Source: a virus. From it: 64,000 bases of DNA. Below the pieces are notes generated by a model. That model saw nothing but the letters and a program-made list of their open reading frames with translations, had not been told where the DNA came from and ran no database searches. How positions within the stretch are numbered: position 1 is the stretch's first letter; every line of letters starts with the position of its first letter. The DNA lies in the IMG/VR virus record IMGVR_UViG_3300021962_000047, positions 32,001 to 96,000 of that record. The stretch is one strand, 5' to 3'. The translations under genes were made by a program, and so were the position numbers. Positions 1 to 64,000 of the stretch are shown piece after piece.

Positions 1-312
1 GCCATAATAATAGAAATGGTTGTCTATCGCCGTTTTATAATCTTGTAGTGATGCAATTAAAGGAAATGGAACGATTAATACTGAACCATCAGGAATATCG
101 GTTTCCATTCCACCAAATTGTGGGTTTGCCATTTGAATTAACCATCCAAAATATGGCGTGTTGTAAAATTCATAGGAAACTTTATCTAATCTACTTCTTC
201 CTTGGCGATAGATATATTTTCTATCAGTTGTCTTTGAAGGCAAAGTAACATACGGAACAACGGTCTGTTGACCGTTTAAAAGAAAATTCTGATATCTATT
301 GTAGTATTGCAT
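1..312 (-). CDS. LysM/gp53-like baseplate wedge protein (3' end runs off the window)
   Basis: Not in the ORF track. The ATG at 312-310 overlaps the upstream TAA. Manual translation gives MQYYDRYQNF...RLDKVSYEFYNTPYFGWLIQMANPQFGG...IPDGSVLIVPFP...HFYYYG, a LysM-like pattern typical of gp53/tail X proteins. Confidence 0.7.
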   Translation of the reverse strand, partial: MQYYNRYQNFLLNGQQTVVPYVTLPSKTTDRKYIYRQGRSRLDKVSYEFYNTPYFGWLIQMANPQFGGMETDIPDGSVLIVPFPLIASLQDYKTAIDNHFYYYG

Positions 313-3300
313 TAGTCTAACTTAACTTTATTGTTCCAAGAATTTTTATTTCCACCATTTACACCACTGTATAACAAATTAAAATTATCCAAGTCGGCAG
401 AATTTGGCGTTTTTATGTCGGAGAAAGTGAAATCTCTCTGCTTTCCTTTAACATAAGGCTTATATTCGTTAAATACAGACTTGAAGTATTCATCCCTGAA
501 TTTATTAAACTGTTTTAAAGATTCATCATACTCTTTTGTATATTCTTTAACTAATAGGTCTTGTGATGCATACACAGTGTTTGCCCACACCGGTATTTTA
601 ACTAATTCTTTTAAAACCTCCTCACTAATATCTGCACTATTATCAAGCGTTTCTCTACCAAAAATAATCGCCCATCTCTTTTCCGCAGCCGATGATATAG
701 CCAAGTTATAAAATACAATATCATTGTTATTACTTGACCAACCATCAGTCATTAACTTATATGTTTCTAATTTAGAATATAAAGTATTAAGATTATCCGC
801 AACAACTTTGTAGTCATTTACCAATTCTACCTGTGTATCGGCAGCACCACCAGAAGTATCAGATACTTCGGTTGTTGCCGTTAATGAATAAAGAATTGGT
901 TGACCTGAAGGTTTCTTAAATCCATCAATACCACTTTGAACTAAATTGATTTTATCTACAACTCTAATGAAATTTTGTTCAACTCCAACCAAATCATTTA
1001 AGTTTGATAACATAGATGATGAGAAGTTAACTTTTCTACGATTAATTAAATCTTTAACTTGTTTTTTAAATGTTCTTAAATCAGCATTTTTAACATCGTT
1101 CTTTTTGTCTCCTGTTACAAAAGGAGCAACTAAAGGAGAATTACCATTATCAACATCCGATAACGCGTCATTAAATACTTGGTCTATTTTTGATTGCAAT
1201 GATTCTGTTTTACCAAAAATACTTGTTTCAACATTATCAGAACTCGATGTTGCGTATTGTCCAAACTCACCCGTAATATACTTTCTATCTTTAGTAAACA
1301 TTCTTAAACCACCTGTTAAGTACGCTTGGTTAACACTATCCAACGATGATACGGTAGCATCGGCATATGCCTTAGATACACCAATTAAGTCATCCATAAT
1401 CTGCATAAATGATGTTGTACCAGTTACAGTTGTACCATTATCAGATAACACTTTATTTTGAATGGTTCCAATAGTATTACCCGCCTCGTTTTGAATATCC
1501 ATTCCTAATTCTTGATTAGTTAATGGAACCTCAGCAATTAAATCTTCAATTACAAATCTATCAATCTGAGATGTATCTTCAGTTGCCGTAGCTCTTTCAT
1601 CATACATTTCAGTATTAGCATAATAGTTGAACGATAATGCGTTTTGTAATTGAGCCACAGGTTCTTTTAATCCATGACCACCAATAAAGTAGAATGATAA
1701 ACTAACATCAGCTAACATCGGTTGAACACCAATACCTTCAGGGTTTAAATCCAATTGTAATGGTTCATATCTAATTGACATTTGGTTAATGGCAATTTTT
1801 GTATGCCAGAAATCTCCCACCCTTAACACACAAATCGGAGGAGCTCCAAATGATGTGTTTAACGCATCATTCTGTAGAGGTTTACCATCAGGACCAATAA
1901 CAGGTATAGTATTACCTGGTCTTAAACATTGTTGTAAGAAAGTTAATCTTGAGTTTAACCCTTCAGGTGTAATTGAGTGGAAAGCCGGATTAAAGAATTG
2001 AATTTTTTCTTTCATACTCTCATAAAGGAATGGAGTATCTTCTTTAATCATTTCAAAATAATCACATTCACTTAATAACTTTCTTAACATTCTTTTAGCT
2101 AATCCCTGCTTTAAACTAATTTCTTGATTTGAAATTGTTTTTTGTGGTGTAGGACTCGCGTCGGCACTACCTGTTGTTGGTTGTGGTATAACTTCATCGG
2201 CAATTTTTGTGTCAGCTTCAATCTTAGGTCCAACACTAACATTTAAAATCTGTGCTCTACGACAACCCATAGCAGCTACCGAATAAATTTTGTCTTGCCC
2301 CGTCAATTCCTGAGTACAATCAATAGGAGTTCCAGATGAATTAGTTGCATCACTCTGTCCCCCTTCACCAACACCATCTGTAGTAACATTTACCAAACCT
2401 TTTTCTAATAAAGGTTCCATACCATTCCAATCTTGTATTGTCTGTAAAACTGAATCAACTCGTCTCCATGATAAGTCAACGTTATATGTTGGTGAATTAG
2501 GAGATGATGCTGAACCAACAATATTAAAACTAACGGTATATCCTTGACCCGCAATTTCAACAATCTTATTTAAAAAATCCTCAAACTTATTGTAATTTGG
2601 TGTAATTACATCCTCAAAGAATGTTTGAGTTGGTTGTTTTTGATTGGCGTTAGCTTGGTCTTGATAAAAAGATTTTTCACCAATATATGCCATATATGTT
2701 GAAGTGTAGTCAATAGACGATGTTTTTCCATAACTTTTAGGGTCAGGAGTGTCATTATCAAAATAAAGATTTAACCCATTAAATTCCGTCAAACTTGGGA
2801 TTAATTCACCTTCAGATGAATTTTGTGGTTGTTCTTTTGGAATTTCTTCCATTCCCCTCTTAAATTGGTCAACGTTAGTTGTCTGTTCAACAACACTGAA
2901 GATTTCATTAAATGAAAGGGTACCATATTTTTTGGCTAATTCATATATATCGTATGTTTTACATCCCGCAAAGAAACTATCAACAATCTTAGTAATTTCA
3001 GATTCAGGACTAACATTGGCTAATTCTTTATCTATGATTGTATTAAGAATAGAGGGGTGGTCCACTATAATCTTAAATGATAAACTACCCTGTCTTTGGG
3101 TATTATTGTATGTGTAAATCGGCTCAGGTCTTCCTAAGAAATCGTTTTGATTCCATCTAACAGAAACACTCTCATCTACTCTTAAGTCATACGGGGGGAA
3201 CCACATTATTCTACCACCTAAAGGTCCTTTTTCACATGCAGGTAAATCCTGTTGCATGTCAGTTGTTCTCCACGCTAAATTCTCTAAAGACAACATATAT

Positions 3301-5045
3301 TTCTTAACTTGTCCGTCAATAACGTTTGTAGATTCATTACCCGTCATTGGGGCAATGTTTAAGTTGAATGTATTATCTAAAACAGAATATGTGGACTTTC
3401 TAATGTTACCTTCCGTTTTTTGTAAATCAGAATAAGTAAAGAAAGGGGTATCTTTGGTGAATACTCTACAATATTCCATTCCGACCTCACCACCATTTTG
3501 ATTTACATAACGTTTAACTCTTGAACCTTTTGTAATTTCTCTTGTTCCATCAAAGAATACTTTTGATGTTTGGTTGATTGCATTACCAACGTGTTGTAGC
3601 CTCGCATTACCATTTAATCCATCTGCGGCTTCAACTAACTTTTGTGTGTCATATAAAATAGAACCAGGTGTTAAACCATAATTTGTTGATTCAGTTTTAT
3701 TAAATTGAGATGATATCTGCGGCCAGTTCGAATCTGTTTCATATAACTCTCCACCTTTTCCGGCCTTTTTACCCGCAGCACTTCTCGACTTTGGTGATAT
3801 CCATGTAAATCCACCTTGAAGTCCTCCGTCATCACTAGGTTCCGCAGTGTTTAAACCAAAGTTAAATTTTTGATTTCCTTCATATAATGTTGCTAGTTCA
3901 CCATAACCTCTGACTGCGGTTTGTACTCTTTGTCCTTTAGCATTTGTTGGTAACTCATTATTTGGGAAAATAATATCATTCGGGTCTTGAGTTCGTTTAC
4001 CAACATAATACTGACCATTTGGTGCACCTAAATTTAAATCACCTATAAAATTAGCTTTGTAATCAGGTCTATAATCATTGTACTCTAATGATGAGAATAG
4101 GGCTGAAACTTGTCCTTGTCCTGAGTTTGCTAAGAAAATATCAGAACCATTTTTTCTTTCAGGTAATAAATCAGGTTTACCAAACAATGCTCCAATAACA
4201 TTTATTGTTTGGTTAATAAAACTTCTCTTACCTACAGGGTCAAAATAATCACCAGGTATCCAAGAATAAGGAAAATAAACACCTGTTAATCTTCCCGCCA
4301 TATCCAACCCTTTGGCTGGTAAACTACCGGGTACTGAAATATGCCAATCGGCAGTTATTAAAGGTTTTTTACCCGCTAAGATGGCAGCAGCTTCAAAAGG
4401 GTCATTTAATGCTCCAACAAGATTTACTCTACCTAATGTCTGTTGATAGGTTTCTTGTGCAATTCTGTATTGTAATTCCGCTCTTAATGATGTAGCGGCA
4501 ATTTTTATCATGTCAGAATCTTGTGAAAGATTTCCGTTTGAGCCCTGTGGATTGTCTTGTAATAAAATACTTGCAACCGGATATGTTGAACCAATAAATT
4601 TAAAATAGGTATCTCTATTTTGAATTATCTTTTGTACTTCATCTACATTATAAACAATATCATATCCACCTTGTGGACCATATAGATTATTTATAAATGC
4701 TCTTTTTTGTGATGGTTCACTTCTTAATTCTAACCCTGTTTCTATACCAGTATATGGTCCCTCATTAGAATTTGTTTGAAATGTTGTAACATCAATTGGG
4801 TCTCCGAAACCATTTTGACCATCAGCAGGTCCGTACTTATTTTTAGTATATAATATTTTTTCTTGTTGGTCACCAACTTGAACAACATCAGGACTATCTA
4901 AAACCGAAAAATCTTTTAAGTTAAACTCATCGGTTCCTGGTGCAGTAACAGAATTAAAACCATTAGATTTATATGGTTCTAAATTCTTTACTAATAACTT
5001 TTTTCTAAAGTTTTCTGTTGAATCAAATGATAGTGGACTCGGCAT
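312..5045 (-). CDS. Large baseplate hub / tube-initiator-like protein with an internal OmpA-like domain
   Basis: 1577 aa, directly downstream of the tape measure gene. Contains tube-initiator-like segments FLGRPEPIYTYNNTQRQGSLSF and APPICVLRVGDF, and OmpA-like motifs LYFDND...IVGSAS...NVDLSWRRVDSV...RRAQI. Confidence 0.6.
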   Translation of the reverse strand: MPSPLSFDSTENFRKKLLVKNLEPYKSNGFNSVTAPGTDEFNLKDFSVLDSPDVVQVGDQQEKILYTKNKYGPADGQNGFGDPIDVTTFQTNSNEGPYTGIETGLELRSEPSQKRAFINNLYGPQGGYDIVYNVDEVQKIIQNRDTYFKFIGSTYPVASILLQDNPQGSNGNLSQDSDMIKIAATSLRAELQYRIAQETYQQTLGRVNLVGALNDPFEAAAILAGKKPLITADWHISVPGSLPAKGLDMAGRLTGVYFPYSWIPGDYFDPVGKRSFINQTINVIGALFGKPDLLPERKNGSDIFLANSGQGQVSALFSSLEYNDYRPDYKANFIGDLNLGAPNGQYYVGKRTQDPNDIIFPNNELPTNAKGQRVQTAVRGYGELATLYEGNQKFNFGLNTAEPSDDGGLQGGFTWISPKSRSAAGKKAGKGGELYETDSNWPQISSQFNKTESTNYGLTPGSILYDTQKLVEAADGLNGNARLQHVGNAINQTSKVFFDGTREITKGSRVKRYVNQNGGEVGMEYCRVFTKDTPFFTYSDLQKTEGNIRKSTYSVLDNTFNLNIAPMTGNESTNVIDGQVKKYMLSLENLAWRTTDMQQDLPACEKGPLGGRIMWFPPYDLRVDESVSVRWNQNDFLGRPEPIYTYNNTQRQGSLSFKIIVDHPSILNTIIDKELANVSPESEITKIVDSFFAGCKTYDIYELAKKYGTLSFNEIFSVVEQTTNVDQFKRGMEEIPKEQPQNSSEGELIPSLTEFNGLNLYFDNDTPDPKSYGKTSSIDYTSTYMAYIGEKSFYQDQANANQKQPTQTFFEDVITPNYNKFEDFLNKIVEIAGQGYTVSFNIVGSASSPNSPTYNVDLSWRRVDSVLQTIQDWNGMEPLLEKGLVNVTTDGVGEGGQSDATNSSGTPIDCTQELTGQDKIYSVAAMGCRRAQILNVSVGPKIEADTKIADEVIPQPTTGSADASPTPQKTISNQEISLKQGLAKRMLRKLLSECDYFEMIKEDTPFLYESMKEKIQFFNPAFHSITPEGLNSRLTFLQQCLRPGNTIPVIGPDGKPLQNDALNTSFGAPPICVLRVGDFWHTKIAINQMSIRYEPLQLDLNPEGIGVQPMLADVSLSFYFIGGHGLKEPVAQLQNALSFNYYANTEMYDERATATEDTSQIDRFVIEDLIAEVPLTNQELGMDIQNEAGNTIGTIQNKVLSDNGTTVTGTTSFMQIMDDLIGVSKAYADATVSSLDSVNQAYLTGGLRMFTKDRKYITGEFGQYATSSSDNVETSIFGKTESLQSKIDQVFNDALSDVDNGNSPLVAPFVTGDKKNDVKNADLRTFKKQVKDLINRRKVNFSSSMLSNLNDLVGVEQNFIRVVDKINLVQSGIDGFKKPSGQPILYSLTATTEVSDTSGGAADTQVELVNDYKVVADNLNTLYSKLETYKLMTDGWSSNNNDIVFYNLAISSAAEKRWAIIFGRETLDNSADISEEVLKELVKIPVWANTVYASQDLLVKEYTKEYDESLKQFNKFRDEYFKSVFNEYKPYVKGKQRDFTFSDIKTPNSADLDNFNLLYSGVNGGNKNSWNNKVKLD

Positions 5046-5089
5046 CTATTTTTTATTTATCTATAAATAGATGATTGGATATTTTTTTA

Positions 5090-6802
5090 TTAGTTACCTA
5101 ACAAGTCAGGCTCTAAAATCTGTTTAATTCTCTCACTTAATATTCGAATATCATCATTTGACATTCTACTAACATCTAACACTTGAGTTAATCCATCCAA
5201 TCTAATAGTTCCTGTGTGTACAACATTTAAATTACTTAAATTTATTGTCTGTGTTGTATTAGTAGGTTGTTGTGGTGTAACTGTAGTTGAATTGTTATTA
5301 CCTCCACCACTAGTGTTTGGTAACACTCTTCTTGCGTTTTGTACTGTCGTAGTGACTGTTGTTGTAAAATCAGTACCAAAGAAATCTAATAGTTCCCTAA
5401 ATCCTTGACTTACTTGTGTTTTTACTGAATTTAAAAATGGTGTTAATCCTTGGTCCCAAGTTATGTTATCTGTTACTGATTGTATTCCCGTTACAATTTT
5501 ATCTCTAACTAAATTATAATTTTCTTCAGTTAATAACTTACTTAGATTTGCTGAAACATTGTTTGCAACTGTTTTTGCCTGTGCGGATATATCACTATAA
5601 GTTTCACCGCCAGCAACCCCTGCAGCCAATTTAGCCGCGGGTGTTCTAAGTGTTTTTAAGATATCCTCCAAAGTTGAAAGTTGGTCCACGGCAATTTCTT
5701 GAGAACTTTTTCCTTGTTTTTCTTGTTCCTTAATTAACTCAGAATACGCACTTTCAACTTGTTCTGTTGTTAATTTAGACAATTCAATGGCTTTGTCTTG
5801 ACCTGGTAATTTAATTTCTAAATTACCTTGTTTATTTAATGTAGAAAGATTTGCAACTAATTGTTTCTGTTCATCAGTCATATTAGTAAATCTTAATTCA
5901 TCCATTGCCTTTTGTTCCTGAGCCGCCTTTACCGCAGTATTAGCCAAATCTTCGTAACTCATACCAAGAGCATCTGCTGAAGCTCTTAATCGTCTCATTT
6001 CAGTTGCCGATATTTGAAACTTACCAGTTTCTTTGTTAAACATTACCGATGACTTAGCAGCATCTATAATAGTATTTTGTAGACCCTCCATATCATTTTG
6101 GGCCATATTCATTAATTGGAACGGGTCTCCTAAAGCTCCAATAGCACCACCTAAATTTTGAAACTCAGCCGCCAATTCAATCGCCTTTTCAGGGTTTAAT
6201 AAATCCGCAGCCAATTTATTAACCGAAGTCATATCAATACGTAACGCCTGAGCTCTAGCAACCATACGAGTGAATCCTTCAACTCCATCCTTGAAGTTAT
6301 AAGCGTTGACTAACTTTAAGTTTTTACCAACTGTTTGTAGGAACGTACCAACATTTAATCCAAGACCTCTTGCTTTACTTGACATCTGTTCAATACCTTC
6401 AATAGTACCATCAATACCAATTCCTATAGTATCAAAAGATTCCGCAAGTGTTCCCATTTCCTCCGCAGTTATACCTGCAGATTTTTGTATAGCTACAAAA
6501 CTAGTTAACTGTTCATCAGTTAACATTGTATTTGATTGTAAACTTTTGTTAATTGATGAAAACACATTCGCTATGTCATCTAATGTACCTCCAAATTCTA
6601 TAGATTTTGCAGCGGCTTGAGCGAACTCAACCCTCATGTCTTTAGCATAAACTGCACCCTGTCCTAATACACTTCTATTAATTCGAGCAACTTGGTCTTC
6701 AAAATCAAATATACTGTCTTGTAATTTAGCAAACGAATCTTTTAACGCTCCCGTTAAATCACTTAAACTTGGACCACCACCGCTGTTATCTTGTAAAAAC
6801 AT
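5090..6802 (-). CDS. Tape measure protein
   Basis: 570 aa, helical and Ala/Gln/Leu-rich. Sits after the tube and chaperone genes and is similar in size to T4 gp29. Confidence 0.7.
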   Translation of the reverse strand: MFLQDNSGGGPSLSDLTGALKDSFAKLQDSIFDFEDQVARINRSVLGQGAVYAKDMRVEFAQAAAKSIEFGGTLDDIANVFSSINKSLQSNTMLTDEQLTSFVAIQKSAGITAEEMGTLAESFDTIGIGIDGTIEGIEQMSSKARGLGLNVGTFLQTVGKNLKLVNAYNFKDGVEGFTRMVARAQALRIDMTSVNKLAADLLNPEKAIELAAEFQNLGGAIGALGDPFQLMNMAQNDMEGLQNTIIDAAKSSVMFNKETGKFQISATEMRRLRASADALGMSYEDLANTAVKAAQEQKAMDELRFTNMTDEQKQLVANLSTLNKQGNLEIKLPGQDKAIELSKLTTEQVESAYSELIKEQEKQGKSSQEIAVDQLSTLEDILKTLRTPAAKLAAGVAGGETYSDISAQAKTVANNVSANLSKLLTEENYNLVRDKIVTGIQSVTDNITWDQGLTPFLNSVKTQVSQGFRELLDFFGTDFTTTVTTTVQNARRVLPNTSGGGNNNSTTVTPQQPTNTTQTINLSNLNVVHTGTIRLDGLTQVLDVSRMSNDDIRILSERIKQILEPDLLGN

Positions 6803-6825
6803 AAAGTTATTTTACAATAAATACC

Positions 6826-7014
6826 TTATCTTTTATTTCTTGCTTGTTCAGCCATTTCATTTTGTTTTTGAAACTCTTCAGATAACTTATTAATGAAGAA
6901 CTTTCTTTCAAAGGTTGGCATCCTTAAAAGGTCTGAATATGAAAAATGTAAATGTTTTGCTAAGTAGTATATCTCATCATATACTACCTTTCTATAATCA
7001 GAAGAAAGGACGAA
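6826..7014 (-). CDS. gp51/GpE-like C-terminal extension of the tail assembly chaperone (+1 frame; no start codon before internal Met32)
   Basis: Manual translation: FVLSSDYRKVVYDEIYYLAKHLHFSYSDLLRMPTFERKFFINKLSEEFQKQNEMAEQARNKR*. The SxxxLxxMPxxER motif is typical of this family. Confidence 0.7.
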   Translation of the reverse strand, partial: FVLSSDYRKVVYDEIYYLAKHLHFSYSDLLRMPTFERKFFINKLSEEFQKQNEMAEQARNKR

Positions 7015-7747
7015 AAAACTCTGCCCCGAAAGTGATGCGAGCGCTCACTTTTTCTCCTGACGGGGCTGTAAAGACTCGTTCCAAGTCTAGTCGTGGTTCA
7101 CAATCTCTTAATGTATTTCTAATATACTTTGAGTCGGCAATAGGTAATTGTTGTATCCATTGAGCAATTTGTCCCTTATCTTCATTACCGTCAACTGAAA
7201 TTAAATGCATCTCCAATCTTTTAGTGATTACAGGTGCTGTCATACCTTTTGGGTATGCATTTTCAAACTCTCTTAACATTTTTTGGTCACCAACATTCAA
7301 CAATTTACATTTAACTACAGAACCCGATGTAGGTAATGTAAATTCAAAATATCCCTCAGAATTTGGTTCCATTTTGGGTTCCTTAATGTTTAATTCATCT
7401 AATGTCGTAGTTACCGTAAACTCCTTTAAAGTTTTTGGGTCAGATAAAATTAAATTATATTCACTACCGAACGATGTGTTTCTTAAGAAAATTAATATTG
7501 CTTCAACATCACAATCCAATAATTGGTCGACGTGAAAGTCAGGCTCATAAATTTTAGTTCTTAAAAGTGTTTGGATGATATCATTGTTTTGATTTTGACT
7601 CAAAAGGATATTTTCATCCGCAGCGGTTAGATACCCCACTTTTAATGAAGATTTTTTATTTTTATAAAATTTACCTCTAGAAGGTAGTGTTACCACATCG
7701 TGTGGTAAGTTAAAGTCCATTTGACCGTATTGTGATATATTATCCAT
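6998..7747 (-). CDS. Baseplate hub assembly / tail assembly chaperone (T4 gp26-like)
   Basis: Motifs VTLPSRGKFY, YLTAADENILLS and LLDCDVEAILIFLRNTSFG; located between the tube and tape measure genes. Confidence 0.75.
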   Translation of the reverse strand: MDNISQYGQMDFNLPHDVVTLPSRGKFYKNKKSSLKVGYLTAADENILLSQNQNNDIIQTLLRTKIYEPDFHVDQLLDCDVEAILIFLRNTSFGSEYNLILSDPKTLKEFTVTTTLDELNIKEPKMEPNSEGYFEFTLPTSGSVVKCKLLNVGDQKMLREFENAYPKGMTAPVITKRLEMHLISVDGNEDKGQIAQWIQQLPIADSKYIRNTLRDCEPRLDLERVFTAPSGEKVSARITFGAEFFRPFF

Positions 7748-7752
7748 AACTC

Positions 7753-7785
7753 AAAAAAAAAAACCATAGGGTGGTCCCTATGGTT
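7753..7785 (-). terminator. Intrinsic terminator after the tail tube gene
   Basis: Stem AACCATAGGG-tggt-CCCTATGGTT followed on the minus strand by a run of 11 T. Confidence 0.75.
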
Positions 7786-7821
7786 AAATATAACAAAACT
7801 AAAAATATCGTAAAGATTATT

Positions 7822-8310
7822 TTAGTAAACCAAAATACATCTGTCAGGACGTAATGTAGCTGTGATTGTAGCCACACCGTCGTCCGAGTATCCTAACGAG
7901 TCAAAGTTCACGTCAGTTAAGAATGTACCCTGAAGAATCCATTTTTCAACCGCAACACCTGTTGGGTCTAACATCTCCAAGTTAATATTCTTTTTGTAAC
8001 CTGCTGCGTATCCCATACGACCAGTTACCGATTCAGCATGTAAACGAACCCACTCCATAAGAGCTTGAGCCGCTGAAGGACCAATTGGGTCACGGAAAGT
8101 TACGTTAATAGTATTCCAAGTAAAACGACCTGCAACATAAGTGGAGGTGTTTAAGAATGGAATTTCTGTTGGGTTAATAGAGATTTGTGGACGAGAAGTT
8201 GATTCTACGTACCAAGAGTTGATTCCCAAAGATGAGTCAAACGTTAAGATAAATCTATTCTTACGTTTTGGTTCATAAGGAATCGGCATTTTCATTAATA
8301 AATCAGCCAT
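7822..8310 (-). CDS. Tail tube protein (gp19-like)
   Basis: 162 aa with EPKRKNRFIL, AGRFTWNTINVTFRD, MEWVR and EKWILQGTF, typical of T4 gp19-family tube proteins. Confidence 0.9.
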   Translation of the reverse strand: MADLLMKMPIPYEPKRKNRFILTFDSSLGINSWYVESTSRPQISINPTEIPFLNTSTYVAGRFTWNTINVTFRDPIGPSAAQALMEWVRLHAESVTGRMGYAAGYKKNINLEMLDPTGVAVEKWILQGTFLTDVNFDSLGYSDDGVATITATLRPDRCILVY

Positions 8311-8436
8311 TGTATTTTAGTTTTTTAGTTTCGTTTATTTTTTATATAAATAGTGTCCTTGTCGAAAATTTTTCTATTTACTTATTTTTTTAAAATCTGA
8401 TTATACATCCAGAACTAGAACTTAAATATAACTTAA

Positions 8437-9285
8437 TTATATCTCTAGTTTTTCTCCTCCTTTAGTTAAATAAGTTCTTACTGGTTTATCTGGATATTCC
8501 TGGTCTAGGAAACTTTTAATTTTCTCGATGTTTCTTGGGTCGTCGTCAGAAAATCCAATTTGTGGGACAAAATTATTTTTGACATCATTCTTGAAGAACG
8601 CTGTCTTTCCCAATCTCTGACTCATTTCCTTAACATAAGAAATAAATTCCCTTAACGCCTTTATCTTTCCTACCTCAGGGTTGGCAGCACTACCCTCACC
8701 ATAAGTTACAGGGTAAAACTTACACATATCTAAATATTCCATAATCATATCCTGAGGTTCAACACCCCCATCTTCAGACATATTTCTAAAACGAATAAGA
8801 TTATCGATACACTCTTTTTGTGAGATACCATTGTGGTTGGTGACAATATAATTGTAACACGCTTCTTTTAACGTGTCAGGATGGTGTCCTCTTGCTGTAA
8901 TGATAGAGAAGATAGAACCTCCGTTGATACACTCTACAAAATCATTCCACGATGGACCTGTCTTTGCAATCATTGAGTCAACGATGAACTGAGCGTCACC
9001 CTTTGTACCAAAATTTCTATATGGTTCAGGTGCGTATCCAATAACCGTCTTTCCTTTGTACTCGAATGGTTTAACACCGATTTCACCTCTATATTCGGCA
9101 AAATCTTCAGTAGACATACCAATCTCTTCGTCTTTATCTGTTAGTAGTATAATTTGTGTTGGCATAATACAAATGTTATCATCCCAATCAAAAGCATAGT
9201 ATTTTAAATCAGGATTTCCTTCTTCATCAAATCCTTCACGAAGCATTTTTTCTTCGTAAAACTCTTTAATAATTCTTTTAATCAT
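8437..9285 (-). CDS. HAD-superfamily phosphatase-like protein
   Basis: HAD motif I (AFDWDDNI), motif II (IITARGH), a conserved Lys, and motif IV (GFSDDD). Confidence 0.65.
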   Translation of the reverse strand: MIKRIIKEFYEEKMLREGFDEEGNPDLKYYAFDWDDNICIMPTQIILLTDKDEEIGMSTEDFAEYRGEIGVKPFEYKGKTVIGYAPEPYRNFGTKGDAQFIVDSMIAKTGPSWNDFVECINGGSIFSIITARGHHPDTLKEACYNYIVTNHNGISQKECIDNLIRFRNMSEDGGVEPQDMIMEYLDMCKFYPVTYGEGSAANPEVGKIKALREFISYVKEMSQRLGKTAFFKNDVKNNFVPQIGFSDDDPRNIEKIKSFLDQEYPDKPVRTYLTKGGEKLEI

Positions 9286-9428
9286 TATTTTTTCTTTGAG
9301 ACGTTTTTAATTAATCTCTCTAATTGAGCTTCAGTTAAAATCACATTCTGTGGTTTTTTAGAAAATGTTTTAACATTATTGTTCTCTACTTCTAATGATT
9401 CTCTGAGTGTCGATTTTTTGAATTCCAT
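9285..9428 (-). CDS. Small 47-aa hypothetical protein, possibly an internal head peptide
   Basis: Not in the ORF track. MEFKKSTLRESLEVENNNVKTFSKKPQNVILTEAQLERLIKNVSKKK*. Its TAA overlaps the ATG of the next gene (TAATG). Confidence 0.65.
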   Translation of the reverse strand: MEFKKSTLRESLEVENNNVKTFSKKPQNVILTEAQLERLIKNVSKKK

Positions 9429-9450
9429 TTGTTTTTGTTTTTAAAGGGCT

Positions 9451-9474
9451 AAAAGGGGGGAATTAACCCCCCTT
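9451..9474 (-). terminator. Intrinsic terminator after the tail sheath gene
   Basis: Hairpin AAGGGGGG-aattaa-CCCCCCTT with a short T tract on the minus strand. Confidence 0.6.
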
Positions 9475-9493
9475 AATATTAAATATCAGTTAA

Positions 9494-12400
9494 TTAGATA
9501 TCTTCAAACGATGCTCCTGTTGGTGTAATCAAGAACTCGATGTCGATATATTCTAACGCTCTTGTTGGTTTCAAGTAAATTTTACCAACTAATTGGTTAG
9601 CGTCCATATCTTCAGGTGAAGAACTTACTGTTACACGGAAGTCAATCAAACCTCTATCTCTTCTGATAGAATCTAAGATTGGGTTAACCGAGTCTAAGAA
9701 ATCTTGTCTTACCTGTTCGTCGTTTTGTTCGAACAACAATCTGATAGCCACAGCTGAAATCAACTTACGAGCTTGTAATAACAATCTTCTTACGTTAATT
9801 CTGTCAAGAGCTGACTGTCTAATTTGAAGAGTTTTGTTACCCCAAATTACTGTACCAACATCAGAGAATGTTGCGATTGGGTTCAATCTTCCTTCATATA
9901 GAGTATCTCTATCTTCTTGTGTTAACTTCTTACGAGCTTTAACTGCATTTACGATACCTCTTGTGTAACCCGCAGTTGCGAACCATGGGAATGCGATGTT
10001 ATCTGTCAATGCGATGTTTCTTACAACTTCAGATGTTGGTGGAATGTAGATTTGTGTGTTGTTAACACTATCTCTTACCAAAATCCATGGGTAATAAGTA
10101 GCTGTATAGTTTGAATCGATACCTGTTTCTTCTAAGTTGTCAACTGCCTCTTGTGGGTAGATAAAATCACCTTGGAAGTTAGCGGTATTTGCTACATACA
10201 TGTTGTAGTCAGGTGTTGTACAGAAGTAGATTGAATCTGCTCTTTCTGTTTCAATCATATTGATTGCTGACTCAACTAAGTTAGAGTTGTTTACATAGTC
10301 AATACCAGGTGTTACAAATACGTTGATGTTAACAGCTTCAGGGTTAGAATATGTATCTTGACCTAACAAGTATGCGTAGTAGTCAGAGTTTGCCCAGTTT
10401 ACTGAGTCATCACCGACTGTGATTTGTTTGAACTGACCCCATCCTGTTGCAGTTGGGTAAGAAATTGAAGGAGCTGCTCCTTTCAAATATCCTGAACCAC
10501 CTAATCTGAATGTGTCTTGGTTACTTCTCCACTCTCTGTAGATATCCCAACCGTCAAAACCACCAGAAGCTAAGATAGTGAACTTTCTTGCGTATGTTCT
10601 GTAGTATGGGTTAGACTGGTCTGTTGGGTCTGTTTGGAATGAAGCGTCACCACAATCAAATGCCTGTGTTCCGTCTGTAATGTAACCACCTGTAATTAAT
10701 ACAACTGTTGCTCCTGAGTCCATGTGGAAACCTTTAGAAAGGTAAGCCCAAGGTTCAGACGTTGTTGCAGTTGCTAAATTAGTTGGGTTTTGTTTTCCTT
10801 TATATGCAAAGTAATCAAAATCGATACCAACTGTATTAGAGAAACCTAAGTAAGTTCTTCTTACTTGGTCACCAGCTGCTAAAGAAGCGTTTGGTCCACC
10901 CGCCGCGTTACCGAATGGTGGGTTGTAAATTACTTGACCAGGAATGTAGTATTCTGTTTTGTAGATTGGGAAAGGTGATTTAGCACCTGAGTATTCTCTG
11001 TAAACGTAACCTTCAAATCCACAAGGTAATGCATCTACAGGAGCTTGTTCTTCCATCTCCACCATAATGAATCTTGAATTCAATGCAAATTCACCATTTG
11101 CTGTACCCACTTTCTTAGCAACATATCCATTTTCAGTTGGGTCCATAGTACAGTTAGTGAATTTTTCAAGAACTACTGGGTTAGAGTCAGTATCGTAGAA
11201 ATCTCTCACAATAATATCAAAGGTATTATTACCAAATGACATATTAGCCAACGAAATCTTAACCAATTGGTTAGCTGCGTTACCATCAGATATTAAGATA
11301 AACTTAAATAATCTATATACGGTATTACCACGTAATTCAGAAACTACATATGGTGTTGATGGTGTTTGATATTGTTCTAAGTACCAACCAATAGATGTGT
11401 TAGTACCAGCATCATTTCTAGCTGAAGGTAAAGAAATTAAATCACAATTTAAACCTCTAATATAACCTTTTCTATATGCCCAAGTTAATAATGAATATAA
11501 ACCTTCTTCTAAGAAAATAGGTACATCAGTTCTTGGTTTACTAAAGTTAGATACTCCAAATACTTTAGGTAAGAAATTAGTATCACTTACTGTGAATGAA
11601 GTTTGGAATGAGAATGTAGCACCCGCAGATGTTACACCTGAAATTGCAAATGGTGCAAATGGGTTTTTCTGTACATTTGCATAAGTACCTGAACAATCCA
11701 TAATTACATCAGTTAATCCCGTAACTGAATAAACTGGACCTCCATCTGTATTTGAATTGAGACCACGAGAACGGAAAGTCGCTACGACAACATCATTATA
11801 TTCCGTATAAGCGGTACCAACCCAGTTTAATACTGTACCTGAAATTGTTCCTGTAAATTCACCTGGTGTTCCCTCGATAAAGTCACTACCCATAACAGCG
11901 TTGAATGAAATACCTTGGTAGTTATCTCCCGCAGTAGGTTCAAACGCACCGTAGTACCAAACATCCATTGTGTCTGCAGTGTAGTTAGCTGTTGATTCAG
12001 TTAACCCACTAACTTGTAAATTATTAGTTACATCCGTAAAACCAGCACCTATGTAAGCGTTATATGTAGCATCTTCCAACACACCCCAAATACCCTGTGT
12101 TGTTGCAGACAATGTATTGGTTTGGATAATTGAATAAATCATCTCCTCAATTTGGTCCTGCATTGTTGTTGTACTACCATTATATAATGTAATAGTATCG
12201 TTAATGTAGGTAGTTAACGGTGATGGGAATGCACTTGTAAATACAATCGATGATGAATTACCTGCAGTACCTGTAAAGGTTACAGACCAAGTTGCGTCGG
12301 TTGTTGGTGCTAATGTTGATGGATTAAGGTTAGCTTGTGTTGTAATAGACCAAGATGGTCCCGCATCGTAACCTGACAATCCTAATACTCTTGTAACAAA

Positions 12401-12673
12401 CAATTGGTTAGATTGTTGTAAATAAGATTTTGCGATGTAAGCCGCTTCGTATTTTGGGATTTGTGTGTTTACGAATTTTTGCGGACTTGTACCCCCAAAG
12501 TATGAAACAAACTCATCATAATTACTGATGAAGATAGGTTCAAATGCAGGTCCTGTGAAAGTTTCACCTACAATACCTAATGTTGTTACACCGACACTTT
12601 GAGCTACAAAACTTAAATCTCTTTCTGAGGTGTAGACACCTGGAGAAACGAAAACTTTGTTTGATGTTGCCAT
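9494..12673 (-). CDS. Tail sheath protein (gp18-like)
   Basis: N-terminal FVSPGVYTSERDLS; C-terminal YYPW, PWFATAGYTRG, LNPI, WGNKTLQ, DRINVRRLL and LFEQND. Confidence 0.95.
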   Translation of the reverse strand: MATSNKVFVSPGVYTSERDLSFVAQSVGVTTLGIVGETFTGPAFEPIFISNYDEFVSYFGGTSPQKFVNTQIPKYEAAYIAKSYLQQSNQLFVTRVLGLSGYDAGPSWSITTQANLNPSTLAPTTDATWSVTFTGTAGNSSSIVFTSAFPSPLTTYINDTITLYNGSTTTMQDQIEEMIYSIIQTNTLSATTQGIWGVLEDATYNAYIGAGFTDVTNNLQVSGLTESTANYTADTMDVWYYGAFEPTAGDNYQGISFNAVMGSDFIEGTPGEFTGTISGTVLNWVGTAYTEYNDVVVATFRSRGLNSNTDGGPVYSVTGLTDVIMDCSGTYANVQKNPFAPFAISGVTSAGATFSFQTSFTVSDTNFLPKVFGVSNFSKPRTDVPIFLEEGLYSLLTWAYRKGYIRGLNCDLISLPSARNDAGTNTSIGWYLEQYQTPSTPYVVSELRGNTVYRLFKFILISDGNAANQLVKISLANMSFGNNTFDIIVRDFYDTDSNPVVLEKFTNCTMDPTENGYVAKKVGTANGEFALNSRFIMVEMEEQAPVDALPCGFEGYVYREYSGAKSPFPIYKTEYYIPGQVIYNPPFGNAAGGPNASLAAGDQVRRTYLGFSNTVGIDFDYFAYKGKQNPTNLATATTSEPWAYLSKGFHMDSGATVVLITGGYITDGTQAFDCGDASFQTDPTDQSNPYYRTYARKFTILASGGFDGWDIYREWRSNQDTFRLGGSGYLKGAAPSISYPTATGWGQFKQITVGDDSVNWANSDYYAYLLGQDTYSNPEAVNINVFVTPGIDYVNNSNLVESAINMIETERADSIYFCTTPDYNMYVANTANFQGDFIYPQEAVDNLEETGIDSNYTATYYPWILVRDSVNNTQIYIPPTSEVVRNIALTDNIAFPWFATAGYTRGIVNAVKARKKLTQEDRDTLYEGRLNPIATFSDVGTVIWGNKTLQIRQSALDRINVRRLLLQARKLISAVAIRLLFEQNDEQVRQDFLDSVNPILDSIRRDRGLIDFRVTVSSSPEDMDANQLVGKIYLKPTRALEYIDIEFLITPTGASFEDI

Positions 12674-12796
12674 TTTTTTATTTGTTAGTAAATTTATTTT
12701 TATAGATAAATATTCATAAAAATTACAAAATACCTATACTCCAGATATATATTTGTTAATGAGTATGTATTTTTTCTGCCTTTTTTCTACCTACCT

Positions 12797-12946
12797 ATGA
12801 AAGAAATTAAAAACTTAAAAATATCAGTTGAAACACATAGTATCCTTAAATCATACTGTGATAGACGAGGATTGAAGATGTATAAGTTTCTTGAGAAATT
12901 AATTGAAGATACTTGTACCGAAAAAAAAGATATATACGGGGAATAA
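12797..12946 (+). CDS. Small ribbon-helix-helix-like DNA-binding protein
   Basis: Not in the ORF track. MKEIKNLKISVETHSILKSYCDRRGLKMYKFLEKLIEDTCTEKKDIYGE* shows an alternating beta strand followed by two helices with a Gly turn. Confidence 0.6.
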   Translation: MKEIKNLKISVETHSILKSYCDRRGLKMYKFLEKLIEDTCTEKKDIYGE

Positions 12947-13984
12947 TTAGATTAGGGTTGCCGTTGTAAAAATTGTAGCATCCTTTAAATTGTCAATCTT
13001 TACCACATCTATTTTTAGAATATCATTTGTCGATATTTGTATTAGTCCGACATCATCCCCAATATAATTGTCATTTATATATACAGAATAACTGTCAACG
13101 TTTTCACTATCACCAACATTAATATCTGCGGTGTAATTAAATAATTCACTAATTGTTGTTACCGAATTTAAAAATTGTATATTCAATTCAAATTGATTAC
13201 TCGGTGGCCACATTTCAGCTTTTCTAGCCTTTGTTTTAGTATCAACCTCAAACATTGTAAGTGTTCTTGAAATTGCAGGTGTTACTTCAAATTCTTCTTC
13301 ATCAATCAAAAATCCCATCATTAAGAATTCATAGTTTTGAATGTAGTATTTTCTTTTATCAACATCTAAAACCGATTCATCAGATATATTATTTAATATA
13401 ATTGGAACATAGTGTCCTTTAACAAAAGTATATGCCTGTCGAGATGTGAATTTTTGTAAAACAATTTTGTTAAACTGATTTAACTCTCTCATTCTATTAC
13501 AAACAATCTTTACGTTATATGTGATATCAACAGGAACTGGTTGTGGAATTTTATAAATGTCCATTCCTTTTCTTTGTCCATCCCATGTTGGAACTTTGGC
13601 ATAATAAAATTGCTTTCTATTTGGTATGGTATATTGTAATGATGGTGTTGTACCATATTTAACTTCAGGTTGTCTAACCGTAGTGATAAACGGAGGAACT
13701 GGATTACCGTTTAAATCTTCAAACTTCCAAGTTTGTGTAAATTGAGCCCAGTTCTGTGTGGTAATAATTAAATCAATTGGTGGTACGGTTTTACCGTCAA
13801 CAATTAATGTGATATCATCTTTAACAAAGTCCAACATACCTCTATCCAAATCTGCATGTAAAACAGATTTAGGAAGATAAGTTCCGTCTTCATTGATGTA
13901 CTCAAGAAGCTGTTCTCTCCTCTCCCACCCAGTTTTAGGTGGAACCAATTGTAATGTCTTTTTAACTTTTTTAGGAAATGCCAT
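12947..13984 (-). CDS. Tail sheath stabilizer / tail terminator (gp15-like)
   Basis: PQPVPVDITYNVKI...ELNQF motif; position next to the sheath and neck genes. Confidence 0.65.
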   Translation of the reverse strand: MAFPKKVKKTLQLVPPKTGWERREQLLEYINEDGTYLPKSVLHADLDRGMLDFVKDDITLIVDGKTVPPIDLIITTQNWAQFTQTWKFEDLNGNPVPPFITTVRQPEVKYGTTPSLQYTIPNRKQFYYAKVPTWDGQRKGMDIYKIPQPVPVDITYNVKIVCNRMRELNQFNKIVLQKFTSRQAYTFVKGHYVPIILNNISDESVLDVDKRKYYIQNYEFLMMGFLIDEEEFEVTPAISRTLTMFEVDTKTKARKAEMWPPSNQFELNIQFLNSVTTISELFNYTADINVGDSENVDSYSVYINDNYIGDDVGLIQISTNDILKIDVVKIDNLKDATIFTTATLI

Positions 13985-14496
13985 TATAATCCTCTGAATT
14001 CATCTGTTGTTACAGGAGTTGCGGTATATGAATAATAGAAACTCTTATAACCACCATAAGTGTGTTTATTGTCATAGTCAGGTGTTGCAGCATCTATAAC
14101 AGAATAGTAACGTATTTCATCCTCGGTAATTTGGTAACCGATGTAGTCACCCAGTTTAATTTCAATTTTTAATTCTTCTAATTCTTTGTGGTAAACCGCA
14201 AATTCTATATTACCTGGTTCGTTTTGTAGAATACGAGAATTACCAATTGATTGTCTTGTTGGTTCTAAAATTCTAACAAAAGCATTAAACTCAACGGGAG
14301 CTTTAAATTGAACCCCGTCAGAGGTAACTTCACCATAGACATCATCTTTGATTGTTCTTTGTTGGTCAACAGAATATAATACCATAGTAAAGTTCATGTC
14401 TCCATTGAGCCATTCTCTTCCCATCTCAATATCGAGATTATAATCCTCCTCGGCGAAGAACTTATTTAAACGTGTAATTGGTACTCTACGTGTCAT
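13984..14496 (-). CDS. Head closure / neck protein (gp14-like)
   Basis: DDVYGE and IKLGDYIGY...YYSV motifs; synteny with the gp15-like gene. Confidence 0.6.
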   Translation of the reverse strand: MTRRVPITRLNKFFAEEDYNLDIEMGREWLNGDMNFTMVLYSVDQQRTIKDDVYGEVTSDGVQFKAPVEFNAFVRILEPTRQSIGNSRILQNEPGNIEFAVYHKELEELKIEIKLGDYIGYQITEDEIRYYSVIDAATPDYDNKHTYGGYKSFYYSYTATPVTTDEFRGL

Positions 14497-14544
14497 CCTT
14501 GATAAATATTACAAAAATGATTATCTTTTACTATATTTTATTGG

Positions 14545-16302
14545 ATGGAACAAAATAATCTTGTAAATAATATCCCTGAGATTCGTGCTCAACGTATATT
14601 GGATGTATACGATGGGTACAATAACTATATTCTGTCCATTAAGAAAAAGTCCGAAACACAAAAACATTTTAAGATGACTCGGGCTCAAGCCGACTACATT
14701 TTAGATTTTCATAAGGATGTTCCAAAGATTGCAAGAAAGTGGGTTCCATTAGATGGATACTTCTCAAAAAGAATGATGGAAGACAAATTATTAACCAAAC
14801 AACCCGAACAAATTTATGTTGAGAAGATTTTGGTTGAAAAAGATAAGTCGTACCACATTTATGGGAAATTGTTTGAAAATGAACAACTACACGACTTTTG
14901 GTTACCAAAAGCAGCCATCGTCCCAAATAGAACAAGAAAGGTTGAAATTGATTATGAAAAGTATTCTCATAGACCTCCGTTATCACACCAAAAAGAAGCA
15001 ATTGAAAAATTAGTGGGAAGTGATAAGTTTATCCTTGCCGATGATATGGGTCTTGGAAAGACAACATCAACCGTAATTGCGGCATTAGAAGCCGGTGCTA
15101 AAAAAGTTTTAATCGTATGTCCAGCATCATTAAAGTTAAACTGGCAAAGAGAAATACAAAACTATACAGACCGACCAACATTTGTTGTGGAAGGTAAGAA
15201 ATGGGAACCCGCAGATTTCACAATCATCAACTACGACATCCTTAAGAATTTCCATGAACCAAAAGAGCCAAAGACATCTGATGTTTTAAATGCAGGATTT
15301 GATTTAGTGGTGGTGGATGAAGCTCACTACATTCAAAACAAACAAGCTCAAAGAACAAAGATTGTTAATGACATTTGCAAAAAGATTGGAAAGGTTTGGT
15401 TATTAACAGGAACCCCAATGACATCACGTCCGATGAACTACTTTAATCTATTGGATTTGGTGGACTCACCAGTCGCATACAATTGGATGGCATATGTAAT
15501 GAGATATTGTGAAGGATATCAATTCAGAGTAGGAAATAGAAAAGTGTGGAATGTGACTGGAGCATCCAACTTAGAAGAATTAAGGGACAGAACAAAACCT
15601 CAAGTATTAAGAAGATTAAAAGAAGAGATTTTAGATTTACCTGAAAAAATTATTACACCTGTTTACCTTCACCTTAAATCAAAAGATTATGAAGGTTTAA
15701 TGGGTGAATATTATAATTGGTATGACAATTCAACCGAGTCGTCATCACTAACCGTTCAATTCTCAAAACTGATGAAAGTTAGAATGGTAATGGCTCAAGA
15801 GAAGGTTAAACACACAATTGAACTTGCAGAAAACATTGTAGAACAAGGAAAGAAAGTTATCATTTTCACCAACTTTACCGACACTCTAAACCAAATCAAA
15901 GACCATTTTGGAAAGTCGGCAGTGGCTTTAGATGGTAGTATGAGCAAAGTAGCAAGACAAAATTCCGTGGACCAATTCCAAGAAAATGACAATATTAAAG
16001 TTTTTGTGGGAAACCTTAAAGCCGCAGGTGTTGGTATCACCTTAACCGCAGCCGAAGCCGCCATAATGAACGACCTGTCTTTCGTTCCATCAGACCACGC
16101 ACAAGCAGAAGACAGAGCATATAGATACGGACAAAAATCAAACGTATCTATTTTTTACCCCCTATTCGATAACACAATCGAGGGGATTATCTATGATATA
16201 TTGACTAAAAAGAAACATATTTTCGAAACCGTTATGGGTGACAACGAAGATAAAGGAACCGTGATGGAAGAAATTTTAAACTCAATATCTCGCTTAAGGT
16301 AA
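14545..16302 (+). CDS. SNF2-family helicase (SMARCAL1/HARP-like)
   Basis: Motifs LADDMGLGKT, VVDEAH, LTGTP, LRRLK and QAEDRAYRYGQ. Confidence 0.92.
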   Translation: MEQNNLVNNIPEIRAQRILDVYDGYNNYILSIKKKSETQKHFKMTRAQADYILDFHKDVPKIARKWVPLDGYFSKRMMEDKLLTKQPEQIYVEKILVEKDKSYHIYGKLFENEQLHDFWLPKAAIVPNRTRKVEIDYEKYSHRPPLSHQKEAIEKLVGSDKFILADDMGLGKTTSTVIAALEAGAKKVLIVCPASLKLNWQREIQNYTDRPTFVVEGKKWEPADFTIINYDILKNFHEPKEPKTSDVLNAGFDLVVVDEAHYIQNKQAQRTKIVNDICKKIGKVWLLTGTPMTSRPMNYFNLLDLVDSPVAYNWMAYVMRYCEGYQFRVGNRKVWNVTGASNLEELRDRTKPQVLRRLKEEILDLPEKIITPVYLHLKSKDYEGLMGEYYNWYDNSTESSSLTVQFSKLMKVRMVMAQEKVKHTIELAENIVEQGKKVIIFTNFTDTLNQIKDHFGKSAVALDGSMSKVARQNSVDQFQENDNIKVFVGNLKAAGVGITLTAAEAAIMNDLSFVPSDHAQAEDRAYRYGQKSNVSIFYPLFDNTIEGIIYDILTKKKHIFETVMGDNEDKGTVMEEILNSISRLR

Positions 16303-16344
16303 TGACATTTGTCATAACCTGATTATTTATTATAAAAACATACG

Positions 16345-17895
16345 ATGAAATTCAACAAGCATAAAAAGCGAATAGAAGAATTGGAATTACAATTAAGTGG
16401 ACAAACAAAAACAGATAAATTACCACTACCAATTCAAGAACAAAAAACCGAAACTATGAAGAAAGTAAAAATCGAAAGATTACCTTACTCTTACTCCGCC
16501 TTGTCAAGATTTATTGACCCCGAAACAATGAACGTACACTACAACAAACATTACAAAGGGTATGTAGAAAAGTTAAACAGGGAGTTAGAAAAATTAAAAG
16601 AACAGGATTTAGAATTAGAACAAATCATAAAAGGTATCTCAAGATACAACACAACCGTTAAGAATAATGCGGGGGGAGCTTACAACCACCAATTATTTTG
16701 GAAGATGTTGTCACCAAAACAACAAAGACCATCAGGACCCGTTTACGATAAGATTGTAAAAAAATATGGGGACTATGAAAAGTTCAAACAAGAATTTTCA
16801 AGAAAGGCAAAAAACAAATTTGGAGCAGGATGGGTATGGTTGGTTCTTACAAAAAATAATGACTTAAAAATTATTACCACCGACAATCAGGATAACCCGT
16901 TAATGAATACCATTAATTTTGGGGGATATCCTTTGTTAGGATTGGACCTTTGGGAACACGCTTACTACCTCAAATATAAAAACAGAAGAGACGATTATAT
17001 CAAAAACTTCTTTAGTGTTATCAACTGGAGTTACGTGAACTACCTATTTGATAACAAAACCAAAAAGAAAATTAACGAATCTCGTGATGTGAAAAGTATC
17101 ATTGAGGAGGGAGCATCGAGAGGTTGTAGTCCCGCTCAGGTAAACACTTATAGAGAAATCTTTAACAAAAATTCTGAAATCAAAAAAATCTTCATGTTTG
17201 CAATTATGGATATTTTAAAAGAAGTTTTCGCTGATTTTTGGTATGATAAAGGAAAATATGCTGAAGGTGAGATGTCAGGTGTTTATGACTATGAAAAGAA
17301 AGGTCGTTCTGTGATTAACAAATTAAACACAAACTACACGGCATTTTGTACTTTGGTTAATGATATAAACGAGGTATTAAAGAAAATGGGTGTTGACCCA
17401 ATTAATATGATTAACCAATCTCCTGAACAACAAGTTAGAGAAGTAAGAAGGTTAGTCAGATATATGACGGAATTCCGTTATAGAATTTTCAATCCAGAAT
17501 CGGCAACATTTAAAAAGATTATGTCAGGATTGGATACTTCAAATCGTTTTGGTGATGAAAGAGAAATCAAAGCGGTTGTAAATATGAAAAACATATTTGG
17601 AACAAAAGAAGTATTCAAAGTGGGTGACCTTGGGAATGTTGAGGATATGTTAGGTGGGGTTGATGCTACCATTACTAAAGATGGTGAAACCAAAACAGCA
17701 CAAATCAAACCGTTTTCAACATATGAAGAAGGTGAAGATGGTAAAATTACCGTCTTTAACACAGGAAACGTAAAACCATATAAAACTGATTATTTGGTGT
17801 TCCACAACGACAGAAAAGGTACTATTGTGTTTAAAAACGATAATACTGAAATTGTTGGTGGTAATTATGTTTTCCCAAAAGAAGATATGTTGTAA
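16345..17895 (+). CDS. sod: Mn/Fe superoxide dismutase fused to a C-terminal PD-(D/E)xK-like domain
   Basis: SOD motifs LPYSYSAL, HYNKHY, NNAGGAYNHQLFW, FGAGWVWL, NQDNP and DLWEHAYYL. About 280 extra C-terminal residues contain GDERE...DMLGGVDATI...AQIKP. Confidence 0.85.
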   Translation: MKFNKHKKRIEELELQLSGQTKTDKLPLPIQEQKTETMKKVKIERLPYSYSALSRFIDPETMNVHYNKHYKGYVEKLNRELEKLKEQDLELEQIIKGISRYNTTVKNNAGGAYNHQLFWKMLSPKQQRPSGPVYDKIVKKYGDYEKFKQEFSRKAKNKFGAGWVWLVLTKNNDLKIITTDNQDNPLMNTINFGGYPLLGLDLWEHAYYLKYKNRRDDYIKNFFSVINWSYVNYLFDNKTKKKINESRDVKSIIEEGASRGCSPAQVNTYREIFNKNSEIKKIFMFAIMDILKEVFADFWYDKGKYAEGEMSGVYDYEKKGRSVINKLNTNYTAFCTLVNDINEVLKKMGVDPINMINQSPEQQVREVRRLVRYMTEFRYRIFNPESATFKKIMSGLDTSNRFGDEREIKAVVNMKNIFGTKEVFKVGDLGNVEDMLGGVDATITKDGETKTAQIKPFSTYEEGEDGKITVFNTGNVKPYKTDYLVFHNDRKGTIVFKNDNTEIVGGNYVFPKEDML

Positions 17896-17938
17896 TAACA
17901 AACCGGGGTTGAATAATATTTATTAGTAAAAGACCCTT

Positions 17939-19051
17939 ATGGCTATTATCATTGGAACCGAAAGAGAAAAACTTTATACGAGAATTCGTCACCTTTTAGG
18001 AGCACCTCTTCGTGGTGTTGAGATTGAAGACGAAATGATGGATTCACTATTAGAATTGTCTGTTGAAGATTATTCTCAATATGTTGATGACTGGTTGATT
18101 GAATCTCAATGGACATCTTTATATGGTATGGACATTGATACCCAATCTTTAACCAGAGCATTCACTACTCGTTCATTAGATTGGGAAACCCAATACACTT
18201 ATGCATATTCTAAGATTGTAGGTTTACAAGCCGGTGGTCCTTGGGTTCTTAAAAAAGATTATTTTGATTTGGTTCCTAACCAACAGATATATGAAATTCC
18301 TGCTTGTCGTGAGATTAATGAACTTTTATGGTTCACCAGAGCTGAGTTAGATGCTGCGTTCTTTGACCCATTTATGGGTGGTTTTGGAGGATTCGGTGGT
18401 GTAGGTTTAGGTGGTGGTGCCGGTTTCTCACAAATGGGAACAACTGGTAGTTACTTCATTACACCAGCATTTGATATCCTTTTAAGAATGCAAGACATCA
18501 ATATCAAAAGAAGAATTATCGCTGGTGAACTAACATACCGTATTACAGCATTACCTGAGGGTAAAAAGGCGGTACATCTTTATAACGTACCTGGAGGTAA
18601 ATTTGATTTTGGTAATATCGAAAACAATAGTTATCGTGTTTGGTATTGGTATTATGATACCTGTGATAGAGATGATTGTTTACAAGCCAATCCTGATGTG
18701 GTTAGATTACCATCTGATGTACCAATTTCAGGTTTAAGATGGGATGAGTTAAACTCACCCGCAAAAACTTGGGTTCGTCGTTGGTTTACCGCATATGTTA
18801 AAGAAACTTTAGGTAGAGTTAGAGGAAAATATCAAGGAAACTTGAAAACTCCCGATAGTGAACTACAATTAGAATATGATTCCTTGTTAACGGAAGCTAA
18901 AGATGAAAAATCTAAATTACTTGAAGAATTGATGGCGAGGTTAGAAAGGCTTCGTCCTGATAAGATGATGGAAAGAGAGGCTAACGTTGCGGAACAATTA
19001 AACAAGTCATTGCAATATAGAGCAATGCCTCGTCAAATTTATGTAATTTAA
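17939..19051 (+). CDS. Neck protein (gp13-like)
   Basis: N-terminal LLGAPLRGVEIEDEM and C-terminal WVRRWFTAYVKETLGRVRGKY, matching the gp13-like pattern. Confidence 0.75.
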   Translation: MAIIIGTEREKLYTRIRHLLGAPLRGVEIEDEMMDSLLELSVEDYSQYVDDWLIESQWTSLYGMDIDTQSLTRAFTTRSLDWETQYTYAYSKIVGLQAGGPWVLKKDYFDLVPNQQIYEIPACREINELLWFTRAELDAAFFDPFMGGFGGFGGVGLGGGAGFSQMGTTGSYFITPAFDILLRMQDINIKRRIIAGELTYRITALPEGKKAVHLYNVPGGKFDFGNIENNSYRVWYWYYDTCDRDDCLQANPDVVRLPSDVPISGLRWDELNSPAKTWVRRWFTAYVKETLGRVRGKYQGNLKTPDSELQLEYDSLLTEAKDEKSKLLEELMARLERLRPDKMMEREANVAEQLNKSLQYRAMPRQIYVI

Positions 19052-19052
19052 C

Positions 19053-19385
19053 ATGCCAGTATTCAAGTCACAACCTGTAGACAAATATATTAACGGAACT
19101 TCAAGATTAGTTTCAGAATTTTGCGTTGTTACTGACCCTCACTACACAACCGATGGTGAAATTGCAATCGTAGTTAAAGATGTAGAAGAGTGTATTTTAA
19201 CATTAAATCATGAAACAACAAAACACATTACCATTAAATCTTTAACAAATACTTTAGTTATTTCATCTGACAATATAGATAGTGAATACACTGAAATATA
19301 TTTAGGAAAAGGTGCTTGTGTCGAATTACGTTATATCATCGGTGGATGGTATATTATGTCATCAGACGGATTAAAAACTTCTTAA
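19053..19385 (+). CDS. Hypothetical protein, probably structural and beta-rich
   Basis: 110-aa ORF directly after the neck gene. Confidence 0.55.
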   Translation: MPVFKSQPVDKYINGTSRLVSEFCVVTDPHYTTDGEIAIVVKDVEECILTLNHETTKHITIKSLTNTLVISSDNIDSEYTEIYLGKGACVELRYIIGGWYIMSSDGLKTS

Positions 19386-22174
19386 TCCTCATCATCTTCT
19401 TCAAACACAAACACATCTTTTACTGATTGGGCTAAACCACTCATAATCATTTGGTTTTTTTCCACATATTCACGGTCAACTAATTCAATTGTACCGTCTA
19501 AATACATATAGAATGGGTCAATACCAACACTTGACCAGAATTCAACTTCACCTTCAGAAAGAGTTAAAACTTCATCTAACGTATCTTGGTCACCTATTCT
19601 ACGAGGGAATCCACGTACTAATTGACATTGTGTTTTAGTAAAGAACGGTCTATCCTTTGGGTCCTCAATTAAAATTTCATCACGGATTTCAGGTGAAAAT
19701 ACAACCAACAAAGGTTCAATTCTTTTATTAAATGCAGCCATATATCGAGGAACATTGTATTCACCCAACAAATCAGGGTTATTTTCAATATCCTTTTCAT
19801 TAACCATATAACAGTTAATGATTACTTCAGTACCTTTTTTCTGTACGTCACCGTGTGATTTACGAGTACCGTTATTCACATAATAAACTGTATCGCCTAA
19901 ACCTGCGGGAATGTTATTTTGAAGAAGAAGTTCCATATGTGCTTGACGAGACATTAAAGAACCCGACTTTGTCTTTTTGGTGATATGTTGTTTGTAGTCC
20001 GAAATACTCTGTTTAACTCGAGCTTTGTTTGCAACCTTAGCAATTGGTATCTTTTGATTAAACACCTTATCAACATATTCATAATAGTATTCCAAGAACT
20101 CGTGACCCTTACCATCTAACAACATACGGAGACCTGAGTCCAAGAACTCGGCAACATAAGTTTGTAACTTTTTAGATTTAATACTGTTACCTGTTAGTTT
20201 TACTTTACCCTTATCGGTTAACAAAGCGTAATTCTTACGAGCTACGTTAATGGTAGCCGGCCATTGTCCGTCAGTATCCAATCCCATCTCATTTCTCATA
20301 AACAGGTCGTTATACTCGGCAACATCCGCTTCAGTACCCTCGTACTCCTTACCCTCAATAACCAATCCGTTAAGACCCTTACCGACATACTTGTAAGAAT
20401 ATCTACTTTCAGGTACCGCAAAGTTCACACCGTCCGTATCCATTACCAATGGTTGATATCCACGTTTCATAAACCACATAATCATCTGACGAAGATATTG
20501 TCGACCCGTACAGGTAATCTGTTCACCCATATCCATATCCCCCCACGGAAATACCTGTGGTGCGGATAACGAACCGAAGAATGCGTTAATGAAGATTTTG
20601 ATAGGTAATTGCTTACGAGCGTATTGTGATGACAACTTAGGGTCGGTTTTATAGTGTTTTTCCGCCAATTTCTTATAGTTAATACGAGTATCACGGAAAT
20701 ACTTCAGCATACTCTTCATCGCACCCGTTACGTCACATTTAGGGAATACGTCGTGTACCAACTGAATAGATGGGTATAGTGACGAGTAGTCAAGTTTCAA
20801 TACGTTTGTAGAGTAACCTACCGCCAACAAACGGGAAAGACCACCAGTAAAGTTTCGTTTTGGACCTTTCTGTGGAATAGCAAGGTTGTTCTTATAAGAC
20901 CAAGAGCTCATAATCATTTTCCACAATGTTGCAGTTCCCATTGTAGAAAGACGCTCGTATGTCGTAGGTACTAACTTCGCAAGAAGGAAGTTTGCTTGGT
21001 TGTATTCTTCATCAACAACCATAGTTTCGTAAATATCGTCATAAAGGTATCGTTCAATCAAATATGAACCGTTAACAATCTCATAGTGACCAGGAAATCT
21101 TTCCATTAGGTTTTCAGTACCTGGCGCACCAACCTCTTTGTATCCACCTGTCTTTGGGTTGAAGTAATAATCCTTATTATCAAAATAGATGGTACCAATC
21201 TTACCACCGTCAACATAAACTCGGTTTTCTTTTTCTGCACCAATAAACTTGGTAATATATTTAAGTCCCCAACTCTTAATGTCAGAGTTAATTGCTTGAG
21301 CTCTACGAACTGCGTGTGCAATATCCAATACGTTATAACCCCACATCAGAATCTGAGTGTATGGTTCCATTTCGTTTGCAAGTTTCAACATACCCTCTTT
21401 TTGACGAATGGGTTGTAGGGGGTTTAAGGTTTTTGCAACTTTTCTAATATCTAACCCTAATATCTTTGCTCGTTCAATAATAAACGGAAAGTCGAAGAAC
21501 GCTGAGTTATAACCACCAATAAGTGTTGGTTTTAATCTATTAATGGTATCGAAGAAGTCGACAATCATTTGTTTCTCTTCTTCACCATTAGCGGCAGACA
21601 ACACCTGTTCAAACCCTTTATTGTCTTTCATTCCGATAAGGAAGATGGAATCCGTTTTTGGGTTAAGTCCTGTGGTCTCGATGTCATATACAAATCGGTG
21701 GACCTCATCGTATTCTTCAAATCCCTTAAATAGTCGTTTTCCTCTCTGTACGAGGTATTGCTCGACAGGGGGGAGTACCATGATGTCATCGGTATTATCT
21801 CTTGACCAGGGGTCTAATCCACCGTTTCTGAAAAAGTTAATAAGGTTTTGATATGTCTTGGTTGTTTTAACCAAAAACTTTAAACCATTTTCCAATCTCT
21901 CATCACCCATTGTCTCAAGACGCTCGATGATGATACCATTTTCTGACATGGCAATCTTTTGGGCGTGTTTGTCGCCCTTATAAAAATTCTTTCCGTGAAG
22001 GTCTCCGACCCACGCGAAAGGAACAAAACTGTCAGTTTTAATTTGTTTACCCTGAATTGGGTCTTGAATAATTTTGTAGATTTTTGAGCTGAGGTAGTCG
22101 TATTCTAACGCTACAATGTATTTCTCGGGGTCTGTCCCGAGCAAAAACTCTTCGATTTCTTGTTGTGATACCAT
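19382..22174 (-). CDS. polB: Family B DNA polymerase
   Basis: ExoI YDIETTG, ExoII GGYNSAFFDFPFI, polymerase motifs LDYSSLYPS, KIFINAFFG, MDTDG and KNYA. Confidence 0.95.
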   Translation of the reverse strand: MVSQQEIEEFLLGTDPEKYIVALEYDYLSSKIYKIIQDPIQGKQIKTDSFVPFAWVGDLHGKNFYKGDKHAQKIAMSENGIIIERLETMGDERLENGLKFLVKTTKTYQNLINFFRNGGLDPWSRDNTDDIMVLPPVEQYLVQRGKRLFKGFEEYDEVHRFVYDIETTGLNPKTDSIFLIGMKDNKGFEQVLSAANGEEEKQMIVDFFDTINRLKPTLIGGYNSAFFDFPFIIERAKILGLDIRKVAKTLNPLQPIRQKEGMLKLANEMEPYTQILMWGYNVLDIAHAVRRAQAINSDIKSWGLKYITKFIGAEKENRVYVDGGKIGTIYFDNKDYYFNPKTGGYKEVGAPGTENLMERFPGHYEIVNGSYLIERYLYDDIYETMVVDEEYNQANFLLAKLVPTTYERLSTMGTATLWKMIMSSWSYKNNLAIPQKGPKRNFTGGLSRLLAVGYSTNVLKLDYSSLYPSIQLVHDVFPKCDVTGAMKSMLKYFRDTRINYKKLAEKHYKTDPKLSSQYARKQLPIKIFINAFFGSLSAPQVFPWGDMDMGEQITCTGRQYLRQMIMWFMKRGYQPLVMDTDGVNFAVPESRYSYKYVGKGLNGLVIEGKEYEGTEADVAEYNDLFMRNEMGLDTDGQWPATINVARKNYALLTDKGKVKLTGNSIKSKKLQTYVAEFLDSGLRMLLDGKGHEFLEYYYEYVDKVFNQKIPIAKVANKARVKQSISDYKQHITKKTKSGSLMSRQAHMELLLQNNIPAGLGDTVYYVNNGTRKSHGDVQKKGTEVIINCYMVNEKDIENNPDLLGEYNVPRYMAAFNKRIEPLLVVFSPEIRDEILIEDPKDRPFFTKTQCQLVRGFPRRIGDQDTLDEVLTLSEGEVEFWSSVGIDPFYMYLDGTIELVDREYVEKNQMIMSGLAQSVKDVFVFEEDDED

Positions 22175-22235
22175 AATACTTTTTTTTGAGACATTATTCT
22201 CTCACCAATGGTGAGATTACTCTTGTACTATGATA

Positions 22236-22264
22236 AGTATAATAAACTATTTGTTATTCGTCAA
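22236..22264 (-). promoter_or_regulatory. Host-type (early/middle) promoter of the DNA polymerase gene
   Basis: Minus strand reads TTGACG-N17-TATACT (equivalently TTTG-N20-TATACTTA). Confidence 0.55.
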
Positions 22265-22614
22265 ATGATATTGATGTATAGTGTTTCCCTGATTGGGGCA
22301 ATTAGTTCACCCATTGAATTGATAACCGAAAACTCTCCGATATATCTACCTTTTTTCTTTGTATCTCTACCCGTCCACTTATAATATATGTAATATTCAA
22401 CGGGAGAATCAATGTTTGTGTCTGTTTTTGACACAATATATGCATTATTCATAAGAATTTTTGGAATACCAGTCGCTTCGTCTTTCATGGAAAAACGAAT
22501 GGTAGCATTGTCTAAGTCCTCATCAAATAACCTCCATGCATTGGTTCTACCATCACGGACCACTTGCATTTTAAGGATTGGAAGCTCACTATTTTGTTTA
22601 ATAAAGAATTCCAT
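22261..22614 (-). CDS. BppU N-terminal-like baseplate/fibre adaptor
   Basis: FFIKQNSELPIL...IRFSM...IYYKW...DT...GRYIGEF; paralogous to the N-terminus of 26503..29733. Confidence 0.6.
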   Translation of the reverse strand: MEFFIKQNSELPILKMQVVRDGRTNAWRLFDEDLDNATIRFSMKDEATGIPKILMNNAYIVSKTDTNIDSPVEYYIYYKWTGRDTKKKGRYIGEFSVINSMGELIAPIRETLYINII

Positions 22615-22654
22615 AAATTCTGTTTCCTAATAAATAGTTTCTTAATCTAATTTA

Positions 22655-25600
22655 TTAAGAACAGTTAGAGTAGAACGTAATATTGTTAGGTGAACAACTT
22701 GTCAAAGTATATTGACTATAGTTAGTTGCTGGAGGGTCTCCAGGGTTAGATGGTGATTGTGCATAAATGTAGTTACCTTGGACATCTGCTGCGATTTCAC
22801 TATAGAAAATCGTTAATGAACACGGTGCAGGTGGGTCAACCGCACCGATTTCAACACGAACCACATCACCAACACATGCGGATATTGTAGTTGTAGTATT
22901 CGAACCACAAGGAACACCAGTTCCAAACGAATAAACCTGAACTCCATTAACTTTAATAACTCCAAGAGTTTTAATACAACAAGTAGAACCAACAATACAG
23001 CCTTGTTTAATATGTTGAACATTTATTGTACAACATTGAGTTGTTTGAGTTGGTGTAACAGTTCTGGTTGGTGTTGGAGTCCTTGTTGGAGTTCTCGTAA
23101 CTGTTTGAGTTGCAGTTTTAGTTGGCGTAGGAGTTGCAGTTCTCGTAGGTGTTGCAGTTCTCGTAGGTGTTGGAGTCGGTGTTGGTGTTGTAATAACACT
23201 CGTACATGGGTAAGATTCGGTACATGTAGCACAATCATCATAAGTAATACCACCAAATCCACCTGTAAATACAGACCAAGTTATTGGTACATCAAGTATT
23301 TTATTTAATGTGTAACAATTATTTGAAATTCCTCCTTGTTCTGAAACATACACAATTAGACCATTATTATTACTCACATACTCACAAATACTAGTATCTT
23401 GACTACCAAAGTAATATATTTCAAATTCACCTTCGGAACAACAATTGTCCGATAAACTAAAGTAACAATACTCAGGACTTGTTGGAGTCGGAGTTAATGT
23501 TGGTGTTTGAGTTGGTGTAGGTGTTGGTGTCGGACACGGAGCTACATCATTACAAGCTGAACAATCGACATATAATGTAGTCACTTTATACTCTGCGGGT
23601 TCTGGCGTTCCCACTAAGTCATAAATTGTGTAACAAATTCCGTCAATTATAACAACATACCCTTGTAATTCACTTCCATATGCCGTTGGAACATCAACAA
23701 ATTTCACAATTTCAGTTCTTCCATCACAACATTCAATCATTGTTAATTCCCATGTAGTGTATGCAACCGTTTCGGTTGGGGTATTAGTAGGTGTATTTGT
23801 TGCGGTTAATGTAGGTGTAGCTGTTGCGGTCAACGTAGGTGTTGATGTCAACGTAGGTGTGTTTGTCGATGTTAATGTTGGAGTTGAAGTCCTTGTTGGT
23901 GTATTTGTAGCTGTTAATGTTGGAGTATTTGTCGCGGTCAACGTAGGTGTTGCCGTTGCGGTTAGTGTTGGAGTCGAAGTCCTTGTTGGAGTATTTGTGG
24001 CAGTTAACGTAGGAGTTGAAGTCCTTGTTGGTGTATTTGTTGCAGTCAACGTAGGAGTTGAAGTCCTTGTTGGGGTATTTGTTGCGGTTAATGTTGGAGT
24101 ATTTGTCGCGGTTAAAGTTGGAGTATTTGTTGCGGTTAAAGTAGGAGTTGAAGTTCTTGTCGGAGTATTTGTTGCGGTTAAAGTAGGTGTTGAAGTTCTT
24201 GTCGGAGTATTTGTCGCGGTTAAAGTAGGTGTTGATGTTAATGTTGGAGTATTTGTTGCAGTCAACGTAGGTGTTGATGTTAATGTTTGGGTTGGTGTAG
24301 GAGTAACTGTTCTTGTTGCCGTTAACGTAGGAGTGTTTGTCGCTGTTAGTGTAGGTGTTGATGTTAATGTTTGAGTCGGTGTAGGAGTAACTGTTCTCGT
24401 TGCAGTTAATGTAGGTGTACTGGTTGATGTAAGTGTTTGTGTTGATGTAACTGTTTGAGTTTGTGTTGGAGTAACCGTTCTCGTTGCGGTTAATGTTGGA
24501 GTACTAGTTGAAGTCAACGTAGGTGTTGAAGTCAATGTAGGTGTGCTGGTAGATGTTTGTGTTGGAGTACTTGTTAAAGTCGGTGTGTTAGTTGCAGTTA
24601 ATGTTGGAGTAGATGTTAGTGTCTGAGTATTAGTAGGTGTAACCGTTCTGGTTGATGTTAATGTCGGTGTGTTAGTTGGTGTTTGAGTTGGCTGTGCAGT
24701 CAATGTAGGTGTCGCAGTTGAAGTCAATGTAGGTGTTGAAGTCAACGTAGGTGTACTTGTTGAAGTTAAAGTTGGAGTATTAGTTGCGGTTAATGTGGGA
24801 GTATTTGTTGATGTTAAAGTAGGTGTAGATGTTAATGTTTGAGTTAAAGTTGGCGTTTGTGTTGGAGTAGATGTAACTGTTTGTGTCGGTGTCGGAGTTG
24901 GACATGTAAATGTAGTACCCGCAACTGCATCACCATCTACATCAGTTACAATATTGATTTGTGTTGGGTCACTTATTCTTTGAATATATAGGCTTGGACC
25001 TCCGTATAATGAAATTAATTCACTATAAATGTAAGGTGTTAGATTACCATCTGAATATAATGTTTCACCTTCAATTACAGGGTGGTCATTATCATAAATT
25101 ACAATAGTTGATGGTGTACCATAACATAAATCATTTAAACTATTTGATATATAATAGTTTTCAGCATTTTGAATTTGAGTTGGTGTTGGTGTAGATGTTT
25201 GAGTGCTCGTAGGGGTTGGAGTATTTGTAGAACTCAATGTCGGAGTAGAAGTTAATGATTGAGTCGGTGTTGGTGTAACTGTTCTTGTTGAGGTTAATGT
25301 AGGAGTATTAGTTGCGGTTAAAGTAGGTGTACTAGTTAAAGTAGGTGTTGAGGTCGAAGTTAAAGTAGGTGTGTTAGTTGATGTTAATGTTGGCGTATTA
25401 GTTGAAGTTAATGTTGGCGTTTGACTCTGAGTTTGTGTATTAGTTGGAGTAACAGTTCTTGTTGATGTCAAAGTAGGTGTTGACGTACTTGTCAATGTTG
25501 GAGTACTGGTCGTTGTTGGCGTTGAAGTGCTCGTCTGAGTTGGAGTATTAGTAAGTGTTTGAGTTGGAGTTGCAGTTAATGTTTTAGTGGCTGTTACTGT

Positions 25601-26440
25601 TTGAGTATTTGTTGGTGTTAAAGTTAAAGTACTTGTTAAAGTAGGTGTTGAAGTACTTGTTAGTGTTGGCGTTTGAGTTAAAGTAGGAGTTGAAGTACTT
25701 GTTAATGTTGGAGTACTTGTTAATGTAGGTGTTGAAGTACTTGTTAGAGTTGGCGTTTGAGTTAAAGTAGGTGTTGACGTACTTGTCAATGTCGGAGTAC
25801 TTGTTAGAGTTGGTGTTGACGTACTTGTCAATGTTGGAGTACTCGTTAAGGTTTGAGTATTCGTTGGGGTTAAAGTGGGTGTTTGAGTTAAAGTAGGTGT
25901 TGAAGTACTTGTTAAAGTAGGAGTTGAAGTTAATGTAGGTGTAGATGTACTAGTTAAAGTTGGTGTGCTTGTTAATGTCGGTGTTGAAGTGCTTGTTAAT
26001 GTTGGTGTAGATGTACTTGTTTGAGTCGGAGTATTAGTCGGAGTATTAGTAGATGTTAATGTCGGTGTCGAAGTGCTTGTTAAAGTTGGTGTTGCGGTAC
26101 TCGTTTGTGTTGGAGTGTTTGACAAAGTCGGAGTACTCGTCAATGTAGGAGTTGACGTACTAGTTTGAGTAGGAGTATTTGTGAGTGTTTGAGTTAATGT
26201 TGGGGTGCTAGTTAATGTTGCAGTTAAAGTTGGTGTTGGTGGAATAATATGAATATATGTTTTATCATAATAAGGAACATAAATTTCATAAGTACCTGTA
26301 AAATGAGGCGCAATATAATTAAAAGGCATTGTAAGCGTACCTAAATCAGATGGGTCACCACCTTCATCAGACAAATACGTAACCTGAACTGTAAAACCAC
26401 TTAGGTTTTCACTTAAAAATCTAATACCTTCTCCCGCCAT
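22655..26440 (-). CDS. Thr/Pro-rich mucin-like putative virion protein with Cys-rich modules
   Basis: 1261 aa, mostly [14 protein letters not shown] and TATNTPT(L/R) repeats. Preceded by the TATTTAT motif. No signal peptide is apparent. Confidence 0.75.
23760..26240 (-). repeat. Degenerate 18/24-bp coding tandem repeats (Thr/Pro)
   Basis: Units such as gttaatgttggagtactt and gttaaagtaggtgttgaagtactt with heavy synonymous variation, interrupted by a globular module at about 24900-25175. Confidence 0.85.
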
Positions 26441-26502
26441 TTTTTATTTTATAATAAATATTACCTAATCTTATAATCCCATTTTATTTTTTAGTAATTT
26501 CT

Positions 26503-29500
26503 TTATATACAATAGAACCATTTATTATTTAAGTAGTTGTGTGTTACAGATAATTCTGAAGGTGTCAATACTCTATTCCACAATAATACCTCATATATAA
26601 ATCCACCGTAGTAATATCTGAATGATGATGTCCCTGTTCTATCAACACCAATATATAGTGTATCTATGGATGCATTTGTTGATGTACCAACATTTGATAA
26701 GAATGTTAATGATTCCTGAACTCCGTCAATATAGAATTTAAGCTTGTCAGCATTTGTAGATTGTGTACCATCAAATACCATAGTCCACATATGTGGGTTT
26801 AAATCGGCGATTTGGGATGTCTGAGCTAAACCATTTGCAGCTCCTACAACAAATGTACCACCACTTAATCTTAAGTTAGAATTGTTAGTGGATACGTTAC
26901 CGATACCAGATGTGATAAATTGTTGTGTGGTACCAGTATTTACCAATTTACCTAAAACAATTGCAGTAAACCCTGTGATAGCCGCAATAGATGTTAATGG
27001 GTTAACACTCAAGCCATCAGATGTCCCATCAAATTTAACAGCACTTAATCCACACTGTACATTGGTCCACCACGCAGGTCTGGTTGTGGCACCTCCGATT
27101 GGGTTGGCATTATGTGCACTTGCAGATGAGTCATACCATTGAGTAAAGGTATCACCACTCACAGGTGTTGGGTTAAAGTTAGTATCTAAACTTGCGTCAT
27201 AATAAATTTGTAGAGTTGGGTCTGACGGTACAACCGCCTGTGTTGCGGTTAATGTTAAAGTTGGTGTTGGTGTAAGTGTTTGAGTAATAGTAACCGTTTG
27301 TGTTAAAGTAGGTGTTGGAGTTGGAGTTAATCCGCCAAGTGTTTGTGTTGGTGGCAATGGTGTAGAAGTTATATCATTAGTCGGAGCCGGCGTAAATGTT
27401 AATGTTTGAGTTGGTGTTAAAGTTGGAGTTGAAGTACTTGTTAATGTCGGAGAACTTGTTAAAGTTGGGGTTGAAGTACTTGTTAATGTCGGAGAACTTG
27501 TTAAAGTTGGGGTTGAAGTACTTGTTAATGTTGGTGTAGGTGTCGGTGTAGTCACAATAAATGGACTAAAATCTACAATAACCGGACACTCACATTCTGA
27601 GGTATCCACACTAATCACACCAAATGATTGAACACATTCACCAGGTTGTAATACACCACTTAAATTAAATGTATGTACGTGGTCATTAAATGACATAGTT
27701 TCTGAACCATAGAACACAGTTCCCATATCACCACGAGCAACACCTGAAATAACATAATCACATAGAGCATTGGCATTACTTGTAAATCCACTATCGTTAT
27801 ATAACTTTATTGAGAAGTTAGAACATCCTCCTAATTCAACCTGAAGATATTGTGTAGTTACCGGACAACTTGGAGTATTAGTTAACGTTGGTGTATTTGT
27901 TAAGGTTGGTGTACTGGTTGAAGTTAAAGTAGGTGTTGAAGTTAAAGTAGGTGTTGACGTACTAGTTAAAGTCGGAGTAGAAGTTAAAGTAGGTGTTGAT
28001 GTGCTCGTTAGTGTTGGTGTCTGAGTTAAAGTAGGTGTTGAAGTACTTGTTAATGTAGGAGTGTTAGTTAATGTAGGTGTATTGGTTGATGTTAAAGTAG
28101 GTGTTGACGTACTAGTTAAAGTAGGTGTAGACGTACTTGTTAGTGTCGGCGTTTGAGTTAATGTCGGAGTATTTGTAGGTGTTGGTGTAGGAGTTGGACA
28201 AATTTGGTCCACACCACAAACCGATTCACCATCAACATTATTAACTATATTAATTGTTGAACCACCAACCTTCTTAATGTAGAACGGAGTTCCACCAGCA
28301 ATACTCTCTAAATCAACATACGGATATGGTGTTAATAAACTATCTTGATATAATGTTTCACCCTCAATAACGGGATGGTCATTATCATAAATTAAAATAG
28401 TTGGATTTTCTCCATAACATAACGAATCTAAACTATCTGAAATATAATAGAAATCAGCATTTTGTACTTCAGTCGGTGTAGGTGTTGATGTTAATGTTGG
28501 CGTGTTCGTTGCAGTCAACGTCGGAGTTTGGGTCAACGTAGGAGTTGAAGTACTTGTTAAGGTTGGTGTACTTGTAAGTGTTGGAGTATTAGTTGACGTT
28601 AATGTCGGAGTTTGAGTCAACGTTGGTGTCGAAGTACTTGTTAATGTCGGAGTTTGAGTCAGAGTCGGAGTTGAAGTACTTGTTAAAGTTGGGGTACTTG
28701 TTAATGTCGGTGTATTAGTTGAAGTTAAAGTCGGAGTACTTGTCAACGTAGGAGTTGATGTACTTGTCAATGTTGGAGTTTGTGTTAAAGTAGGTGTAGA
28801 AGTACTTGTCAACGTAGGAGTACTTGTCAGTGTTGGTGTGTTAGTTGAAGTTAATGTAGGAGTACTGGTTAGGGTTGGGGTATTAGTTGCGGTTAAAGTA
28901 GGGCTACTTGTTAGGGTAGGCGTGGGTGTACTTGTTAAGGTAGGACTCGGTGTAGGTGTTTGAGTTGGTATATTAAAGATATACCTGAAAGTATAAACAT
29001 AATTGTAAATTGTACTACCTGAATTAACGATACTAACATTACTAATACCACTGGTGTAATTCAATAAAGAATAATTTGTGGTTGCACTTAATTGAGTCCC
29101 ACCTGATAATGAACCCGCACCGAGTTCGATTGTAGGTTCAAACACCAATGACGAACCATTTTGTAATCCAAGAGTATTGTTAAAATTAATAACAACTGTA
29201 TTATCTACAGTTCCATCCATGGTTGCCGAATATGATGCAAATACAGAACCCGCGGTGTATGTTCCAACAATATCAATAGTTCTAGTATTGATTAATGTTG
29301 GAGTTGGTGTTGGCGTTCTTCTTGGAGTTTCTGTTGGTCTAACAAAAGGAGTTACACCTTTATTTGGTCTACAACACGTATCACTATCTGCGAACGATTC
29401 AATTATATTAACATATAATACATTCCTAACAGGAACAATATATTCACCTCTTTCATTAACAATTTTAAATTCACCAATGTATCTACCAACTTTAGATGAT

Positions 29501-29733
29501 GTTTTTTTGTTGAATTGATAATAAACAGAATAACCTGAACCATCTTCATTGATAGTTACACCCGCAGGAACATTAGCTAATCTATAAATTCCTGTATCAA
29601 CATCTTTAAGTGAGAATGTAACTGTAGACGCTGACAAATATTGGTCGAGCTGATGATACCCATTTCTCGATTCATTTATTACCTCAACCATCAATTTAGG
29701 TAATGTACTATTCTGTCTTATAAAAAACTCCAT
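26503..29733 (-). CDS. Fibre-like protein: BppU-like N-terminus, Thr/Pro repeats and LamG/concanavalin-like C-terminus
   Basis: N-terminus MEFFIRQNSTLP; TSTPTL tracts; C-terminal YYDAS...QWYDSS...VKFDG...FYIDG...GFIYEVLLWNRVLT, a LamG-like pattern. Confidence 0.75.
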   Translation of the reverse strand: MEFFIRQNSTLPKLMVEVINESRNGYHQLDQYLSASTVTFSLKDVDTGIYRLANVPAGVTINEDGSGYSVYYQFNKKTSSKVGRYIGEFKIVNERGEYIVPVRNVLYVNIIESFADSDTCCRPNKGVTPFVRPTETPRRTPTPTPTLINTRTIDIVGTYTAGSVFASYSATMDGTVDNTVVINFNNTLGLQNGSSLVFEPTIELGAGSLSGGTQLSATTNYSLLNYTSGISNVSIVNSGSTIYNYVYTFRYIFNIPTQTPTPSPTLTSTPTPTLTSSPTLTATNTPTLTSTPTLTSTNTPTLTSTPTLTSTSTPTLTQTPTLTSTSTPTLTSTPTLTSTNTPTLTSTPTLTSTSTPTLTQTPTLTSTSTPTLTQTPTLTSTNTPTLTSTPTLTSTSTPTLTQTPTLTATNTPTLTSTPTPTEVQNADFYYISDSLDSLCYGENPTILIYDNDHPVIEGETLYQDSLLTPYPYVDLESIAGGTPFYIKKVGGSTINIVNNVDGESVCGVDQICPTPTPTPTNTPTLTQTPTLTSTSTPTLTSTSTPTLTSTNTPTLTNTPTLTSTSTPTLTQTPTLTSTSTPTLTSTPTLTSTSTPTLTSTPTLTSTSTPTLTNTPTLTNTPSCPVTTQYLQVELGGCSNFSIKLYNDSGFTSNANALCDYVISGVARGDMGTVFYGSETMSFNDHVHTFNLSGVLQPGECVQSFGVISVDTSECECPVIVDFSPFIVTTPTPTPTLTSTSTPTLTSSPTLTSTSTPTLTSSPTLTSTSTPTLTPTQTLTFTPAPTNDITSTPLPPTQTLGGLTPTPTPTLTQTVTITQTLTPTPTLTLTATQAVVPSDPTLQIYYDASLDTNFNPTPVSGDTFTQWYDSSASAHNANPIGGATTRPAWWTNVQCGLSAVKFDGTSDGLSVNPLTSIAAITGFTAIVLGKLVNTGTTQQFITSGIGNVSTNNSNLRLSGGTFVVGAANGLAQTSQIADLNPHMWTMVFDGTQSTNADKLKFYIDGVQESLTFLSNVGTSTNASIDTLYIGVDRTGTSSFRYYYGGFIYEVLLWNRVLTPSELSVTHNYLNNKWFYCI
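27240..28970 (-). repeat. Thr/Pro coding repeat tracts
   Basis: Same repeat units as 23760-26240, in three tracts separated by globular modules. Confidence 0.8.
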
Positions 29734-29746
29734 CTACTTACTATAA

Positions 29747-32533
29747 TTATAAACAAGGGTTATCATTTATACAATCAGCACAATCTGTATATACTGGTGA
29801 ATCAATATAAAGTACATTACTACCAGGTGATATAGGACCAATTGGTCCAAAAAGTACCGTTATATAATAACACTTACCTTCATATTGGATTATATCACCA
29901 ACATTCAATATTGACGTACTATTAATTGAATCTAGTAATGAGTCACCATCATCACAACAACTTAATGCCGTCATATCTCCATACCCATAAACACATTCAT
30001 TTTCCGATGTACATTCAACACACGTTTCATAAACGTTAATTACAGTTAAACCTAATGGAGGTCCAATTGCTGGTGTTGGAAGAGTAATAATCTCAAAACA
30101 TTGGACAAACCCATCATGTTCTATAGTAACAATATCACCAAGATTTAAAGTTGTAAGGGAACTAATAATCTCAATAGGTTCTTCCCATCCATCTATACAA
30201 CACGATTTTAATGTTCCAACCTCATAATTGTAATATACCGGTTGTGAAAGTGTTGGTGTAGGTACTGGTGGTGTATATGTTGGTGTTGGCACCGGAGGTG
30301 TCTGTGTCGGAACTAACGGTGTTGACGTAACATCATTTGTCGGTTGAGGTGTAAATGACAATGTAGGTGTCATCGTAGCCGTCAACGTAGGTGTCATTGT
30401 CAACGTCGGTGTTTGAGTTTGAGTTGGATATAAGATTACATTAACATCAACCTCACAATTTTCATCCGTTACATTAAAGTTGAAATCACAATTTGCATCA
30501 ATAATATTAAATCCAAAATCACATTCGATATCATTAATTGCATAATCAAATCTACAAGTGACTGTATCAACATTGAAGTCGAAATAACATTGTGACAATA
30601 TCTCCAAACAGTTTGGACACCAATAATCGAATAAATTAAATCGGTCCTTCAATACCCTGAAGTTGTGTTGGATTTGAGATGAATCCAATGGTTCAACATA
30701 CATTCTGAATTGAGATATACCCCCCATAAAGGTTCCACCAAAATTTTGTTCCATCAAAATATCGGTTGTCAATCCAGATAATGAGGTACCTGACAAAGTA
30801 TTGTTCGGCATCAATTCAGGGTCCTGAATATATGGACCATAACGGTCTTCACAATTTTGGAAGATTAAACTCTCACGAAGACCTTGAGTACCACCACCCC
30901 ATGAAATGTTAAACGGAACTCCGATTTGTTTTTCACGTTGGGTGTTTAACTCACGAGGAATAATTTCTTCAAAATCTTCGATAACCATAAACAGGTAACC
31001 GTTAACATATAAACGAAGAACACCTCTTCTATCTTCAACTTGTCTTAACCATTTTCTGTTAAGTTCAATAACTTCTTCAGGTAATTCTTTTTTACCACCC
31101 TCGTGTGTTTGAGGGGGTTGAATAAGGTTTACCGTGGCACCATAGGTTTCAGAAGAATATACGTATTCGCGTATGTCTCCCAATCCCCCTTTATTTAATA
31201 GGTCACATCCGTCGTACCACCTATATCGGTCAAAGACAGCTGTTAACATTACCCATCTTTCTTTTGTTCTTTCGGCTTCAGAAACAGGATAACCACAAAC
31301 ATCATAGATACCACGAGATGAACATATCTCATTAATTGTATATCCCGAACAATATGTCAACCCAGTTGTTTCACATGTTCCCGTTGTGACGCAATCACCC
31401 GTTAACTTAATGTATTTAACACATAATCGTGGGTTTTTAGGGTCACCACTCAAACGAATAGACATTGCATTTGAGAATACATCCATCGCTGGGTCAACAG
31501 GTGGTTCAGGAACCTCTGTATTGTATGAACAAAACGGACCAATATTGTGTTGAACAGTTGTTGCGGTTTGAGGGTAAACCAACAAACAATGAGATAATGT
31601 ATTTGCGGTGTCGGCACATCCGCATGTTTTAATACAATCAGTTAAACCTGATGTAACTCTTTGGTATTCCCATTGTGTTCCACCCGACGTATCAAAATCA
31701 AAATCACATTTGAAATTCTCAGGAGTTTGAGTTAAACCAGAGGCTGGATGATAAAATTTATTTTCAGCACGAGTACCAAAGAAAAAGAATGTTCCCGCAT
31801 TTTCAGGGTAAACTGTGTTTAGATATGTCTGGTGTTGTTCACGGATATGGTATTCATCTACCTGACGTGGTTTGATAACCGTCTCCATTGTCCACCCCTT
31901 ATTAACCCTTTCAGGGAAAACTTCATAATCGTAACCATGTAATTTGTAGAAACCCTGAAAAAATCCACCATATAATTCTTGGTAATAACCAACTTGGCTA
32001 TCCTCCTTACTCATTATATTATAAATGGTTTCTTTTGGGTTACCTGAAAATCTAACATTTGGGGGGTTGGTGTAATCATACACCTGTCTCATCTTAAATC
32101 TTCGGTCGTAATAATGGGGGTTATAAGTCATAAACTCATCAATACCCATCGTATAATATAGTGTTTGACCTGTCATGTATTGATACATTCCTGTATCAAT
32201 CATTGTGAGACCCGCATCACATAATCCAGTATATCCTTTATAACAATTTAAATCTTCATTGTTTGGATTATAATAGTTTTTAGATGTGGCAGTATTTCCT
32301 GAATTAAAATTACCCCAATAAAGATAATCTTTTGGGTTTGACGCAGCGGAATTTAAGTCAATATTGATTGGTAAAATGTTACCATTCGTTTCGGCAATTA
32401 GATAATTTGAAAATACTACTTCCTCGTCGTAATTTTTTTCATCCGACGCTAAAGTTAAGTCAAAGTATTCACTATTATCTAACTTTATATCAAATCTATT
32501 AAAGTTAAAATTGTTAATGTTTTGAGTTGCCAT
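29747..32533 (-). CDS. Putative virion protein: LamG-like region, Thr/Pro linker and two Cys-rich C-terminal modules
   Basis: LRLYVNG, NISWGGG and GGISQFRMY (LamG-like); PTQTQTPTL linker; two CC...C...YxxCxxC...C modules. Confidence 0.65.
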   Translation of the reverse strand: MATQNINNFNFNRFDIKLDNSEYFDLTLASDEKNYDEEVVFSNYLIAETNGNILPINIDLNSAASNPKDYLYWGNFNSGNTATSKNYYNPNNEDLNCYKGYTGLCDAGLTMIDTGMYQYMTGQTLYYTMGIDEFMTYNPHYYDRRFKMRQVYDYTNPPNVRFSGNPKETIYNIMSKEDSQVGYYQELYGGFFQGFYKLHGYDYEVFPERVNKGWTMETVIKPRQVDEYHIREQHQTYLNTVYPENAGTFFFFGTRAENKFYHPASGLTQTPENFKCDFDFDTSGGTQWEYQRVTSGLTDCIKTCGCADTANTLSHCLLVYPQTATTVQHNIGPFCSYNTEVPEPPVDPAMDVFSNAMSIRLSGDPKNPRLCVKYIKLTGDCVTTGTCETTGLTYCSGYTINEICSSRGIYDVCGYPVSEAERTKERWVMLTAVFDRYRWYDGCDLLNKGGLGDIREYVYSSETYGATVNLIQPPQTHEGGKKELPEEVIELNRKWLRQVEDRRGVLRLYVNGYLFMVIEDFEEIIPRELNTQREKQIGVPFNISWGGGTQGLRESLIFQNCEDRYGPYIQDPELMPNNTLSGTSLSGLTTDILMEQNFGGTFMGGISQFRMYVEPLDSSQIQHNFRVLKDRFNLFDYWCPNCLEILSQCYFDFNVDTVTCRFDYAINDIECDFGFNIIDANCDFNFNVTDENCEVDVNVILYPTQTQTPTLTMTPTLTATMTPTLSFTPQPTNDVTSTPLVPTQTPPVPTPTYTPPVPTPTLSQPVYYNYEVGTLKSCCIDGWEEPIEIISSLTTLNLGDIVTIEHDGFVQCFEIITLPTPAIGPPLGLTVINVYETCVECTSENECVYGYGDMTALSCCDDGDSLLDSINSTSILNVGDIIQYEGKCYYITVLFGPIGPISPGSNVLYIDSPVYTDCADCINDNPCL

Positions 32534-32547
32534 TCAGGTTTTTAACT

Positions 32548-32573
32548 ATAAATACTTTCTTTGTTATATTTAT
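32548..32573. promoter_or_regulatory. Back-to-back divergent TATTTATA putative late promoters
   Basis: ATAAATA at 32548-32554 serves the minus-strand gene starting at 32533; TATTTAT at 32567-32573 serves the plus-strand gene at 32582. Confidence 0.65.
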
Positions 32574-32581
32574 ATGAAAAA

Positions 32582-33322
32582 ATGAGTATGGTAAAACATA
32601 ACATATTTCGAAAACAATCTGCAGCTGAAAAGAAAGCGAAAGAATTAGGATGTAAGGGAACCCACAAGCATGACGGTGGTTTTATGCCTTGCTCATCACA
32701 TAAAGAATGGGAAAAGGTTACATCAAAAGATAAAGTTGAAGGAGAAATTGAGGAACTTGTTGACTTTGATGGTACAATGTTAAGTTCAAAAATTCCTATT
32801 TTAGACCCTAAGGTAACTAATAAAGGTACCGACACAACTGATAAGACAGTTGCAACGTCTCGTATTACTCAAGACCCATTACATAGAGGTTATAGATTAT
32901 ACTATGGTGAGTCAGTAGTAAAAGAAGTGAATATGGAAGATGCTTTTGGTTATGAGGAAACCAAAGATATGGATGCCGAAGAAACAATTAAATTTTTAGA
33001 AAAAGAATTTGGTTTTGATGAAGATAAGGCTGAAGAAAGAGCTGAAGAAATGGGTAAAACACTAGAGCTTGATGATAAAAAATCTGACGGTGCATTTACA
33101 AGACAAAGATTACAAGAAAAAGAAAAAGTTTTTACAAAAGAAGAAATATTAAAAATGAAAGAAGATATTTTGGTAGACAAATCTGAAGATTCAGGTATTA
33201 AACCAGTATCAAAAGACATATCAAAAATTTTAATTAGAAACGTAAAAGCTTTAAAAACTTTAGCTAAAAAAGAAGGTGTATCAATTCAACAATTATTGAA
33301 GTACTTAAAAGATGAACAGTAA
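32582..33322 (+). CDS. Hypothetical protein with an N-terminal GC-x-G-x-H...MPC-x-x-H motif (DUF3721-like)
   Basis: AAEKKAKELGCKGTHKHDGGFMPCSSH. The start was moved to the in-frame ATG at 32582, downstream of the TATTTAT motif. Confidence 0.55.
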   Translation: MSMVKHNIFRKQSAAEKKAKELGCKGTHKHDGGFMPCSSHKEWEKVTSKDKVEGEIEELVDFDGTMLSSKIPILDPKVTNKGTDTTDKTVATSRITQDPLHRGYRLYYGESVVKEVNMEDAFGYEETKDMDAEETIKFLEKEFGFDEDKAEERAEEMGKTLELDDKKSDGAFTRQRLQEKEKVFTKEEILKMKEDILVDKSEDSGIKPVSKDISKILIRNVKALKTLAKKEGVSIQQLLKYLKDEQ

Positions 33323-33782
33323 ACTATACGATAGAAAAGCAAAGTTACCTGAATCTTTAATCGGGCATTTAGAAAATGCATTTAATTCTATTGAAGCCGA
33401 TGCAAATACTGAAGGTTTTAATAGAAACCAAGAAATTAGAAAAAATGGTATGATTAATTACCAACAATTAAAAAGAATTAAAAATTGGTTTGATTCATAT
33501 CAAGGAAATAAAGAAGACGCACCTTTTATATTAAATGGTGGTGACAGAATGAATACTTGGTGTAATCATGTTTTGGACCATTGGAGAAACACTTTGGAAG
33601 GTGGTAATCAAGTTAAATCGGACACCGGAATGCAAAACCAATTTATCGATTCACATGAAAAAGACGGAACTTCAGTCAATCCTCATGATAGACATGAAAA
33701 AGGTATAAACAAATTCGACACTGCAATCAGTGAAGATATAAAAAGAATGAAAAAAATAATAACCCATGGCAACACAAAATGA
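33312..33782 (+). CDS. Hypothetical protein
   Basis: 156 aa; QLKRIKNWFD...LNGG...W resembles the C-terminal half of 53293..53850. Confidence 0.6.
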   Translation: MNSKLYDRKAKLPESLIGHLENAFNSIEADANTEGFNRNQEIRKNGMINYQQLKRIKNWFDSYQGNKEDAPFILNGGDRMNTWCNHVLDHWRNTLEGGNQVKSDTGMQNQFIDSHEKDGTSVNPHDRHEKGINKFDTAISEDIKRMKKIITHGNTK

Positions 33783-34062
33783 CAAATTAGATTTTACCCA
33801 GCCAGCAAACAAGTTATCTGAGATTGCTGAACAAGAAAGAGGTAAATTATTCCCACGTAATGATTATTCTCCTGAATCACAACAGTATTCTGCAGGACAC
33901 CCTGACGCATTGGCCGACGGTGATACTGAAGGTAGAGGTACTGGTAAATTTTTAGATATACATAACCAAAGTGCGGGAACTAGTGTTGATGTAAGCGAAA
34001 GAAAAGAAGACATCAAAATTAACAGATATAACCAAGACAAACCTTATTACGTACCAGCATAA
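33766..34062 (+). CDS. Hypothetical protein
   Basis: 98-aa ORF in a tightly coupled operon. Confidence 0.6.
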   Translation: MATQNDKLDFTQPANKLSEIAEQERGKLFPRNDYSPESQQYSAGHPDALADGDTEGRGTGKFLDIHNQSAGTSVDVSERKEDIKINRYNQDKPYYVPA

Positions 34063-34457
34063 TGAAACTTCTCAATAGTTTTAAATCCCTAATCACAGAA
34101 ATTGCGTCCTTGAATGATATTCAAAATTCAATCAAGAACAAAACCGTCATGACCATATTTTACGATGGTGACGAACCAGGTGGTAGAGGATTAAGAACTA
34201 TTGAACCTGTTTGTATTGGGTATAGTAAAGCAGGAAACTTAGTTTTAAGAGCTTGGGATTTGACGGGAGCATCTCACACAGCATATCTCGGCTCTCAGCC
34301 ATTACCATCGTGGAGATTATTTAGGGTAGATAAAATCTTTACTTATAAACCAACTGGTGATAAGTTTTATTCACCAAGACCGGGGTATAACCCAAATGGA
34401 GATAAAAGTATGTCAAGAGTAATACTTAACGCAAATTTTAATACAGAAAATGAGTGA
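34062..34457 (+). CDS. Standalone WYL-domain protein
   Basis: IFYDG...RTIEPVCIG...VLRAWD...WRLFRVDKI; no HTH domain. Confidence 0.8.
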   Translation: MKLLNSFKSLITEIASLNDIQNSIKNKTVMTIFYDGDEPGGRGLRTIEPVCIGYSKAGNLVLRAWDLTGASHTAYLGSQPLPSWRLFRVDKIFTYKPTGDKFYSPRPGYNPNGDKSMSRVILNANFNTENE

Positions 34458-35016
34458 TTTAATGCAAAAACTAGCATTATCTAAAAAGATAATGGAAGCA
34501 CAAGATAGAATTCCAAGAGGTCAGTCCGCAGGATTACCTATGAATGAAAATAATGCCAATTATAATATTCCATCAGAATATATGGAATCTCAAACAACTA
34601 CACCTGTTCAACAGAATGTACAACCAATTACCGAAGATAAAATTAATAACTCTAAATTACCTGACCACATTAAAAAATTAATGTTAGAAAATCCTATTCA
34701 ACAACCAAACGTTATGGGATTTGGTGGAGGTTCGGTTCTTTCAGATGATATCATTGAAGGTGCCTCAAGATTGATGAATACAGAAAAAAAATCTTCTCCT
34801 CAAAGACAACCTCAATCACAATCTGTAGTTGAGAATTCTGAATTAAAGCAAATGATTAGAGATGTTGTCCGTGATACTGTTAGAGATGTAGTTAAAGAAG
34901 AGTTACAAAAGGCTGGAATGATATCTGAAGGTGAAAAATCAGACGAATTATTACAGCTAAAAGTTGGTAGTCACATTTTTGAAGGTAGAATTACCAAAAT
35001 CAAAAAACTAAAGTAA
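34450..35016 (+). CDS. Hypothetical protein
   Basis: 188 aa; NSKLPDHIKKLMLENPI motif and an ELKQMIRDVVRDTV helix. Confidence 0.6.
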   Translation: MSDLMQKLALSKKIMEAQDRIPRGQSAGLPMNENNANYNIPSEYMESQTTTPVQQNVQPITEDKINNSKLPDHIKKLMLENPIQQPNVMGFGGGSVLSDDIIEGASRLMNTEKKSSPQRQPQSQSVVENSELKQMIRDVVRDTVRDVVKEELQKAGMISEGEKSDELLQLKVGSHIFEGRITKIKKLK

Positions 35017-35068
35017 AACCCTTTTTTTATTAGTTTTTTTTGGTTATACTTAAGTTAAAACTTATAGT

Positions 35069-36277
35069 ATGTCCAAAATAAAAGTATTAGTATTACCATC
35101 CGATAAAACAGGAGTTGGTAAATTTCGTTCACTCGACCCACACATTTTTTTACAAACAAAATATCCTGAAGATTTTCACGTTGATATCGATTATGAACCT
35201 CGGGTTAATGATATCAATTATTGGAAACAATATCATATTGTACATTTTCACAGAACCATCTTTCCTGATTACGATGCCAGTGCTAAAATAATTAGAAACC
35301 TTAATCAAATGGGTATCGTCACTATTATGGATATTGACGACTATTGGATGCCAACAAAGGAGCATCCTGTTTATCATTTAGTAAACGAATCTAAATTGAA
35401 TTTAAAGATTGTTGAGAATATAAAGGCAGCTCAATACGTTACAACTACTACTGAAATTTTTGCTCAAGAAATTAAAAAACATAATAAAAATGTTTTCGTA
35501 TTACCAAACGCAATAAATCCTGACGAACCTCAGTTTAAAGAACCAACACAACCTTCAGATAAAGTACGTTTTGGTTGGTTAGGTGGTTCATCTCACTTAC
35601 ATGACTTAATGTTAATGAATGGTTCATTTAACAGATTAGAACCCCTTAAAGATAAATTTGAAGTTTATTTATGTGGTTTTGATATTAGAGGCACTGTTAC
35701 GGAAATTAATCAACAAACAGGTGAAAAAAGACAAAGACCAATTCAACCAAACGAAACCGTATGGCATCAATATGAACAGATATTCACAGCAAATGGTTTG
35801 TTAATAACACCTGAACACCAAGAATTTTTATCTAAATTTAAAGATGAAGAGTGGAATGGTGAATCTGTATATCATAGAGTTTGGACAAAACCTGTAACCT
35901 CTTACGCTAAAAACTATTCAAAATTTGATGTATCATTAGCACCAATTAAAGACCATATTTTTAATAGAGCTAAATCACAACTTAAAGTTATTGAGGCTGG
36001 GTTTTATAAGAAAGCAATAATAGCATCTAATATTGGTCCTTACACAATTGACTTGAAACATTCATTAGAAAATGGTAACTTTGTTGATGGAAACGCATTG
36101 TTAGTTGATGAACGTAGAAATCATAGTGATTGGTCTAAGTTTATGAAAAAATTAATCGACAACCCATCTTGGGTTGAAGATTTAGGAAATAGATTATACG
36201 AAACAGTAAAACCAAAGTATGATTTAAATGTAGTCACAGAAACAAGAGCTCAACTTTACAAACACTTAGCAAAATGA
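35069..36277 (+). CDS. Glycosyltransferase (GT-B, GT4-like)
   Basis: MDIDDYW, VLPNAI, GWLGGSSHLHDL and DVSLAPI...FNRAKSQLKVIEAG...IIAS. Confidence 0.85.
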   Translation: MSKIKVLVLPSDKTGVGKFRSLDPHIFLQTKYPEDFHVDIDYEPRVNDINYWKQYHIVHFHRTIFPDYDASAKIIRNLNQMGIVTIMDIDDYWMPTKEHPVYHLVNESKLNLKIVENIKAAQYVTTTTEIFAQEIKKHNKNVFVLPNAINPDEPQFKEPTQPSDKVRFGWLGGSSHLHDLMLMNGSFNRLEPLKDKFEVYLCGFDIRGTVTEINQQTGEKRQRPIQPNETVWHQYEQIFTANGLLITPEHQEFLSKFKDEEWNGESVYHRVWTKPVTSYAKNYSKFDVSLAPIKDHIFNRAKSQLKVIEAGFYKKAIIASNIGPYTIDLKHSLENGNFVDGNALLVDERRNHSDWSKFMKKLIDNPSWVEDLGNRLYETVKPKYDLNVVTETRAQLYKHLAK

Positions 36278-36975
36278 TTAATATACCTATTACAAAAATT
36301 TTATTTATTGACATCGAAACTGTAGGTGCCGCACCTGATTTTGATGGGTTGGAAAAAGTTTATCCCGAATTGTCTTATCAGTTTAAAAATTATCTCGATT
36401 GGTTTGAAAAGAGATTTCCTGAACATGCAGGAAAGGGTCCTAATGAGATGTTTTACAACAAAGCAGCATTAGTATCTGAATTCTTAAAAATTGTATGTGT
36501 CAGTGTTGGTTTCGTAGACCCAACAGGAGAAATAAAGATGCAAAGTTTTTATGGTGATGACGAAAAACAAATTTTAAAAGAAACTCAAAATTTATTAAAA
36601 AGAATTGGTAAACTCGGATTTCACCTTTGTGGTCACAACGTTAAAGGATTTGATATTCCCGTATTGGCAAAACGAATGGTTATCAACGGAATCAAACCAC
36701 CTGAAATTCTTCCAAATCACGATACTAAACCATGGGAAATTAAAGCTCTCGATACCAAAGAACTTTGGCAGTTTGGAAGCTTCTCAACTATCGGTTCGTT
36801 AGAATTGATGTGTATTTGTATGGGTGTTGAATCATCAAAAAATATGGAAGTGGTTGGTAACAAAGTTCACGAAGCATATTGGATTGATGGTAAATTGGAA
36901 CAAATTAAAGATTATTGTGAAAAGGATGTTGAAGTCCTTATAAATGTTGTACGTAAATTTTATGAATTGTCATGA
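36274..36975 (+). CDS. Standalone 3'-5' exonuclease (PolB-exonuclease-like, DEDDy)
   Basis: FIDIETV, GHNVKGFDIP, LDTKELW and YCEKDV. Confidence 0.85.
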   Translation: MINIPITKILFIDIETVGAAPDFDGLEKVYPELSYQFKNYLDWFEKRFPEHAGKGPNEMFYNKAALVSEFLKIVCVSVGFVDPTGEIKMQSFYGDDEKQILKETQNLLKRIGKLGFHLCGHNVKGFDIPVLAKRMVINGIKPPEILPNHDTKPWEIKALDTKELWQFGSFSTIGSLELMCICMGVESSKNMEVVGNKVHEAYWIDGKLEQIKDYCEKDVEVLINVVRKFYELS

Positions 36976-37568
36976 TTAACAAAATAAAAGGAATTAAAGA
37001 TAGTATTAAAATGTTGACGGAATTACAAGAAAATTCCGCAAACATGGATTTAAATAAAATGATGTCAAATATGGGTATCGATATGGAAACCCTTAATAAA
37101 GAATTTGAAAAATCTTTTGAGTTTGATAAAACAATAGATTTAGAATATACATTCAAATCGGTAAACCCTGAACCATCATACGCATATCCAACAGATTCTG
37201 GTTTTGATTTAAGAGCCAATGAGAATGTAAAATTTTCGGGTTTTGAAAGAAAATTAGTATCAACGGGTTTGTTTGTTAATATCCCAGAAGGGTATGAAAT
37301 TCAAGTAAGACCAAAAAGTGGTTTAGCACTAAATAAAGGTTTGTCAGTTTTAAATACCCCAGGTACGGTAGACCAAGGTTATACTGGCGAAATTAAAGTA
37401 ATTGTAATCAATATGTCTAATCTACCACAGGAGATTAAGATTGGAGATAAAATTGGTCAAGCAGTTTTATGTCCTGTAGTTGCGGGTAAATTCGTTAATC
37501 TAAAACGAGTTTTAAATGTAGAGGAAAAAGACAGAGGAGATAATGGATTCGGCTCAACTGGAAATTAA
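36972..37568 (+). CDS. dut: Trimeric dUTPase with an N-terminal extension
   Basis: SGFDL, RPKSGLA, NTPGTVDQGYTGEI, IGQAV and RGDNGFGSTG. Confidence 0.95.
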   Translation: MINKIKGIKDSIKMLTELQENSANMDLNKMMSNMGIDMETLNKEFEKSFEFDKTIDLEYTFKSVNPEPSYAYPTDSGFDLRANENVKFSGFERKLVSTGLFVNIPEGYEIQVRPKSGLALNKGLSVLNTPGTVDQGYTGEIKVIVINMSNLPQEIKIGDKIGQAVLCPVVAGKFVNLKRVLNVEEKDRGDNGFGSTGN

Positions 37569-37569
37569 T

Positions 37570-37956
37570 ATGGAAAATATTAGCCCTGTACTACCTGAAG
37601 GTATTAAAAATTACCTTATTGATATTGACGGAACAATTACCGATGATATCCCAAATGAAGAACCATGGAGAATGCTCGACTCATTACCATATGAAGGGTG
37701 TGTTGACATTATTAATCAATGGTACCAAGAAGGACACATAATTACATTTTTTACATCAAGAACTGAAGAACATAGAGCGGTTACTGATACGTGGTTACAA
37801 AAAAATGGATTTCAGTTCCATCATCTTTTAATGAATAAACCTCGTGGCGGTAACTATCATTGGATTGATAACCATATTGTGAGAGCAACTCGATATAATG
37901 GCAAATGGACACCAATGACTACCGTAACCACGGACATACAAGTTTTTGGAGAATGA
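37570..37956 (+). CDS. HAD-family phosphatase (capsule-biosynthesis-phosphatase-like)
   Basis: IDIDGTI, FFTSR, LMNKP and WIDN. The start was moved to the ATG just after the dut stop. Confidence 0.75.
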   Translation: MENISPVLPEGIKNYLIDIDGTITDDIPNEEPWRMLDSLPYEGCVDIINQWYQEGHIITFFTSRTEEHRAVTDTWLQKNGFQFHHLLMNKPRGGNYHWIDNHIVRATRYNGKWTPMTTVTTDIQVFGE

Positions 37957-39332
37957 TTACAATTGGGTATAGTACAAAAAAAATTGACCCGTCGTTTAAG
38001 GAATATATTACAAAATCAGTTGGGTTACCAAATGTGGAAGTTATTCCATTTGAAAATCCGGGAACACACTCATTAACTGAAGCTTATAATATTATTTTAG
38101 AACAATCATCAAATGATATCGTGGTATTGTGTCACGATGACATTTATTTTGAGAATAACAACTGGGGTAATAAAGTATTAAAACACTTTAAACGCAATCC
38201 TGAATATGGAATTATCGGTGTTGCCGGTTCTAAATATATGCCTCCATCAGGTAGATGGTGGGAAGTACAAACAGAAATGTTTGGTATTGTAAATCACGAA
38301 CACGAAGGTAGAAAATGGACATCAAAATATAGTGAAACTAAAAATAGTAAATTAGATGACACTATCATTGTTGATGGACTTTTTATGGTCTTAAACAAAA
38401 AGAACATTAAAACAAAATTTAATGAAGAGGTAAAAGGATTTCATTTTTATGAAATAGATTTTTGTTATAGAAACTTTTTAAATGGTGTTAAAATTGGTGT
38501 TTTTTATGATGTTAGAATTACTCATAAATCAATTGGTATGACCAATGAACAATGGGAAAATAATAGACAACAATTCACCGAAACATTTAAAAATGATTTA
38601 CCTAAAATCATTCCAACAGAATTTGATAAAAAACAAATTAAAAAGAATGAACCACTGGTTACTATTGCAATGCCAATTTATAACTACGCAAAAAGATTGA
38701 ACCATACGTTATTATCTATTTTTAATCAGGATTACACCAACTTTGAAATTATCATAGTCAACGACGGGTCAACCGATGAGTATTGTTTAATGAAATTAAA
38801 AACATTAGAAGGTCAAGAAGGTATTAAGATAATTCATAAAGATAATGGTGGAGTATCATCAACAAGAAACCGTGCCGTTAGAGAAGGTAATGGTGAATAT
38901 GTACTACCATTAGATGCTGATGATATGATATTACCAGGATACATAAAAACGGGTGTTGCGATACTAAAAAATAATCCTAAAATAAGTCCCGTTTATTGTG
39001 ATACCATCCATGTTGGTGAGATGCAAGGTTTAGAAAAAAGACCTGAATGGAGCAATGAACGACTTTTACAAGGACCATTTATCGTAAATAGCTCTTTATA
39101 CACAAGAGATGCTTACAACGAGGTTGGGGGTTATGATGAAGAATTACAGGGTTGGGAAGATTATCACTTTTGGTTGAAAATGATGAAAAAAGGATATGTC
39201 GGAAAACGTATCCCTAAAGGTTTATTTATTTATTTTCATCACGAAAAAGATGGTTCAGTTTCTACGGAAGCGAATACTAATCAACAAATGTTGTATAATA
39301 AAATAATGGATAAATTATCAACATATGAATAA
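37953..39332 (+). CDS. Two-domain GT-A glycosyltransferase (GT2-like plus GT2)
   Basis: Domain 1 has LCHDDI, VDGLF and FHFYEID. Domain 2 has AMPIYN, VNDGSTD, LDADD and WEDY. The start ATG at 37953 forms an ATGA overlap. Confidence 0.88.
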   Translation: MITIGYSTKKIDPSFKEYITKSVGLPNVEVIPFENPGTHSLTEAYNIILEQSSNDIVVLCHDDIYFENNNWGNKVLKHFKRNPEYGIIGVAGSKYMPPSGRWWEVQTEMFGIVNHEHEGRKWTSKYSETKNSKLDDTIIVDGLFMVLNKKNIKTKFNEEVKGFHFYEIDFCYRNFLNGVKIGVFYDVRITHKSIGMTNEQWENNRQQFTETFKNDLPKIIPTEFDKKQIKKNEPLVTIAMPIYNYAKRLNHTLLSIFNQDYTNFEIIIVNDGSTDEYCLMKLKTLEGQEGIKIIHKDNGGVSSTRNRAVREGNGEYVLPLDADDMILPGYIKTGVAILKNNPKISPVYCDTIHVGEMQGLEKRPEWSNERLLQGPFIVNSSLYTRDAYNEVGGYDEELQGWEDYHFWLKMMKKGYVGKRIPKGLFIYFHHEKDGSVSTEANTNQQMLYNKIMDKLSTYE

Positions 39333-39939
39333 TATGCAAAATTATAAAATACTTGGAGTAGGACACCCTAGAACAGGAACGGGTTATACATCAAAATTAT
39401 TATCTAGTTTTGGATTCTCTGTTGGTCATGAAACATTGCAAAATGATGGGATTGTGGCATGGCAAGTTATGTTATCATCTAAAGATTTTAAAAATGGAAT
39501 ACCGTGGGTATATCCAAAAATTGATTACGACAAAATTAATTTTGAAACTATAATATATAACACTCGAAATCCACTAAACAGTATACCATCTATTGTTTAT
39601 ACTGAAAATCCATCTTTGAGTGATAGAAAAACCATTGTGGATTTTTCAGAGGCATCAAACCCAGTCGAGATGGCAATAATTTCAATTTGTACTTTTGATA
39701 CTTTAATCAAAAATAAGTATAAAAACCTTATTCAATATCGTGTTGAAGACGAACAAGAAAAATTGTTCAATTTACTGTCAAAAAAATATGAAATAAATCC
39801 CAATTATAATCTACCACCATCGAGTTATAATTCAAGAAAAAATAGAATAGGAAAAATCGATTATTCGGTAGTTAGACCAAAATTTCAAGAAATGATTAAT
39901 AATTATTGTTTGGAATATGGATACCCAAAAATCTTTTAA
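39325..39939 (+). CDS. Sulfotransferase-like protein
   Basis: PAPS-binding-like GHPRTGTGY, plus GHE, RNPL..I.S and YRVED. Confidence 0.65.
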   Translation: MNNMQNYKILGVGHPRTGTGYTSKLLSSFGFSVGHETLQNDGIVAWQVMLSSKDFKNGIPWVYPKIDYDKINFETIIYNTRNPLNSIPSIVYTENPSLSDRKTIVDFSEASNPVEMAIISICTFDTLIKNKYKNLIQYRVEDEQEKLFNLLSKKYEINPNYNLPPSSYNSRKNRIGKIDYSVVRPKFQEMINNYCLEYGYPKIF

Positions 39940-39941
39940 TT

Positions 39942-40583
39942 ATGTTAGTTTCACACAGATATAAATTTATTTATTTAAAACCAAGAAAAGTTGCTGGGAC
40001 ATCTGTAGAATCATTTTTGGAAAGGTATTGTGTTAGCCCAGAATTAGAATCAACATATAAAATTAATGAAGATACCAATTTTAAATCAGACGAGTACGGT
40101 ATTATTGGTGGAAGAATGAAAGGTAAAGTTAGCGCAAAATGGTTAAACCATAAAAGTGTTCCTGAAATGAAAAGAGATTTGCCAAGTAATATATGGAATG
40201 AATATACAAAAATTTGTAATATTCGTAATCCATATGATATGACAGTTTCTTGGTTTCATTATAACCGACCTGGAAATGCGGTGAATAAAGAAATCTTTAA
40301 AAATTTTATTTTAAAAACAAATAATTTAACCACTCTCAGGTTTAATAAAAATATATGGTCAGATGGTGGCAAATTTAATTTTGAATATATTAAATTTGAA
40401 AATCTTGAGGAGGATTTAGATAATATAATGACTAAACTAAATTTACCAAAATACAACTTTGACCTACCCAAATATAAGATTAGTCGTAGAGGTGAATGGC
40501 CACAATACTACGATACCCGTTCAAAAGACATCGTAACATCAATGTTTGAGGATGAAATTAACTTCTTTAATTACAAATTTTAA
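39942..40583 (+). CDS. Sulfotransferase family 2 protein
   Basis: KFIYLKPRKVAGTS (5'-PSB), IRNPYDMTVSWF (3'-PB), KFENLEED and EINFFNYKF. Confidence 0.8.
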   Translation: MLVSHRYKFIYLKPRKVAGTSVESFLERYCVSPELESTYKINEDTNFKSDEYGIIGGRMKGKVSAKWLNHKSVPEMKRDLPSNIWNEYTKICNIRNPYDMTVSWFHYNRPGNAVNKEIFKNFILKTNNLTTLRFNKNIWSDGGKFNFEYIKFENLEEDLDNIMTKLNLPKYNFDLPKYKISRRGEWPQYYDTRSKDIVTSMFEDEINFFNYKF

Positions 40584-40658
40584 GAAGTTAAAACATATAC
40601 ATTAAATCTTTAATATTCTTAAGGTTTAAACTATTATTACTATGATAATTTAAGCTTT

Positions 40659-41822
40659 ATGAAAAAACTAGGTGTAATCGGTATCGGCAAATTAGGTTTA
40701 TCTTTTGCATTGTTAGCCGAAAATAAAGGATATATAGTATGGGGTTCTGATGTCGATAAAGAATATATAAATTCTTTAAAAAATAAGACATTTAAAACTA
40801 ATGAACCACATATTACCGAGTATTTAAAAAACTCAAAAAATTTTAATCCCACAATAGAGAATATAGATGTAATTGGTAATTGTGATTTAATCTTCACATT
40901 TGTACCAACTAATTCATTACCTAACGGTGAATATGACCACAAATACATTGAAGAGGTTGTGGATGCCTTCGAGGCAATGCATTACACGGGTTGTGACATA
41001 TTAGGTAAAACTTTAGTAATCGGATGTACAACCAGTCCTGGTTATGTTGATACAATTCAAGAAAGATTAGAAGAATATGGAGTAAATGTTTGTTATAACC
41101 CTGAATTCATCGCTCAAGGAGATATAATAAATGGATTAGTCAATTCTGATTTTGTCTTAATCGGAACAAACACCCCCAACGAAATTAAGGATTTAACCGA
41201 GGTTTATTACACAATAATGAACGATGAACCCGTCTTTAAGATAATGTCAAATACCGCAGCGGAGATTACAAAAATTGCAGTTAATTGTTATCTAACAACA
41301 AAAATATCTTTTGCCAACATGATTGGTGAAATTTGTCACAATACAGGTATCGGTGATGAGGTTGATACAGTTTTATCCGCCATCGGTACTGATAAGAGAA
41401 TCGGCAATAGATACCTCAAATATGGGTTTGGATTTGGTGGTCCGTGTTTACCTCGTGATAATAGAGCCCTCGGAGCTCACGCGGAAAAAGTTGGACTTGA
41501 AGTCAATCTACCGTTATCTGTAGATAAGTTTAACTTCGAACATCACAAGTATTTGGTAAATAAATTTGTTACCGAATATCCCGACAGAAACACAACATTT
41601 GTTTTTGACTCTATTAGTTATAAAAAAGGAGTCGATATATTAGAAGATTCACAACAACTAACACTTCTATTAACACTCCTATCTGAAGGGTATAATTGTG
41701 TGGTCTTAGAAATGGATAGTATCATAGAAAAGATTGAGACACCTCTTAAAAATGTGTGGGGAGATAGAATCACTATGTTACCATTAAACTCTGAAGTTGA
41801 AGGTGTTAAAATAAATTTATGA
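40659..41822 (+). CDS. ugd: UDP-glucose/GDP-mannose dehydrogenase family protein
   Basis: GIGKLG, FVPT, YNPEFIAQG, AEITKIAVN and GFGGPCLPRD (catalytic Cys). Confidence 0.9.
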   Translation: MKKLGVIGIGKLGLSFALLAENKGYIVWGSDVDKEYINSLKNKTFKTNEPHITEYLKNSKNFNPTIENIDVIGNCDLIFTFVPTNSLPNGEYDHKYIEEVVDAFEAMHYTGCDILGKTLVIGCTTSPGYVDTIQERLEEYGVNVCYNPEFIAQGDIINGLVNSDFVLIGTNTPNEIKDLTEVYYTIMNDEPVFKIMSNTAAEITKIAVNCYLTTKISFANMIGEICHNTGIGDEVDTVLSAIGTDKRIGNRYLKYGFGFGGPCLPRDNRALGAHAEKVGLEVNLPLSVDKFNFEHHKYLVNKFVTEYPDRNTTFVFDSISYKKGVDILEDSQQLTLLLTLLSEGYNCVVLEMDSIIEKIETPLKNVWGDRITMLPLNSEVEGVKINL

Positions 41823-42904
41823 AAAAAGTCATAGTACTTGGTGGGGGTGGATTCATTGGTGGTCACCTAGCGAAAAGATTAAAAGATGAAGGACATGAAG
41901 TCACAATCTGTGATATCAAACCTCATGACTATTGGAATCACGAAGACATCTGTGATGAATTTATTTTTGGGGATTTAAGACACCCCGGAGTTGTTGCGGA
42001 TGTTATTGATGAAAACATAGATGAGGTATATCAATTAGCCGCGGATATGGGTGGTGCTGCGTACATCTTTACTGGTGAAAATGATGCTGATGTAATGCAT
42101 AATTCAGCAATGATAAACCTAAATGTTGCTAAAGAATGTGTTAAGAAAAAAGTTAAAAAAGTATTTTATTCTTCTTCGGCCTGTATGTATCCTGAATACA
42201 ATCAGATGGACCCTGATAATCCAAATTGTGAAGAATCGTCAGCTTATCCTGCAAACCCCGATTCAGAATACGGATGGGAAAAATTATTCTCAGAGAGAAT
42301 GTTTTTATCCTTCTACCGTAATTACGGTTTGGATGTAAGAATTGCACGATTTCATAACATCTTCGGTCCTATGGGTACTTGGAAGGGTGGAAAGGAAAAA
42401 GCACCTGCAGCTATGTGTAGAAAAGTCGCCGAATCTGAATCTGAAATTGAGGTGTGGGGTGATGGTCAACAAACCAGGTCATTCCTTTATATTGACGAAT
42501 GTGTGGATGCCGTTCTAAAATTTATGGATTCAGATTTTACAGGTCCTGTTAATATTGGTTCCGAAGAAATGGTAACAATAAATCAGTTAGCTCAGATGTG
42601 TATTGATATTTCAAAAAAAGACATTAAAATTAATAATATAAATGGACAAGAATTTATTGAAAAATATGGATTTAAATGTCCGATTGGAGTCAGGGGTAGA
42701 AACTCTGACAATAAACTTTACAAAGATAAAATAGGTTGGGTAGTATCTCAGCCGCTAATTGTTGGTATGGAAAAAACATATGAATGGATAGAAAATCAAG
42801 TAAACGAAGAAAAGAAAACCTACATTTATGAAAGTCCTGATGGAGGTAAGACAGTTTACAGAAGAGAGTTTGGACAACCTCACGAAACTAGAGAATTGAT
42901 TTAA
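41819..42904 (+). CDS. NAD-dependent epimerase, GDP-mannose 3,5-epimerase-like
   Basis: GGGGFIG, LAADMGG, SSACMYPE, YGWEK, EKAPAAMCRKV and VRGRNSDN. Confidence 0.85.
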   Translation: MKKVIVLGGGGFIGGHLAKRLKDEGHEVTICDIKPHDYWNHEDICDEFIFGDLRHPGVVADVIDENIDEVYQLAADMGGAAYIFTGENDADVMHNSAMINLNVAKECVKKKVKKVFYSSSACMYPEYNQMDPDNPNCEESSAYPANPDSEYGWEKLFSERMFLSFYRNYGLDVRIARFHNIFGPMGTWKGGKEKAPAAMCRKVAESESEIEVWGDGQQTRSFLYIDECVDAVLKFMDSDFTGPVNIGSEEMVTINQLAQMCIDISKKDIKINNINGQEFIEKYGFKCPIGVRGRNSDNKLYKDKIGWVVSQPLIVGMEKTYEWIENQVNEEKKTYIYESPDGGKTVYRREFGQPHETRELI

Positions 42905-42926
42905 AATAAACAATAACAAAATATAC

Positions 42927-43652
42927 ATGGCAAATACAAGAAGAAAACCTGAGTCAACATCAACACCACTACCGAAAATGACTCGGAAAGACCTAATTCA
43001 AAGTGTTATCGGTAAAACACCAAGAAAGAAATTCTTATCTGAAGGACAAAGACACTACTTTGAATTATTAGAAAATAAAGAAATAACAATTTGTACAGGA
43101 CCTGCAGGGGTTGGTAAATCATACATCGCAATGAATGCGGCGGTACAATTATTATTAGACCCAAATAACTCATATGAAAAAATTATAATTGTTAGACCTG
43201 CGGTTGAAGCTGAAGAAAAACTCGGAGCATTACCAGGAAACGTTGAAGAGAAATTGGACCCTTATATTTTCCCATCATATTATCTTTTAAATAAAATAAT
43301 AGGTAAAGATGCTAGAGAAAAATTAAAAGAATATGATATTATTGAAGTTTTCGCATTGGCATACATGAGAGGTATGAATATCGATAATTCAATTCTAATT
43401 TTTGAAGAAGCACAAAACTGTACACCTAAACAAATGAAACTTTTATTAACTCGAATTGGTTTTAATAGTAAGTTTTTTATCTCAGGAGACCTTGAGCAAA
43501 CTGACCGTTACAAAGATAAAACACATTCAGGTTTATGGGATGCGATTGAACGATTAAAAGATTTAGATAATATCGGTATTTACCAATTTGATAATAAAGA
43601 TATTATTAGAAATCCAATCATAACTAAAATCTTAGATAGATACGAAGAATGA
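42927..43652 (+). CDS. phoH: PhoH-family ATPase
   Basis: GPAGVGKS, RPAVE, LGALPG, AYMRG, EEAQN and SGDLEQTD. Confidence 0.93.
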   Translation: MANTRRKPESTSTPLPKMTRKDLIQSVIGKTPRKKFLSEGQRHYFELLENKEITICTGPAGVGKSYIAMNAAVQLLLDPNNSYEKIIIVRPAVEAEEKLGALPGNVEEKLDPYIFPSYYLLNKIIGKDAREKLKEYDIIEVFALAYMRGMNIDNSILIFEEAQNCTPKQMKLLLTRIGFNSKFFISGDLEQTDRYKDKTHSGLWDAIERLKDLDNIGIYQFDNKDIIRNPIITKILDRYEE

Positions 43653-44260
43653 AAATAGCATTTGATGTAAATGGAGTATTAAGAGACACTTTTGGTAAGG
43701 CCGAACAGGTTTACCAAAAGTTTTATATTGATGACTACATAAAAGAAGAAGGTGAAGATGATTTTGAATTTAAATTAAATTTACCAATGACTTCTTATAC
43801 CCTTTCGGACCATTTTATTTTCCCAAAGGAAGAAGATTTATATGATTTTCTATATGTAGAATACCCAATGCAGATTTTTGGTCATGCTCCATCACCAAGT
43901 GGTAATACATTTAACGTACTAAACGAAATATATGAAGAATTAAGAGATGACCACGAGATAATTGTTGTGTCTGATGAAATACAAAAATCAAAACCGGCAA
44001 CATTATTTTTCTTATCAAAGTATGGATGTTTAATTGAGAAGATACTTTTTTATTCTAAAATAACTGAAAATAATATGTGGTCAGAATGTGACATTTTAAT
44101 AACCGCTAATCCAAATTTATTAATGGAATATCCGGTGGATAAAATTTTAGTGAAGTTTGAAACCGAATATAATCAAGGTATTGATTGTGATTATACCATC
44201 AAAAATCTCGAAGAGTTTAAATCTCTTTATGAACAACTTAAATTAAAAGAAAATGATTAA
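43649..44260 (+). CDS. 5'(3')-deoxyribonucleotidase-like HAD protein (degenerate motif I)
   Basis: IAFDVNGVLRD; C-terminal FETEYN. Confidence 0.55.
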   Translation: MKIAFDVNGVLRDTFGKAEQVYQKFYIDDYIKEEGEDDFEFKLNLPMTSYTLSDHFIFPKEEDLYDFLYVEYPMQIFGHAPSPSGNTFNVLNEIYEELRDDHEIIVVSDEIQKSKPATLFFLSKYGCLIEKILFYSKITENNMWSECDILITANPNLLMEYPVDKILVKFETEYNQGIDCDYTIKNLEEFKSLYEQLKLKEND

Positions 44261-44519
44261 TATTTTTGGAAAAAATTACTTTATTGATATGAATGCTCTT
44301 GAAGAGTTTATTCAAATAAATAAAGTAACAACTACGGGTGATACTGAAAGTTTTTCGGTTATCAAGTTTGAAATGGCTAAAACCTTTATTGAGGTAATAT
44401 TAACAGAAAGGGAAGAAATTGATGAAAATTTAGGCACATATAGTGTTAAAAATTTAAGTATTCCCTTTAAAATCGCATTTAATACTTTATTAGTATATAA
44501 TATTTTAAAAGAAATTTAA
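44253..44519 (+). CDS. Hypothetical protein
   Basis: 88-aa coupled ORF. Confidence 0.6.
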   Translation: MINIFGKNYFIDMNALEEFIQINKVTTTGDTESFSVIKFEMAKTFIEVILTEREEIDENLGTYSVKNLSIPFKIAFNTLLVYNILKEI

Positions 44520-44521
44520 AA

Positions 44522-45586
44522 ATGGACCAAGAAACAATTAAAAAAATAGAGAAATCTATTGAAAATTTAGCTGAGAAAAAATCGAGAATCTTATTCTTAA
44601 CTCAAGACACTAAAGGTAATGCCAAAGCTTCTATTAGACACATTTATGAAATGGCATTAACTTTAAAAAACAATGGGTTTAATCCAATTATCCTTCACGA
44701 ATCAAATGACTACAAAGGTGTTGCCGGATGGTTAGGCGAAGAATATATGGAAATTCCACATCAATCAATCGAATCACAAAATTTACAAATTTCACCAGAA
44801 GATTTTATTGTAGTTCCTGAATTATACGGTCACGTATTAGAACAATTATCAAATATTACTACAGGTAAAATTATTCTTTGTCAAGCATATGACCATATGT
44901 TAGAGACATTACAGCCAGGTGCAACTTGGAGTCAATATGGTTTTGTTAAATGTATTACAACAACTGAATTACAAAAAGAGTATGTTTCAGAAATTATGAA
45001 ATCGGTTTCTTTTGATGTTATTAAACCAACAATTGCAGATGTTTTTACTAAAAAAGAAAAACCGGCAAAACCATTTATCGCGGTACACACAAGAGACCAA
45101 AGAGATACAATGAAATTGATTAAAACTTTTTATCTAAAATTCCCACAATTTAGATGGGTTACATTTAGAGATATGAGAGGATTAAATCAAAACGAATTCG
45201 CAGAAGCATTAAAAGAAAGTTTCGTTTCAATATGGGTAGACGATACTTCAGGTTTTGGTACATATCCATTAGAGAGTATGGCATGTGGTACACCAGTAAT
45301 CGGTAAAGTACCAAACATGAAACCAGAATGGATGAATGAGAAAAACGGTATTTGGACGTATGATTTAAATGCGTTAGTAAATATTGTAGCAGAATTTACA
45401 CAAAATTGGTTAGAAGATAACATCGCAGACCAATTGTATGAATCAGGATATGAAACTGCAAAAACATATCAGAATATGGAATCATTTGAAAAAGACGTTG
45501 TCTTAAAATTCACAGAATATTTGGGAATTAGACATGATAATTTCAAAGCACAATTAGATAAACTTAAATTAGAAGAGGTAAATTAA
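44522..45586 (+). CDS. Glycosyltransferase (GT-B, GT4-like)
   Basis: DFIVVPE and SGFGTYPLESMACGTPVIG. Confidence 0.8.
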   Translation: MDQETIKKIEKSIENLAEKKSRILFLTQDTKGNAKASIRHIYEMALTLKNNGFNPIILHESNDYKGVAGWLGEEYMEIPHQSIESQNLQISPEDFIVVPELYGHVLEQLSNITTGKIILCQAYDHMLETLQPGATWSQYGFVKCITTTELQKEYVSEIMKSVSFDVIKPTIADVFTKKEKPAKPFIAVHTRDQRDTMKLIKTFYLKFPQFRWVTFRDMRGLNQNEFAEALKESFVSIWVDDTSGFGTYPLESMACGTPVIGKVPNMKPEWMNEKNGIWTYDLNALVNIVAEFTQNWLEDNIADQLYESGYETAKTYQNMESFEKDVVLKFTEYLGIRHDNFKAQLDKLKLEEVN

Positions 45587-45587
45587 A

Positions 45588-46391
45588 ATGGAAAAGTTAG
45601 ACGTATCAGTAATTTTACCAGTAGAATCATCAAAACATAAAGATTTTACTGAATACTTAACAAAGGCAATAATGTCTATAAACAATCAATCAGTTCCTGT
45701 AAACGAATTAGTATTGGTTCACTCAGGTGAAGAATCTTTACAGACCATTGTTGATGGTTTTGATTACAGTGGATTAACTATTAATATCGTAAAAAATGAT
45801 GGGAAAACTGATTTTCCATCTCAAATTAATTTAGGAGTTAAAAACGCAAAATCAAAATGGATTTCTATTTTGGAATTTGATGATGAATACGCTTCTATTT
45901 GGTTTAAGAACGTTAAAGAATATATGGAATCTTATCCTGATTTTGATGGGTTCTTACCATTAGTTGTTGATGTAGACAGTACAGGTATGTTTGTTGGTTT
46001 TACAAACGAAGCAACATTCGCAGCAAGTATGAATATGGAAATTGGTATTCTTACTAATGAACTATTATTAAACTACCAAAACTTCCAAACCAGTGGATTG
46101 GTTGTTAAAAAATCAATTTTTGAAGATTTTGGAGGATTTAAATCATCATTTAAGTTAACTTTTGTTTATGAATTCTTATTGAGAATGACGTACAACGCGG
46201 CTAAATTAATGACAATACCAAAGATTGGTTATAAACATATAAACCTAAGGGAGGGTTCAATTTTTTGGAACTATAAAAACGGCTCAAACCGAATTTCTGA
46301 AGATGAAGTAAGTTTTTGGATTGAATCTGCAAAGAAAGAACATTTCTTTGCCGATGATAGGGGCATAAAATATGAACCAACAAATGTTTAA
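45588..46391 (+). CDS. Glycosyltransferase family 2
   Basis: VSVILPV, INLGV, ILEFDD and FGGF. Confidence 0.8.
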   Translation: MEKLDVSVILPVESSKHKDFTEYLTKAIMSINNQSVPVNELVLVHSGEESLQTIVDGFDYSGLTINIVKNDGKTDFPSQINLGVKNAKSKWISILEFDDEYASIWFKNVKEYMESYPDFDGFLPLVVDVDSTGMFVGFTNEATFAASMNMEIGILTNELLLNYQNFQTSGLVVKKSIFEDFGGFKSSFKLTFVYEFLLRMTYNAAKLMTIPKIGYKHINLREGSIFWNYKNGSNRISEDEVSFWIESAKKEHFFADDRGIKYEPTNV

Positions 46392-47143
46392 TGTTTTTAT
46401 CTGAATTATCGGGTACATCTGCAGAATCAATACTAAAGAAAAGAGGTAGAAAACCCAAAAACACTAACTATTTCGATGTAAGAGAAGAGACGGCAGTCAG
46501 GATGTTCTTGACTGCCACTACTTACAACGAGCGTAACCAGATATACAATGATTATCTGAGAGCGCCAGTAGATAAGATGATTGAATCAATCATACGACGT
46601 TATAAACTATACCGTAAAGATATGGATTTTATTGAAATCCATAATGATACTCATTCATTTTTGGTTACAAAAATAGAAAAGTTTAAACCAGATAAAAATA
46701 AAAAAGCATATTCTTATTTTGGTACAATTTGTAAAAACTATTTGATGGGTCAAATCATCAAAGACCAAAAAGACCAAAATAGAAAAATATCATACGAAGA
46801 CATTTCAGCATCGTTAGAAAATAGACCTGATTTAATTTATCACTTAGAACATGATGTTATCGAACCTTCACAGGTTATTGAAGAGTTTTTAAAGAAGTTA
46901 AAAGAATATGTTTTAGATGAGAGTATGAGTCAAAACGAAGTTAAACTTGGTTATGCTCTTATCGAATTATTTGAAAATTATGATAATATTTTTATTGGAA
47001 ATGATAACAATAAATTTAATAAAAATATTATTTTACTTTCATTACGAGAAATGACAAACCTATCAACTAAAGAAATTAGAACATCTATGAAAAAATATCG
47101 TAAGTTCTATTATGAGTTGATGAAAACATTAAATGAACTTTAA
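46391..47143 (+). CDS. Late-transcription sigma factor (T4 gp55-like)
   Basis: Region-2-like IEKFKPDKNKKAYSYFGTICKNYL; N-terminal NYF; last gene of the non-late operon. Confidence 0.65.
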   Translation: MFLSELSGTSAESILKKRGRKPKNTNYFDVREETAVRMFLTATTYNERNQIYNDYLRAPVDKMIESIIRRYKLYRKDMDFIEIHNDTHSFLVTKIEKFKPDKNKKAYSYFGTICKNYLMGQIIKDQKDQNRKISYEDISASLENRPDLIYHLEHDVIEPSQVIEEFLKKLKEYVLDESMSQNEVKLGYALIELFENYDNIFIGNDNNKFNKNIILLSLREMTNLSTKEIRTSMKKYRKFYYELMKTLNEL

Positions 47144-47172
47144 AAATATTACAGCTAACTATTTATAGTATT

Positions 47173-47547
47173 ATGTCTAGACCAAAAAAGAAAGATATTG
47201 TCCTAACCAAAGACTCGGTACTTAGTCTGATGCAGGAAATCTACAATGAACTTGTAGAACAAAGAACTACTGCAATAAGAATACAAAATAAAATGTTAGC
47301 CATGTTGAAAGACCCCGAAGACATGACTGTAATCGGACCTGTAATTAAAGAACAACAGAAAATCATAAACGACACCATCGAAAAAAAATTGAGCCTCTCA
47401 AAACTACAATCAGGCATTTGGGAAAAATCTCAAAATAACAATGATGAGTCATTTAACTTATCTGAGATGGATGATGATGTTCTTAAAGCTTTAATCAACA
47501 AAGATTTAGATAACGAAGAAAAAGGGGGGTATAACTTAGGTAAATAA
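47173..47547 (+). CDS. Hypothetical coiled-coil protein
   Basis: 124 aa, preceded by TATTTATA. Confidence 0.6.
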   Translation: MSRPKKKDIVLTKDSVLSLMQEIYNELVEQRTTAIRIQNKMLAMLKDPEDMTVIGPVIKEQQKIINDTIEKKLSLSKLQSGIWEKSQNNNDESFNLSEMDDDVLKALINKDLDNEEKGGYNLGK

Positions 47548-47555
47548 CCCTCAAG

Positions 47556-49553
47556 ATGGCAGACATTAAAAATCAATACAAAGAATTTACTAACAAAACA
47601 GAATCTCTTTATACTGTTAATAAAGCTAAGACAGATAAAAAGAGAATCGAAAAAGAAAAATCTCAAAATAATTTTGAGGAGGTTAAAAAAGATGCATTTA
47701 GTAATCTAAATGAGTGGGGTAATACTGCAAATGGAATCGATAATGATTTCAAAAAACAAATGCAGGCATTTAAAGAAAATCAATTAGATTCTTTAACAAA
47801 ATTATTCTTAATTACAGATTCAAAGGCAATTAACCAAGATAGTAAAACAAACTCTACTGCCAACAAAAAACCACAATACGGTAAAAAAACAAAAGACACT
47901 CTAATCAGTTGTTATAATGACGCAATTTTAGCTACAAAATCTAGAATACCTGAAATCTTTATACAAGAAGTCATTTCAACTTTAGGTTGTTCTGAAGAAC
48001 AAACATATGAATTAGCACCAGTATATGTTAGAGTCGAATCTATAGATTTATTTAAGACACTTAAAGAAGACCCATCATCTACACCGGGTAATCTTTATTA
48101 TGAAGCAAATACAACACCAAACGGTACTGTTCCATATAGTATGGACCTCGAATTATATAATCGTCTAAATAAATTTGGACAATCATTTAGTACCGAATAT
48201 GGTTCAGATTATATTGGAGCGTCATCAAATCAATTGATGAATTTTGAATATGTCGACCAAGATGGTAATGGTAACTTTGGTAACTTTTATAAAGTAACAT
48301 TAAATTCAAGACCTGATAATGTTAATAAGGTTACGGATTTTTTAATGGATTATTATTCATCTATTGAAATTTTAAATTTAGACCAATTTGCAACAAATGT
48401 GTTAAATCTTTTAATGGGGGCTTTTTCATTTAAAATGAATGTATCTGTAGACCAATTAAGAGACCAGACAAAATTTGAAAAGATATTACAAAGAGTTTTA
48501 GGTTTATGTTTTGACGCGGCTGAAGAAATTGATGTTAGCGGTAATGCTAAGTTATCTGTGTTAGATTTAGTTGATGAAAGTTTTTTTGAACTTAATTCAA
48601 CAGAGTTAAAAGAAATTGATGAAAGAATCAATGATATCAAAAGAGGTGTTGTTGAATTTACTGATTGTAACAATGTTAAAGTTCCTTTTGATTATGACGC
48701 AATTAATGGTTATGCACAAGATGTTATGTCTAAAACTAACGATACGGATAAACTAAACGCATTGGGAGATGCAATAGACACTATGTCACAAAATGAAAAT
48801 TGGAAATTGTTATTACCTAATGTAGATATTGAGGCATCCGTAAAATTTGATTTTTTAAGACAAATACCAAAAGCATTAATGATGACAGTTTTATCTCCAA
48901 AAGTATTATTTGGGTTATTAATTTTAGTTAAAGCGTTAAAAAATACTATTGCCGACTTAGTTGAGGATTTGAATTCATTTCTTCAAGCATTTAAAGATTT
49001 AATTATTGAAGTTATGTCTAAAATAGGTGCTATTTTTGTTGAGGAGTTAGTGAAACAAATTAAAAAGAATATAAAAAGATTAGTACAAAACATCGCATTA
49101 GATATTATCAAAGAATCTAAAGATGCGAGAATTAAAATTATCACATCACTAATAGCATCGGCACTTACTGTTGCACAATTAGTGAGAGATTATCGTAGAT
49201 GTAAATCAGTGATTGATGAATTAATATATCTACTACGAATAGTCGCGGCCAATTTCGGTCAGAATAAATTACCTTCATTCGCAGTTGCCCTTTCGGCGAC
49301 TCGTTCAGGGATGTCACAAACAAGAGCGTTGTCAAACATTATTGATGAAATGCAAAAAATAGGATTACCTACTGGAGATTTACCGGATGGTTCACCTAAT
49401 ATGATGATACAATCAAAACTAGCGGACCTTAATGGATTCTTTACTGAAATGCAACAAAATGGTAAAGTCCAAGGATTTTCACCACCGGTACCTGTTGGAG
49501 GTATTGGAGCTGGTGTAACCGCACCAATTAACATAGATGGATTATTTTTTTAA
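47556..49553 (+). CDS. Hypothetical protein, probably virion or baseplate associated
   Basis: 665 aa, helical, in the late operon upstream of the spike gene. Confidence 0.55.
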   Translation: MADIKNQYKEFTNKTESLYTVNKAKTDKKRIEKEKSQNNFEEVKKDAFSNLNEWGNTANGIDNDFKKQMQAFKENQLDSLTKLFLITDSKAINQDSKTNSTANKKPQYGKKTKDTLISCYNDAILATKSRIPEIFIQEVISTLGCSEEQTYELAPVYVRVESIDLFKTLKEDPSSTPGNLYYEANTTPNGTVPYSMDLELYNRLNKFGQSFSTEYGSDYIGASSNQLMNFEYVDQDGNGNFGNFYKVTLNSRPDNVNKVTDFLMDYYSSIEILNLDQFATNVLNLLMGAFSFKMNVSVDQLRDQTKFEKILQRVLGLCFDAAEEIDVSGNAKLSVLDLVDESFFELNSTELKEIDERINDIKRGVVEFTDCNNVKVPFDYDAINGYAQDVMSKTNDTDKLNALGDAIDTMSQNENWKLLLPNVDIEASVKFDFLRQIPKALMMTVLSPKVLFGLLILVKALKNTIADLVEDLNSFLQAFKDLIIEVMSKIGAIFVEELVKQIKKNIKRLVQNIALDIIKESKDARIKIITSLIASALTVAQLVRDYRRCKSVIDELIYLLRIVAANFGQNKLPSFAVALSATRSGMSQTRALSNIIDEMQKIGLPTGDLPDGSPNMMIQSKLADLNGFFTEMQQNGKVQGFSPPVPVGGIGAGVTAPINIDGLFF

Positions 49554-49555
49554 AT

Positions 49556-49762
49556 ATGGAAAACGTAGAAAAGTTAAAATCGGTCTTAACAGAATATAAA
49601 AGCAAATCGAATAATGATTTAAGATTTGCCATGGATGAGATATCTAAAGATTTTGAAGATACAAAAGAATTAGTTATTAAATTAACTCATCATTTAGATG
49701 CCTTGGAGCACAATTACAATAGATTATTAGAAGAGTATAAATCTAGAAATATTAAAGAATAA
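49556..49762 (+). CDS. Small coiled-coil hypothetical protein
   Basis: 68-aa coupled ORF. Confidence 0.55.
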   Translation: MENVEKLKSVLTEYKSKSNNDLRFAMDEISKDFEDTKELVIKLTHHLDALEHNYNRLLEEYKSRNIKE

Positions 49763-51291
49763 TGAATGATGTAGTTTCAAAAAGGTTAAGACAGATAATT
49801 TTTCCAGGTAAATGTGTGGACAATGATGACCCGCAAATGCTTGGGAGAATTCGTGTTTACCCTGAACAAGAAAATGTTATAGATAGAAAAGCATCTGTTT
49901 ATGAATTTAATGAAGAAAGAGATAAGTGGACTGAAAAAGACCCATTTATATTTTTACCATTATTACCTTATTTTTTATACCAAGTACCAAAAGTTGATGA
50001 ATATGTTCAGATTCTTTATGCAAATCCCGGTGATACCTCGGCAAATAATAAATTTTACGTACAAGGTCCATTTTCATCACCTACCACAACGCCAGCTGAA
50101 AACTTCAACTCAGCCAAAACATATTTAAATGCGGGTTCAAGAAATAAAAGATACAAATCATTAAAGAACAACAAGGGTGAGTATTTGAATTTAAATACTA
50201 CTGGTATATATCCCGAACCTGGTGACAATGCTTTGTTGGGTCGAGGTTCTGCGGACATAATCATCAAAGAAGATGAGGTATTAATAAGAGCGGGAAAATA
50301 TAAACCATATAAAAATGGTCAAATACCAAACAAAAATGAAGAAAGAGCATTTATTGATTTGGTAAAATATACAACGACGGAACAATACGCACCGACAAAA
50401 AAAGAAATTAGATTTATATCTCAAGATAAAGATATTACAAAACTTATTGAGTATACTATTTTTAATCCTGAAAACACTATGAGTGCATTTACGGGTCAAG
50501 TTATTTTATATAACATAACTCCCGATACATCTAATAGTGGTAATACGAAATCAAATAACATATCACCAAATTCAGATTTAAACAATTATAAATCGGTCCA
50601 ATATATTTCACAATTTAGTTCATTAAATTTATTACAAGTTGCCAATTTTATTAACAACTTTATTTTAAGTGTGATGAAAGGAGTTTTTGAAGATGGAAGA
50701 CCGGTATTAAATCAATACCCATTATATTACCGTCCTGCAGAAAATCTTTACAATATTGTTAATTCAAACCCTGATACTGTTGATGAAAATGCTTGGTTCA
50801 ATGTATTAGCATTATTACCACTAATTAAACCAACAAAATTTAGTCCATCATTTGGTGGTAATGGTTTGGTATATGATAAAACAGGAACCCCATACGCACC
50901 AAAGATACCTCAGATTGAAAAGTTCCAACCTAAACGAGTTATCCAACAAGAAAATACGGTAGCATATATCGGAGCGAAACAGGTATATCTATTATCACAA
51001 GAATCCACACACCCAATCAAGGGTAAAATAGATTTTACAGATACTTTGTATGGAATTAGTCAGACAAAATTATTGGATGAGATTCAACCGAAAACCTCAT
51101 CACTTGTTAGAGGTGAAGAATTATTAGAACTATTAAATCTAATGGTTAGATATATAACAACTCACGTTCACCCCTATCCTGGATTACCACCAGTAGGTGT
51201 TACAACAGATGGAACAAACGTACAAGATTTGTTAAAAGAACTTTTAGATGCCAACGAAAAAATATTAAACAAAAATATTCGACTTAACTAA
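49762..51291 (+). CDS. Baseplate central spike (gp5/VgrG OB-fold, HxH apex)
   Basis: DNDDPQMLGRIRV, VPKVDEYVQI, LLGRGSADIIIK and C-terminal VRGEELLELL...THVHP. Confidence 0.75.
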   Translation: MNDVVSKRLRQIIFPGKCVDNDDPQMLGRIRVYPEQENVIDRKASVYEFNEERDKWTEKDPFIFLPLLPYFLYQVPKVDEYVQILYANPGDTSANNKFYVQGPFSSPTTTPAENFNSAKTYLNAGSRNKRYKSLKNNKGEYLNLNTTGIYPEPGDNALLGRGSADIIIKEDEVLIRAGKYKPYKNGQIPNKNEERAFIDLVKYTTTEQYAPTKKEIRFISQDKDITKLIEYTIFNPENTMSAFTGQVILYNITPDTSNSGNTKSNNISPNSDLNNYKSVQYISQFSSLNLLQVANFINNFILSVMKGVFEDGRPVLNQYPLYYRPAENLYNIVNSNPDTVDENAWFNVLALLPLIKPTKFSPSFGGNGLVYDKTGTPYAPKIPQIEKFQPKRVIQQENTVAYIGAKQVYLLSQESTHPIKGKIDFTDTLYGISQTKLLDEIQPKTSSLVRGEELLELLNLMVRYITTHVHPYPGLPPVGVTTDGTNVQDLLKELLDANEKILNKNIRLN

Positions 51292-51313
51292 GTATTTATA
51301 GTAAAAATAGATA

Positions 51314-52825
51314 ATGTCAGCGTTAAAGTCATATTTCAAAAAAAACGATACGATAATTTATAATTCCTACACAAATACAGGTAGAAATCCTGTTGTAGAA
51401 TTATTTTTTGGTAGAGTAGACAATGTTATTGGACCAATCGGGTTTTCTCGATTTATTTTTGATTTGGATTTAACCCAACTACAACAAAATTTTAATGACG
51501 GTGTTATATCATTAGATTGTTCAGGTAGTACTATGACACATACTTTAAGAATGACAAACACATCGTCATTTGATGAGGAACTATTAAACACAACTTGGTC
51601 AAACGGAAGAAGAAGAGCGACATCATTTGATTTGATTCTTTTTAGAATACCAAAAGTATCGGGAACAACAGGAGACCCACAAACATGGGATGAAGGTGTT
51701 GGTTATGACTATTACTACTCATCAACCCCCCTTAATAGTTCAAGTAGCATGAGTATCTCCAATCAGATATTAACAGACAAAGCATTTTCAGACCGTCCTG
51801 TTAACTGGTTCCAAAGAGAGACAATATCTAATTGGTCTTATCCAGGTATCTACGACAATACAAATTCACAAACCGGTGGTATGGCAGGATTAAACTACAA
51901 TGCATTGACCATTATCGATAGACAACATTTTGAGTTTGGAAATGAGGACATCGAATTTGATATGACAAATGAAATTAACGACATCTTAACGGGGGCAACA
52001 ACAGGTTCCACAGGATGGGGGATTGCATTTGTACCACAGGTAGAGAACATTACAGGAATGACCGAGAGTTACGCAGTTGGTTTCTTCTCTCGTCACACAC
52101 AGACATTTTATGAGCCATATCTTGAAACAAATTATGATGATTTGATTCAGGATGATAGAAATACATTCTACGAGGGGAAAGAAAACAACTTATATCTATA
52201 TGCATATACGGCAGGTAACCCAATTAATTTTGACGTTAATCCTACTGTAGATATTTTAGATGAAAGTGATGGTTCAGTATTTGCCTCGTTACCCACTTGT
52301 TTGATAACAAAGGGGGTTTACAAAGTAGAGGTTCCACCAATTACAGCCGACACCGTTCCATGTATGTATTATGACGTATGGAAAGGATTATCAATTAATG
52401 GTAAATCATTATCTAATGTTGAAAACGATATCGTGTTAAAACCAAGTGATGAATATTATTCAATAGGAACAACAACCAAAGACCCTGAAATTTATGGGTT
52501 TGATTATTATGGTATTAAACAGAACGAAAAGATATTAAGTTCTGATGTCAGAAAAGTTAGTGTTATCATCAAAAAGGCATATACGACAAATGTTGTATTA
52601 AATCAAGTTGATGTTTCATATAGAGTTTACGTTAGAGAGGGAACAACTGAAGTTATGGTTCAGGATTGGACCCAAGTTAACAGAACACCTGACGGGTACT
52701 ATTTTGTATTCGATACGAGAGATAAAATACCTAATGAATATTTTATAGATATCCAAGTTAATACAGACCAAAATGTTGATACTTATAAAAGACAGATTCA
52801 ATTTCAAATAGTAAACAACAAATGA
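51314..52825 (+). CDS. Putative virion structural protein
   Basis: KNDTI...NTG.NPVVEL...SRFIFDLDL, TWDEGVG and FFSRHTQTFYEPYLE; beta-rich; preceded by TATTTATA. Confidence 0.6.
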   Translation: MSALKSYFKKNDTIIYNSYTNTGRNPVVELFFGRVDNVIGPIGFSRFIFDLDLTQLQQNFNDGVISLDCSGSTMTHTLRMTNTSSFDEELLNTTWSNGRRRATSFDLILFRIPKVSGTTGDPQTWDEGVGYDYYYSSTPLNSSSSMSISNQILTDKAFSDRPVNWFQRETISNWSYPGIYDNTNSQTGGMAGLNYNALTIIDRQHFEFGNEDIEFDMTNEINDILTGATTGSTGWGIAFVPQVENITGMTESYAVGFFSRHTQTFYEPYLETNYDDLIQDDRNTFYEGKENNLYLYAYTAGNPINFDVNPTVDILDESDGSVFASLPTCLITKGVYKVEVPPITADTVPCMYYDVWKGLSINGKSLSNVENDIVLKPSDEYYSIGTTTKDPEIYGFDYYGIKQNEKILSSDVRKVSVIIKKAYTTNVVLNQVDVSYRVYVREGTTEVMVQDWTQVNRTPDGYYFVFDTRDKIPNEYFIDIQVNTDQNVDTYKRQIQFQIVNNK

Positions 52826-53070
52826 AAACGATAACCATAACTGAAGAAATGATTGAACAAATCATTCGTAGAGTAATCCACGAAAAGAAAAAGAGTAAGA
52901 AGAAGAAAGACACTACTCTTTGTGCTAGAGGTAAGTCGGCGGCTAAAGCTAAATTTGATGTATATCCATCAGCATATGCTAATGGTTATGCTGTTCAGGT
53001 TTGTAAAGGTTCAATGCCGGGTTTGGATGGGAAGAAAAGATGTTCAGGAAAATATTGTTCAGGTAAATAA
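52822..53070 (+). CDS. Small basic protein (PSAYA motif, DUF5872-like) with an N-terminal leader helix
   Basis: ITEEMIEQIIRRVIHE leader followed by LCARGKSAAKAKFDVYPSAYANGYAVQVCKG. Confidence 0.6.
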   Translation: MKTITITEEMIEQIIRRVIHEKKKSKKKKDTTLCARGKSAAKAKFDVYPSAYANGYAVQVCKGSMPGLDGKKRCSGKYCSGK

Positions 53071-53085
53071 TTTTTACTATCTTTG
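53054..53085 (+). promoter_or_regulatory. Bacteroidota-type primary-sigma promoter
   Basis: ATTG-N20-TATCTTTG matches the -33 TTTG / -7 TAnnTTTG consensus and lies 21 nt before the ATG at 53107. Confidence 0.55.
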
Positions 53086-53106
53086 CCATCTAATACCAAA
53101 AATAAA

Positions 53107-53301
53107 ATGAGTCACAAAACATACATCCTTAAAAAGAACGATACGTTAGTTATGGAAACCCAAGCGGTAACTGTTGACCGAGCTCTTGATTATTTTATTG
53201 AATCTGACCCTGATATTTACAACAACTTTTCTCAGTATTCTATTGGTATTAAACCAACACCAGCACCTAATTACGAACTTTTGGTTAAAGGGTTAGAGTA
53301 A
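53107..53301 (+). CDS. Hypothetical protein
   Basis: MSHKTYILKK...; ATG in A-rich context after the host-type promoter. Confidence 0.55.
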   Translation: MSHKTYILKKNDTLVMETQAVTVDRALDYFIESDPDIYNNFSQYSIGIKPTPAPNYELLVKGLE

Positions 53302-53850
53302 TCTTCTACACTCTTTAACTACCCACTTATAACCTATTTCACCACCCCTTAATAATGACATTACATAGTCATTGTCTTCGTGTGGTCTACCCTTAAACCC
53401 TTCTTTTAAAAGAGGGGTATTTTTTTGTGAATCAAAATACTTTTTGATTGTTTGTATATCTTCTACTGTGATATTCTTGCCTTCTAATAGTTTTTCCGCA
53501 AACATATCTTTTTTACCTTGTTTTCTTAAGTAAAAAATACCTCTTTTTACGTTTTCTTTTACAACCTTAGGTACACGTACAGTTCTAGTATCTTCTTTTA
53601 CCTCAATTATAAGGTCACCAGTACCTTTAATTACTCTATGGTAGGTCTCCTTAGGTATAAAGTATTTTTGTCCTTCTAATAAAGGTTTTGGTAGTTCATT
53701 TTCAATCTGTAACATCCATCCATTAGACGATTCAATAAAAACCTCTCGGTCTCGTCTATCACGATGCCAAACCAACTCTTCAGAATCTACATTTTCTGAA
53801 AATGTTCTTCTGAATTTTCCCGTACTAATATCTTCTTGTTTGTATACCAT
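53293..53850 (-). CDS. Cupin-like domain fused to a domain resembling 33312..33782
   Basis: ELVWHRDRRDREV...GW..Q.ENELP...FIPKETYHRVIKG (cupin-like). The start at 53850 overlaps the upstream TAA. Confidence 0.6.
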   Translation of the reverse strand: MVYKQEDISTGKFRRTFSENVDSEELVWHRDRRDREVFIESSNGWMLQIENELPKPLLEGQKYFIPKETYHRVIKGTGDLIIEVKEDTRTVRVPKVVKENVKRGIFYLRKQGKKDMFAEKLLEGKNITVEDIQTIKKYFDSQKNTPLLKEGFKGRPHEDNDYVMSLLRGGEIGYKWVVKECRRLL

Positions 53851-56800
53851 TACCAATATCTTCCTGGAACGTTATTACCAAAATCTTTGTGTGCTCTACA
53901 AGCCCAATATCCTGCTTTGGTTCTATCTTTTTTCTTTTCACACTGATGTCTTGCCGCAAACGATGCTCTAGCCCCTGAGTCATTCCATTTAGCTGTCATA
54001 ACAGGTGAACCGTAAGAAACTTTAACAATCTTTCCTGTTTTAGGATTTCTAACATATACATACCATTTTTTAGAACCACCCTTTTTAGGTTTTCCTAATT
54101 CTACATTCTTACCTTTATACTCCGCCTCCGATAAACCAAATATTTTTTTAGCCATAGGATTTAAGTCTGATGGTTTAATAAGTTTAGCAGGTATGGTTTT
54201 TGATTTAGACCTTAATGCTTTTTGAGCTCTGTGGTTACCATCAAGTATCCATTGTATTTTATTTTGCTCATCCACCATTACTAAAATGGGGTATTGAGTT
54301 GAAATTTCTACTTGAGATATTCGTTCAATTTCTTCAGGATTATCATCCCAATTTAAAACTATTGGAGCTAATTTTTCTGTAGGTAAGTTTACAATTTTAA
54401 TATTTTTAGTTAATTCTAAAATATCTTGTAATGTAATAGTTTCATTATCAGCACCTGTCCAAGATGTATCTTCCCCTTGCTCATTAACCATTGGGAAATC
54501 TAATGGTAACCTTTCACCCTCATAGATAAAGAATTTACCTAAATCTGTATTTAATAAATCTTCATCCTCTTCATTAATATAAAAACCTTTTTGTTTTAAC
54601 TCTCGAGCTTCATTAATAATCTCAAAATATTTATCACTACCATGTCTGAATACATTTTCTGAAACGGGTATTTTATTATCAATATGATATTGTAACTCTT
54701 CAGAAATTTGAGGTTTTGTTTTTATTTTATTTAATTCATTTTGAATCGATTCTTTAATTCCGAATCCTTTTCCTTTGTGTTGAGATGGATTATCCATATA
54801 TTCGTAATAGTTGTTAAAAATTTTCATTATTTTATGGTAATCACTATCTATTCTAAATTTTTCAAATTCGTTAGATAACCATTGTTCACCATTAAGGTGT
54901 TCGTTATTTAATTCATCGTAAACCAATAATCTACCAGGACCTTCACCCCACCCACGGTATAATCCGTATTTTGTATTATTTAGTTTATCGGCAATTTCTT
55001 TGTTTTTAATTATCAAATAAATTAATGTACCTCCGATAATATGTTCATCAAACATCTCATCATTATCCTTGTTAGTTGTACACCACTTTGTATTTGCACC
55101 ATATTTACAAGAAGCATTATGTGTTAACGGTACTACCAATAGATAATCTTCGGTGTCGTATAATTTTTCATATTCTTTAGGTTCTACCTTAAATTTTTCC
55201 GTAACTAAAGTATCCGATTCTTCACCATCAATTTGTGGTTCAATATCTTTTGGTTGTAATGGTGGATTTAATAAGAATCTTTGGTTGACCCAATTTCTTA
55301 ATTCATTTTCTACAAAATATTCTGGTACCACTTCATCATCTGGTTTTGATGATGCAACTTCAGATATATAATAAGCAAACTTTAATTTAGCTTCTTCATT
55401 CATTAAATTCATCAAACCATCACTAACAAAGAAGATTTTACTAAATGGGTCCGTTGGATTTATATCACCTTCGGCAACGGTAAACAATCTAAGTATTGTT
55501 TTAGCCCACCAAGACTTATAAGATTTTGTTTCTTTCAATGTTGGAGATAATATCTTATTGGCGGCTCTCATTGCTGAACCAATAAACCCAGCAACTGCAA
55601 CTTGAGGTAAGAACCACGGTAATAAACGAATAATTGCCTTTACACCTCCCTCACCAACGTGTAAGGCTAAACGTTTACTCATTGCAGCATCTACAATGCT
55701 CTTTAATTGACCAAATGTGATTGGTCCTTGAGATGAGCAAAACTTTTGTGAATCACAAATACTTTTAACAACTTGTTTAGATGGATTTACAGTTTGAATT
55801 TCTTCTTCCTGTTCATTTAAATTTTCACTCTTAAGTGCTGTTGAAGTTTCAATACCAACAATTCCATCAATCATATTAAGTTTTCTATCTTTTTGGAATT
55901 TTTTAATTTGAGATGCGGTATTAAAATCGTACACACCATTAATATCATCAGCACTTAAGTTATCAAAGTAATTCAAATCTTTTAATATTTTTTGAATCAT
56001 TTCAACACCCTTACCTTCAGACCCAATAGATAATAGTTCAGAATTGTCCCCATTTTCTATAATATCATCTATGGTTAAATCATTTTTAACAATTTCACCA
56101 TCAATTTTATCAACAACATCACTAGGTTCAATAATAGTCATTTCACCATTTAAACTATCTTTTAAATTATCCCACGGATTTATATTACCATTTGTATAAC
56201 CTTTATCCGCATAATACATAGAAAAATGCAAGTGAGGGTGTGTATTAGAGGCATTTCCTGTATTACCAACGGTACCTATAAAATCTCCTTTATAAATTTT
56301 ATCACCTTTTTTTAATTGGTCTGAAATCTGATTTAAGTGGGCGTAATAATAAACTATACCGTCTTTTAAAATACTAACGGTATTACCACCTATTCCTAAA
56401 TTTCTACCAATTTTATATATAGTACCATCAACACACGCAACTAGTGGTGTTCCTTTTGGTGCAAAAATATCGATACCGCTATGACCTCCGTGAGCTTGGT
56501 GTCGAGCATCACCACCACCATAATCACTATTATGTACTGCCCTATCTTTATCTAATATTTTTTTAGATGAACCTAATCCTTCAGTATCATAACCAATATT
56601 AAATTGATTGTTACCTATCGGAAATAGAAATGAAGAACTCTCCTTAATTAATAAAGATGATTCATTATTTTCTTGTTCCGATAATCTTTTTATTACCAAG
56701 TTGGTTAATCTTTCCAAAGATTCGTTTTTCTTATCTTTTGGTTTATATGAAGTCATAATTGGCGTTTGTCCTTTTCCTGTTTGTGTATCCTTTTTTTCCG

Positions 56801-57044
56801 CAGAACGTTTTTGTCTGCAAGCCGCCTTTTTTTCCGCATCCGTCATTTTACCCGCAACACCAGCTGCTCTACATTTTGGGTACGCACCCTTATCTGCAGT
56901 TTTTCTACCACAGGGAGGGTGTTTTCCATCCTTATCTTTACTACATATGTTAACCCACGGCCCTTTAGGTTGCTTACTACCCTTTGGTTTTTTCTTCTTA
57001 CCAAACCAAACAGCTAAATCTTCACTTAAAATATATTCAGACAT
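53850..57044 (-). CDS. Mosaic multidomain protein: Cys/Lys-rich domain, M23 peptidase, peptidoglycan-binding domain, two or three unknown domains, ParB-like domain and basic C-terminal domain
   Basis: M23: HSGIDIF...YYAHL...HPHLHF. PG-binding: GSEGKGVEMIQKIL...DGIVGIET. Also SCKYGANTKWCTT, ParB-like PILV...ILDGNHR, and AEYKGKNVELGKP...ARHQC...AGYWAC. The start was moved to the ATG at 57044. Confidence 0.75.
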   Translation of the reverse strand: MSEYILSEDLAVWFGKKKKPKGSKQPKGPWVNICSKDKDGKHPPCGRKTADKGAYPKCRAAGVAGKMTDAEKKAACRQKRSAEKKDTQTGKGQTPIMTSYKPKDKKNESLERLTNLVIKRLSEQENNESSLLIKESSSFLFPIGNNQFNIGYDTEGLGSSKKILDKDRAVHNSDYGGGDARHQAHGGHSGIDIFAPKGTPLVACVDGTIYKIGRNLGIGGNTVSILKDGIVYYYAHLNQISDQLKKGDKIYKGDFIGTVGNTGNASNTHPHLHFSMYYADKGYTNGNINPWDNLKDSLNGEMTIIEPSDVVDKIDGEIVKNDLTIDDIIENGDNSELLSIGSEGKGVEMIQKILKDLNYFDNLSADDINGVYDFNTASQIKKFQKDRKLNMIDGIVGIETSTALKSENLNEQEEEIQTVNPSKQVVKSICDSQKFCSSQGPITFGQLKSIVDAAMSKRLALHVGEGGVKAIIRLLPWFLPQVAVAGFIGSAMRAANKILSPTLKETKSYKSWWAKTILRLFTVAEGDINPTDPFSKIFFVSDGLMNLMNEEAKLKFAYYISEVASSKPDDEVVPEYFVENELRNWVNQRFLLNPPLQPKDIEPQIDGEESDTLVTEKFKVEPKEYEKLYDTEDYLLVVPLTHNASCKYGANTKWCTTNKDNDEMFDEHIIGGTLIYLIIKNKEIADKLNNTKYGLYRGWGEGPGRLLVYDELNNEHLNGEQWLSNEFEKFRIDSDYHKIMKIFNNYYEYMDNPSQHKGKGFGIKESIQNELNKIKTKPQISEELQYHIDNKIPVSENVFRHGSDKYFEIINEARELKQKGFYINEEDEDLLNTDLGKFFIYEGERLPLDFPMVNEQGEDTSWTGADNETITLQDILELTKNIKIVNLPTEKLAPIVLNWDDNPEEIERISQVEISTQYPILVMVDEQNKIQWILDGNHRAQKALRSKSKTIPAKLIKPSDLNPMAKKIFGLSEAEYKGKNVELGKPKKGGSKKWYVYVRNPKTGKIVKVSYGSPVMTAKWNDSGARASFAARHQCEKKKDRTKAGYWACRAHKDFGNNVPGRYW

Positions 57045-57093
57045 ACTTGAATTTTTTATATCTTTTCTTATATATATTATAAATATCAAATAA

Positions 57094-57351
57094 ATGAGTA
57101 ATACAAAGCCATTCGGAACCTTATTTGACCAAATTAATTACAACAGTAGTGAAGATTTGGACCGATTCCTCGAAAAGATGACCCCCGACCAAGCACTTTA
57201 TTGTATCCTACAAGCTGTTCGTTCAGCTCATTACAGAAATGCTTTTAGTATGGAAGAATCTGAAGTGGTGTCAAAATCAGTTAGGTTAATAACAAAAGAT
57301 AATCCGACAGCCAATGGGAGTCCCAATCCCGAGGTCTATAAATCAGAGTAA
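57094..57351 (+). CDS. Hypothetical protein
   Basis: 85 aa, followed by a terminator. Confidence 0.6.
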   Translation: MSNTKPFGTLFDQINYNSSEDLDRFLEKMTPDQALYCILQAVRSAHYRNAFSMEESEVVSKSVRLITKDNPTANGSPNPEVYKSE

Positions 57352-57359
57352 TTTTATTA

Positions 57360-57387
57360 AAGAGGACTATTAGTCCTCTTTTTTTTG
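57360..57387 (+). terminator. Intrinsic terminator
   Basis: Inverted repeat AAGAGGACTA-T-TAGTCCTCTT followed by a T tract. Confidence 0.7.
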
Positions 57388-57433
57388 CCCTATAAAAACT
57401 AAATAAACCAAATAAAAACAAAAAACAAACAAA

Positions 57434-58264
57434 ATGAAAAACACAAAAACCTACAATGAATTAGTTCAAAAAATGAGACACTTCTTTTTAAATAAAGGAT
57501 TTAAAGAAGTACCTACACAAAGTCGATTATCAATCTTAGCTGCATGTGAAAACCCACATTCAATTACAACATTTACCTATAACGGTGAAATTTGGCCTCT
57601 ACCACAAACAGGTCAAATGTGGTTGGAATATGAATTACTTAAAAACCCTGAGTGGGAAGGAGTATTCTGTATCTCCACATCGTACCGTCAAGAAAAAAGT
57701 CCAATTCCAGGTAGACACGAACTTATCTTCCCTATGTTCGAATTTGAATCAAAAGGTGAAATGAAAGATATGTTAAAACTAGAATCTGAATTATTAGAAT
57801 GGTTAGGTTTTGATTCTCCAGTAGAAGTTAATTACAACGATGTATGTGAAGAATACGGCGGAGTTGAAATCTTAGAAGATGAACACGAAACAAGAATGTG
57901 GAAAGAAAAAGGTTCGGTAGTATCTCTTCAGAATTTTCCATTAAGGACTAACCCATTTTGGAACATGAGACATAAAGAGAATAATATCTTTAACAAAGTT
58001 GATGTTATCCTTTATGGTCAAGAAACAATCGGAAGTGCTGAAAGAAGTTGTAATGTTGAAGAAATGAAACATAATTTCTACACTATCGAAAATGGTGGTT
58101 ATTCCGCCAAGTTGTTCGAATTGTTCGGTAAAGAACGTGTAGAAAAAGAATTAGAAGAATTTTTATCTTTTGATTTCTTCCCTCGATTTGGTGGAGGTAT
58201 AGGTATGACTCGATTAGCTAGAGCATACGAACTAATGTTAGAAGAAGAATTAGCAGTAGTATAA
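57434..58264 (+). CDS. Class IIb aminoacyl-tRNA synthetase catalytic domain only (AsnRS/AspRS-like; no anticodon-binding domain)
   Basis: Motif 1 MRHFFLNKGFKEVPT, LPQTGQMWLE, motif 2 STSYRQE...RH..IFPMFEFE, ETIGSAER and motif 3 RFGGGIGMTRL; only 276 aa. Confidence 0.8.
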   Translation: MKNTKTYNELVQKMRHFFLNKGFKEVPTQSRLSILAACENPHSITTFTYNGEIWPLPQTGQMWLEYELLKNPEWEGVFCISTSYRQEKSPIPGRHELIFPMFEFESKGEMKDMLKLESELLEWLGFDSPVEVNYNDVCEEYGGVEILEDEHETRMWKEKGSVVSLQNFPLRTNPFWNMRHKENNIFNKVDVILYGQETIGSAERSCNVEEMKHNFYTIENGGYSAKLFELFGKERVEKELEEFLSFDFFPRFGGGIGMTRLARAYELMLEEELAVV

Positions 58265-58267
58265 AAT

Positions 58268-58295
58268 AAAAAAAGGGGACCCATTGGGTCCCCTT
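58268..58295 (-). terminator. Terminator between the convergent capsid and AsnRS-like genes
   Basis: AAGGGGACCC-att-GGGTCCCCTT with a T tract on the minus strand. Confidence 0.8.
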
Positions 58296-58316
58296 CCTAT
58301 TTAGTGTTTAAGATGA

Positions 58317-60146
58317 TTATCTTAATTCTCTCAAGTCGAATGTTCTAACACCATCAACTGTGATTCTACCATAGAAACGGTTGTTAACCATTTTCTTAGC
58401 GTATCTTGTCATGATACCCTTGATAGGTGTGAAGTTGAATGGGTTGTACATAGTTGGAGTCAACTGAAGAGGTACATATGGTGCGTAAACGTAACCTGTG
58501 TCTAACAAAGATGAACCTTTGTGACCCAACAATACTTGGTTTGCTGGGAAGTAAGGGTCACGATATACTTGATATCTACCTGCTAATGTACCAACTCTCT
58601 CGATACCCATGTTGTACTGGTCCTGCTCAGGAGATGCATTTGAAACGTGGAAGTACTCCAAGTCATCAAAGATAGCAGAAACTTCTGAAGAAACAACAAT
58701 CCAGTTAGCTCCACCTCTCAACGTAGATTTGTGAATCTGTGCTGATAATTGGTTGATAGCTGTGATTAATGTTTGGTTCCAGTCTTTCTGAGTGTATTGA
58801 GTTAATGGATTAGCTGCAGTTCCTCTCTTCCATCCGTTGTAGTCCCAACGTAAGTTCCAAGCCGCACCTTTTCTCAAGTCTCTTAAGATTTCACGGTCGA
58901 TTTCAGCAGCCACTTGCTCAGACAATAAAGCTGTTAATTCAGCTTCAGCGTCGATGTTGTGGAATGCAGAAACGTCTTGTGCCAATTCAGGAGACCATTG
59001 TGCTCTTAATTTTCTTTCTGTTACAGAAACAGTAACTGACTCAAGGTCGAAAGAAACTTCACCGATTTCATCTTCGAATTCCAAGTTCTTGTAAACTCTA
59101 TATGTTGCAGTGAATTGAGTGTTAGCAACAGTTGTACCGTCAACAGCTGTAGTTAAACCTGAGTATCCGTCGATAGAATTTGGACCGATAGTACATGGTA
59201 CTTGTAAGTCAACTTCTAAGTAGATAACACCGTCAGCGTCACAAAGTTGTTGGAATGAACCACTGTTACCTCTATCAGCACCTGAGTAGAAATCAGTTTG
59301 TGTTTGGTTACCGTATTGTACAATACCCTTACCATACTTCTGTGTTACAACTCTAAATAACAAGTTACCTGAACCTGCTCCTGAGAATGCTCCTGAAGCG
59401 TTTGCGTTGATTGTCAAGTCAGACAAGAATGATTCGTTATCCATTTCGTTACCGTCAGGACCGATGATTTTACCAGCTCCTGCAGGTGCGAAACCTTCCA
59501 TAGCAAGAATTACCTTTCTCCAAGGACCATCAGCCGCTAAGTAAGCAGTTGGTACTAATTCATTGTTTGAATTCCAGTTTACAGTAACTACCTGAGTAAT
59601 TGGTGCAGTAACTGCTGACCACTGACCTTTAGAGTAGTCAAATAACCCTGGAGGGTCTAATGCTGCTTCGTTACCTTCGTAGAACAAGTCATACAAGTTC
59701 TTTTGGTATGCGTTAGCATTTGGTGGATAACCTGCTCCTTGTGCAGCTGGACCGTTTGGTGCTCCCAATGGTGCGTAGTGCGTGTTAGGATTTGGTGCAG
59801 TGTTATCGTAACCCTGAATTCTAGGTACGAAGTAGAATAATTTACCGATAGGTAAGTTCATAGCTTGTACAGACACGATGTCGTTAGCTAATAATTTAGA
59901 GAATACTCTTCTCACGATAGGGAAAACTACAGTTTCAAATGAACCTGAACTGTCTGAAGACGATGCTTCATTGATTAAGTGAGATGCTTGGTTTTCATAT
60001 AACTGTGCAATGTTCTCTCTTAAGTGACCTTTCAAACCCTCTAAGAATCCTAATTTGTCCCATTTGTTGATTGTGTCTTCTTTGATAACTTTCAAGTGCT
60101 TCATGCCGATGTTACCAACTAGACCGCTTTCTAATAATGCTCCCAT
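58317..60146 (-). CDS. Major capsid protein (T4 gp23-like)
   Basis: PIVRRVF...DIVSVQAM, RKLRAQWSPELAQDVSAFHNIDAEAELT...EIDREI, YAPYVPL and PIKGIMTRYA. Confidence 0.97.
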   Translation of the reverse strand: MGALLESGLVGNIGMKHLKVIKEDTINKWDKLGFLEGLKGHLRENIAQLYENQASHLINEASSSDSSGSFETVVFPIVRRVFSKLLANDIVSVQAMNLPIGKLFYFVPRIQGYDNTAPNPNTHYAPLGAPNGPAAQGAGYPPNANAYQKNLYDLFYEGNEAALDPPGLFDYSKGQWSAVTAPITQVVTVNWNSNNELVPTAYLAADGPWRKVILAMEGFAPAGAGKIIGPDGNEMDNESFLSDLTINANASGAFSGAGSGNLLFRVVTQKYGKGIVQYGNQTQTDFYSGADRGNSGSFQQLCDADGVIYLEVDLQVPCTIGPNSIDGYSGLTTAVDGTTVANTQFTATYRVYKNLEFEDEIGEVSFDLESVTVSVTERKLRAQWSPELAQDVSAFHNIDAEAELTALLSEQVAAEIDREILRDLRKGAAWNLRWDYNGWKRGTAANPLTQYTQKDWNQTLITAINQLSAQIHKSTLRGGANWIVVSSEVSAIFDDLEYFHVSNASPEQDQYNMGIERVGTLAGRYQVYRDPYFPANQVLLGHKGSSLLDTGYVYAPYVPLQLTPTMYNPFNFTPIKGIMTRYAKKMVNNRFYGRITVDGVRTFDLRELR

Positions 60147-60170
60147 TTTAGTTTTTATTTAGTTTTTAGT

Positions 60171-61430
60171 TTATTTTAATTTATTCATCAAATCCTTCAT
60201 TCTTAAGAATTGTGGATTCTCATAAGTTTTTGACTCGATAAGATTTGTAGAAGCTCCTCTCGATGGAGTTTTAGCAACTTTAGATTCAACACTTTCGTTG
60301 ATTGAAGTTGACTCCTTAGATTCGAATTCTTCTTTCAAGTTCTTATACAAAGTCTTTGATTCCTTCAATGTTTCAACAGAATCGAAACGTCTTAGGATGT
60401 TTATTTTTTCTTGTTTAGTAGTAGTGTGCTCTGTAAACAAACGAGTTGCGTAAGCCAAGTTTGAATTAAATACAGCAACTTCATTTAACTTCTCTCTAAA
60501 GATGTTTAATGCTTTTCTGTACTCTTCATTTTTAGCTCTTAAAGATTCAACTTCAGATTTCAATTCACTTTCATTAGTTTTAACTTTCATTTTAGGTAAT
60601 GACTTTTTCTTTGAGTCATTTCTTGAACCGTTTCCTAATGTGTGAGCCGCTTCTTCCATTTCACCTTCATTTTCATAATCCTTGTAATGTCCGTCTACAT
60701 CACCAGTCTTATGACCTTTTTCACGCTTAAATTCGTGCTTTTTAGAACCCCACTCTTCTTCAACTTCTTCTTTCCACTCTTCGTCGATTTCCATTTCAGT
60801 TTCGTCTTCTACTTCTTCCATGTCGTCGTCCTCTTCTTCAGAGATTTCGATTTCGTAAACTACTTCATCCTCTTCAGCTTCGTCTTCGCTTTCAGTATGG
60901 ATTTCGTATTCTACGCCAGCCTCATCATCCTTAAGTGAAATGCCATCTTCGTCTTTTGTTACGATGATACCATCTTCTTCACCCATAGCCTTGAATACTT
61001 TCAAGATTTCTTCGTCTGATGCACCTGTTAAATCAAGTGGTAATAGAACTTCTTCTTCGTCGTCAACTTCAAGTTCATCACCAGGTAAGTCCATCATTAA
61101 CATTTCTTCACCTTCGTCTTCACTATCCATGTCCAACATTTCTTCATCATCTTCCGACTCTTCGTCTTCAGAATCTACATCAATGTCAAGTTCCATTTCT
61201 TCTTGTTCAGCCATTTCTGACTCTTTTTCCATTTCTGAACTTTCTTCCATTGACACCATTTCGTCTTCAACCTCATCTTCTTGTTCAGATAGAGATTCTT
61301 TTACCAATTCGCTGATTTCTTCCTTCATTGTAGAAGCAAGTATTCCTTTTGCGTTTTGAGTAACGGCTTCCTCCAAATTTTTCATTTGTAGTAACGCCTC
61401 TTCAACTAGAGATTTTTTTGTGTCTGCCAT
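60171..61430 (-). CDS. Prohead core scaffold protein (gp22-like)
   Basis: Very acidic middle region and coiled coil, located between the protease and capsid genes; LNEVAVFNSNLAYATRLF. Confidence 0.8.
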   Translation of the reverse strand: MADTKKSLVEEALLQMKNLEEAVTQNAKGILASTMKEEISELVKESLSEQEDEVEDEMVSMEESSEMEKESEMAEQEEMELDIDVDSEDEESEDDEEMLDMDSEDEGEEMLMMDLPGDELEVDDEEEVLLPLDLTGASDEEILKVFKAMGEEDGIIVTKDEDGISLKDDEAGVEYEIHTESEDEAEEDEVVYEIEISEEEDDDMEEVEDETEMEIDEEWKEEVEEEWGSKKHEFKREKGHKTGDVDGHYKDYENEGEMEEAAHTLGNGSRNDSKKKSLPKMKVKTNESELKSEVESLRAKNEEYRKALNIFREKLNEVAVFNSNLAYATRLFTEHTTTKQEKINILRRFDSVETLKESKTLYKNLKEEFESKESTSINESVESKVAKTPSRGASTNLIESKTYENPQFLRMKDLMNKLK

Positions 61431-61510
61431 TTTTTTAATTGCAAGAGTTTATTGTTTCAACTTATAAATATCTCTATTTTTAAAAAAATTCATTTTGTAC
61501 ATAAAAGAGC

Positions 61511-61538
61511 AAAAAAAAATCAGGGTTTCCCCTGATTT
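61511..61538 (-). terminator. Intrinsic terminator
   Basis: AAATCAGGG-tttc-CCCTGATTT with a 9-T tract on the minus strand. Confidence 0.7.
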
Positions 61539-61565
61539 AAAAAGTTTTTAATTTGTTATTTTTAG

Positions 61566-61775
61566 TTATTCGTAAACCTCATCAATCTTACTTTCAGCAC
61601 ATGCTGTAATTCTCCAATCGTGTGGGAACCCTGTAAATTTAGAAGTTACTTTAGCTTCAACGTCAGTAACGTTAAAACCTTTAACTAATTTTTCTTCTCT
61701 GATTTTTTTAATTTTACCTGAGTTCTCATCTGGCAAATCATACTGAATTTTTGCAACGAAATATTTTTCTTCCAT
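61566..61775 (-). CDS. DUF4494-like small protein
   Basis: YFVAKIQY...GKIKKIREEKLV...VTDVEAKV resembles the N-terminus of Bacteroidota DUF4494 (recalled pattern). Confidence 0.55.
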   Translation of the reverse strand: MEEKYFVAKIQYDLPDENSGKIKKIREEKLVKGFNVTDVEAKVTSKFTGFPHDWRITACAESKIDEVYE

Positions 61776-61788
61776 GGTTATAATTTTT

Positions 61789-62511
61789 TTAATAACCTAA
61801 ATAATCGGAAAGTCTTTTCATTAAGTCAAGTGATTTGTTGTTAGAACCTCCACTAATAGGGTTAGAAAGTTTCATATTTCTTTCTTCTTCTAAATTTTCG
61901 TCATACTGACTTCTATCATCTTTGTTTAAAAACAAGTACGCTCCTGGTGTTGATGGTGATGATACTAAGTCAAAACAAATCAATTCAAAATCATCTTGTA
62001 CTTCATTTTGTTCACCCTTTTTAGCTAATGAACCAACACCACGAGAAGATACACCCATAGTAACACCTTGTCTCATTAAATTAGCTGCAATATCACCAGG
62101 TGAAGATACAATACCTCTTTCGTGGAATCCAGGTGTTGTTAATAGTTTAATCTTACCCATTAAAACATTACCTTCCCACCATACATCAGTAATTAAGTGC
62201 GATACTCTTTCTAAATCTATTAAAGAAGATTCAGGGTGATTTAATTCTGAAATTGATAAACCTTTTTCGATTGCCTTCTTATAATTTTCAGCTTCTCTTT
62301 TTAATATTCTTTCAGGGTATACTCTACCATTTCTATTTGGTACACCATATTTTTGTAAAACGGCATAAAATACAAATGGTTTAGAATGTTCTAATTGACC
62401 ATATGATTCTCTTATTACTTGAGCGTTTCTTTCTTCAGTTGGTGATACGAAACCCGCATCCCACTCAACTAATATTCCTTTTCCTGTATCGCTAGGACCT
62501 AATACTTTCAT
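61789..62511 (-). CDS. Prohead protease (T4 gp21-like)
   Basis: NRNGRVYP, ELNHP, VSHLIT, GVSSRGVGS and DLVSSPSTPGA. Confidence 0.95.
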   Translation of the reverse strand: MKVLGPSDTGKGILVEWDAGFVSPTEERNAQVIRESYGQLEHSKPFVFYAVLQKYGVPNRNGRVYPERILKREAENYKKAIEKGLSISELNHPESSLIDLERVSHLITDVWWEGNVLMGKIKLLTTPGFHERGIVSSPGDIAANLMRQGVTMGVSSRGVGSLAKKGEQNEVQDDFELICFDLVSSPSTPGAYLFLNKDDRSQYDENLEEERNMKLSNPISGGSNNKSLDLMKRLSDYLGY

Positions 62512-62539
62512 GATATATTTTTACTATAAATATACCTGT

Positions 62540-62977
62540 TTATTCCTTTTTTGTTTTTGACTTACTTAAATCAAAATATTCGGACTTTAATAATTCTTCA
62601 GAATATACGGATTTAGCGATTTGTTTAACACGGTCCTTTAATGTTGTTGATTTAAAATCTATTGGATTTTTAATAAAAAAAGTAATCTCTAAATTCATAA
62701 AACTCTTTTTATTTAATTGAATTCCACTTGAACGTAAATCTAAATCCACAATAAAATTATTATCAAAAATAGTATTATCTACAACTTCTAATAATGTATG
62801 TTTAATTTGTCTGTTCAAATTCCCTGTAACTCTATCCCAATTTGTTACTTCTTTTTTGGGTTCTACCCACGATTGAATGTTTAAGTATAATGATTTAAAA
62901 TTTATTGAATCTACCGTACCATATACACATTTAGCATTTTCAAAAATTGAAAGCTTAGATGTCTTCCCTTTTTTCAT
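62540..62977 (-). CDS. Hypothetical protein
   Basis: 145 aa. Upstream TTTG-N20-TATATA resembles the promoter before polB. Confidence 0.6.
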   Translation of the reverse strand: MKKGKTSKLSIFENAKCVYGTVDSINFKSLYLNIQSWVEPKKEVTNWDRVTGNLNRQIKHTLLEVVDNTIFDNNFIVDLDLRSSGIQLNKKSFMNLEITFFIKNPIDFKSTTLKDRVKQIAKSVYSEELLKSEYFDLSKSKTKKE

Positions 62978-63088
62978 ATAAAATATTTCATATTTTTTCT
63001 TCGTTTATTTTAATAAAATATAATAAAAATATTTGTATTAGTCAAAACTTGTCAAAAGAGTTTATATTTATTATCATTAAATCAACGT

Positions 63089-63280
63089 ATGATAGTAATT
63101 CAATTAAAAAAAGGTGAGAGTATCGAAAAAGCTTTAAAACGATACAAGTATAAAGTTATTAAAACCCGTCAAATTGAAAAATTAAGGGAAAAACAAGAGT
63201 TTGTCAAAAAATCAGTTAAAAAACGAGAACAAAAGATGAAAGCCATATACAAACAATCATTATCCGATAATGATGAATAA
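63089..63280 (+). CDS. rpsU: Ribosomal protein bS21
   Basis: GESIEKALKRYKYK...LREKQEFVKKSVKKRE...KAIY; 63 aa and basic. Confidence 0.9.
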   Translation: MIVIQLKKGESIEKALKRYKYKVIKTRQIEKLREKQEFVKKSVKKREQKMKAIYKQSLSDNDE

Positions 63281-63309
63281 AAAAAGGTCCAATTAATTGG
63301 ACCTTTTTT
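63279..63309. terminator. Bidirectional intrinsic terminator
   Basis: AAAAAAGGTCCAAT-TA-ATTGGACCTTTTTT between convergent genes. Confidence 0.85.
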
Positions 63310-63333
63310 ATTTTTAAGTAATTTTAAAATTTA

Positions 63334-63618
63334 TTATTGTTCATCAGTTTCCTGATTCATTTGTTTTTCTTTTTGTATTTGGTTTAACATATATCCACTA
63401 ATAGCAAACTCAACACCAGCCCATAGTACAATATCTGAAGTACTCATAGTCGATAGATTTTGTAATAAGAAATATATCATACCCCATTGTCCAACTGCAA
63501 ATGCAATTCCAGACTCAACTCGTTTTTTAGAAAAATAAGAATCTTTACTCGTATAAAGATTACCAATTTCTTTAATTAACCATTTAATGTTGTTCCAACC
63601 AAAAAATAAATTCTTCAT
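63334..63618 (-). CDS. Small membrane protein, holin-like
   Basis: FSKKRVESG followed by two hydrophobic segments and a charged C-terminus. Confidence 0.55.
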   Translation of the reverse strand: MKNLFFGWNNIKWLIKEIGNLYTSKDSYFSKKRVESGIAFAVGQWGMIYFLLQNLSTMSTSDIVLWAGVEFAISGYMLNQIQKEKQMNQETDEQ

Positions 63619-63779
63619 TATTTCTTACTTAATACTGACCATACACCACCAACTAAGGTGATTAATGCACCGCTTAATTCTAAAAACTGCGTCTCATCAA
63701 TTAAGCCTTTAGCCATTAAAATACCACCAATAAATGTAAGTGAGTGTCTTAATACACCTAATACTTGTTCTTTGTTCAT
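63618..63779 (-). CDS. Small two-helix membrane protein, putative holin
   Basis: Not in the ORF track. MNKEQVLGVLRHSLTFIGGILMAKGLIDETQFLELSGALITLVGGVWSVLSKK*; overlaps both neighbours (ATGA and TAATG). Confidence 0.7.
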   Translation of the reverse strand: MNKEQVLGVLRHSLTFIGGILMAKGLIDETQFLELSGALITLVGGVWSVLSKK

Positions 63780-64000
63780 AATCCTTGTTCTAATTGTTTT
63801 AGTTTATACAATGAAACCAAATCAGGTTTACTTTCATTGATTTTATTTATCGTCTGTGAAACTTTAGATGACAATTCATTATCATCAGATTCACTACGAG
63901 TCATTTCCAATTTCGAAACGACTGACTCCTTTAATTCAATAAATTGTTTTTCAATTTCCTTTTTGTTCAAAGAAAGTAGAGATTTTAACTCTGTTTTTTC
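63776..64000 (-). CDS. C-terminal part of a hypothetical protein (5' end outside the window)
   Basis: The frame is open to the window edge and ends ...LYKLKQLEQGL*. Confidence 0.55.
   Translation of the reverse strand, partial: EKTELKSLLSLNKKEIEKQFIELKESVVSKLEMTRSESDDNELSSKVSQTINKINESKPDLVSLYKLKQLEQGL

Follow-up and report, generated by a model that had tools for sequence, protein, structure and literature searches.

What do the glycosyltransferases (GTs) encoded beside long Thr/Pro-rich fibre-like proteins in an aquatic phage genome act on? The window analysed here, 64,000 nucleotides of IMG/VR record IMGVR_UViG_3300021962_000047, comes from a 106-kb fragment of a ~300-kb genome, and its phage is an uncultured aquatic jumbo myovirus. 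Very probably it is one of the published 'moraphages'; these infect Bacteroidota and have four core GT orthogroups with target unknown (PMC12619734), in agreement with the four core GTs of the lineage described here. A sequence-only reading had proposed a glycan coat on mucin-like fibres, possibly sulfated. Here we compare the locus with 80 related loci (~1.5 Mb in total, 1693 ORFs) and, for GT-C/GT-D, ThyA, methylase and TET, with five near-complete relatives; amino acid identity within the lineage falls to 39%. The best reading, a tentative one drawn from sequence comparison, is that the phage encodes its own cytoplasmic machinery for glycosylating virion proteins.

The three adjoining Thr/Pro ORFs (TP1, TP2 and TP3; 3265 aa together) were confirmed (Table 1). 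All contain long (TPTLTSTS)n tracts, which make up 68% of TP1, 41% of TP2 and 7% of TP3. Thr accounts for 35% and Pro for 12% of TP1, which has 104 TPT triplets, and the tract DNA consists of degenerate tandem repeats with periods of 42, 84 and 126 nt (60-82% matches). In TP1, a conserved 60-aa N-terminal anchor leads into a tract of 365 residues, a 78-aa globular bead, a second tract of 395 residues, two 6-Cys modules and a Cys-rich C-terminal head of 122 aa. Its N-terminal 64 aa are kept in a 1117-aa protein of a 99% complete relative (G051) that encodes seven Thr/Pro-tract proteins, one of 2499 aa. TP2 begins with an Ig-like adaptor, continues as four tracts (446 residues in total) between small globular beads and ends in a LamG/ConA-like lectin-type domain, while TP3 consists of a 699-aa globular domain conserved in the lineage, a single 69-residue tract and two 6-Cys modules.

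The LamG-like domain noticed earlier was borne out at the TP2 C-terminus (PF13385 Laminin_G_3, E 1.6e-8, above cut-off), as was the Cys-rich module CC..C..CxxC..C, with seven copies over the three genes; those of TP1 match phrog_15511 (4.6e-41). The label 'BppU-like' did not hold, as there was no Pfam match and the adaptor family is modelled by AF2 as an Ig-like sandwich (pLDDT 79) that resembles phage baseplate proteins only weakly, its best Foldseek match being the phage NF5 baseplate (E 7.7e-4, TM 0.49). A stand-alone adaptor, present in 37 of the 80 loci, aligns at 42% identity with the N-terminal domain of TP2 and is its paralogue. No N-terminal hydrophobic or transmembrane segment was found in TP1-TP3, consistent with the proposed lack of signal peptides. 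The motif D-[ST]-[AILMTV] is likewise missing from the repeats: it does not occur in TP1, and its four occurrences each in TP2 and TP3 all lie within globular parts. That the tracts have neither a signal peptide nor this host Bacteroidota O-glycosylation motif was counted in favour of phage-encoded virion glycosylation.

The two gene sets, described earlier as co-oriented, are divergent, with the TP genes on the minus strand and the GT block on the plus strand, across a gap of ~48 bp between TP3 and the first plus-strand gene if the latter starts at the ATG at 32582. Their earlier designation as late genes was not confirmed for the TP genes, which continue straight into a PolB gene on the same strand. 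Nor is the GT block a dedicated operon, since its GT genes are interspersed with DNA-metabolism genes: a PolB-type exonuclease (PF10108, 7e-14; 77/80 loci), a dUTPase (PF00692, 1e-22; 77/80 loci) and PhoH (PF02562, 1e-64). This setting, like the divergent orientation, counts against virion glycosylation. The supposed HAD phosphatases gave one weak match and one blank, and both belong to the conserved core, outside the variable sugar cassette; the small HAD-like protein matches PF24694 at 2.5e-8, and the 203-aa protein beside PhoH has no family match. The DUF3721 ORF beyond TP3 occurs in 69/80 loci. Extending the locus to 47143, as had been done, takes in a conserved gene that has no glycan-related features.

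Table 1. Features of the Thr/Pro fibre and glycosyltransferase locus, in window coordinates.
Feature	Coordinates	Strand	Length (aa)	Remarks
Ig-like adaptor	22261-22614	-	117	stand-alone; between TP1 and PolB gene
TP1	22655-26440	-	1261	fibre-like protein
TP2	26503-29733	-	1076	fibre-like protein
TP3	29747-32533	-	928	fibre-like protein
Small conserved ORFs	32561-35016	+	253, 156, 98, 131, 188	between TP3 and GT-A; first contains DUF3721
GT-A	35069-36277	+		soluble, GT-B fold, GT4-like; core to lineage
PolB-type 3'-5' exonuclease, dUTPase, small HAD-like protein	36274-37956	+		conserved; not glycan synthesis
GT-B	37905-39332	+		two-domain soluble glycosyltransferase
Variable cassette, first part	39325-40583	+		two genes, private to the genome of the window
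Sulfotransferase-like candidate, unnamed family	39325-39939	+	204	PAPS-loop-like motifs; motif-only
Marginal sulfotransferase candidate	39906-40583	+	225	Pfam Sulfotransfer_1/2
Variable cassette, second part	40659-42904	+		NDP-sugar 6-dehydrogenase, GDP-mannose 3,5-epimerase
PhoH-like ATPase and conserved protein	42927-44260	+	203 (second protein, 43649-44260)	PhoH bounds the variable cassette on its distal side
GT-C	44522-45586	+	354	GT-B fold; weak GT1 match
GT-D	45588-46391	+	267	GT2; PF00535 at 6e-8
Conserved gene	within range ending 47143		250	

Profile, PDB and AF2 matches confirm four GT genes with five GT domains. GT-A (phrog_7162, 4e-47) is found in 73/80 loci at 62-74% identity with ~140 invariant residues, and metagenomes contain at least 7997 clusters homologous to it; its AF2 model (pLDDT 89.8) is a GT4-type GT-B fold with Foldseek matches to GlgM, MshA, BshA and PglA (E 1e-12 to 1e-14). 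The N-terminal domain of GT-B (PF13712, 2e-30) is core, being present in all 80 loci and in 226 relatives across IMG/VR, and its C-terminal GT2 domain (PF00535, 5e-31; best PDB match K4 chondroitin synthase, 2.4e-24, then GalT1 5hea, 1.5e-16) is swappable and present in 28/80. GT-C has one clear PDB sequence match, 8xsg AmGGT (7.9e-7), whose homologues work in the cytoplasm and lengthen glucose chains on peptide-linked glycans (PMC12159676), a point in favour of the best reading. GT-C and GT-D form an adjoining pair at 44-70% identity in all five near-complete relatives, each of which encodes all four GTs. Conservation of this degree implies one conserved acceptor. Against virion protein glycosylation, none of the GTs has a signature specific to polypeptide O-glycosyltransferases, and their fold and sequence matches are all generic GT2 or GT4.

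Between GT-B and PhoH lies a hypervariable stretch, from 2.3 kb to more than 10 kb long, that holds 240 protein clusters over the 80 loci, almost entirely glycan genes. Among 150 representatives were epimerases/dehydratases (10), GT2 (10), FkbM methyltransferases (9), GDP-mannose dehydratase (7), RmlD (7), DegT aminotransferases (5) and GT11 (4), together with GNATs, UDP-GlcNAc 2-epimerase and Sulfotransfer_3. An exposed surface glycan would be expected to show just such a conserved core and variable outer decoration. In the genome of the window, the proposed UDP-glucose dehydrogenase-like enzyme was confirmed as an NDP-sugar dehydrogenase (TIGR03026, 215.7 bits, above cut-off) whose substrate is not assignable, and the GDP-mannose 3,5-epimerase was upheld (PDB 2c59, 7.3e-95); these occur in 18/80 and 13/80 related loci, respectively.

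The two proposed sulfotransferases fared unevenly. The second gene reaches 23.3 bits in Pfam, barely over the cut-off of 22. The first has the invariant motifs GHPRTGT and R-x-P-x5-S, which are suggestive only; neither it nor a profile of 33 sequences matched anything in Pfam, NCBIfam or PDB, hhalign was also negative, and none of its 47 homologues has a Pfam domain. Both genes were recovered in independent DNA runs, and neither has a homologue in any of the 80 related loci. Sulfation, for which there are one marginal Pfam match and one motif-only candidate, is thus no part of the conserved system.

The Thr/Pro tracts and GTs do co-occur among relatives, as the sequence-only reading would have it. 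All related records of at least 140 kb have tracts, with 38-383 TPTxT matches against at most 21 for a control pattern, and in a blind sample of 45 viral records with Thr/Pro tracts, 11 contain the GT-B N-domain family, of which only 226 loci were found across IMG/VR. The TP3 N-domain (66/80 loci, 41-68% identity) always adjoins the GT-A block, ~2.5 kb from GT-A. At the fibre locus, the tract is missing in 21/57 relatives that retain the GTs, and several GT-bearing fragments of 90-130 kb, each only 30-40% of a genome, lack any tract. This co-occurrence carries little weight as evidence because it is a shared trait of one lineage and could be co-inheritance. Two of five unrelated complete phages with strong tracts have no GT1/GT2 gene, so dense tracts of this kind can be plain linkers.

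One unlikely alternative is that the GTs and sugar cassette remodel the host capsule, LPS/O-antigen or S-layer glycan during infection, possibly to block superinfection or to keep progeny off debris, with the tracts as unmodified extended spacers. Host serotype modification is one possible role given in the moraphage paper (PMC12619734), GT-B and GT-D are related in sequence to polysaccharide GTs (K4 chondroitin synthase, EpsD/EpsE, TuaG, WcaA), and Acinetobacter LOS outer-core loci contain PF13712 GTs (PMC4172580). However, the cluster proteins of the window have no transmembrane segments, and no polytopic membrane protein was found among the 1693 ORFs apart from shadow ORFs opposite Thr/Pro tracts, which weakens this alternative and indicates a soluble, cytoplasmic pathway; the 80 loci contain no initiating phosphoglycosyl transferase, flippase, polymerase or ABC permease. 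Missing membrane proteins are not decisive, as K4CP-type capsule synthases are peripheral and without transmembrane segments. The four GTs, at 44-80% identity across so divergent a lineage, imply a constant acceptor, whereas host envelope glycans vary between strains. The phages also look like lytic jumbo phages, not like temperate ones that seroconvert their hosts, though two related records carry an IMG/VR 'provirus' flag.

Similarly improbable is action on another cytoplasmic acceptor (a small molecule, host protein or storage glycan), or on virion proteins only at dispersed [ST][GA]xT motifs, with the tracts as bare semi-rigid stalks spacing swappable adhesin heads. The nearest folds of GT-A (GlgM, MshA, BshA) are small-molecule or alpha-glucan GT4 enzymes, and both the tract-less relatives that keep their GTs and the GT-less phages with tracts suit bare stalks. 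[ST][GA]xT is enriched 5-8 SD over shuffles in TP3, a 360-aa ORF and the ORF at 51314-52825, always outside the tracts, with 10 observed in the globular part of TP3 against 1.4 expected. An intracellular metabolite as acceptor, however, hardly explains a hypervariable decoration island, and the [ST][GA]xT variant, itself a form of virion glycosylation, overlaps the best reading.

That the GTs hypermodify phage DNA with mono- or oligosaccharides against restriction, in the manner of T-even glucosyl-hmC, the arabinosyl-5hoC of RB69 and DLP3 or MT + TET + GT clusters, is very improbable because the ThyA-family protein encoded by all near-complete relatives is canonical (320 bits; LPPCH and GDTHLY intact; Asn in PFNIASY, against Asp in dCMP hydroxymethylases) and these five genomes have no C5-cytosine methylase or TET/JBP, nor ThyX, although a methylase control search gave a match. 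GT-A and GT-B do adjoin the exonuclease and dUTPase, and phage GTs resembling LPS/teichoic-acid enzymes put diverse glycans on DNA, some from clusters with their own NDP-sugar genes (bioRxiv 10.1101/2023.12.21.572611, PMC13326640). Decoration genes for nonulosonic acid, fucose, O-methyl, N-acetyl and sulfate groups, and the 240 clusters of the cassette, nevertheless far exceed any known DNA glycan; that these genomes assemble normally from Illumina metagenomes, as they do in 10 or more studies, is a weak argument.

Under virion protein glycosylation, the soluble GT-A, GT-B N-domain, GT-C and GT-D would put together a conserved core glycan on the structural proteins of the phage, either ahead of assembly or in its course, and the GT-B-to-PhoH island would supply strain-specific sugars and decorations. 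In the genome of the window, these may include uronic acid from the NDP-sugar dehydrogenase, GDP-L-galactose or GDP-L-gulose from the epimerase, a further GT2 domain and, possibly, sulfate. The likeliest acceptors would be the long tracts of TP1-TP3, which may serve as extended stalks linking a small conserved anchor at the N-terminus to heads that are Cys-rich or lectin-like; the dispersed [ST][GA]xT motifs of globular virion proteins are a second candidate. The glycan coat first proposed for these fibres thus keeps its co-occurrence and gains from the weakening of the DNA and host-envelope alternatives, and loses sulfation as a conserved part. Precedents are the virion O-glycosylation of mycobacteriophages (Freeman 2023, cited in PMC12582341) and, for the fibrils of giant viruses, glycan gene clusters specific to clades (PMC9614988, PMC10117803). 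Such a glycan may serve in shielding, adhesion or antigenic variation. If this reading is true, the particles of these phages would be sugar-coated by conserved enzymes together with fast-changing sugar genes.

The window belongs to a single, linear record of 105,971 bp (G000) with a CheckV completeness estimate of 34%. This record is collinear with 120.9-225.5 kb of G051, a relative's genome of 297 kb that is 99% complete (median amino-acid identity 67%), and hence represents about one third of a jumbo phage genome of ~300 kb. The window (GC ~33%; 0 tRNA genes found) encodes a contractile-tail phage, as seen from its sheath gene, together with a family-B DNA polymerase (PolB), an SNF2 helicase, a dUTPase, PhoH and a superoxide dismutase (SOD) fusion. 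The last is a 516-aa ORF between the SNF2 helicase and a head-tail adaptor-like gene; its residues 43-232 make up complete Fe/Mn SOD N- and C-domains (1.8e-22 and 1.4e-37), and the ~280 residues after them have no match. Moraphages, of which 25 genomes are published, are aquatic jumbo phages of about 200-307 kb with predicted Bacteroidota hosts, whose genes include PolB, sheath, PhoH, dUTPase and a sigma factor, with DnaK/DnaJ in some members, and which carry four core glycosyltransferase (GT) orthogroups and variable genomic islands, the GT target being left open (PMC12619734). Our lineage resembles them in size (related records of 270-321 kb, with terminal repeats in one), in aquatic origin (at least 10 metagenome studies, covering estuary, lagoon, marine and freshwater sites), in core genes, in the presence of four GTs in 5/5 near-complete relatives, and in full-length DnaK (HSP70, ~850 bits) in 3/5. 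Judged from these shared features, G000 is very probably a moraphage. Among isolated phages, PolB reaches at best only ~25% identity, in Salinibacter and Nostoc phages.

Coordinates of the features discussed (window positions unless another record is named)
Feature	Record	Coordinates	Strand
Sheath	window	9494-12673	
SOD fusion ORF	window	16345-17895	
PolB	window	19382-22174	
117-aa Ig-like protein	window	22261-22614	
TP1	window	22655-26440	-
TP2	window	26503-29733	-
TP2 N-terminal anchor domain	window	29356-29733	-
TP3	window	29747-32533	-
Interval between divergent start codons	window	32534-32581	
GT-A	window	35069-36277	+
GT-B	window	37905-39332	+
204-aa candidate sulfotransferase	window	39325-39939	+
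225-aa candidate sulfotransferase	window	39906-40583	+
GT-C	window	44522-45586	+
GT-D	window	45588-46391	+
Three large ORFs without family match	window	47556-52825	
ORF with [ST][GA]xT enrichment	window	51314-52825	
[ST][GA]xT region outside window coordinates	G000	5153-6235	
[ST][GA]xT region outside window coordinates	G000	7025-8752	
DnaK	G055 (near-complete relative)	256493-258274	
DnaK	G022 (near-complete relative)	268472-270250	
DnaK	G046 (near-complete relative)	159503-161278	
GT-A homologues, Phapecoctavirus	L201, Escherichia phage Mt1B1_P17, NC_052662	45046-48190	
GT-A homologue, uncultured megaphage	LR756501	540613-541806	

The three Thr/Pro-rich ORFs that had been claimed, TP1, TP2 and TP3, are present with products of 1261, 1076 and 928 aa. 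Thr/Pro tracts account for 68% of the length of TP1 (overall 35% Thr and 12% Pro), 41% of TP2 and 7% of TP3, and the same record holds two further Thr/Pro genes outside the window. The tract DNA consists of degenerate tandem repeats of 42, 84 or 126 nt with just 60-82% matches, and all four Thr codons are in use; the repeats are old and have been kept at the protein level, and are not a product of recent slippage. The shadow frame of the tracts reads (VGV)n and is the sole "membrane-like" ORF of the region. As the sequence-only reading had it, signal peptides are absent from all three proteins (as are TM segments), and D-[ST]-[AILMTV] sites are absent from every tract and from the whole of TP1. 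In both respects they are unlike the substrates of Bacteroidota general O-glycosylation, which acts on exported proteins at D-(S/T)-(A/I/L/M/T/V).

Each protein begins with a conserved non-repeat part (60 aa in TP1, a 126-aa Ig-like domain in TP2 and a 699-aa domain in TP3), after which Thr/Pro stalks alternate with small globular beads and end in Cys-rich or lectin-like heads. The Cys-rich domains noted earlier comprise a 6-Cys module found seven times across the three genes, and the LamG-like domain lies at the C-terminus of TP2 (PF13385, 1.6e-8); it was all that Pfam returned from the isolated globular beads of TP1-TP3, and the label "BppU-like" found no Pfam support (PF10651, no match at E <=1). 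An AF2 model of a TP2-type N-domain (pLDDT 79) is an Ig-like sandwich, whose top Foldseek matches include, among antibody domains, phage baseplate/tail-tip chains (NF5, DT57C, T5), though at a TM of just 0.44-0.49. The domain also exists by itself, as a conserved paralogue of 117 aa encoded between the TP1 and PolB genes, both in the window and in 37/80 relatives; in relatives without TP1 and TP2, such as L004, two such short Ig-like genes stand alone. This arrangement suggests that the fibres were built by fusing stalks and heads onto an Ig-like adaptor.

The sugar genes, previously described as an operon co-oriented with the fibre genes, are in fact on the opposite strand and divergent from TP3. 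Only ~48 bp separate the start codons of TP3 and the facing DUF3721 ORF, so that at least one of the two promoters lies inside coding sequence; scanning 21.9-36 kb for sigma-70 promoters and terminators, with a model unsuited to Bacteroidota, gave 66 hits, not above the 57 ± 8 of shuffles. On the plus strand, five small conserved ORFs are followed by GT-A, a PolB-type exonuclease, a dUTPase, a small HAD-like protein, GT-B (PF13712 and GT2 domains), a 204-aa protein of unnamed family, a marginal sulfotransferase of 225 aa, an NDP-sugar dehydrogenase, a GDP-mannose 3,5-epimerase, PhoH, a conserved 203-aa protein without a family match, GT-C, GT-D and a conserved 250-aa protein. The four GT genes are 2.5-13 kb from the TP genes. 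Past the 250-aa gene and a 124-aa ORF stand three large ORFs without a family match, which may be structural. Two estuary RNA libraries contain contigs of 170-437 nt with 93-97% likeness to TP3, GT-A, the dehydrogenase and GT-C/D; DNA carry-over is possible for these, and they are evidence of neither transcription nor timing.

Among the enzymes, the GDP-mannose 3,5-epimerase is unambiguous (7e-95 to Arabidopsis GME). The gene called UDP-glucose dehydrogenase-like does encode an NDP-sugar dehydrogenase, passing the TIGR03026 cut-off, but its substrate is not assignable. GT-A is predicted from its fold (pLDDT 90) to be a GT4-type enzyme of the GT-B structural class, and the fold search returned just generic GT4 matches that do not discriminate the acceptor. 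The GT2 domain of the GT-B gene is closest to the GlcA-transferase domain of K4 chondroitin synthase and to GalT1 of the Fap1 pathway, while GT-C has AmGGT (8xsg) as its sole clear sequence relative in the PDB; Actinobacillus homologues of AmGGT extend glucose on peptide-linked glycans (PMC12159676). Homologues of GT-A also occur elsewhere: as two adjacent genes (28% identity) inside a four-GT cluster of Phapecoctavirus E. coli phages, near endolysin and DNA polymerase I genes, and as one copy (37% identity) in a 735-kb uncultured megaphage.

A GT-B profile search found 226 related IMG/VR loci, 80 of which were fetched with 10-kb flanks. The block from the TP3 N-domain to GT-B is kept nearly wherever the flank reaches, with the TP3 N-domain in 66 of the 80 loci, the DUF3721 ORF in 69, GT-A in 73, the exonuclease and the dUTPase in 77 each and the GT-B N-domain in all 80; GT-C and GT-D are both present, and adjacent, in 5/5 near-complete genomes. 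These four conserved GTs agree with the four core GT orthogroups of moraphages (PMC12619734). Metagenomes hold at least 7997 clusters (90% identity) of the GT-A family, with contigs reaching ~305 kb. In 50,697 isolated phage genomes, tblastn found 0 matches to the GT-B N-domain and 0 to the 6-Cys module region.

The stretch from the GT-B N-domain to PhoH varies from 2.3 kb to >10 kb, and its 770 ORFs fall into 240 protein clusters. Glycan genes dominate the Pfam tally of 150 representatives: epimerases/dehydratases, GT2, GT11, FkbM methyltransferases, GDP-mannose dehydratase, RmlD, DegT aminotransferases, GNAT acetyltransferases, UDP-GlcNAc 2-epimerase, a different sulfotransferase family and NDP-sugar dehydrogenases. 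Judged from ORF N-terminal sequences, the close relative L004 appears to have a different set, with genes for NeuB/NeuA-like proteins, GDP-mannose dehydratase and fucose synthase. The swapping extends to the C-terminal domain that is joined to the N-domain of GT-B, the window's GT2 domain being found in 28/80 loci. The conservation of the core GTs, taken with the variability from GT-B to PhoH, points to a system of four conserved GTs plus a hypervariable island for sugar supply and decoration.

Two sulfotransferases had been proposed, and they fare differently. The 225-aa protein barely passes two Pfam models (Sulfotransfer_1 and Sulfotransfer_2, both 23.3 bits with a cut-off of 22), aligns over its full length to PF03567 and has the motifs PRKVAGTS and RNPYDMTVS, but for the 204-aa protein the likeness is confined to motifs. 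Its GHPRTGT and RNPLNSIPS sequences, in the wider forms G-x-G-H-P-R-T-G-T and R-x-P-x5-S, resemble the two PAPS-binding loops (5'-PSB and 3'-PB) of sulfotransferases, and all of 33 homologues keep GHPRTGT and R-x-P-x5-S unchanged. Pfam and NCBIfam gave no sulfotransferase match for it; searches of the PDB by phmmer and with a 33-sequence profile were negative, as was an hhalign comparison with its neighbour. Its family has 47 metagenomic homologues, none of them with a Pfam domain, one being a fusion to GNAT. An assembly chimera as the origin of the cassette is ruled out by independent DNA contigs from 2025 studies, which cover GT-B through the dehydrogenase at ~98.7% identity; at estuary or lagoon sites the phage attains ~15-35x assembly depth. 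Homologues of the two candidates were found in 0/80 related loci, and sulfation would be at most a private feature of the strain.

Tracts and sugar genes do occur together among relatives, as the sequence-only reading supposed they should. The pattern ACNCCNACNNNNACN (TPTxT) has 38-383 matches in every related record of >=140 kb vs at most 21 for the reversed control, and G051 encodes seven Thr/Pro proteins at three loci, one of them 2499 aa long. In the reverse test, the GT-B N-domain family was found in 11 of 45 Thr/Pro-tract viral records sampled blind, and many of the remaining fragments show the same lineage's CheckV signature (~20% at 60 kb). An association confined to one lineage is weak evidence, and we reject lineage-wide co-occurrence as evidence of functional coupling, since both traits are simply inherited together. 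Tight coupling is further opposed by the relatives that keep the GTs with no tract at the fibre locus (21/57), by several 90-130-kb fragments that have GTs and no tract, and by two of five unrelated complete phages that have dense tracts and no GT1 or GT2 gene. Dense TPTxT tracts (42-112 matches) were also seen in complete viral genomes unrelated to the lineage (among loci L081-L160, for example, a 60.8-kb provirus, G062, and genomes of 166 kb, G073, and 223 kb, G085) and in some giant-virus MAG fragments; Thr/Pro stalks are a recurrent device of environmental viruses. Our search of the literature for Thr/Pro repeats together with phage GTs found nothing specific.

The GTs might act on a glycan of the host envelope rather than on the phage itself. 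Capsule-type synthases are peripheral proteins, so a lack of membrane proteins is compatible with such a target; the explanation is nevertheless weakened. Among 1693 ORFs in the 80 loci, a hydropathy scan found none with >=4 TM-like segments, Thr/Pro shadow frames aside, none of the proteins of the window's cluster has a TM segment, and the 80 loci contain no initiating phosphoglycosyl transferase, flippase, polymerase, permease or GtrA/GtrB/GtrC, the membrane components by which a Wzx/Wzy-, ABC- or synthase-dependent envelope polysaccharide locus or Gtr-type seroconversion would be recognized.

Phage DNA is a further possible target, sugar hypermodification of DNA being exemplified by the T4 alpha/beta-GT. 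Phage GTs are able to put diverse glycans on DNA, and the clusters reported include MT-TET-GT (bioRxiv 10.1101/2023.12.21.572611) and arabinosyl-5hoC (PMC13326640). The present genes resemble these clusters in having phage GTs, sometimes with NDP-sugar genes, near DNA-metabolism genes; they differ in that the cassette is far richer and in that enzymes preparing the base are absent from the near-complete relatives. G000 itself covers an estimated 34% of its genome. All five of these relatives have a ThyA-family gene (~320 bits), and in G051, G055 and G046 it is canonical, with LPPCH, PFNIASY and GDTHLY kept and Asn in place of the Asp of dCMP hydroxymethylases, which marks it as an ordinary thymidylate synthase. 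ThyX (PF02511) and C5-cytosine methylase (PF00145) are absent from all five; TET/JBP (PF12851) also gave no match in them, a result made uninformative by a control search that was equally silent. The known routes for readying a DNA base as a sugar acceptor thus appear to be missing.

We suggest instead that the phage GTs glycosylate virion proteins, a reading that we hold to be a serious possibility, if a little short of even. Soluble GTs that are conserved as a set imply that their acceptor is conserved too and lies in the cytoplasm, the hypervariable decoration island implies a product exposed to diversifying selection, and with DNA-base and membrane components missing, the virion is the simplest acceptor. 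GT-A, the N-domain of GT-B, GT-C and GT-D would work in the cytoplasm and give structural proteins a core glycan, and the island genes would supply and modify the outer sugars, which in the window's strain could include a uronic acid, GDP-L-galactose or GDP-L-gulose and possibly sulfate. By analogy to mucins, PT-linkers and serine-rich-repeat adhesins, the Thr/Pro stalks would be obvious acceptors; that these tracts specifically are glycosylated is a more doubtful proposition, and one we would sooner question than accept. Acceptor, sulfation and biological role are all things that we infer. The observation made in the sequence-only reading was largely right once corrected as described, and its interpretation is plausible and can now be framed better.

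A second candidate acceptor is possible. In structural-type ORFs, but not within the Thr/Pro tracts themselves, the motif [ST][GA]xT is strongly over-represented relative to shuffles that preserve composition; for the globular part of TP3 and for other ORFs of this type the excess is 5-8 SD. It occurs 10 times vs 1.4 expected in residues 78-586 of TP3 (z 7.9), 8 vs 1.0 in a 360-aa ORF, 6 vs 0.7 in one ORF of the unassigned large-ORF region and 8 vs 2.9 in the sheath. This motif may possibly be a sequon for the conserved GTs, and such an acceptor would account for the persistence of the GTs in tract-less relatives.

To our knowledge, phage-encoded virion glycosylation has so far been shown in mycobacteriophages alone. 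There, virion O-glycosylation by phage-encoded GTs has been measured, giving a glycan shield, with short C-terminal extensions of capsid and tail-tube subunits as acceptors (Freeman et al. 2023, Cell Host Microbe, as cited in PMC12582341 and PMC12619734). The system proposed here is similar in its soluble phage GTs near structural genes and in its proposed cytoplasmic O-glycosylation of virion proteins. It differs in that the candidate acceptors are internal fibre tracts of hundreds of residues, that the four core GTs are joined by a hypervariable NDP-sugar/decoration island, and that the predicted host is Gram-negative (Bacteroidota). We know of no Thr/Pro tandem-repeat acceptor described in giant viruses, which otherwise offer a parallel in their virus-encoded sugar genes, clade-variable clusters and core with variable outer sugars. 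According to PMC9614988 and PMC10117803, giant viruses have their own NDP-sugar pathways and GTs and do not need host membrane machinery, Megavirinae glycan clusters are clade-specific with glycans on long surface fibrils or the capsid, and the chlorovirus Vp54 glycan combines a conserved core with variable decoration. Their hosts are eukaryotic, and their enzymes and acceptors are unrelated to those of the window.

The closest bacterial analogy is the cytoplasmic glycosylation of serine-rich-repeat adhesins. In Gram-positive bacteria, these adhesins (GtfA/GtfB, Gtf3, dGT1/GalT1) and the SdgA/SdgB system undergo cytoplasmic O-glycosylation by soluble GT4 and GT2 enzymes encoded nearby. Points of likeness are the long low-complexity repeats of Ser/Thr type, the match of the GT-B C-domain to GalT1 (5hea, 1.5e-16), a fold match of GT-A to SdgB at Foldseek rank 39, and SdgA as the weak, far sub-threshold top NCBIfam match of GT-C. 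Unlike in those systems, the repeats are Thr/Pro and not Ser-rich or Ser-Asp, and the matches are generic for GT2/GT4; we found no GtfA/GtfB orthologue, accessory Sec system or membrane protein, and no NCBIfam equivalog for GT-A. What would be new is the union, in one abundant lineage with Gram-negative aquatic hosts, of Thr/Pro stalks of mucin-like type with four core GTs and a variable island resembling those of O-antigens.

The four GTs and the variable islands were already known, both unexplained, from the moraphage paper (PMC12619734), which is silent on Thr/Pro tracts, on the glycan content of the islands and on sulfotransferases. The main value of the present work is a hypothesis testable by heterologous co-expression, with no need for host culture, in a widespread and recently named lineage. 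At its fullest, and in a form that we consider rather unlikely, this globally abundant lineage would bear a true "glycocalyx": hair-like fibres with mucin-type stalks (up to ~850 tract residues in one protein here, and the 2499-aa protein in a relative), a conserved core glycan laid by four cytoplasmic GTs, and outer sugars swapped between strains through the hypervariable island, ranging over uronic acid, L-galactose or L-gulose, fucose, nonulosonic acid, amino sugars and O-methyl, N-acetyl and sulfate groups. If true, this would match O-antigen variation on the viral side, and phages would have their first glycoprotein system of a mucin-like and possibly sulfated kind. The main reading, glycosylation of virion proteins, would, if true, extend the phenomenon from mycobacteriophages to a very abundant aquatic lineage with a different architecture of mucin-like stalks, core glycan and hypervariable island. 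It would also provide a function for the four core GTs left open in PMC12619734 and explain the variable genomic islands of moraphages. It would further suggest selection for surface-glycan diversity in aquatic phage, whether by grazers, by host lectins or nucleases, or through adhesion to particles and polysaccharides.

What the first reader, a model, noticed from the sequence alone, without database searches (positions are those of the whole stretch)
53850..57044. Polyprotein-like mosaic whose modules are joined at prohead-protease-type [ILV]-x-E sites
Seen: unrelated domains (Cys/Lys-rich, M23 peptidase, PG-binding, unknown, WCTT domain, unknown, ParB-like, basic AEYKG domain) with a hydrophobic-x-Glu motif at most boundaries: ILSE|D, RLSE|Q, LIKE|S, LNE|Q, LVTE|K, IKE|S, VNE|Q, LSE|A. 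The capsid protein has LINE|A at E60/A61. Known: T4 gp21 cleaves after (I/L)-x-E, cuts gp23 at E65/A66 and processes internal head proteins. Inference: this is a capsid-packaged polyprotein that the gp21-like protease (61789-62511) cuts into separate effectors. New cargo domains, such as the ParB-like unit between VNE| and LSE|, could be added as cassettes.
Basis: partly seen in the sequence, partly recalled or inferred. Interest (0 to 1): 0.8.

Follow-up and report, generated by a model that had tools for sequence, protein, structure and literature searches.

The report
Phage head cargo polyprotein with cleavable joints
A large marine T4-like phage encodes, next to its capsid gene, a string of unrelated protein modules joined at short motifs that match the cutting site of its own head protease, and relatives add, drop and swap modules at these joints.

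Summary

The motif is barely over-represented overall (22 seen, 15.8 expected). Its placement is far from random.
- Relatives vary from 290 to 1064 aa by gain, loss and swap of cassettes, and the cassette edges carry the motif.
- Of 47 distinct non-query upstream contexts of six modules, 23 have [ILVM]-x-E exactly at the boundary (background 2.4%).
- For the ParB-like module, 82 of 127 database representatives do (background 2.3%). Decoy motifs are not enriched.
- An 8-residue leader ending L-S-E precedes the first module in 202 of 202 sequences that carry it.
- The gene follows protease, scaffold and capsid genes in 79 of 80 related loci.
- The protease is 34% identical to T4 gp21, which cuts after L/I-x-E.

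Best reading (about 0.6): a capsid-targeted polyprotein cut by the prohead protease into separate cargo proteins.

Cleavage and packaging are inferred, not shown.

The closest known kinds are T4 internal proteins with capsid-targeting leaders, and "polyvalent proteins". I rate this a new variant of a known kind.

The parts
57021..57044 (-). Leader, residues 1-8 (MSEYILSE), ending in L-S-E; candidate capsid-targeting propeptide
   Evidence: [ILVM]xE lies immediately before the DLAVWF-type start in 202 of 202 sequences with 26 leader variants (these are homologous, not independent). E8 is invariant or nearly so. T4 IPII and IPIII start with a 10-aa leader ending I-A-E (PMC9026906 passages).
56676..57020 (-). 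Module A, residues 9-123: basic, Cys-containing domain plus a tail ending RLSE
   Evidence: Net charge +19, 4 Cys. phrog_23735 matches 29-87. Present in all 113 unique family members by construction of the set.
56640..56675 (-). 12-residue spacer, residues 124-135, between two motif sites (RLSE| and LIKE|)
55812..56639 (-). Cassette B, residues 136-411: M23 peptidase (187-280) plus PG_binding_1 (344-404), ending LNE
   Evidence: Pfam and PDB M23 matches. Found in only 2 of 113 unique family members (P0002, P0003). The same cassette, 47-70% identical, sits at the C-terminal side of a different protein family (P0079-P0102), preceded by LIKE|, LIRE| or VLNE|.
55197..55811 (-). Cassette C, residues 412-616: unknown function, with a hydrophobic stretch at 470-488; ends LVTE
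   Evidence: Kyte-Doolittle maximum 1.67. Present or absent among relatives. Also found in unrelated proteins P0084, P0087 and P0103.
54750..55196 (-). Cassette D, residues 617-765: the 'WCTT' domain; starts KFKV, ends IKE
   Evidence: Follows A directly in some relatives and C in others, always after [ILV]xE: 3 of 3 distinct contexts.
54480..54749 (-). Core module E, residues 766-855; ends PMVNE
   Evidence: Present in every listed architecture from 290 aa up. Also present in cultured Flavobacterium phage immuto and Methylophilales phage Melnitz proteins.
54126..54479 (-). Cassette F, residues 856-973: ParB/Srx-like; ends GLSE
   Evidence: Absent, present or replaced by other modules in relatives.
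53853..54125 (-). Core module G, residues 974-1064: basic C-terminal domain starting AEYKGK
   Evidence: Net charge +16. phrog_7595. 3304 proteins under 585 aa carry it. [ILVM]xE lies directly upstream in 12 of 12 distinct contexts.
58317..60146 (-). Major capsid protein (Gp23 family), with a candidate 60-residue propeptide ending LINE|A
   Evidence: Pfam Gp23 E 3.5e-74. LINE|A is kept in 20 of 20 unique N-termini. Five motif sites lie in residues 1-60 against four in the other 549. T4 gp23 reads LTE65|A66 (65-residue propeptide stated in PMC5694885 passages).
60171..61430 (-). Acidic 419-aa protein in the scaffold (gp22) position
   Evidence: Position between protease and capsid genes as in T4. 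Highly acidic sequence. 21 motif sites against 21.4 expected, so not enriched. No family match.
61789..62511 (-). Prohead serine protease, gp21 family
   Evidence: Pfam Peptidase_S77 E 4.7e-24. phrog_207 E 1.7e-44. 34% identity to T4 gp21, E 4e-24.

Best explanation
The gene encodes a capsid-targeted cargo polyprotein.

Proposed mechanism (inferred). The short N-terminal leader, and perhaps the conserved core modules, take the precursor into the scaffolding core of the prohead. The phage's gp21-type serine protease then cuts after the Glu of [ILVM]-x-E at the end of the leader and at the joints between modules.

This would release several separate proteins:
- two strongly basic small proteins (A and G) that probably bind the packaged DNA;
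- the core module E;
- in this phage, four accessory cassettes: an M23 plus PG-binding murein peptidase, a module with a hydrophobic stretch, the 'WCTT' module and a ParB/Srx-like module.

These would be packaged with the DNA and delivered to the host at infection. Because each cassette is set free by cleavage, cassettes can be inserted, deleted or exchanged at the joints without disturbing their neighbours.

Shown here: the mosaic, the motif at the joints, cassette turnover at these joints, the head-module position and the gp21-family protease.

Inferred: capsid targeting, cleavage, packaging, ejection and the functions of the modules.
For: 1. Cassette turnover. There are 113 unique complete family members of 290-1064 aa. 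The minimal form is A+E+G. About ten optional cassettes occur in different combinations, each ending in [ILVM]xE and following one.

2. Boundary statistics.
- In 94 distinct junction contexts the motif's Glu is exactly at the projected boundary in 44 (background 0.023) and within 2 residues in 70 (background 0.112). Decoys [ILVM]x[D/K/Q/S], [AGST]xE, [FWY]xE and [NQPHC]xE show no enrichment in either test.
- Using upstream flanks only, with at most 4 of 12 residues identical: 27 of 51 exact. Without the 4 query contexts this is 23 of 47 exact and 32 of 47 within 0 to -2 (background 0.024 and 0.072).

3. ParB-like module across the 1.84-billion-protein library. There are 228 hits at E up to 1e-3, and I analysed the best 150. 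Of these, 127 have a start that can be projected.
- [ILVM]xE lies exactly before the module in 82 of 127 (background 0.023).
- P1 is Glu in 93 of 127 and P3 is L/V/I/M in 92 of 127, while P2 varies.
- In 49 proteins the module lies within the first 45 residues of a protein starting with Met. In 27 of these the motif lies exactly before it, like a short leader.

4. Leader. [ILVM]xE lies before the first module in 202 of 202 sequences. It is kept even in members that lack the Cys-rich part of A. E+G-only members have other short leaders ending in the motif.

5. Genomic position. The order is protease - scaffold - capsid gene - (one or two opposite-strand genes) - this gene. A capsid-gene match accompanies the family gene in 79 of 80 related loci.

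6. Protease. It is an S77-family member, 34% identical to T4 gp21. gp21 cuts after L/I-x-E and removes 7-65-residue propeptides and 10-19-residue targeting leaders (PMC9026906 passages).

7. Capsid protein. It has a conserved LINE|A at residue 60, comparable with T4 LTE65|A66.

8. Charge. A and G are strongly basic (+19 and +16).

9. Precedent. An M23 domain occurs in a capsid-internal ejection protein of cyanopodophage A4 (PDB 9k2v chain E; paper seen as a search listing only).
Against: - No direct evidence exists that the protein is in virions or is cut.
- The motif is common: 22 sites in this protein, many of them inside modules. Presence alone proves little, and it is unknown which sites would be accessible.
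- Overall frequency is near expectation (P 0.05-0.08).
- The scaffold-position protein is not enriched in the motif (21 against 21.4 expected).
- For downstream boundaries, and for the ParB-like module, the motif travels with the module. It could be a conserved structural part of the domain rather than a cleavage site.
- A strict indel test (motif at both ends of each insert) was met by only 60 of 270 unique inserts, in 13 of 44 insert clusters. Failures cluster in the N-terminal half, where similar linkers shift the gap placement by a few residues, and in inserts made of several cassettes.
- A crude test on BLAST segment ends gave only about 2.3-fold enrichment: 447 of 1714 within 2 residues against 0.116.
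- Some junctions lack the motif, for example the context upstream of C in P0087 and the NESESE variant in L028.
- In SPN3US, apart from the protease's own self-cleavage, all identified prohead-protease cuts produce N-terminal propeptides, not mature multi-protein products (PMC10052503 passages). Release of many mature proteins from one precursor therefore has no experimental precedent that I found.
Confidence: 0.62

Rival explanations
1. It is an intact polyvalent protein. The multi-domain protein is packaged, or acts in the cell, as one chain. At most the N-terminal leader is removed. The [ILVM]-x-E at the joints would then be a conserved end-cap of the modules or a favoured linker sequence, not a cleavage site.
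For: Polyvalent proteins of 2-15 domains, including ParB-like and cell-wall-degrading domains, are known from phages, and some are delivered uncut (PMC5512222 passages). The motif travels with the modules: GVAE before GGAETSW, and IKE at module ends. Many motif sites also lie inside modules.
Against: Unrelated modules (B, C, D, E, F, G and others) all share the same three-residue pattern at their edges. P3 is hydrophobic, P1 is Glu and P2 is free. Related patterns such as [ILVM]xD or [AGST]xE are not enriched. Spacers of 12-15 residues bounded by two sites occur. Some stand-alone ParB-like proteins start within 3-10 residues of the domain and lack the motif, so the domain does not seem to need it. 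The pattern equals the known specificity of the protease family encoded 5 kb away.
Confidence: 0.22
2. The motifs are recombination joints or repeated capsid-targeting signals. The short motif and its neighbours would serve as micro-homology for illegitimate recombination, or as repeated docking signals for the scaffold, without being cut.
For: One relative (P0051) carries a duplicated SE-x-YKGKD stretch at a cassette junction, as expected from recombination in a short shared sequence. T4 leaders are targeting signals as well as cleavage sites.
Against: The residues at P3 and P2 differ between contexts of the same module: LQE, IDE, LNE, LDE, MKE, IKE, LKE, VDE, VNE. DNA micro-homology therefore cannot explain the conservation; selection acts on the peptide pattern. 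In T4 the targeting leader is itself removed at this motif.
Confidence: 0.08
3. It is not a head protein. It would be a late non-structural, lysis or tail-associated protein that merely neighbours the head genes, and the motif pattern would be unrelated to the prohead protease.
For: M23 and PG-binding domains are typical of endolysins and tape-measure proteins in the phage collection. Two small opposite-strand genes separate it from the capsid gene.
Against: Only 2 of 113 unique family members carry the M23 cassette, so cell-wall lysis does not define the family. Synteny with protease, scaffold and capsid genes holds in 79 of 80 loci. There is a leader with the protease motif. The core modules are highly basic.
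Confidence: 0.06

Closest known systems
T4 internal proteins IPI-IPIII and Alt (capsid-targeting leader, cut by gp21)
   Same: Short N-terminal leader ending in a hydrophobic-x-Glu site (T4 IPII and IPIII leader seen). gp21-family protease in the same genome. Basic small proteins expected in the head. Cargo varies strongly between related phages behind a conserved leader (PMC9026906 passages).
   Different: T4 encodes each internal protein as its own gene with its own leader. Known cuts remove N- or C-terminal propeptides. Here up to seven modules are strung in one ORF with a site at each joint. The leader is 8 rather than 10-19 residues. I found no sequence homology to T4 internal proteins.
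Polyvalent proteins of phages and conjugative elements (Iyer et al. 2017, PMC5512222; abstract and passages read)
   Same: Many unrelated effector domains in one polypeptide. Encoded beside virion genes. ParB-like and peptidoglycan-degrading domains are typical members. The authors themselves draw the analogy with viral polyproteins.
   Different: That work proposes release of the domains by an embedded zincin-like metallopeptidase. No such domain was found here. In the passages I read, the prohead protease appears only in the reference list. Here the joints match the specificity of the separate prohead protease.
Processed inner-body and ejection proteins of giant phages phiKZ, 201phi2-1 and SPN3US
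   Same: A gp21-related protease cuts many head proteins after Glu within a short motif. Several sites per substrate. Large phages with much internal protein (passages in PMC9026906, PMC5694885 and PMC10052503).
   Different: Different motif (Ala or Ser at P3 in the sites quoted in those passages). In SPN3US, apart from the protease's own self-cleavage, the identified cuts remove N-terminal propeptides. Cassette exchange at the sites has not been described there.
Polyproteins of RNA viruses
   Same: One ORF, several mature proteins, and a viral protease site at each junction.
   Different: Here it would be an accessory cargo set of a double-stranded DNA phage, cut inside the prohead by the maturation protease. 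The modules are optional and are exchanged between relatives.
Capsid-internal ejection protein with an M23 domain of cyanopodophage A4 (PDB 9k2v chain E)
   Same: An M23 peptidase domain inside a roughly 1000-residue protein packaged in the capsid (paper PMC12002296 seen as a search listing only).
   Different: That is a podovirus pre-ejectosome protein. I have no evidence for protease-delimited cassettes there.

Membership tests
T4-type internal head proteins with a capsid-targeting leader | N-terminal leader of about 10-19 residues ending in L/I-x-E | tested here: met
   The leader MSEYILSE is 8 residues, slightly shorter than the range. The motif lies before the first module in 202 of 202 sequences. 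T4 comparison. Definition from PMC9026906 passages.
T4-type internal head proteins with a capsid-targeting leader | The phage encodes a gp21-family prohead protease | tested here: met
   Pfam Peptidase_S77 E 4.7e-24. 34% identity to T4 gp21.
T4-type internal head proteins with a capsid-targeting leader | [quoted passage not shown] | not testable with these tools
   Needs virion proteomics. Only the head-module synteny (79 of 80 loci) speaks for it.
T4-type internal head proteins with a capsid-targeting leader | Sequence homology to IPI, IPII, IPIII or Alt | not tested
   No direct comparison was run. Pfam and PHROG scans named no such family.
Polyvalent proteins (Iyer et al. 2017) | Two to fifteen functionally disparate domains in one polypeptide of a phage or conjugative element | tested here: met
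   At least seven modules, each with separate homologues elsewhere.
Polyvalent proteins (Iyer et al. 2017) | Encoded in the context of virion or late genes and likely packaged | tested here: met
   Synteny with protease, scaffold and capsid genes. Packaging itself was not tested.
Polyvalent proteins (Iyer et al. 2017) | Embedded zincin-like metallopeptidase (or another peptidase) proposed to release the domains | tested here: not met
   Pfam, PHROG and NCBIfam scans find only the M23 murein peptidase. Remote homologues cannot be excluded without structure models.
Viral polyprotein | Recognition motif of a virus-encoded protease at the junctions between independent modules | tested here: met
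   (counts in the report).
Viral polyprotein | The precursor is cleaved into separate mature proteins | not testable with these tools
   Needs mass spectrometry or a cleavage assay.
M23 endolysin or virion-associated murein hydrolase | M23 domain with H-x3-D and H-x-H zinc ligands | tested here: met
   Pfam hit at 187-280. HSGID and HLH can be read in the translation. These ligand motifs are recalled knowledge.
M23 endolysin or virion-associated murein hydrolase | The hydrolase domain is the conserved core of the family | tested here: not met
   Only 2 of 113 unique family members carry it.

The most novel reading that the evidence does not exclude
A widespread clade of roughly 300-kb marine T4-like phages may use the prohead-protease site as a universal joint. 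Effector modules of many kinds would be strung into polyproteins, targeted to the capsid by one leader, cut apart during head maturation and injected. Besides those in this protein, candidate modules are nucleotidyltransferase-like, PPK2, GIY-YIG and DUF192 domains, which sit next to the same ParB-like cassette in other proteins, and possibly the superoxide dismutase in this window. The result would be an exon-shuffling-like, plug-and-play cargo system for a double-stranded DNA virus.
Probability: 0.35. Interest if true: 0.85.

Novelty: new variant of a known kind. Interest (0 to 1): 0.74.

Why it matters
If the joints are cut, this would be a natural polyprotein strategy in a tailed phage. 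One targeting leader and one maturation protease would load a changeable set of effectors into the capsid.

It would explain how injected cargo diversifies quickly, because cassettes can be exchanged at protease sites.

It would extend the T4 capsid-targeting idea from single proteins to strings of proteins. It would also give a simple sequence rule for predicting injected proteins in uncultured marine phages: 3304 proteins under 585 aa carry the core module G.

The idea can be tested directly. Two cultured phages, Flavobacterium phage immuto and Methylophilales phage Melnitz, carry proteins with modules E and G.

Tried and rejected
- Near-identical DNA in the phage collection: none. tblastn found 294 records, but none covers 80% of the protein; each hit is to a single module.
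- Crude test on BLAST segment ends: noisy, with 1714 contexts and only about 2.3-fold enrichment. I replaced it with projected module boundaries.
- Strict pairwise-indel test: met by 60 of 270 unique inserts. Gap placement is shifted by a few residues where linkers resemble each other, so I treat this test as too strict rather than as contrary evidence. The misses are reported.
- Scan of the 106-kb record for leaders of the form M-x(2-10)-[ILV]-x-E: gave no clear signal.
- Other copies of the modules in the held part of the genome: none. The record is only about 34% complete.
- Endolysin reading: rejected, because the M23 cassette is in 2 of 113 members.
- Intein or homing-element reading of the ParB-like cassette: considered and dropped. 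The module has the D-G-x-H-R motif of the ParB/Srx fold, and I saw no intein-like features in the sequence.
- Literature searches for a described prohead-protease-delimited polyprotein found none in the held library. Subscription papers and supplementary files were not visible and could hold relevant virion proteomes.

Full report
WHAT IS THERE

The window is bases 32001-96000 of an IMG/VR virus record of 105,971 bp that CheckV rates 34% complete. Contigs carrying close relatives of the gene reach 295-316 kb. The phage therefore probably has a genome near 300 kb. G+C is about 33%.

The finding is one ORF on the minus strand, 53850-57089. Its likely start is the ATG at 57044, which gives 1064 residues.

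Domain content:
- Pfam recognises only Peptidase_M23 (187-280, E 2.5e-23) and PG_binding_1 (344-404, E 7.3e-11).
- PHROG families of unknown function cover 29-87, 630-682, 861-962 and 973-1050.
- No near-identical DNA exists in the phage collection.
- By tblastn, 294 phage records match, but none covers 80% of the protein. Different parts hit different phages.

The mosaic nature is confirmed.

So are LINE|A at residue 60 of the capsid protein and an S77 protease at 61789-62511.

THE MOTIF: FREQUENCY AGAINST PLACEMENT

The protein holds 22 [ILV]-x-E sites against 15.8 expected from composition (Poisson P 0.08, shuffle P 0.049). Frequency alone is unremarkable, and many sites lie inside modules. 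The question is whether sites coincide with module boundaries that are defined independently.

RELATIVES SHOW CASSETTE TURNOVER AT THE SITES

A word-indexed search returned 173 proteins at E up to 1e-3 among 8000 scored candidates, with 120 listed. A scan of IMG/VR found 415 stretches that encode a relative, of which 80 loci were kept.

From these I extracted 133 complete proteins that start with module A and end with module G. Of these, 113 are unique, at 290-1064 aa.

The shortest members are A+E+G. Longer members carry optional cassettes:
- a roughly 40-residue Cys-rich mini-module;
- M23 plus PG-binding (only the query and P0003, 2 of 113);
- module C, module D, and a further module after D;
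- a 15-residue spacer;
- the ParB-like module, and at least two alternative modules at its position. One protein (P0051) carries two of these in tandem.

In the listed architectures each cassette follows an [ILVM]-x-E and ends with one. Examples are ...PMVNE|QGADTSW...GLSE|AEYKGK with the ParB-like cassette, and ...PMINE|AEYQGK without it.

One exception I saw: a variant in L028 has lost the motif after the spacer.

Other A-module proteins lack E and G and carry different tails, again after motif sites.

STATISTICS

Method. I projected the query's module boundaries onto every homologous segment. I kept only contexts whose outer flank differs from those already kept.

All boundaries, 94 contexts:
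- The motif's Glu is exactly at the boundary in 44 (background 0.023).
- It is within 2 residues in 70 (background 0.112).
- The decoys [ILVM]x[D/K/Q/S], [AGST]xE, [FWY]xE and [NQPHC]xE are not enriched in either test.
- [ILVM]xN shows a weak excess within 2 residues (16 of 94 against 0.097, P 0.019) and none at the exact position.
- [KRDE]xE is enriched only within 2 residues (25 of 94 against 0.105), which reflects acidic linkers.

Limits of that test. The query boundaries were chosen at motif sites. At downstream boundaries the motif belongs to the homologous module end. That test is therefore partly circular.

Upstream flanks only. These are not homologous to the module. Flanks share at most 4 of 12 residues, and the alignment must reach within 5 residues of the module start.
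- All contexts: 27 of 51 exact and 36 of 51 at 0 to -2.
- Without the four contexts from the query itself: 23 of 47 and 32 of 47 (background 0.024 and 0.072).
- In most of the remainder the motif lies 1-4 residues downstream of the projected point.

Two cruder tests were weaker:
- BLAST segment ends: 447 of 1714 within 2 residues against 0.116.
- Strict indel test requiring the motif at both ends of each insert: met by 60 of 270 unique inserts, in 13 of 44 clusters. Failures are concentrated where similar linkers shift the gap placement, and in inserts made of several cassettes.

THE ParB-LIKE CASSETTE AS AN INDEPENDENT SAMPLE

Within the first search, this 118-residue module occurs at 71-91% identity in 20 different sequence contexts. 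Several are inside otherwise unrelated proteins.

Pfam assigns other domains to those host proteins:
- GIY-YIG (P0112);
- PPK2 (P0120);
- DUF192 (P0084);
- DUF6934 (P0114).

A full scan of 1.84 billion representatives gave 228 hits at E up to 1e-3. I analysed the best 150.

Upstream of the module:
- The start could be projected in 127 of the 150.
- [ILVM]-x-E lies exactly before the module in 82 of the 127 (background 0.023).
- It lies within -2 to +1 in 96 of the 127 (background 0.089).
- P1 is Glu in 93. P3 is L, V, I or M in 92. P2 is variable. P1' is Gly in 71 and Ser in 16.
- Decoys are not enriched, apart from 11 of 127 for [KRDENQ]xE.

Module close to the N-terminus:
- In 49 proteins that start with Met, the module lies within the first 45 residues. 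The leaders are 3-43 residues long.
- In 27 of these the motif lies exactly before the module.

Downstream of the module:
- Exact in 28 of 95, and within -1 to +3 in 41 of 95 (background 0.11).
- Double sites such as IKE|QGVAE| are frequent.

Caveat. The motif travels with the module (GVAE before GGAETSW), so it might be part of the domain. Against that, some stand-alone proteins begin within 3-10 residues of the domain and lack the motif.

The ParB label rests on three observations:
- PDB profile hits to SbnI, ParB and serine kinase (best E 0.0011).
- The invariant D-G-x-H-R motif.
- Weak Pfam ParB hits in 3 of 25 members for each of two ParB families.

LEADER

All 202 sequences that carry the DLAVWF-type start have [ILVM]-x-E directly before it, in 26 leader variants. 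These sequences are homologous, so they are not independent.

Divergent members that lack the Cys-rich part of A still begin x-Y-I-L-S-E. E+G-only proteins have other short leaders that end in the motif.

The cultured T4-like Methylophilales phage Melnitz has a 650-aa protein with four parts:
- a 9-residue leader ending I-I-E;
- a cytidylyltransferase-like domain;
- DUF5824;
- modules E and G.

T4 IPII and IPIII begin with a 10-residue leader ending I-A-E. The review PMC9026906 (passages read) describes that leader as the capsid-targeting sequence. It gives the gp21 specificity as L/I-X-E.

CONTEXT

Gene order in related loci. In the 80 related loci the order is a 145-aa ORF, protease, scaffold-position gene, capsid gene, one or two opposite-strand genes, this gene, then a 187-aa ORF. 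A capsid-gene match is present in 79 of 80 loci. The aaRS-like gene between the capsid gene and this gene is present in only 10 of 80.

Protease. It is 34% identical to T4 gp21.

Capsid protein.
- It matches T4 gp23.
- LINE|A is kept in 20 of 20 unique N-termini.
- It carries five motif sites in its first 60 residues against four in the remaining 549.

Scaffold-position protein. It is not enriched in the motif (21 against 21.4 expected).

Charge and hydrophobicity. Modules A and G are strongly basic (+19, +16). Module C has one hydrophobic stretch.

HOW IT MOST LIKELY WORKS

My best reading, at about 0.62, has three steps:
1. The leader takes the precursor into the prohead.
2. The gp21-type protease cuts at the leader and at the joints.
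3. The released modules stay in the head with the DNA and enter the host.

Likely roles of the released modules:
- A and G would be DNA-associated basic internal proteins.
- The M23 plus PG-binding cassette would open the cell wall locally.
- The ParB/Srx-like module would be a nucleotide-dependent enzyme or nuclease. That role was proposed for the DdrB-like ParB domains of polyvalent proteins in PMC5512222 (passages).

All of these steps are inferred.

The main rival, at about 0.22, is an uncut polyvalent protein whose modules happen to carry this end motif.

COMPARISON WITH WHAT IS KNOWN

The parts are known:
- capsid-targeting leaders and gp21 processing in T4;
- extensive Glu-specific processing in giant phages;
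- polyvalent proteins.

What I did not find in print is a phage cargo polyprotein whose junctions carry the prohead-protease site and whose cassettes are exchanged at these sites.

The polyvalent-protein paper proposes an embedded metallopeptidase for processing. No such domain is detected here.

I therefore file this as a new variant of a known kind, not as a member of the T4 internal-protein family. Packaging and cleavage, which define that family, could not be tested.

LIMITS

- Structure prediction, the look-up of encoding contigs and the protein atlas were unavailable.
- The linker test by structure could not be done.
- The genomic context of the distant ParB-like representatives could not be examined.
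- Supplementary files of papers were closed and may hold virion proteomes that bear on this.

Noticed in passing
window 16345-17895 (+): A 516-aa protein has Fe/Mn superoxide dismutase domains at 43-232. They are bracketed by motif sites PIQE|Q (upstream of the domain) and KINE|S (just after it), followed by about 270 residues of unknown function. It could be a second protease-delimited cargo protein.
   Followed up: partly
It is a possible stand-alone capsid-targeted protein.
   Followed up: partly
window 57434-58264 (+): A class II aaRS-like protein of 276 aa (Pfam tRNA-synt_2, E 8e-14) lies between the capsid gene and the polyprotein gene on the opposite strand. It is present in only 10 of 80 related loci, so it looks like an insertion.
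   Followed up: partly
proteins P0079-P0102 (database proteins, not in the window): A second mosaic family starts M-K-K-L-I-K-E. It carries an N-terminal region of about 420 residues, then the same M23 plus PG-binding cassette (47-70% identical to the query's). Some members add a Glyco_hydro_19 domain. The cell-wall cassette thus sits in different carrier proteins in different phages.
   Followed up: partly
window 24001-26000, inside ORF 22655-26440 (-): GC skew reaches 0.573 in one 2-kb bin, far above the rest of the window. This suggests a compositionally odd or repetitive coding stretch in a 1261-aa protein with no Pfam match.
   Followed up: no
window 61566-61775 (-): A 69-aa ORF between the protease and scaffold-position genes matches the C-terminal half of Pfam DUF4494 (E 2.9e-08). 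It has 4 motif sites against 1.8 expected.
   Followed up: no
loci L071, L072, L078, L080, L081 and L020, L039, L040: Relatives in which module A is joined to quite different C-terminal parts and modules E and G are missing. One group is 183-204 aa and ends in C-P-S. Another is a 551-aa form with module C and further unknown domains. In these loci no match to the 187-aa downstream ORF was found.
   Followed up: partly
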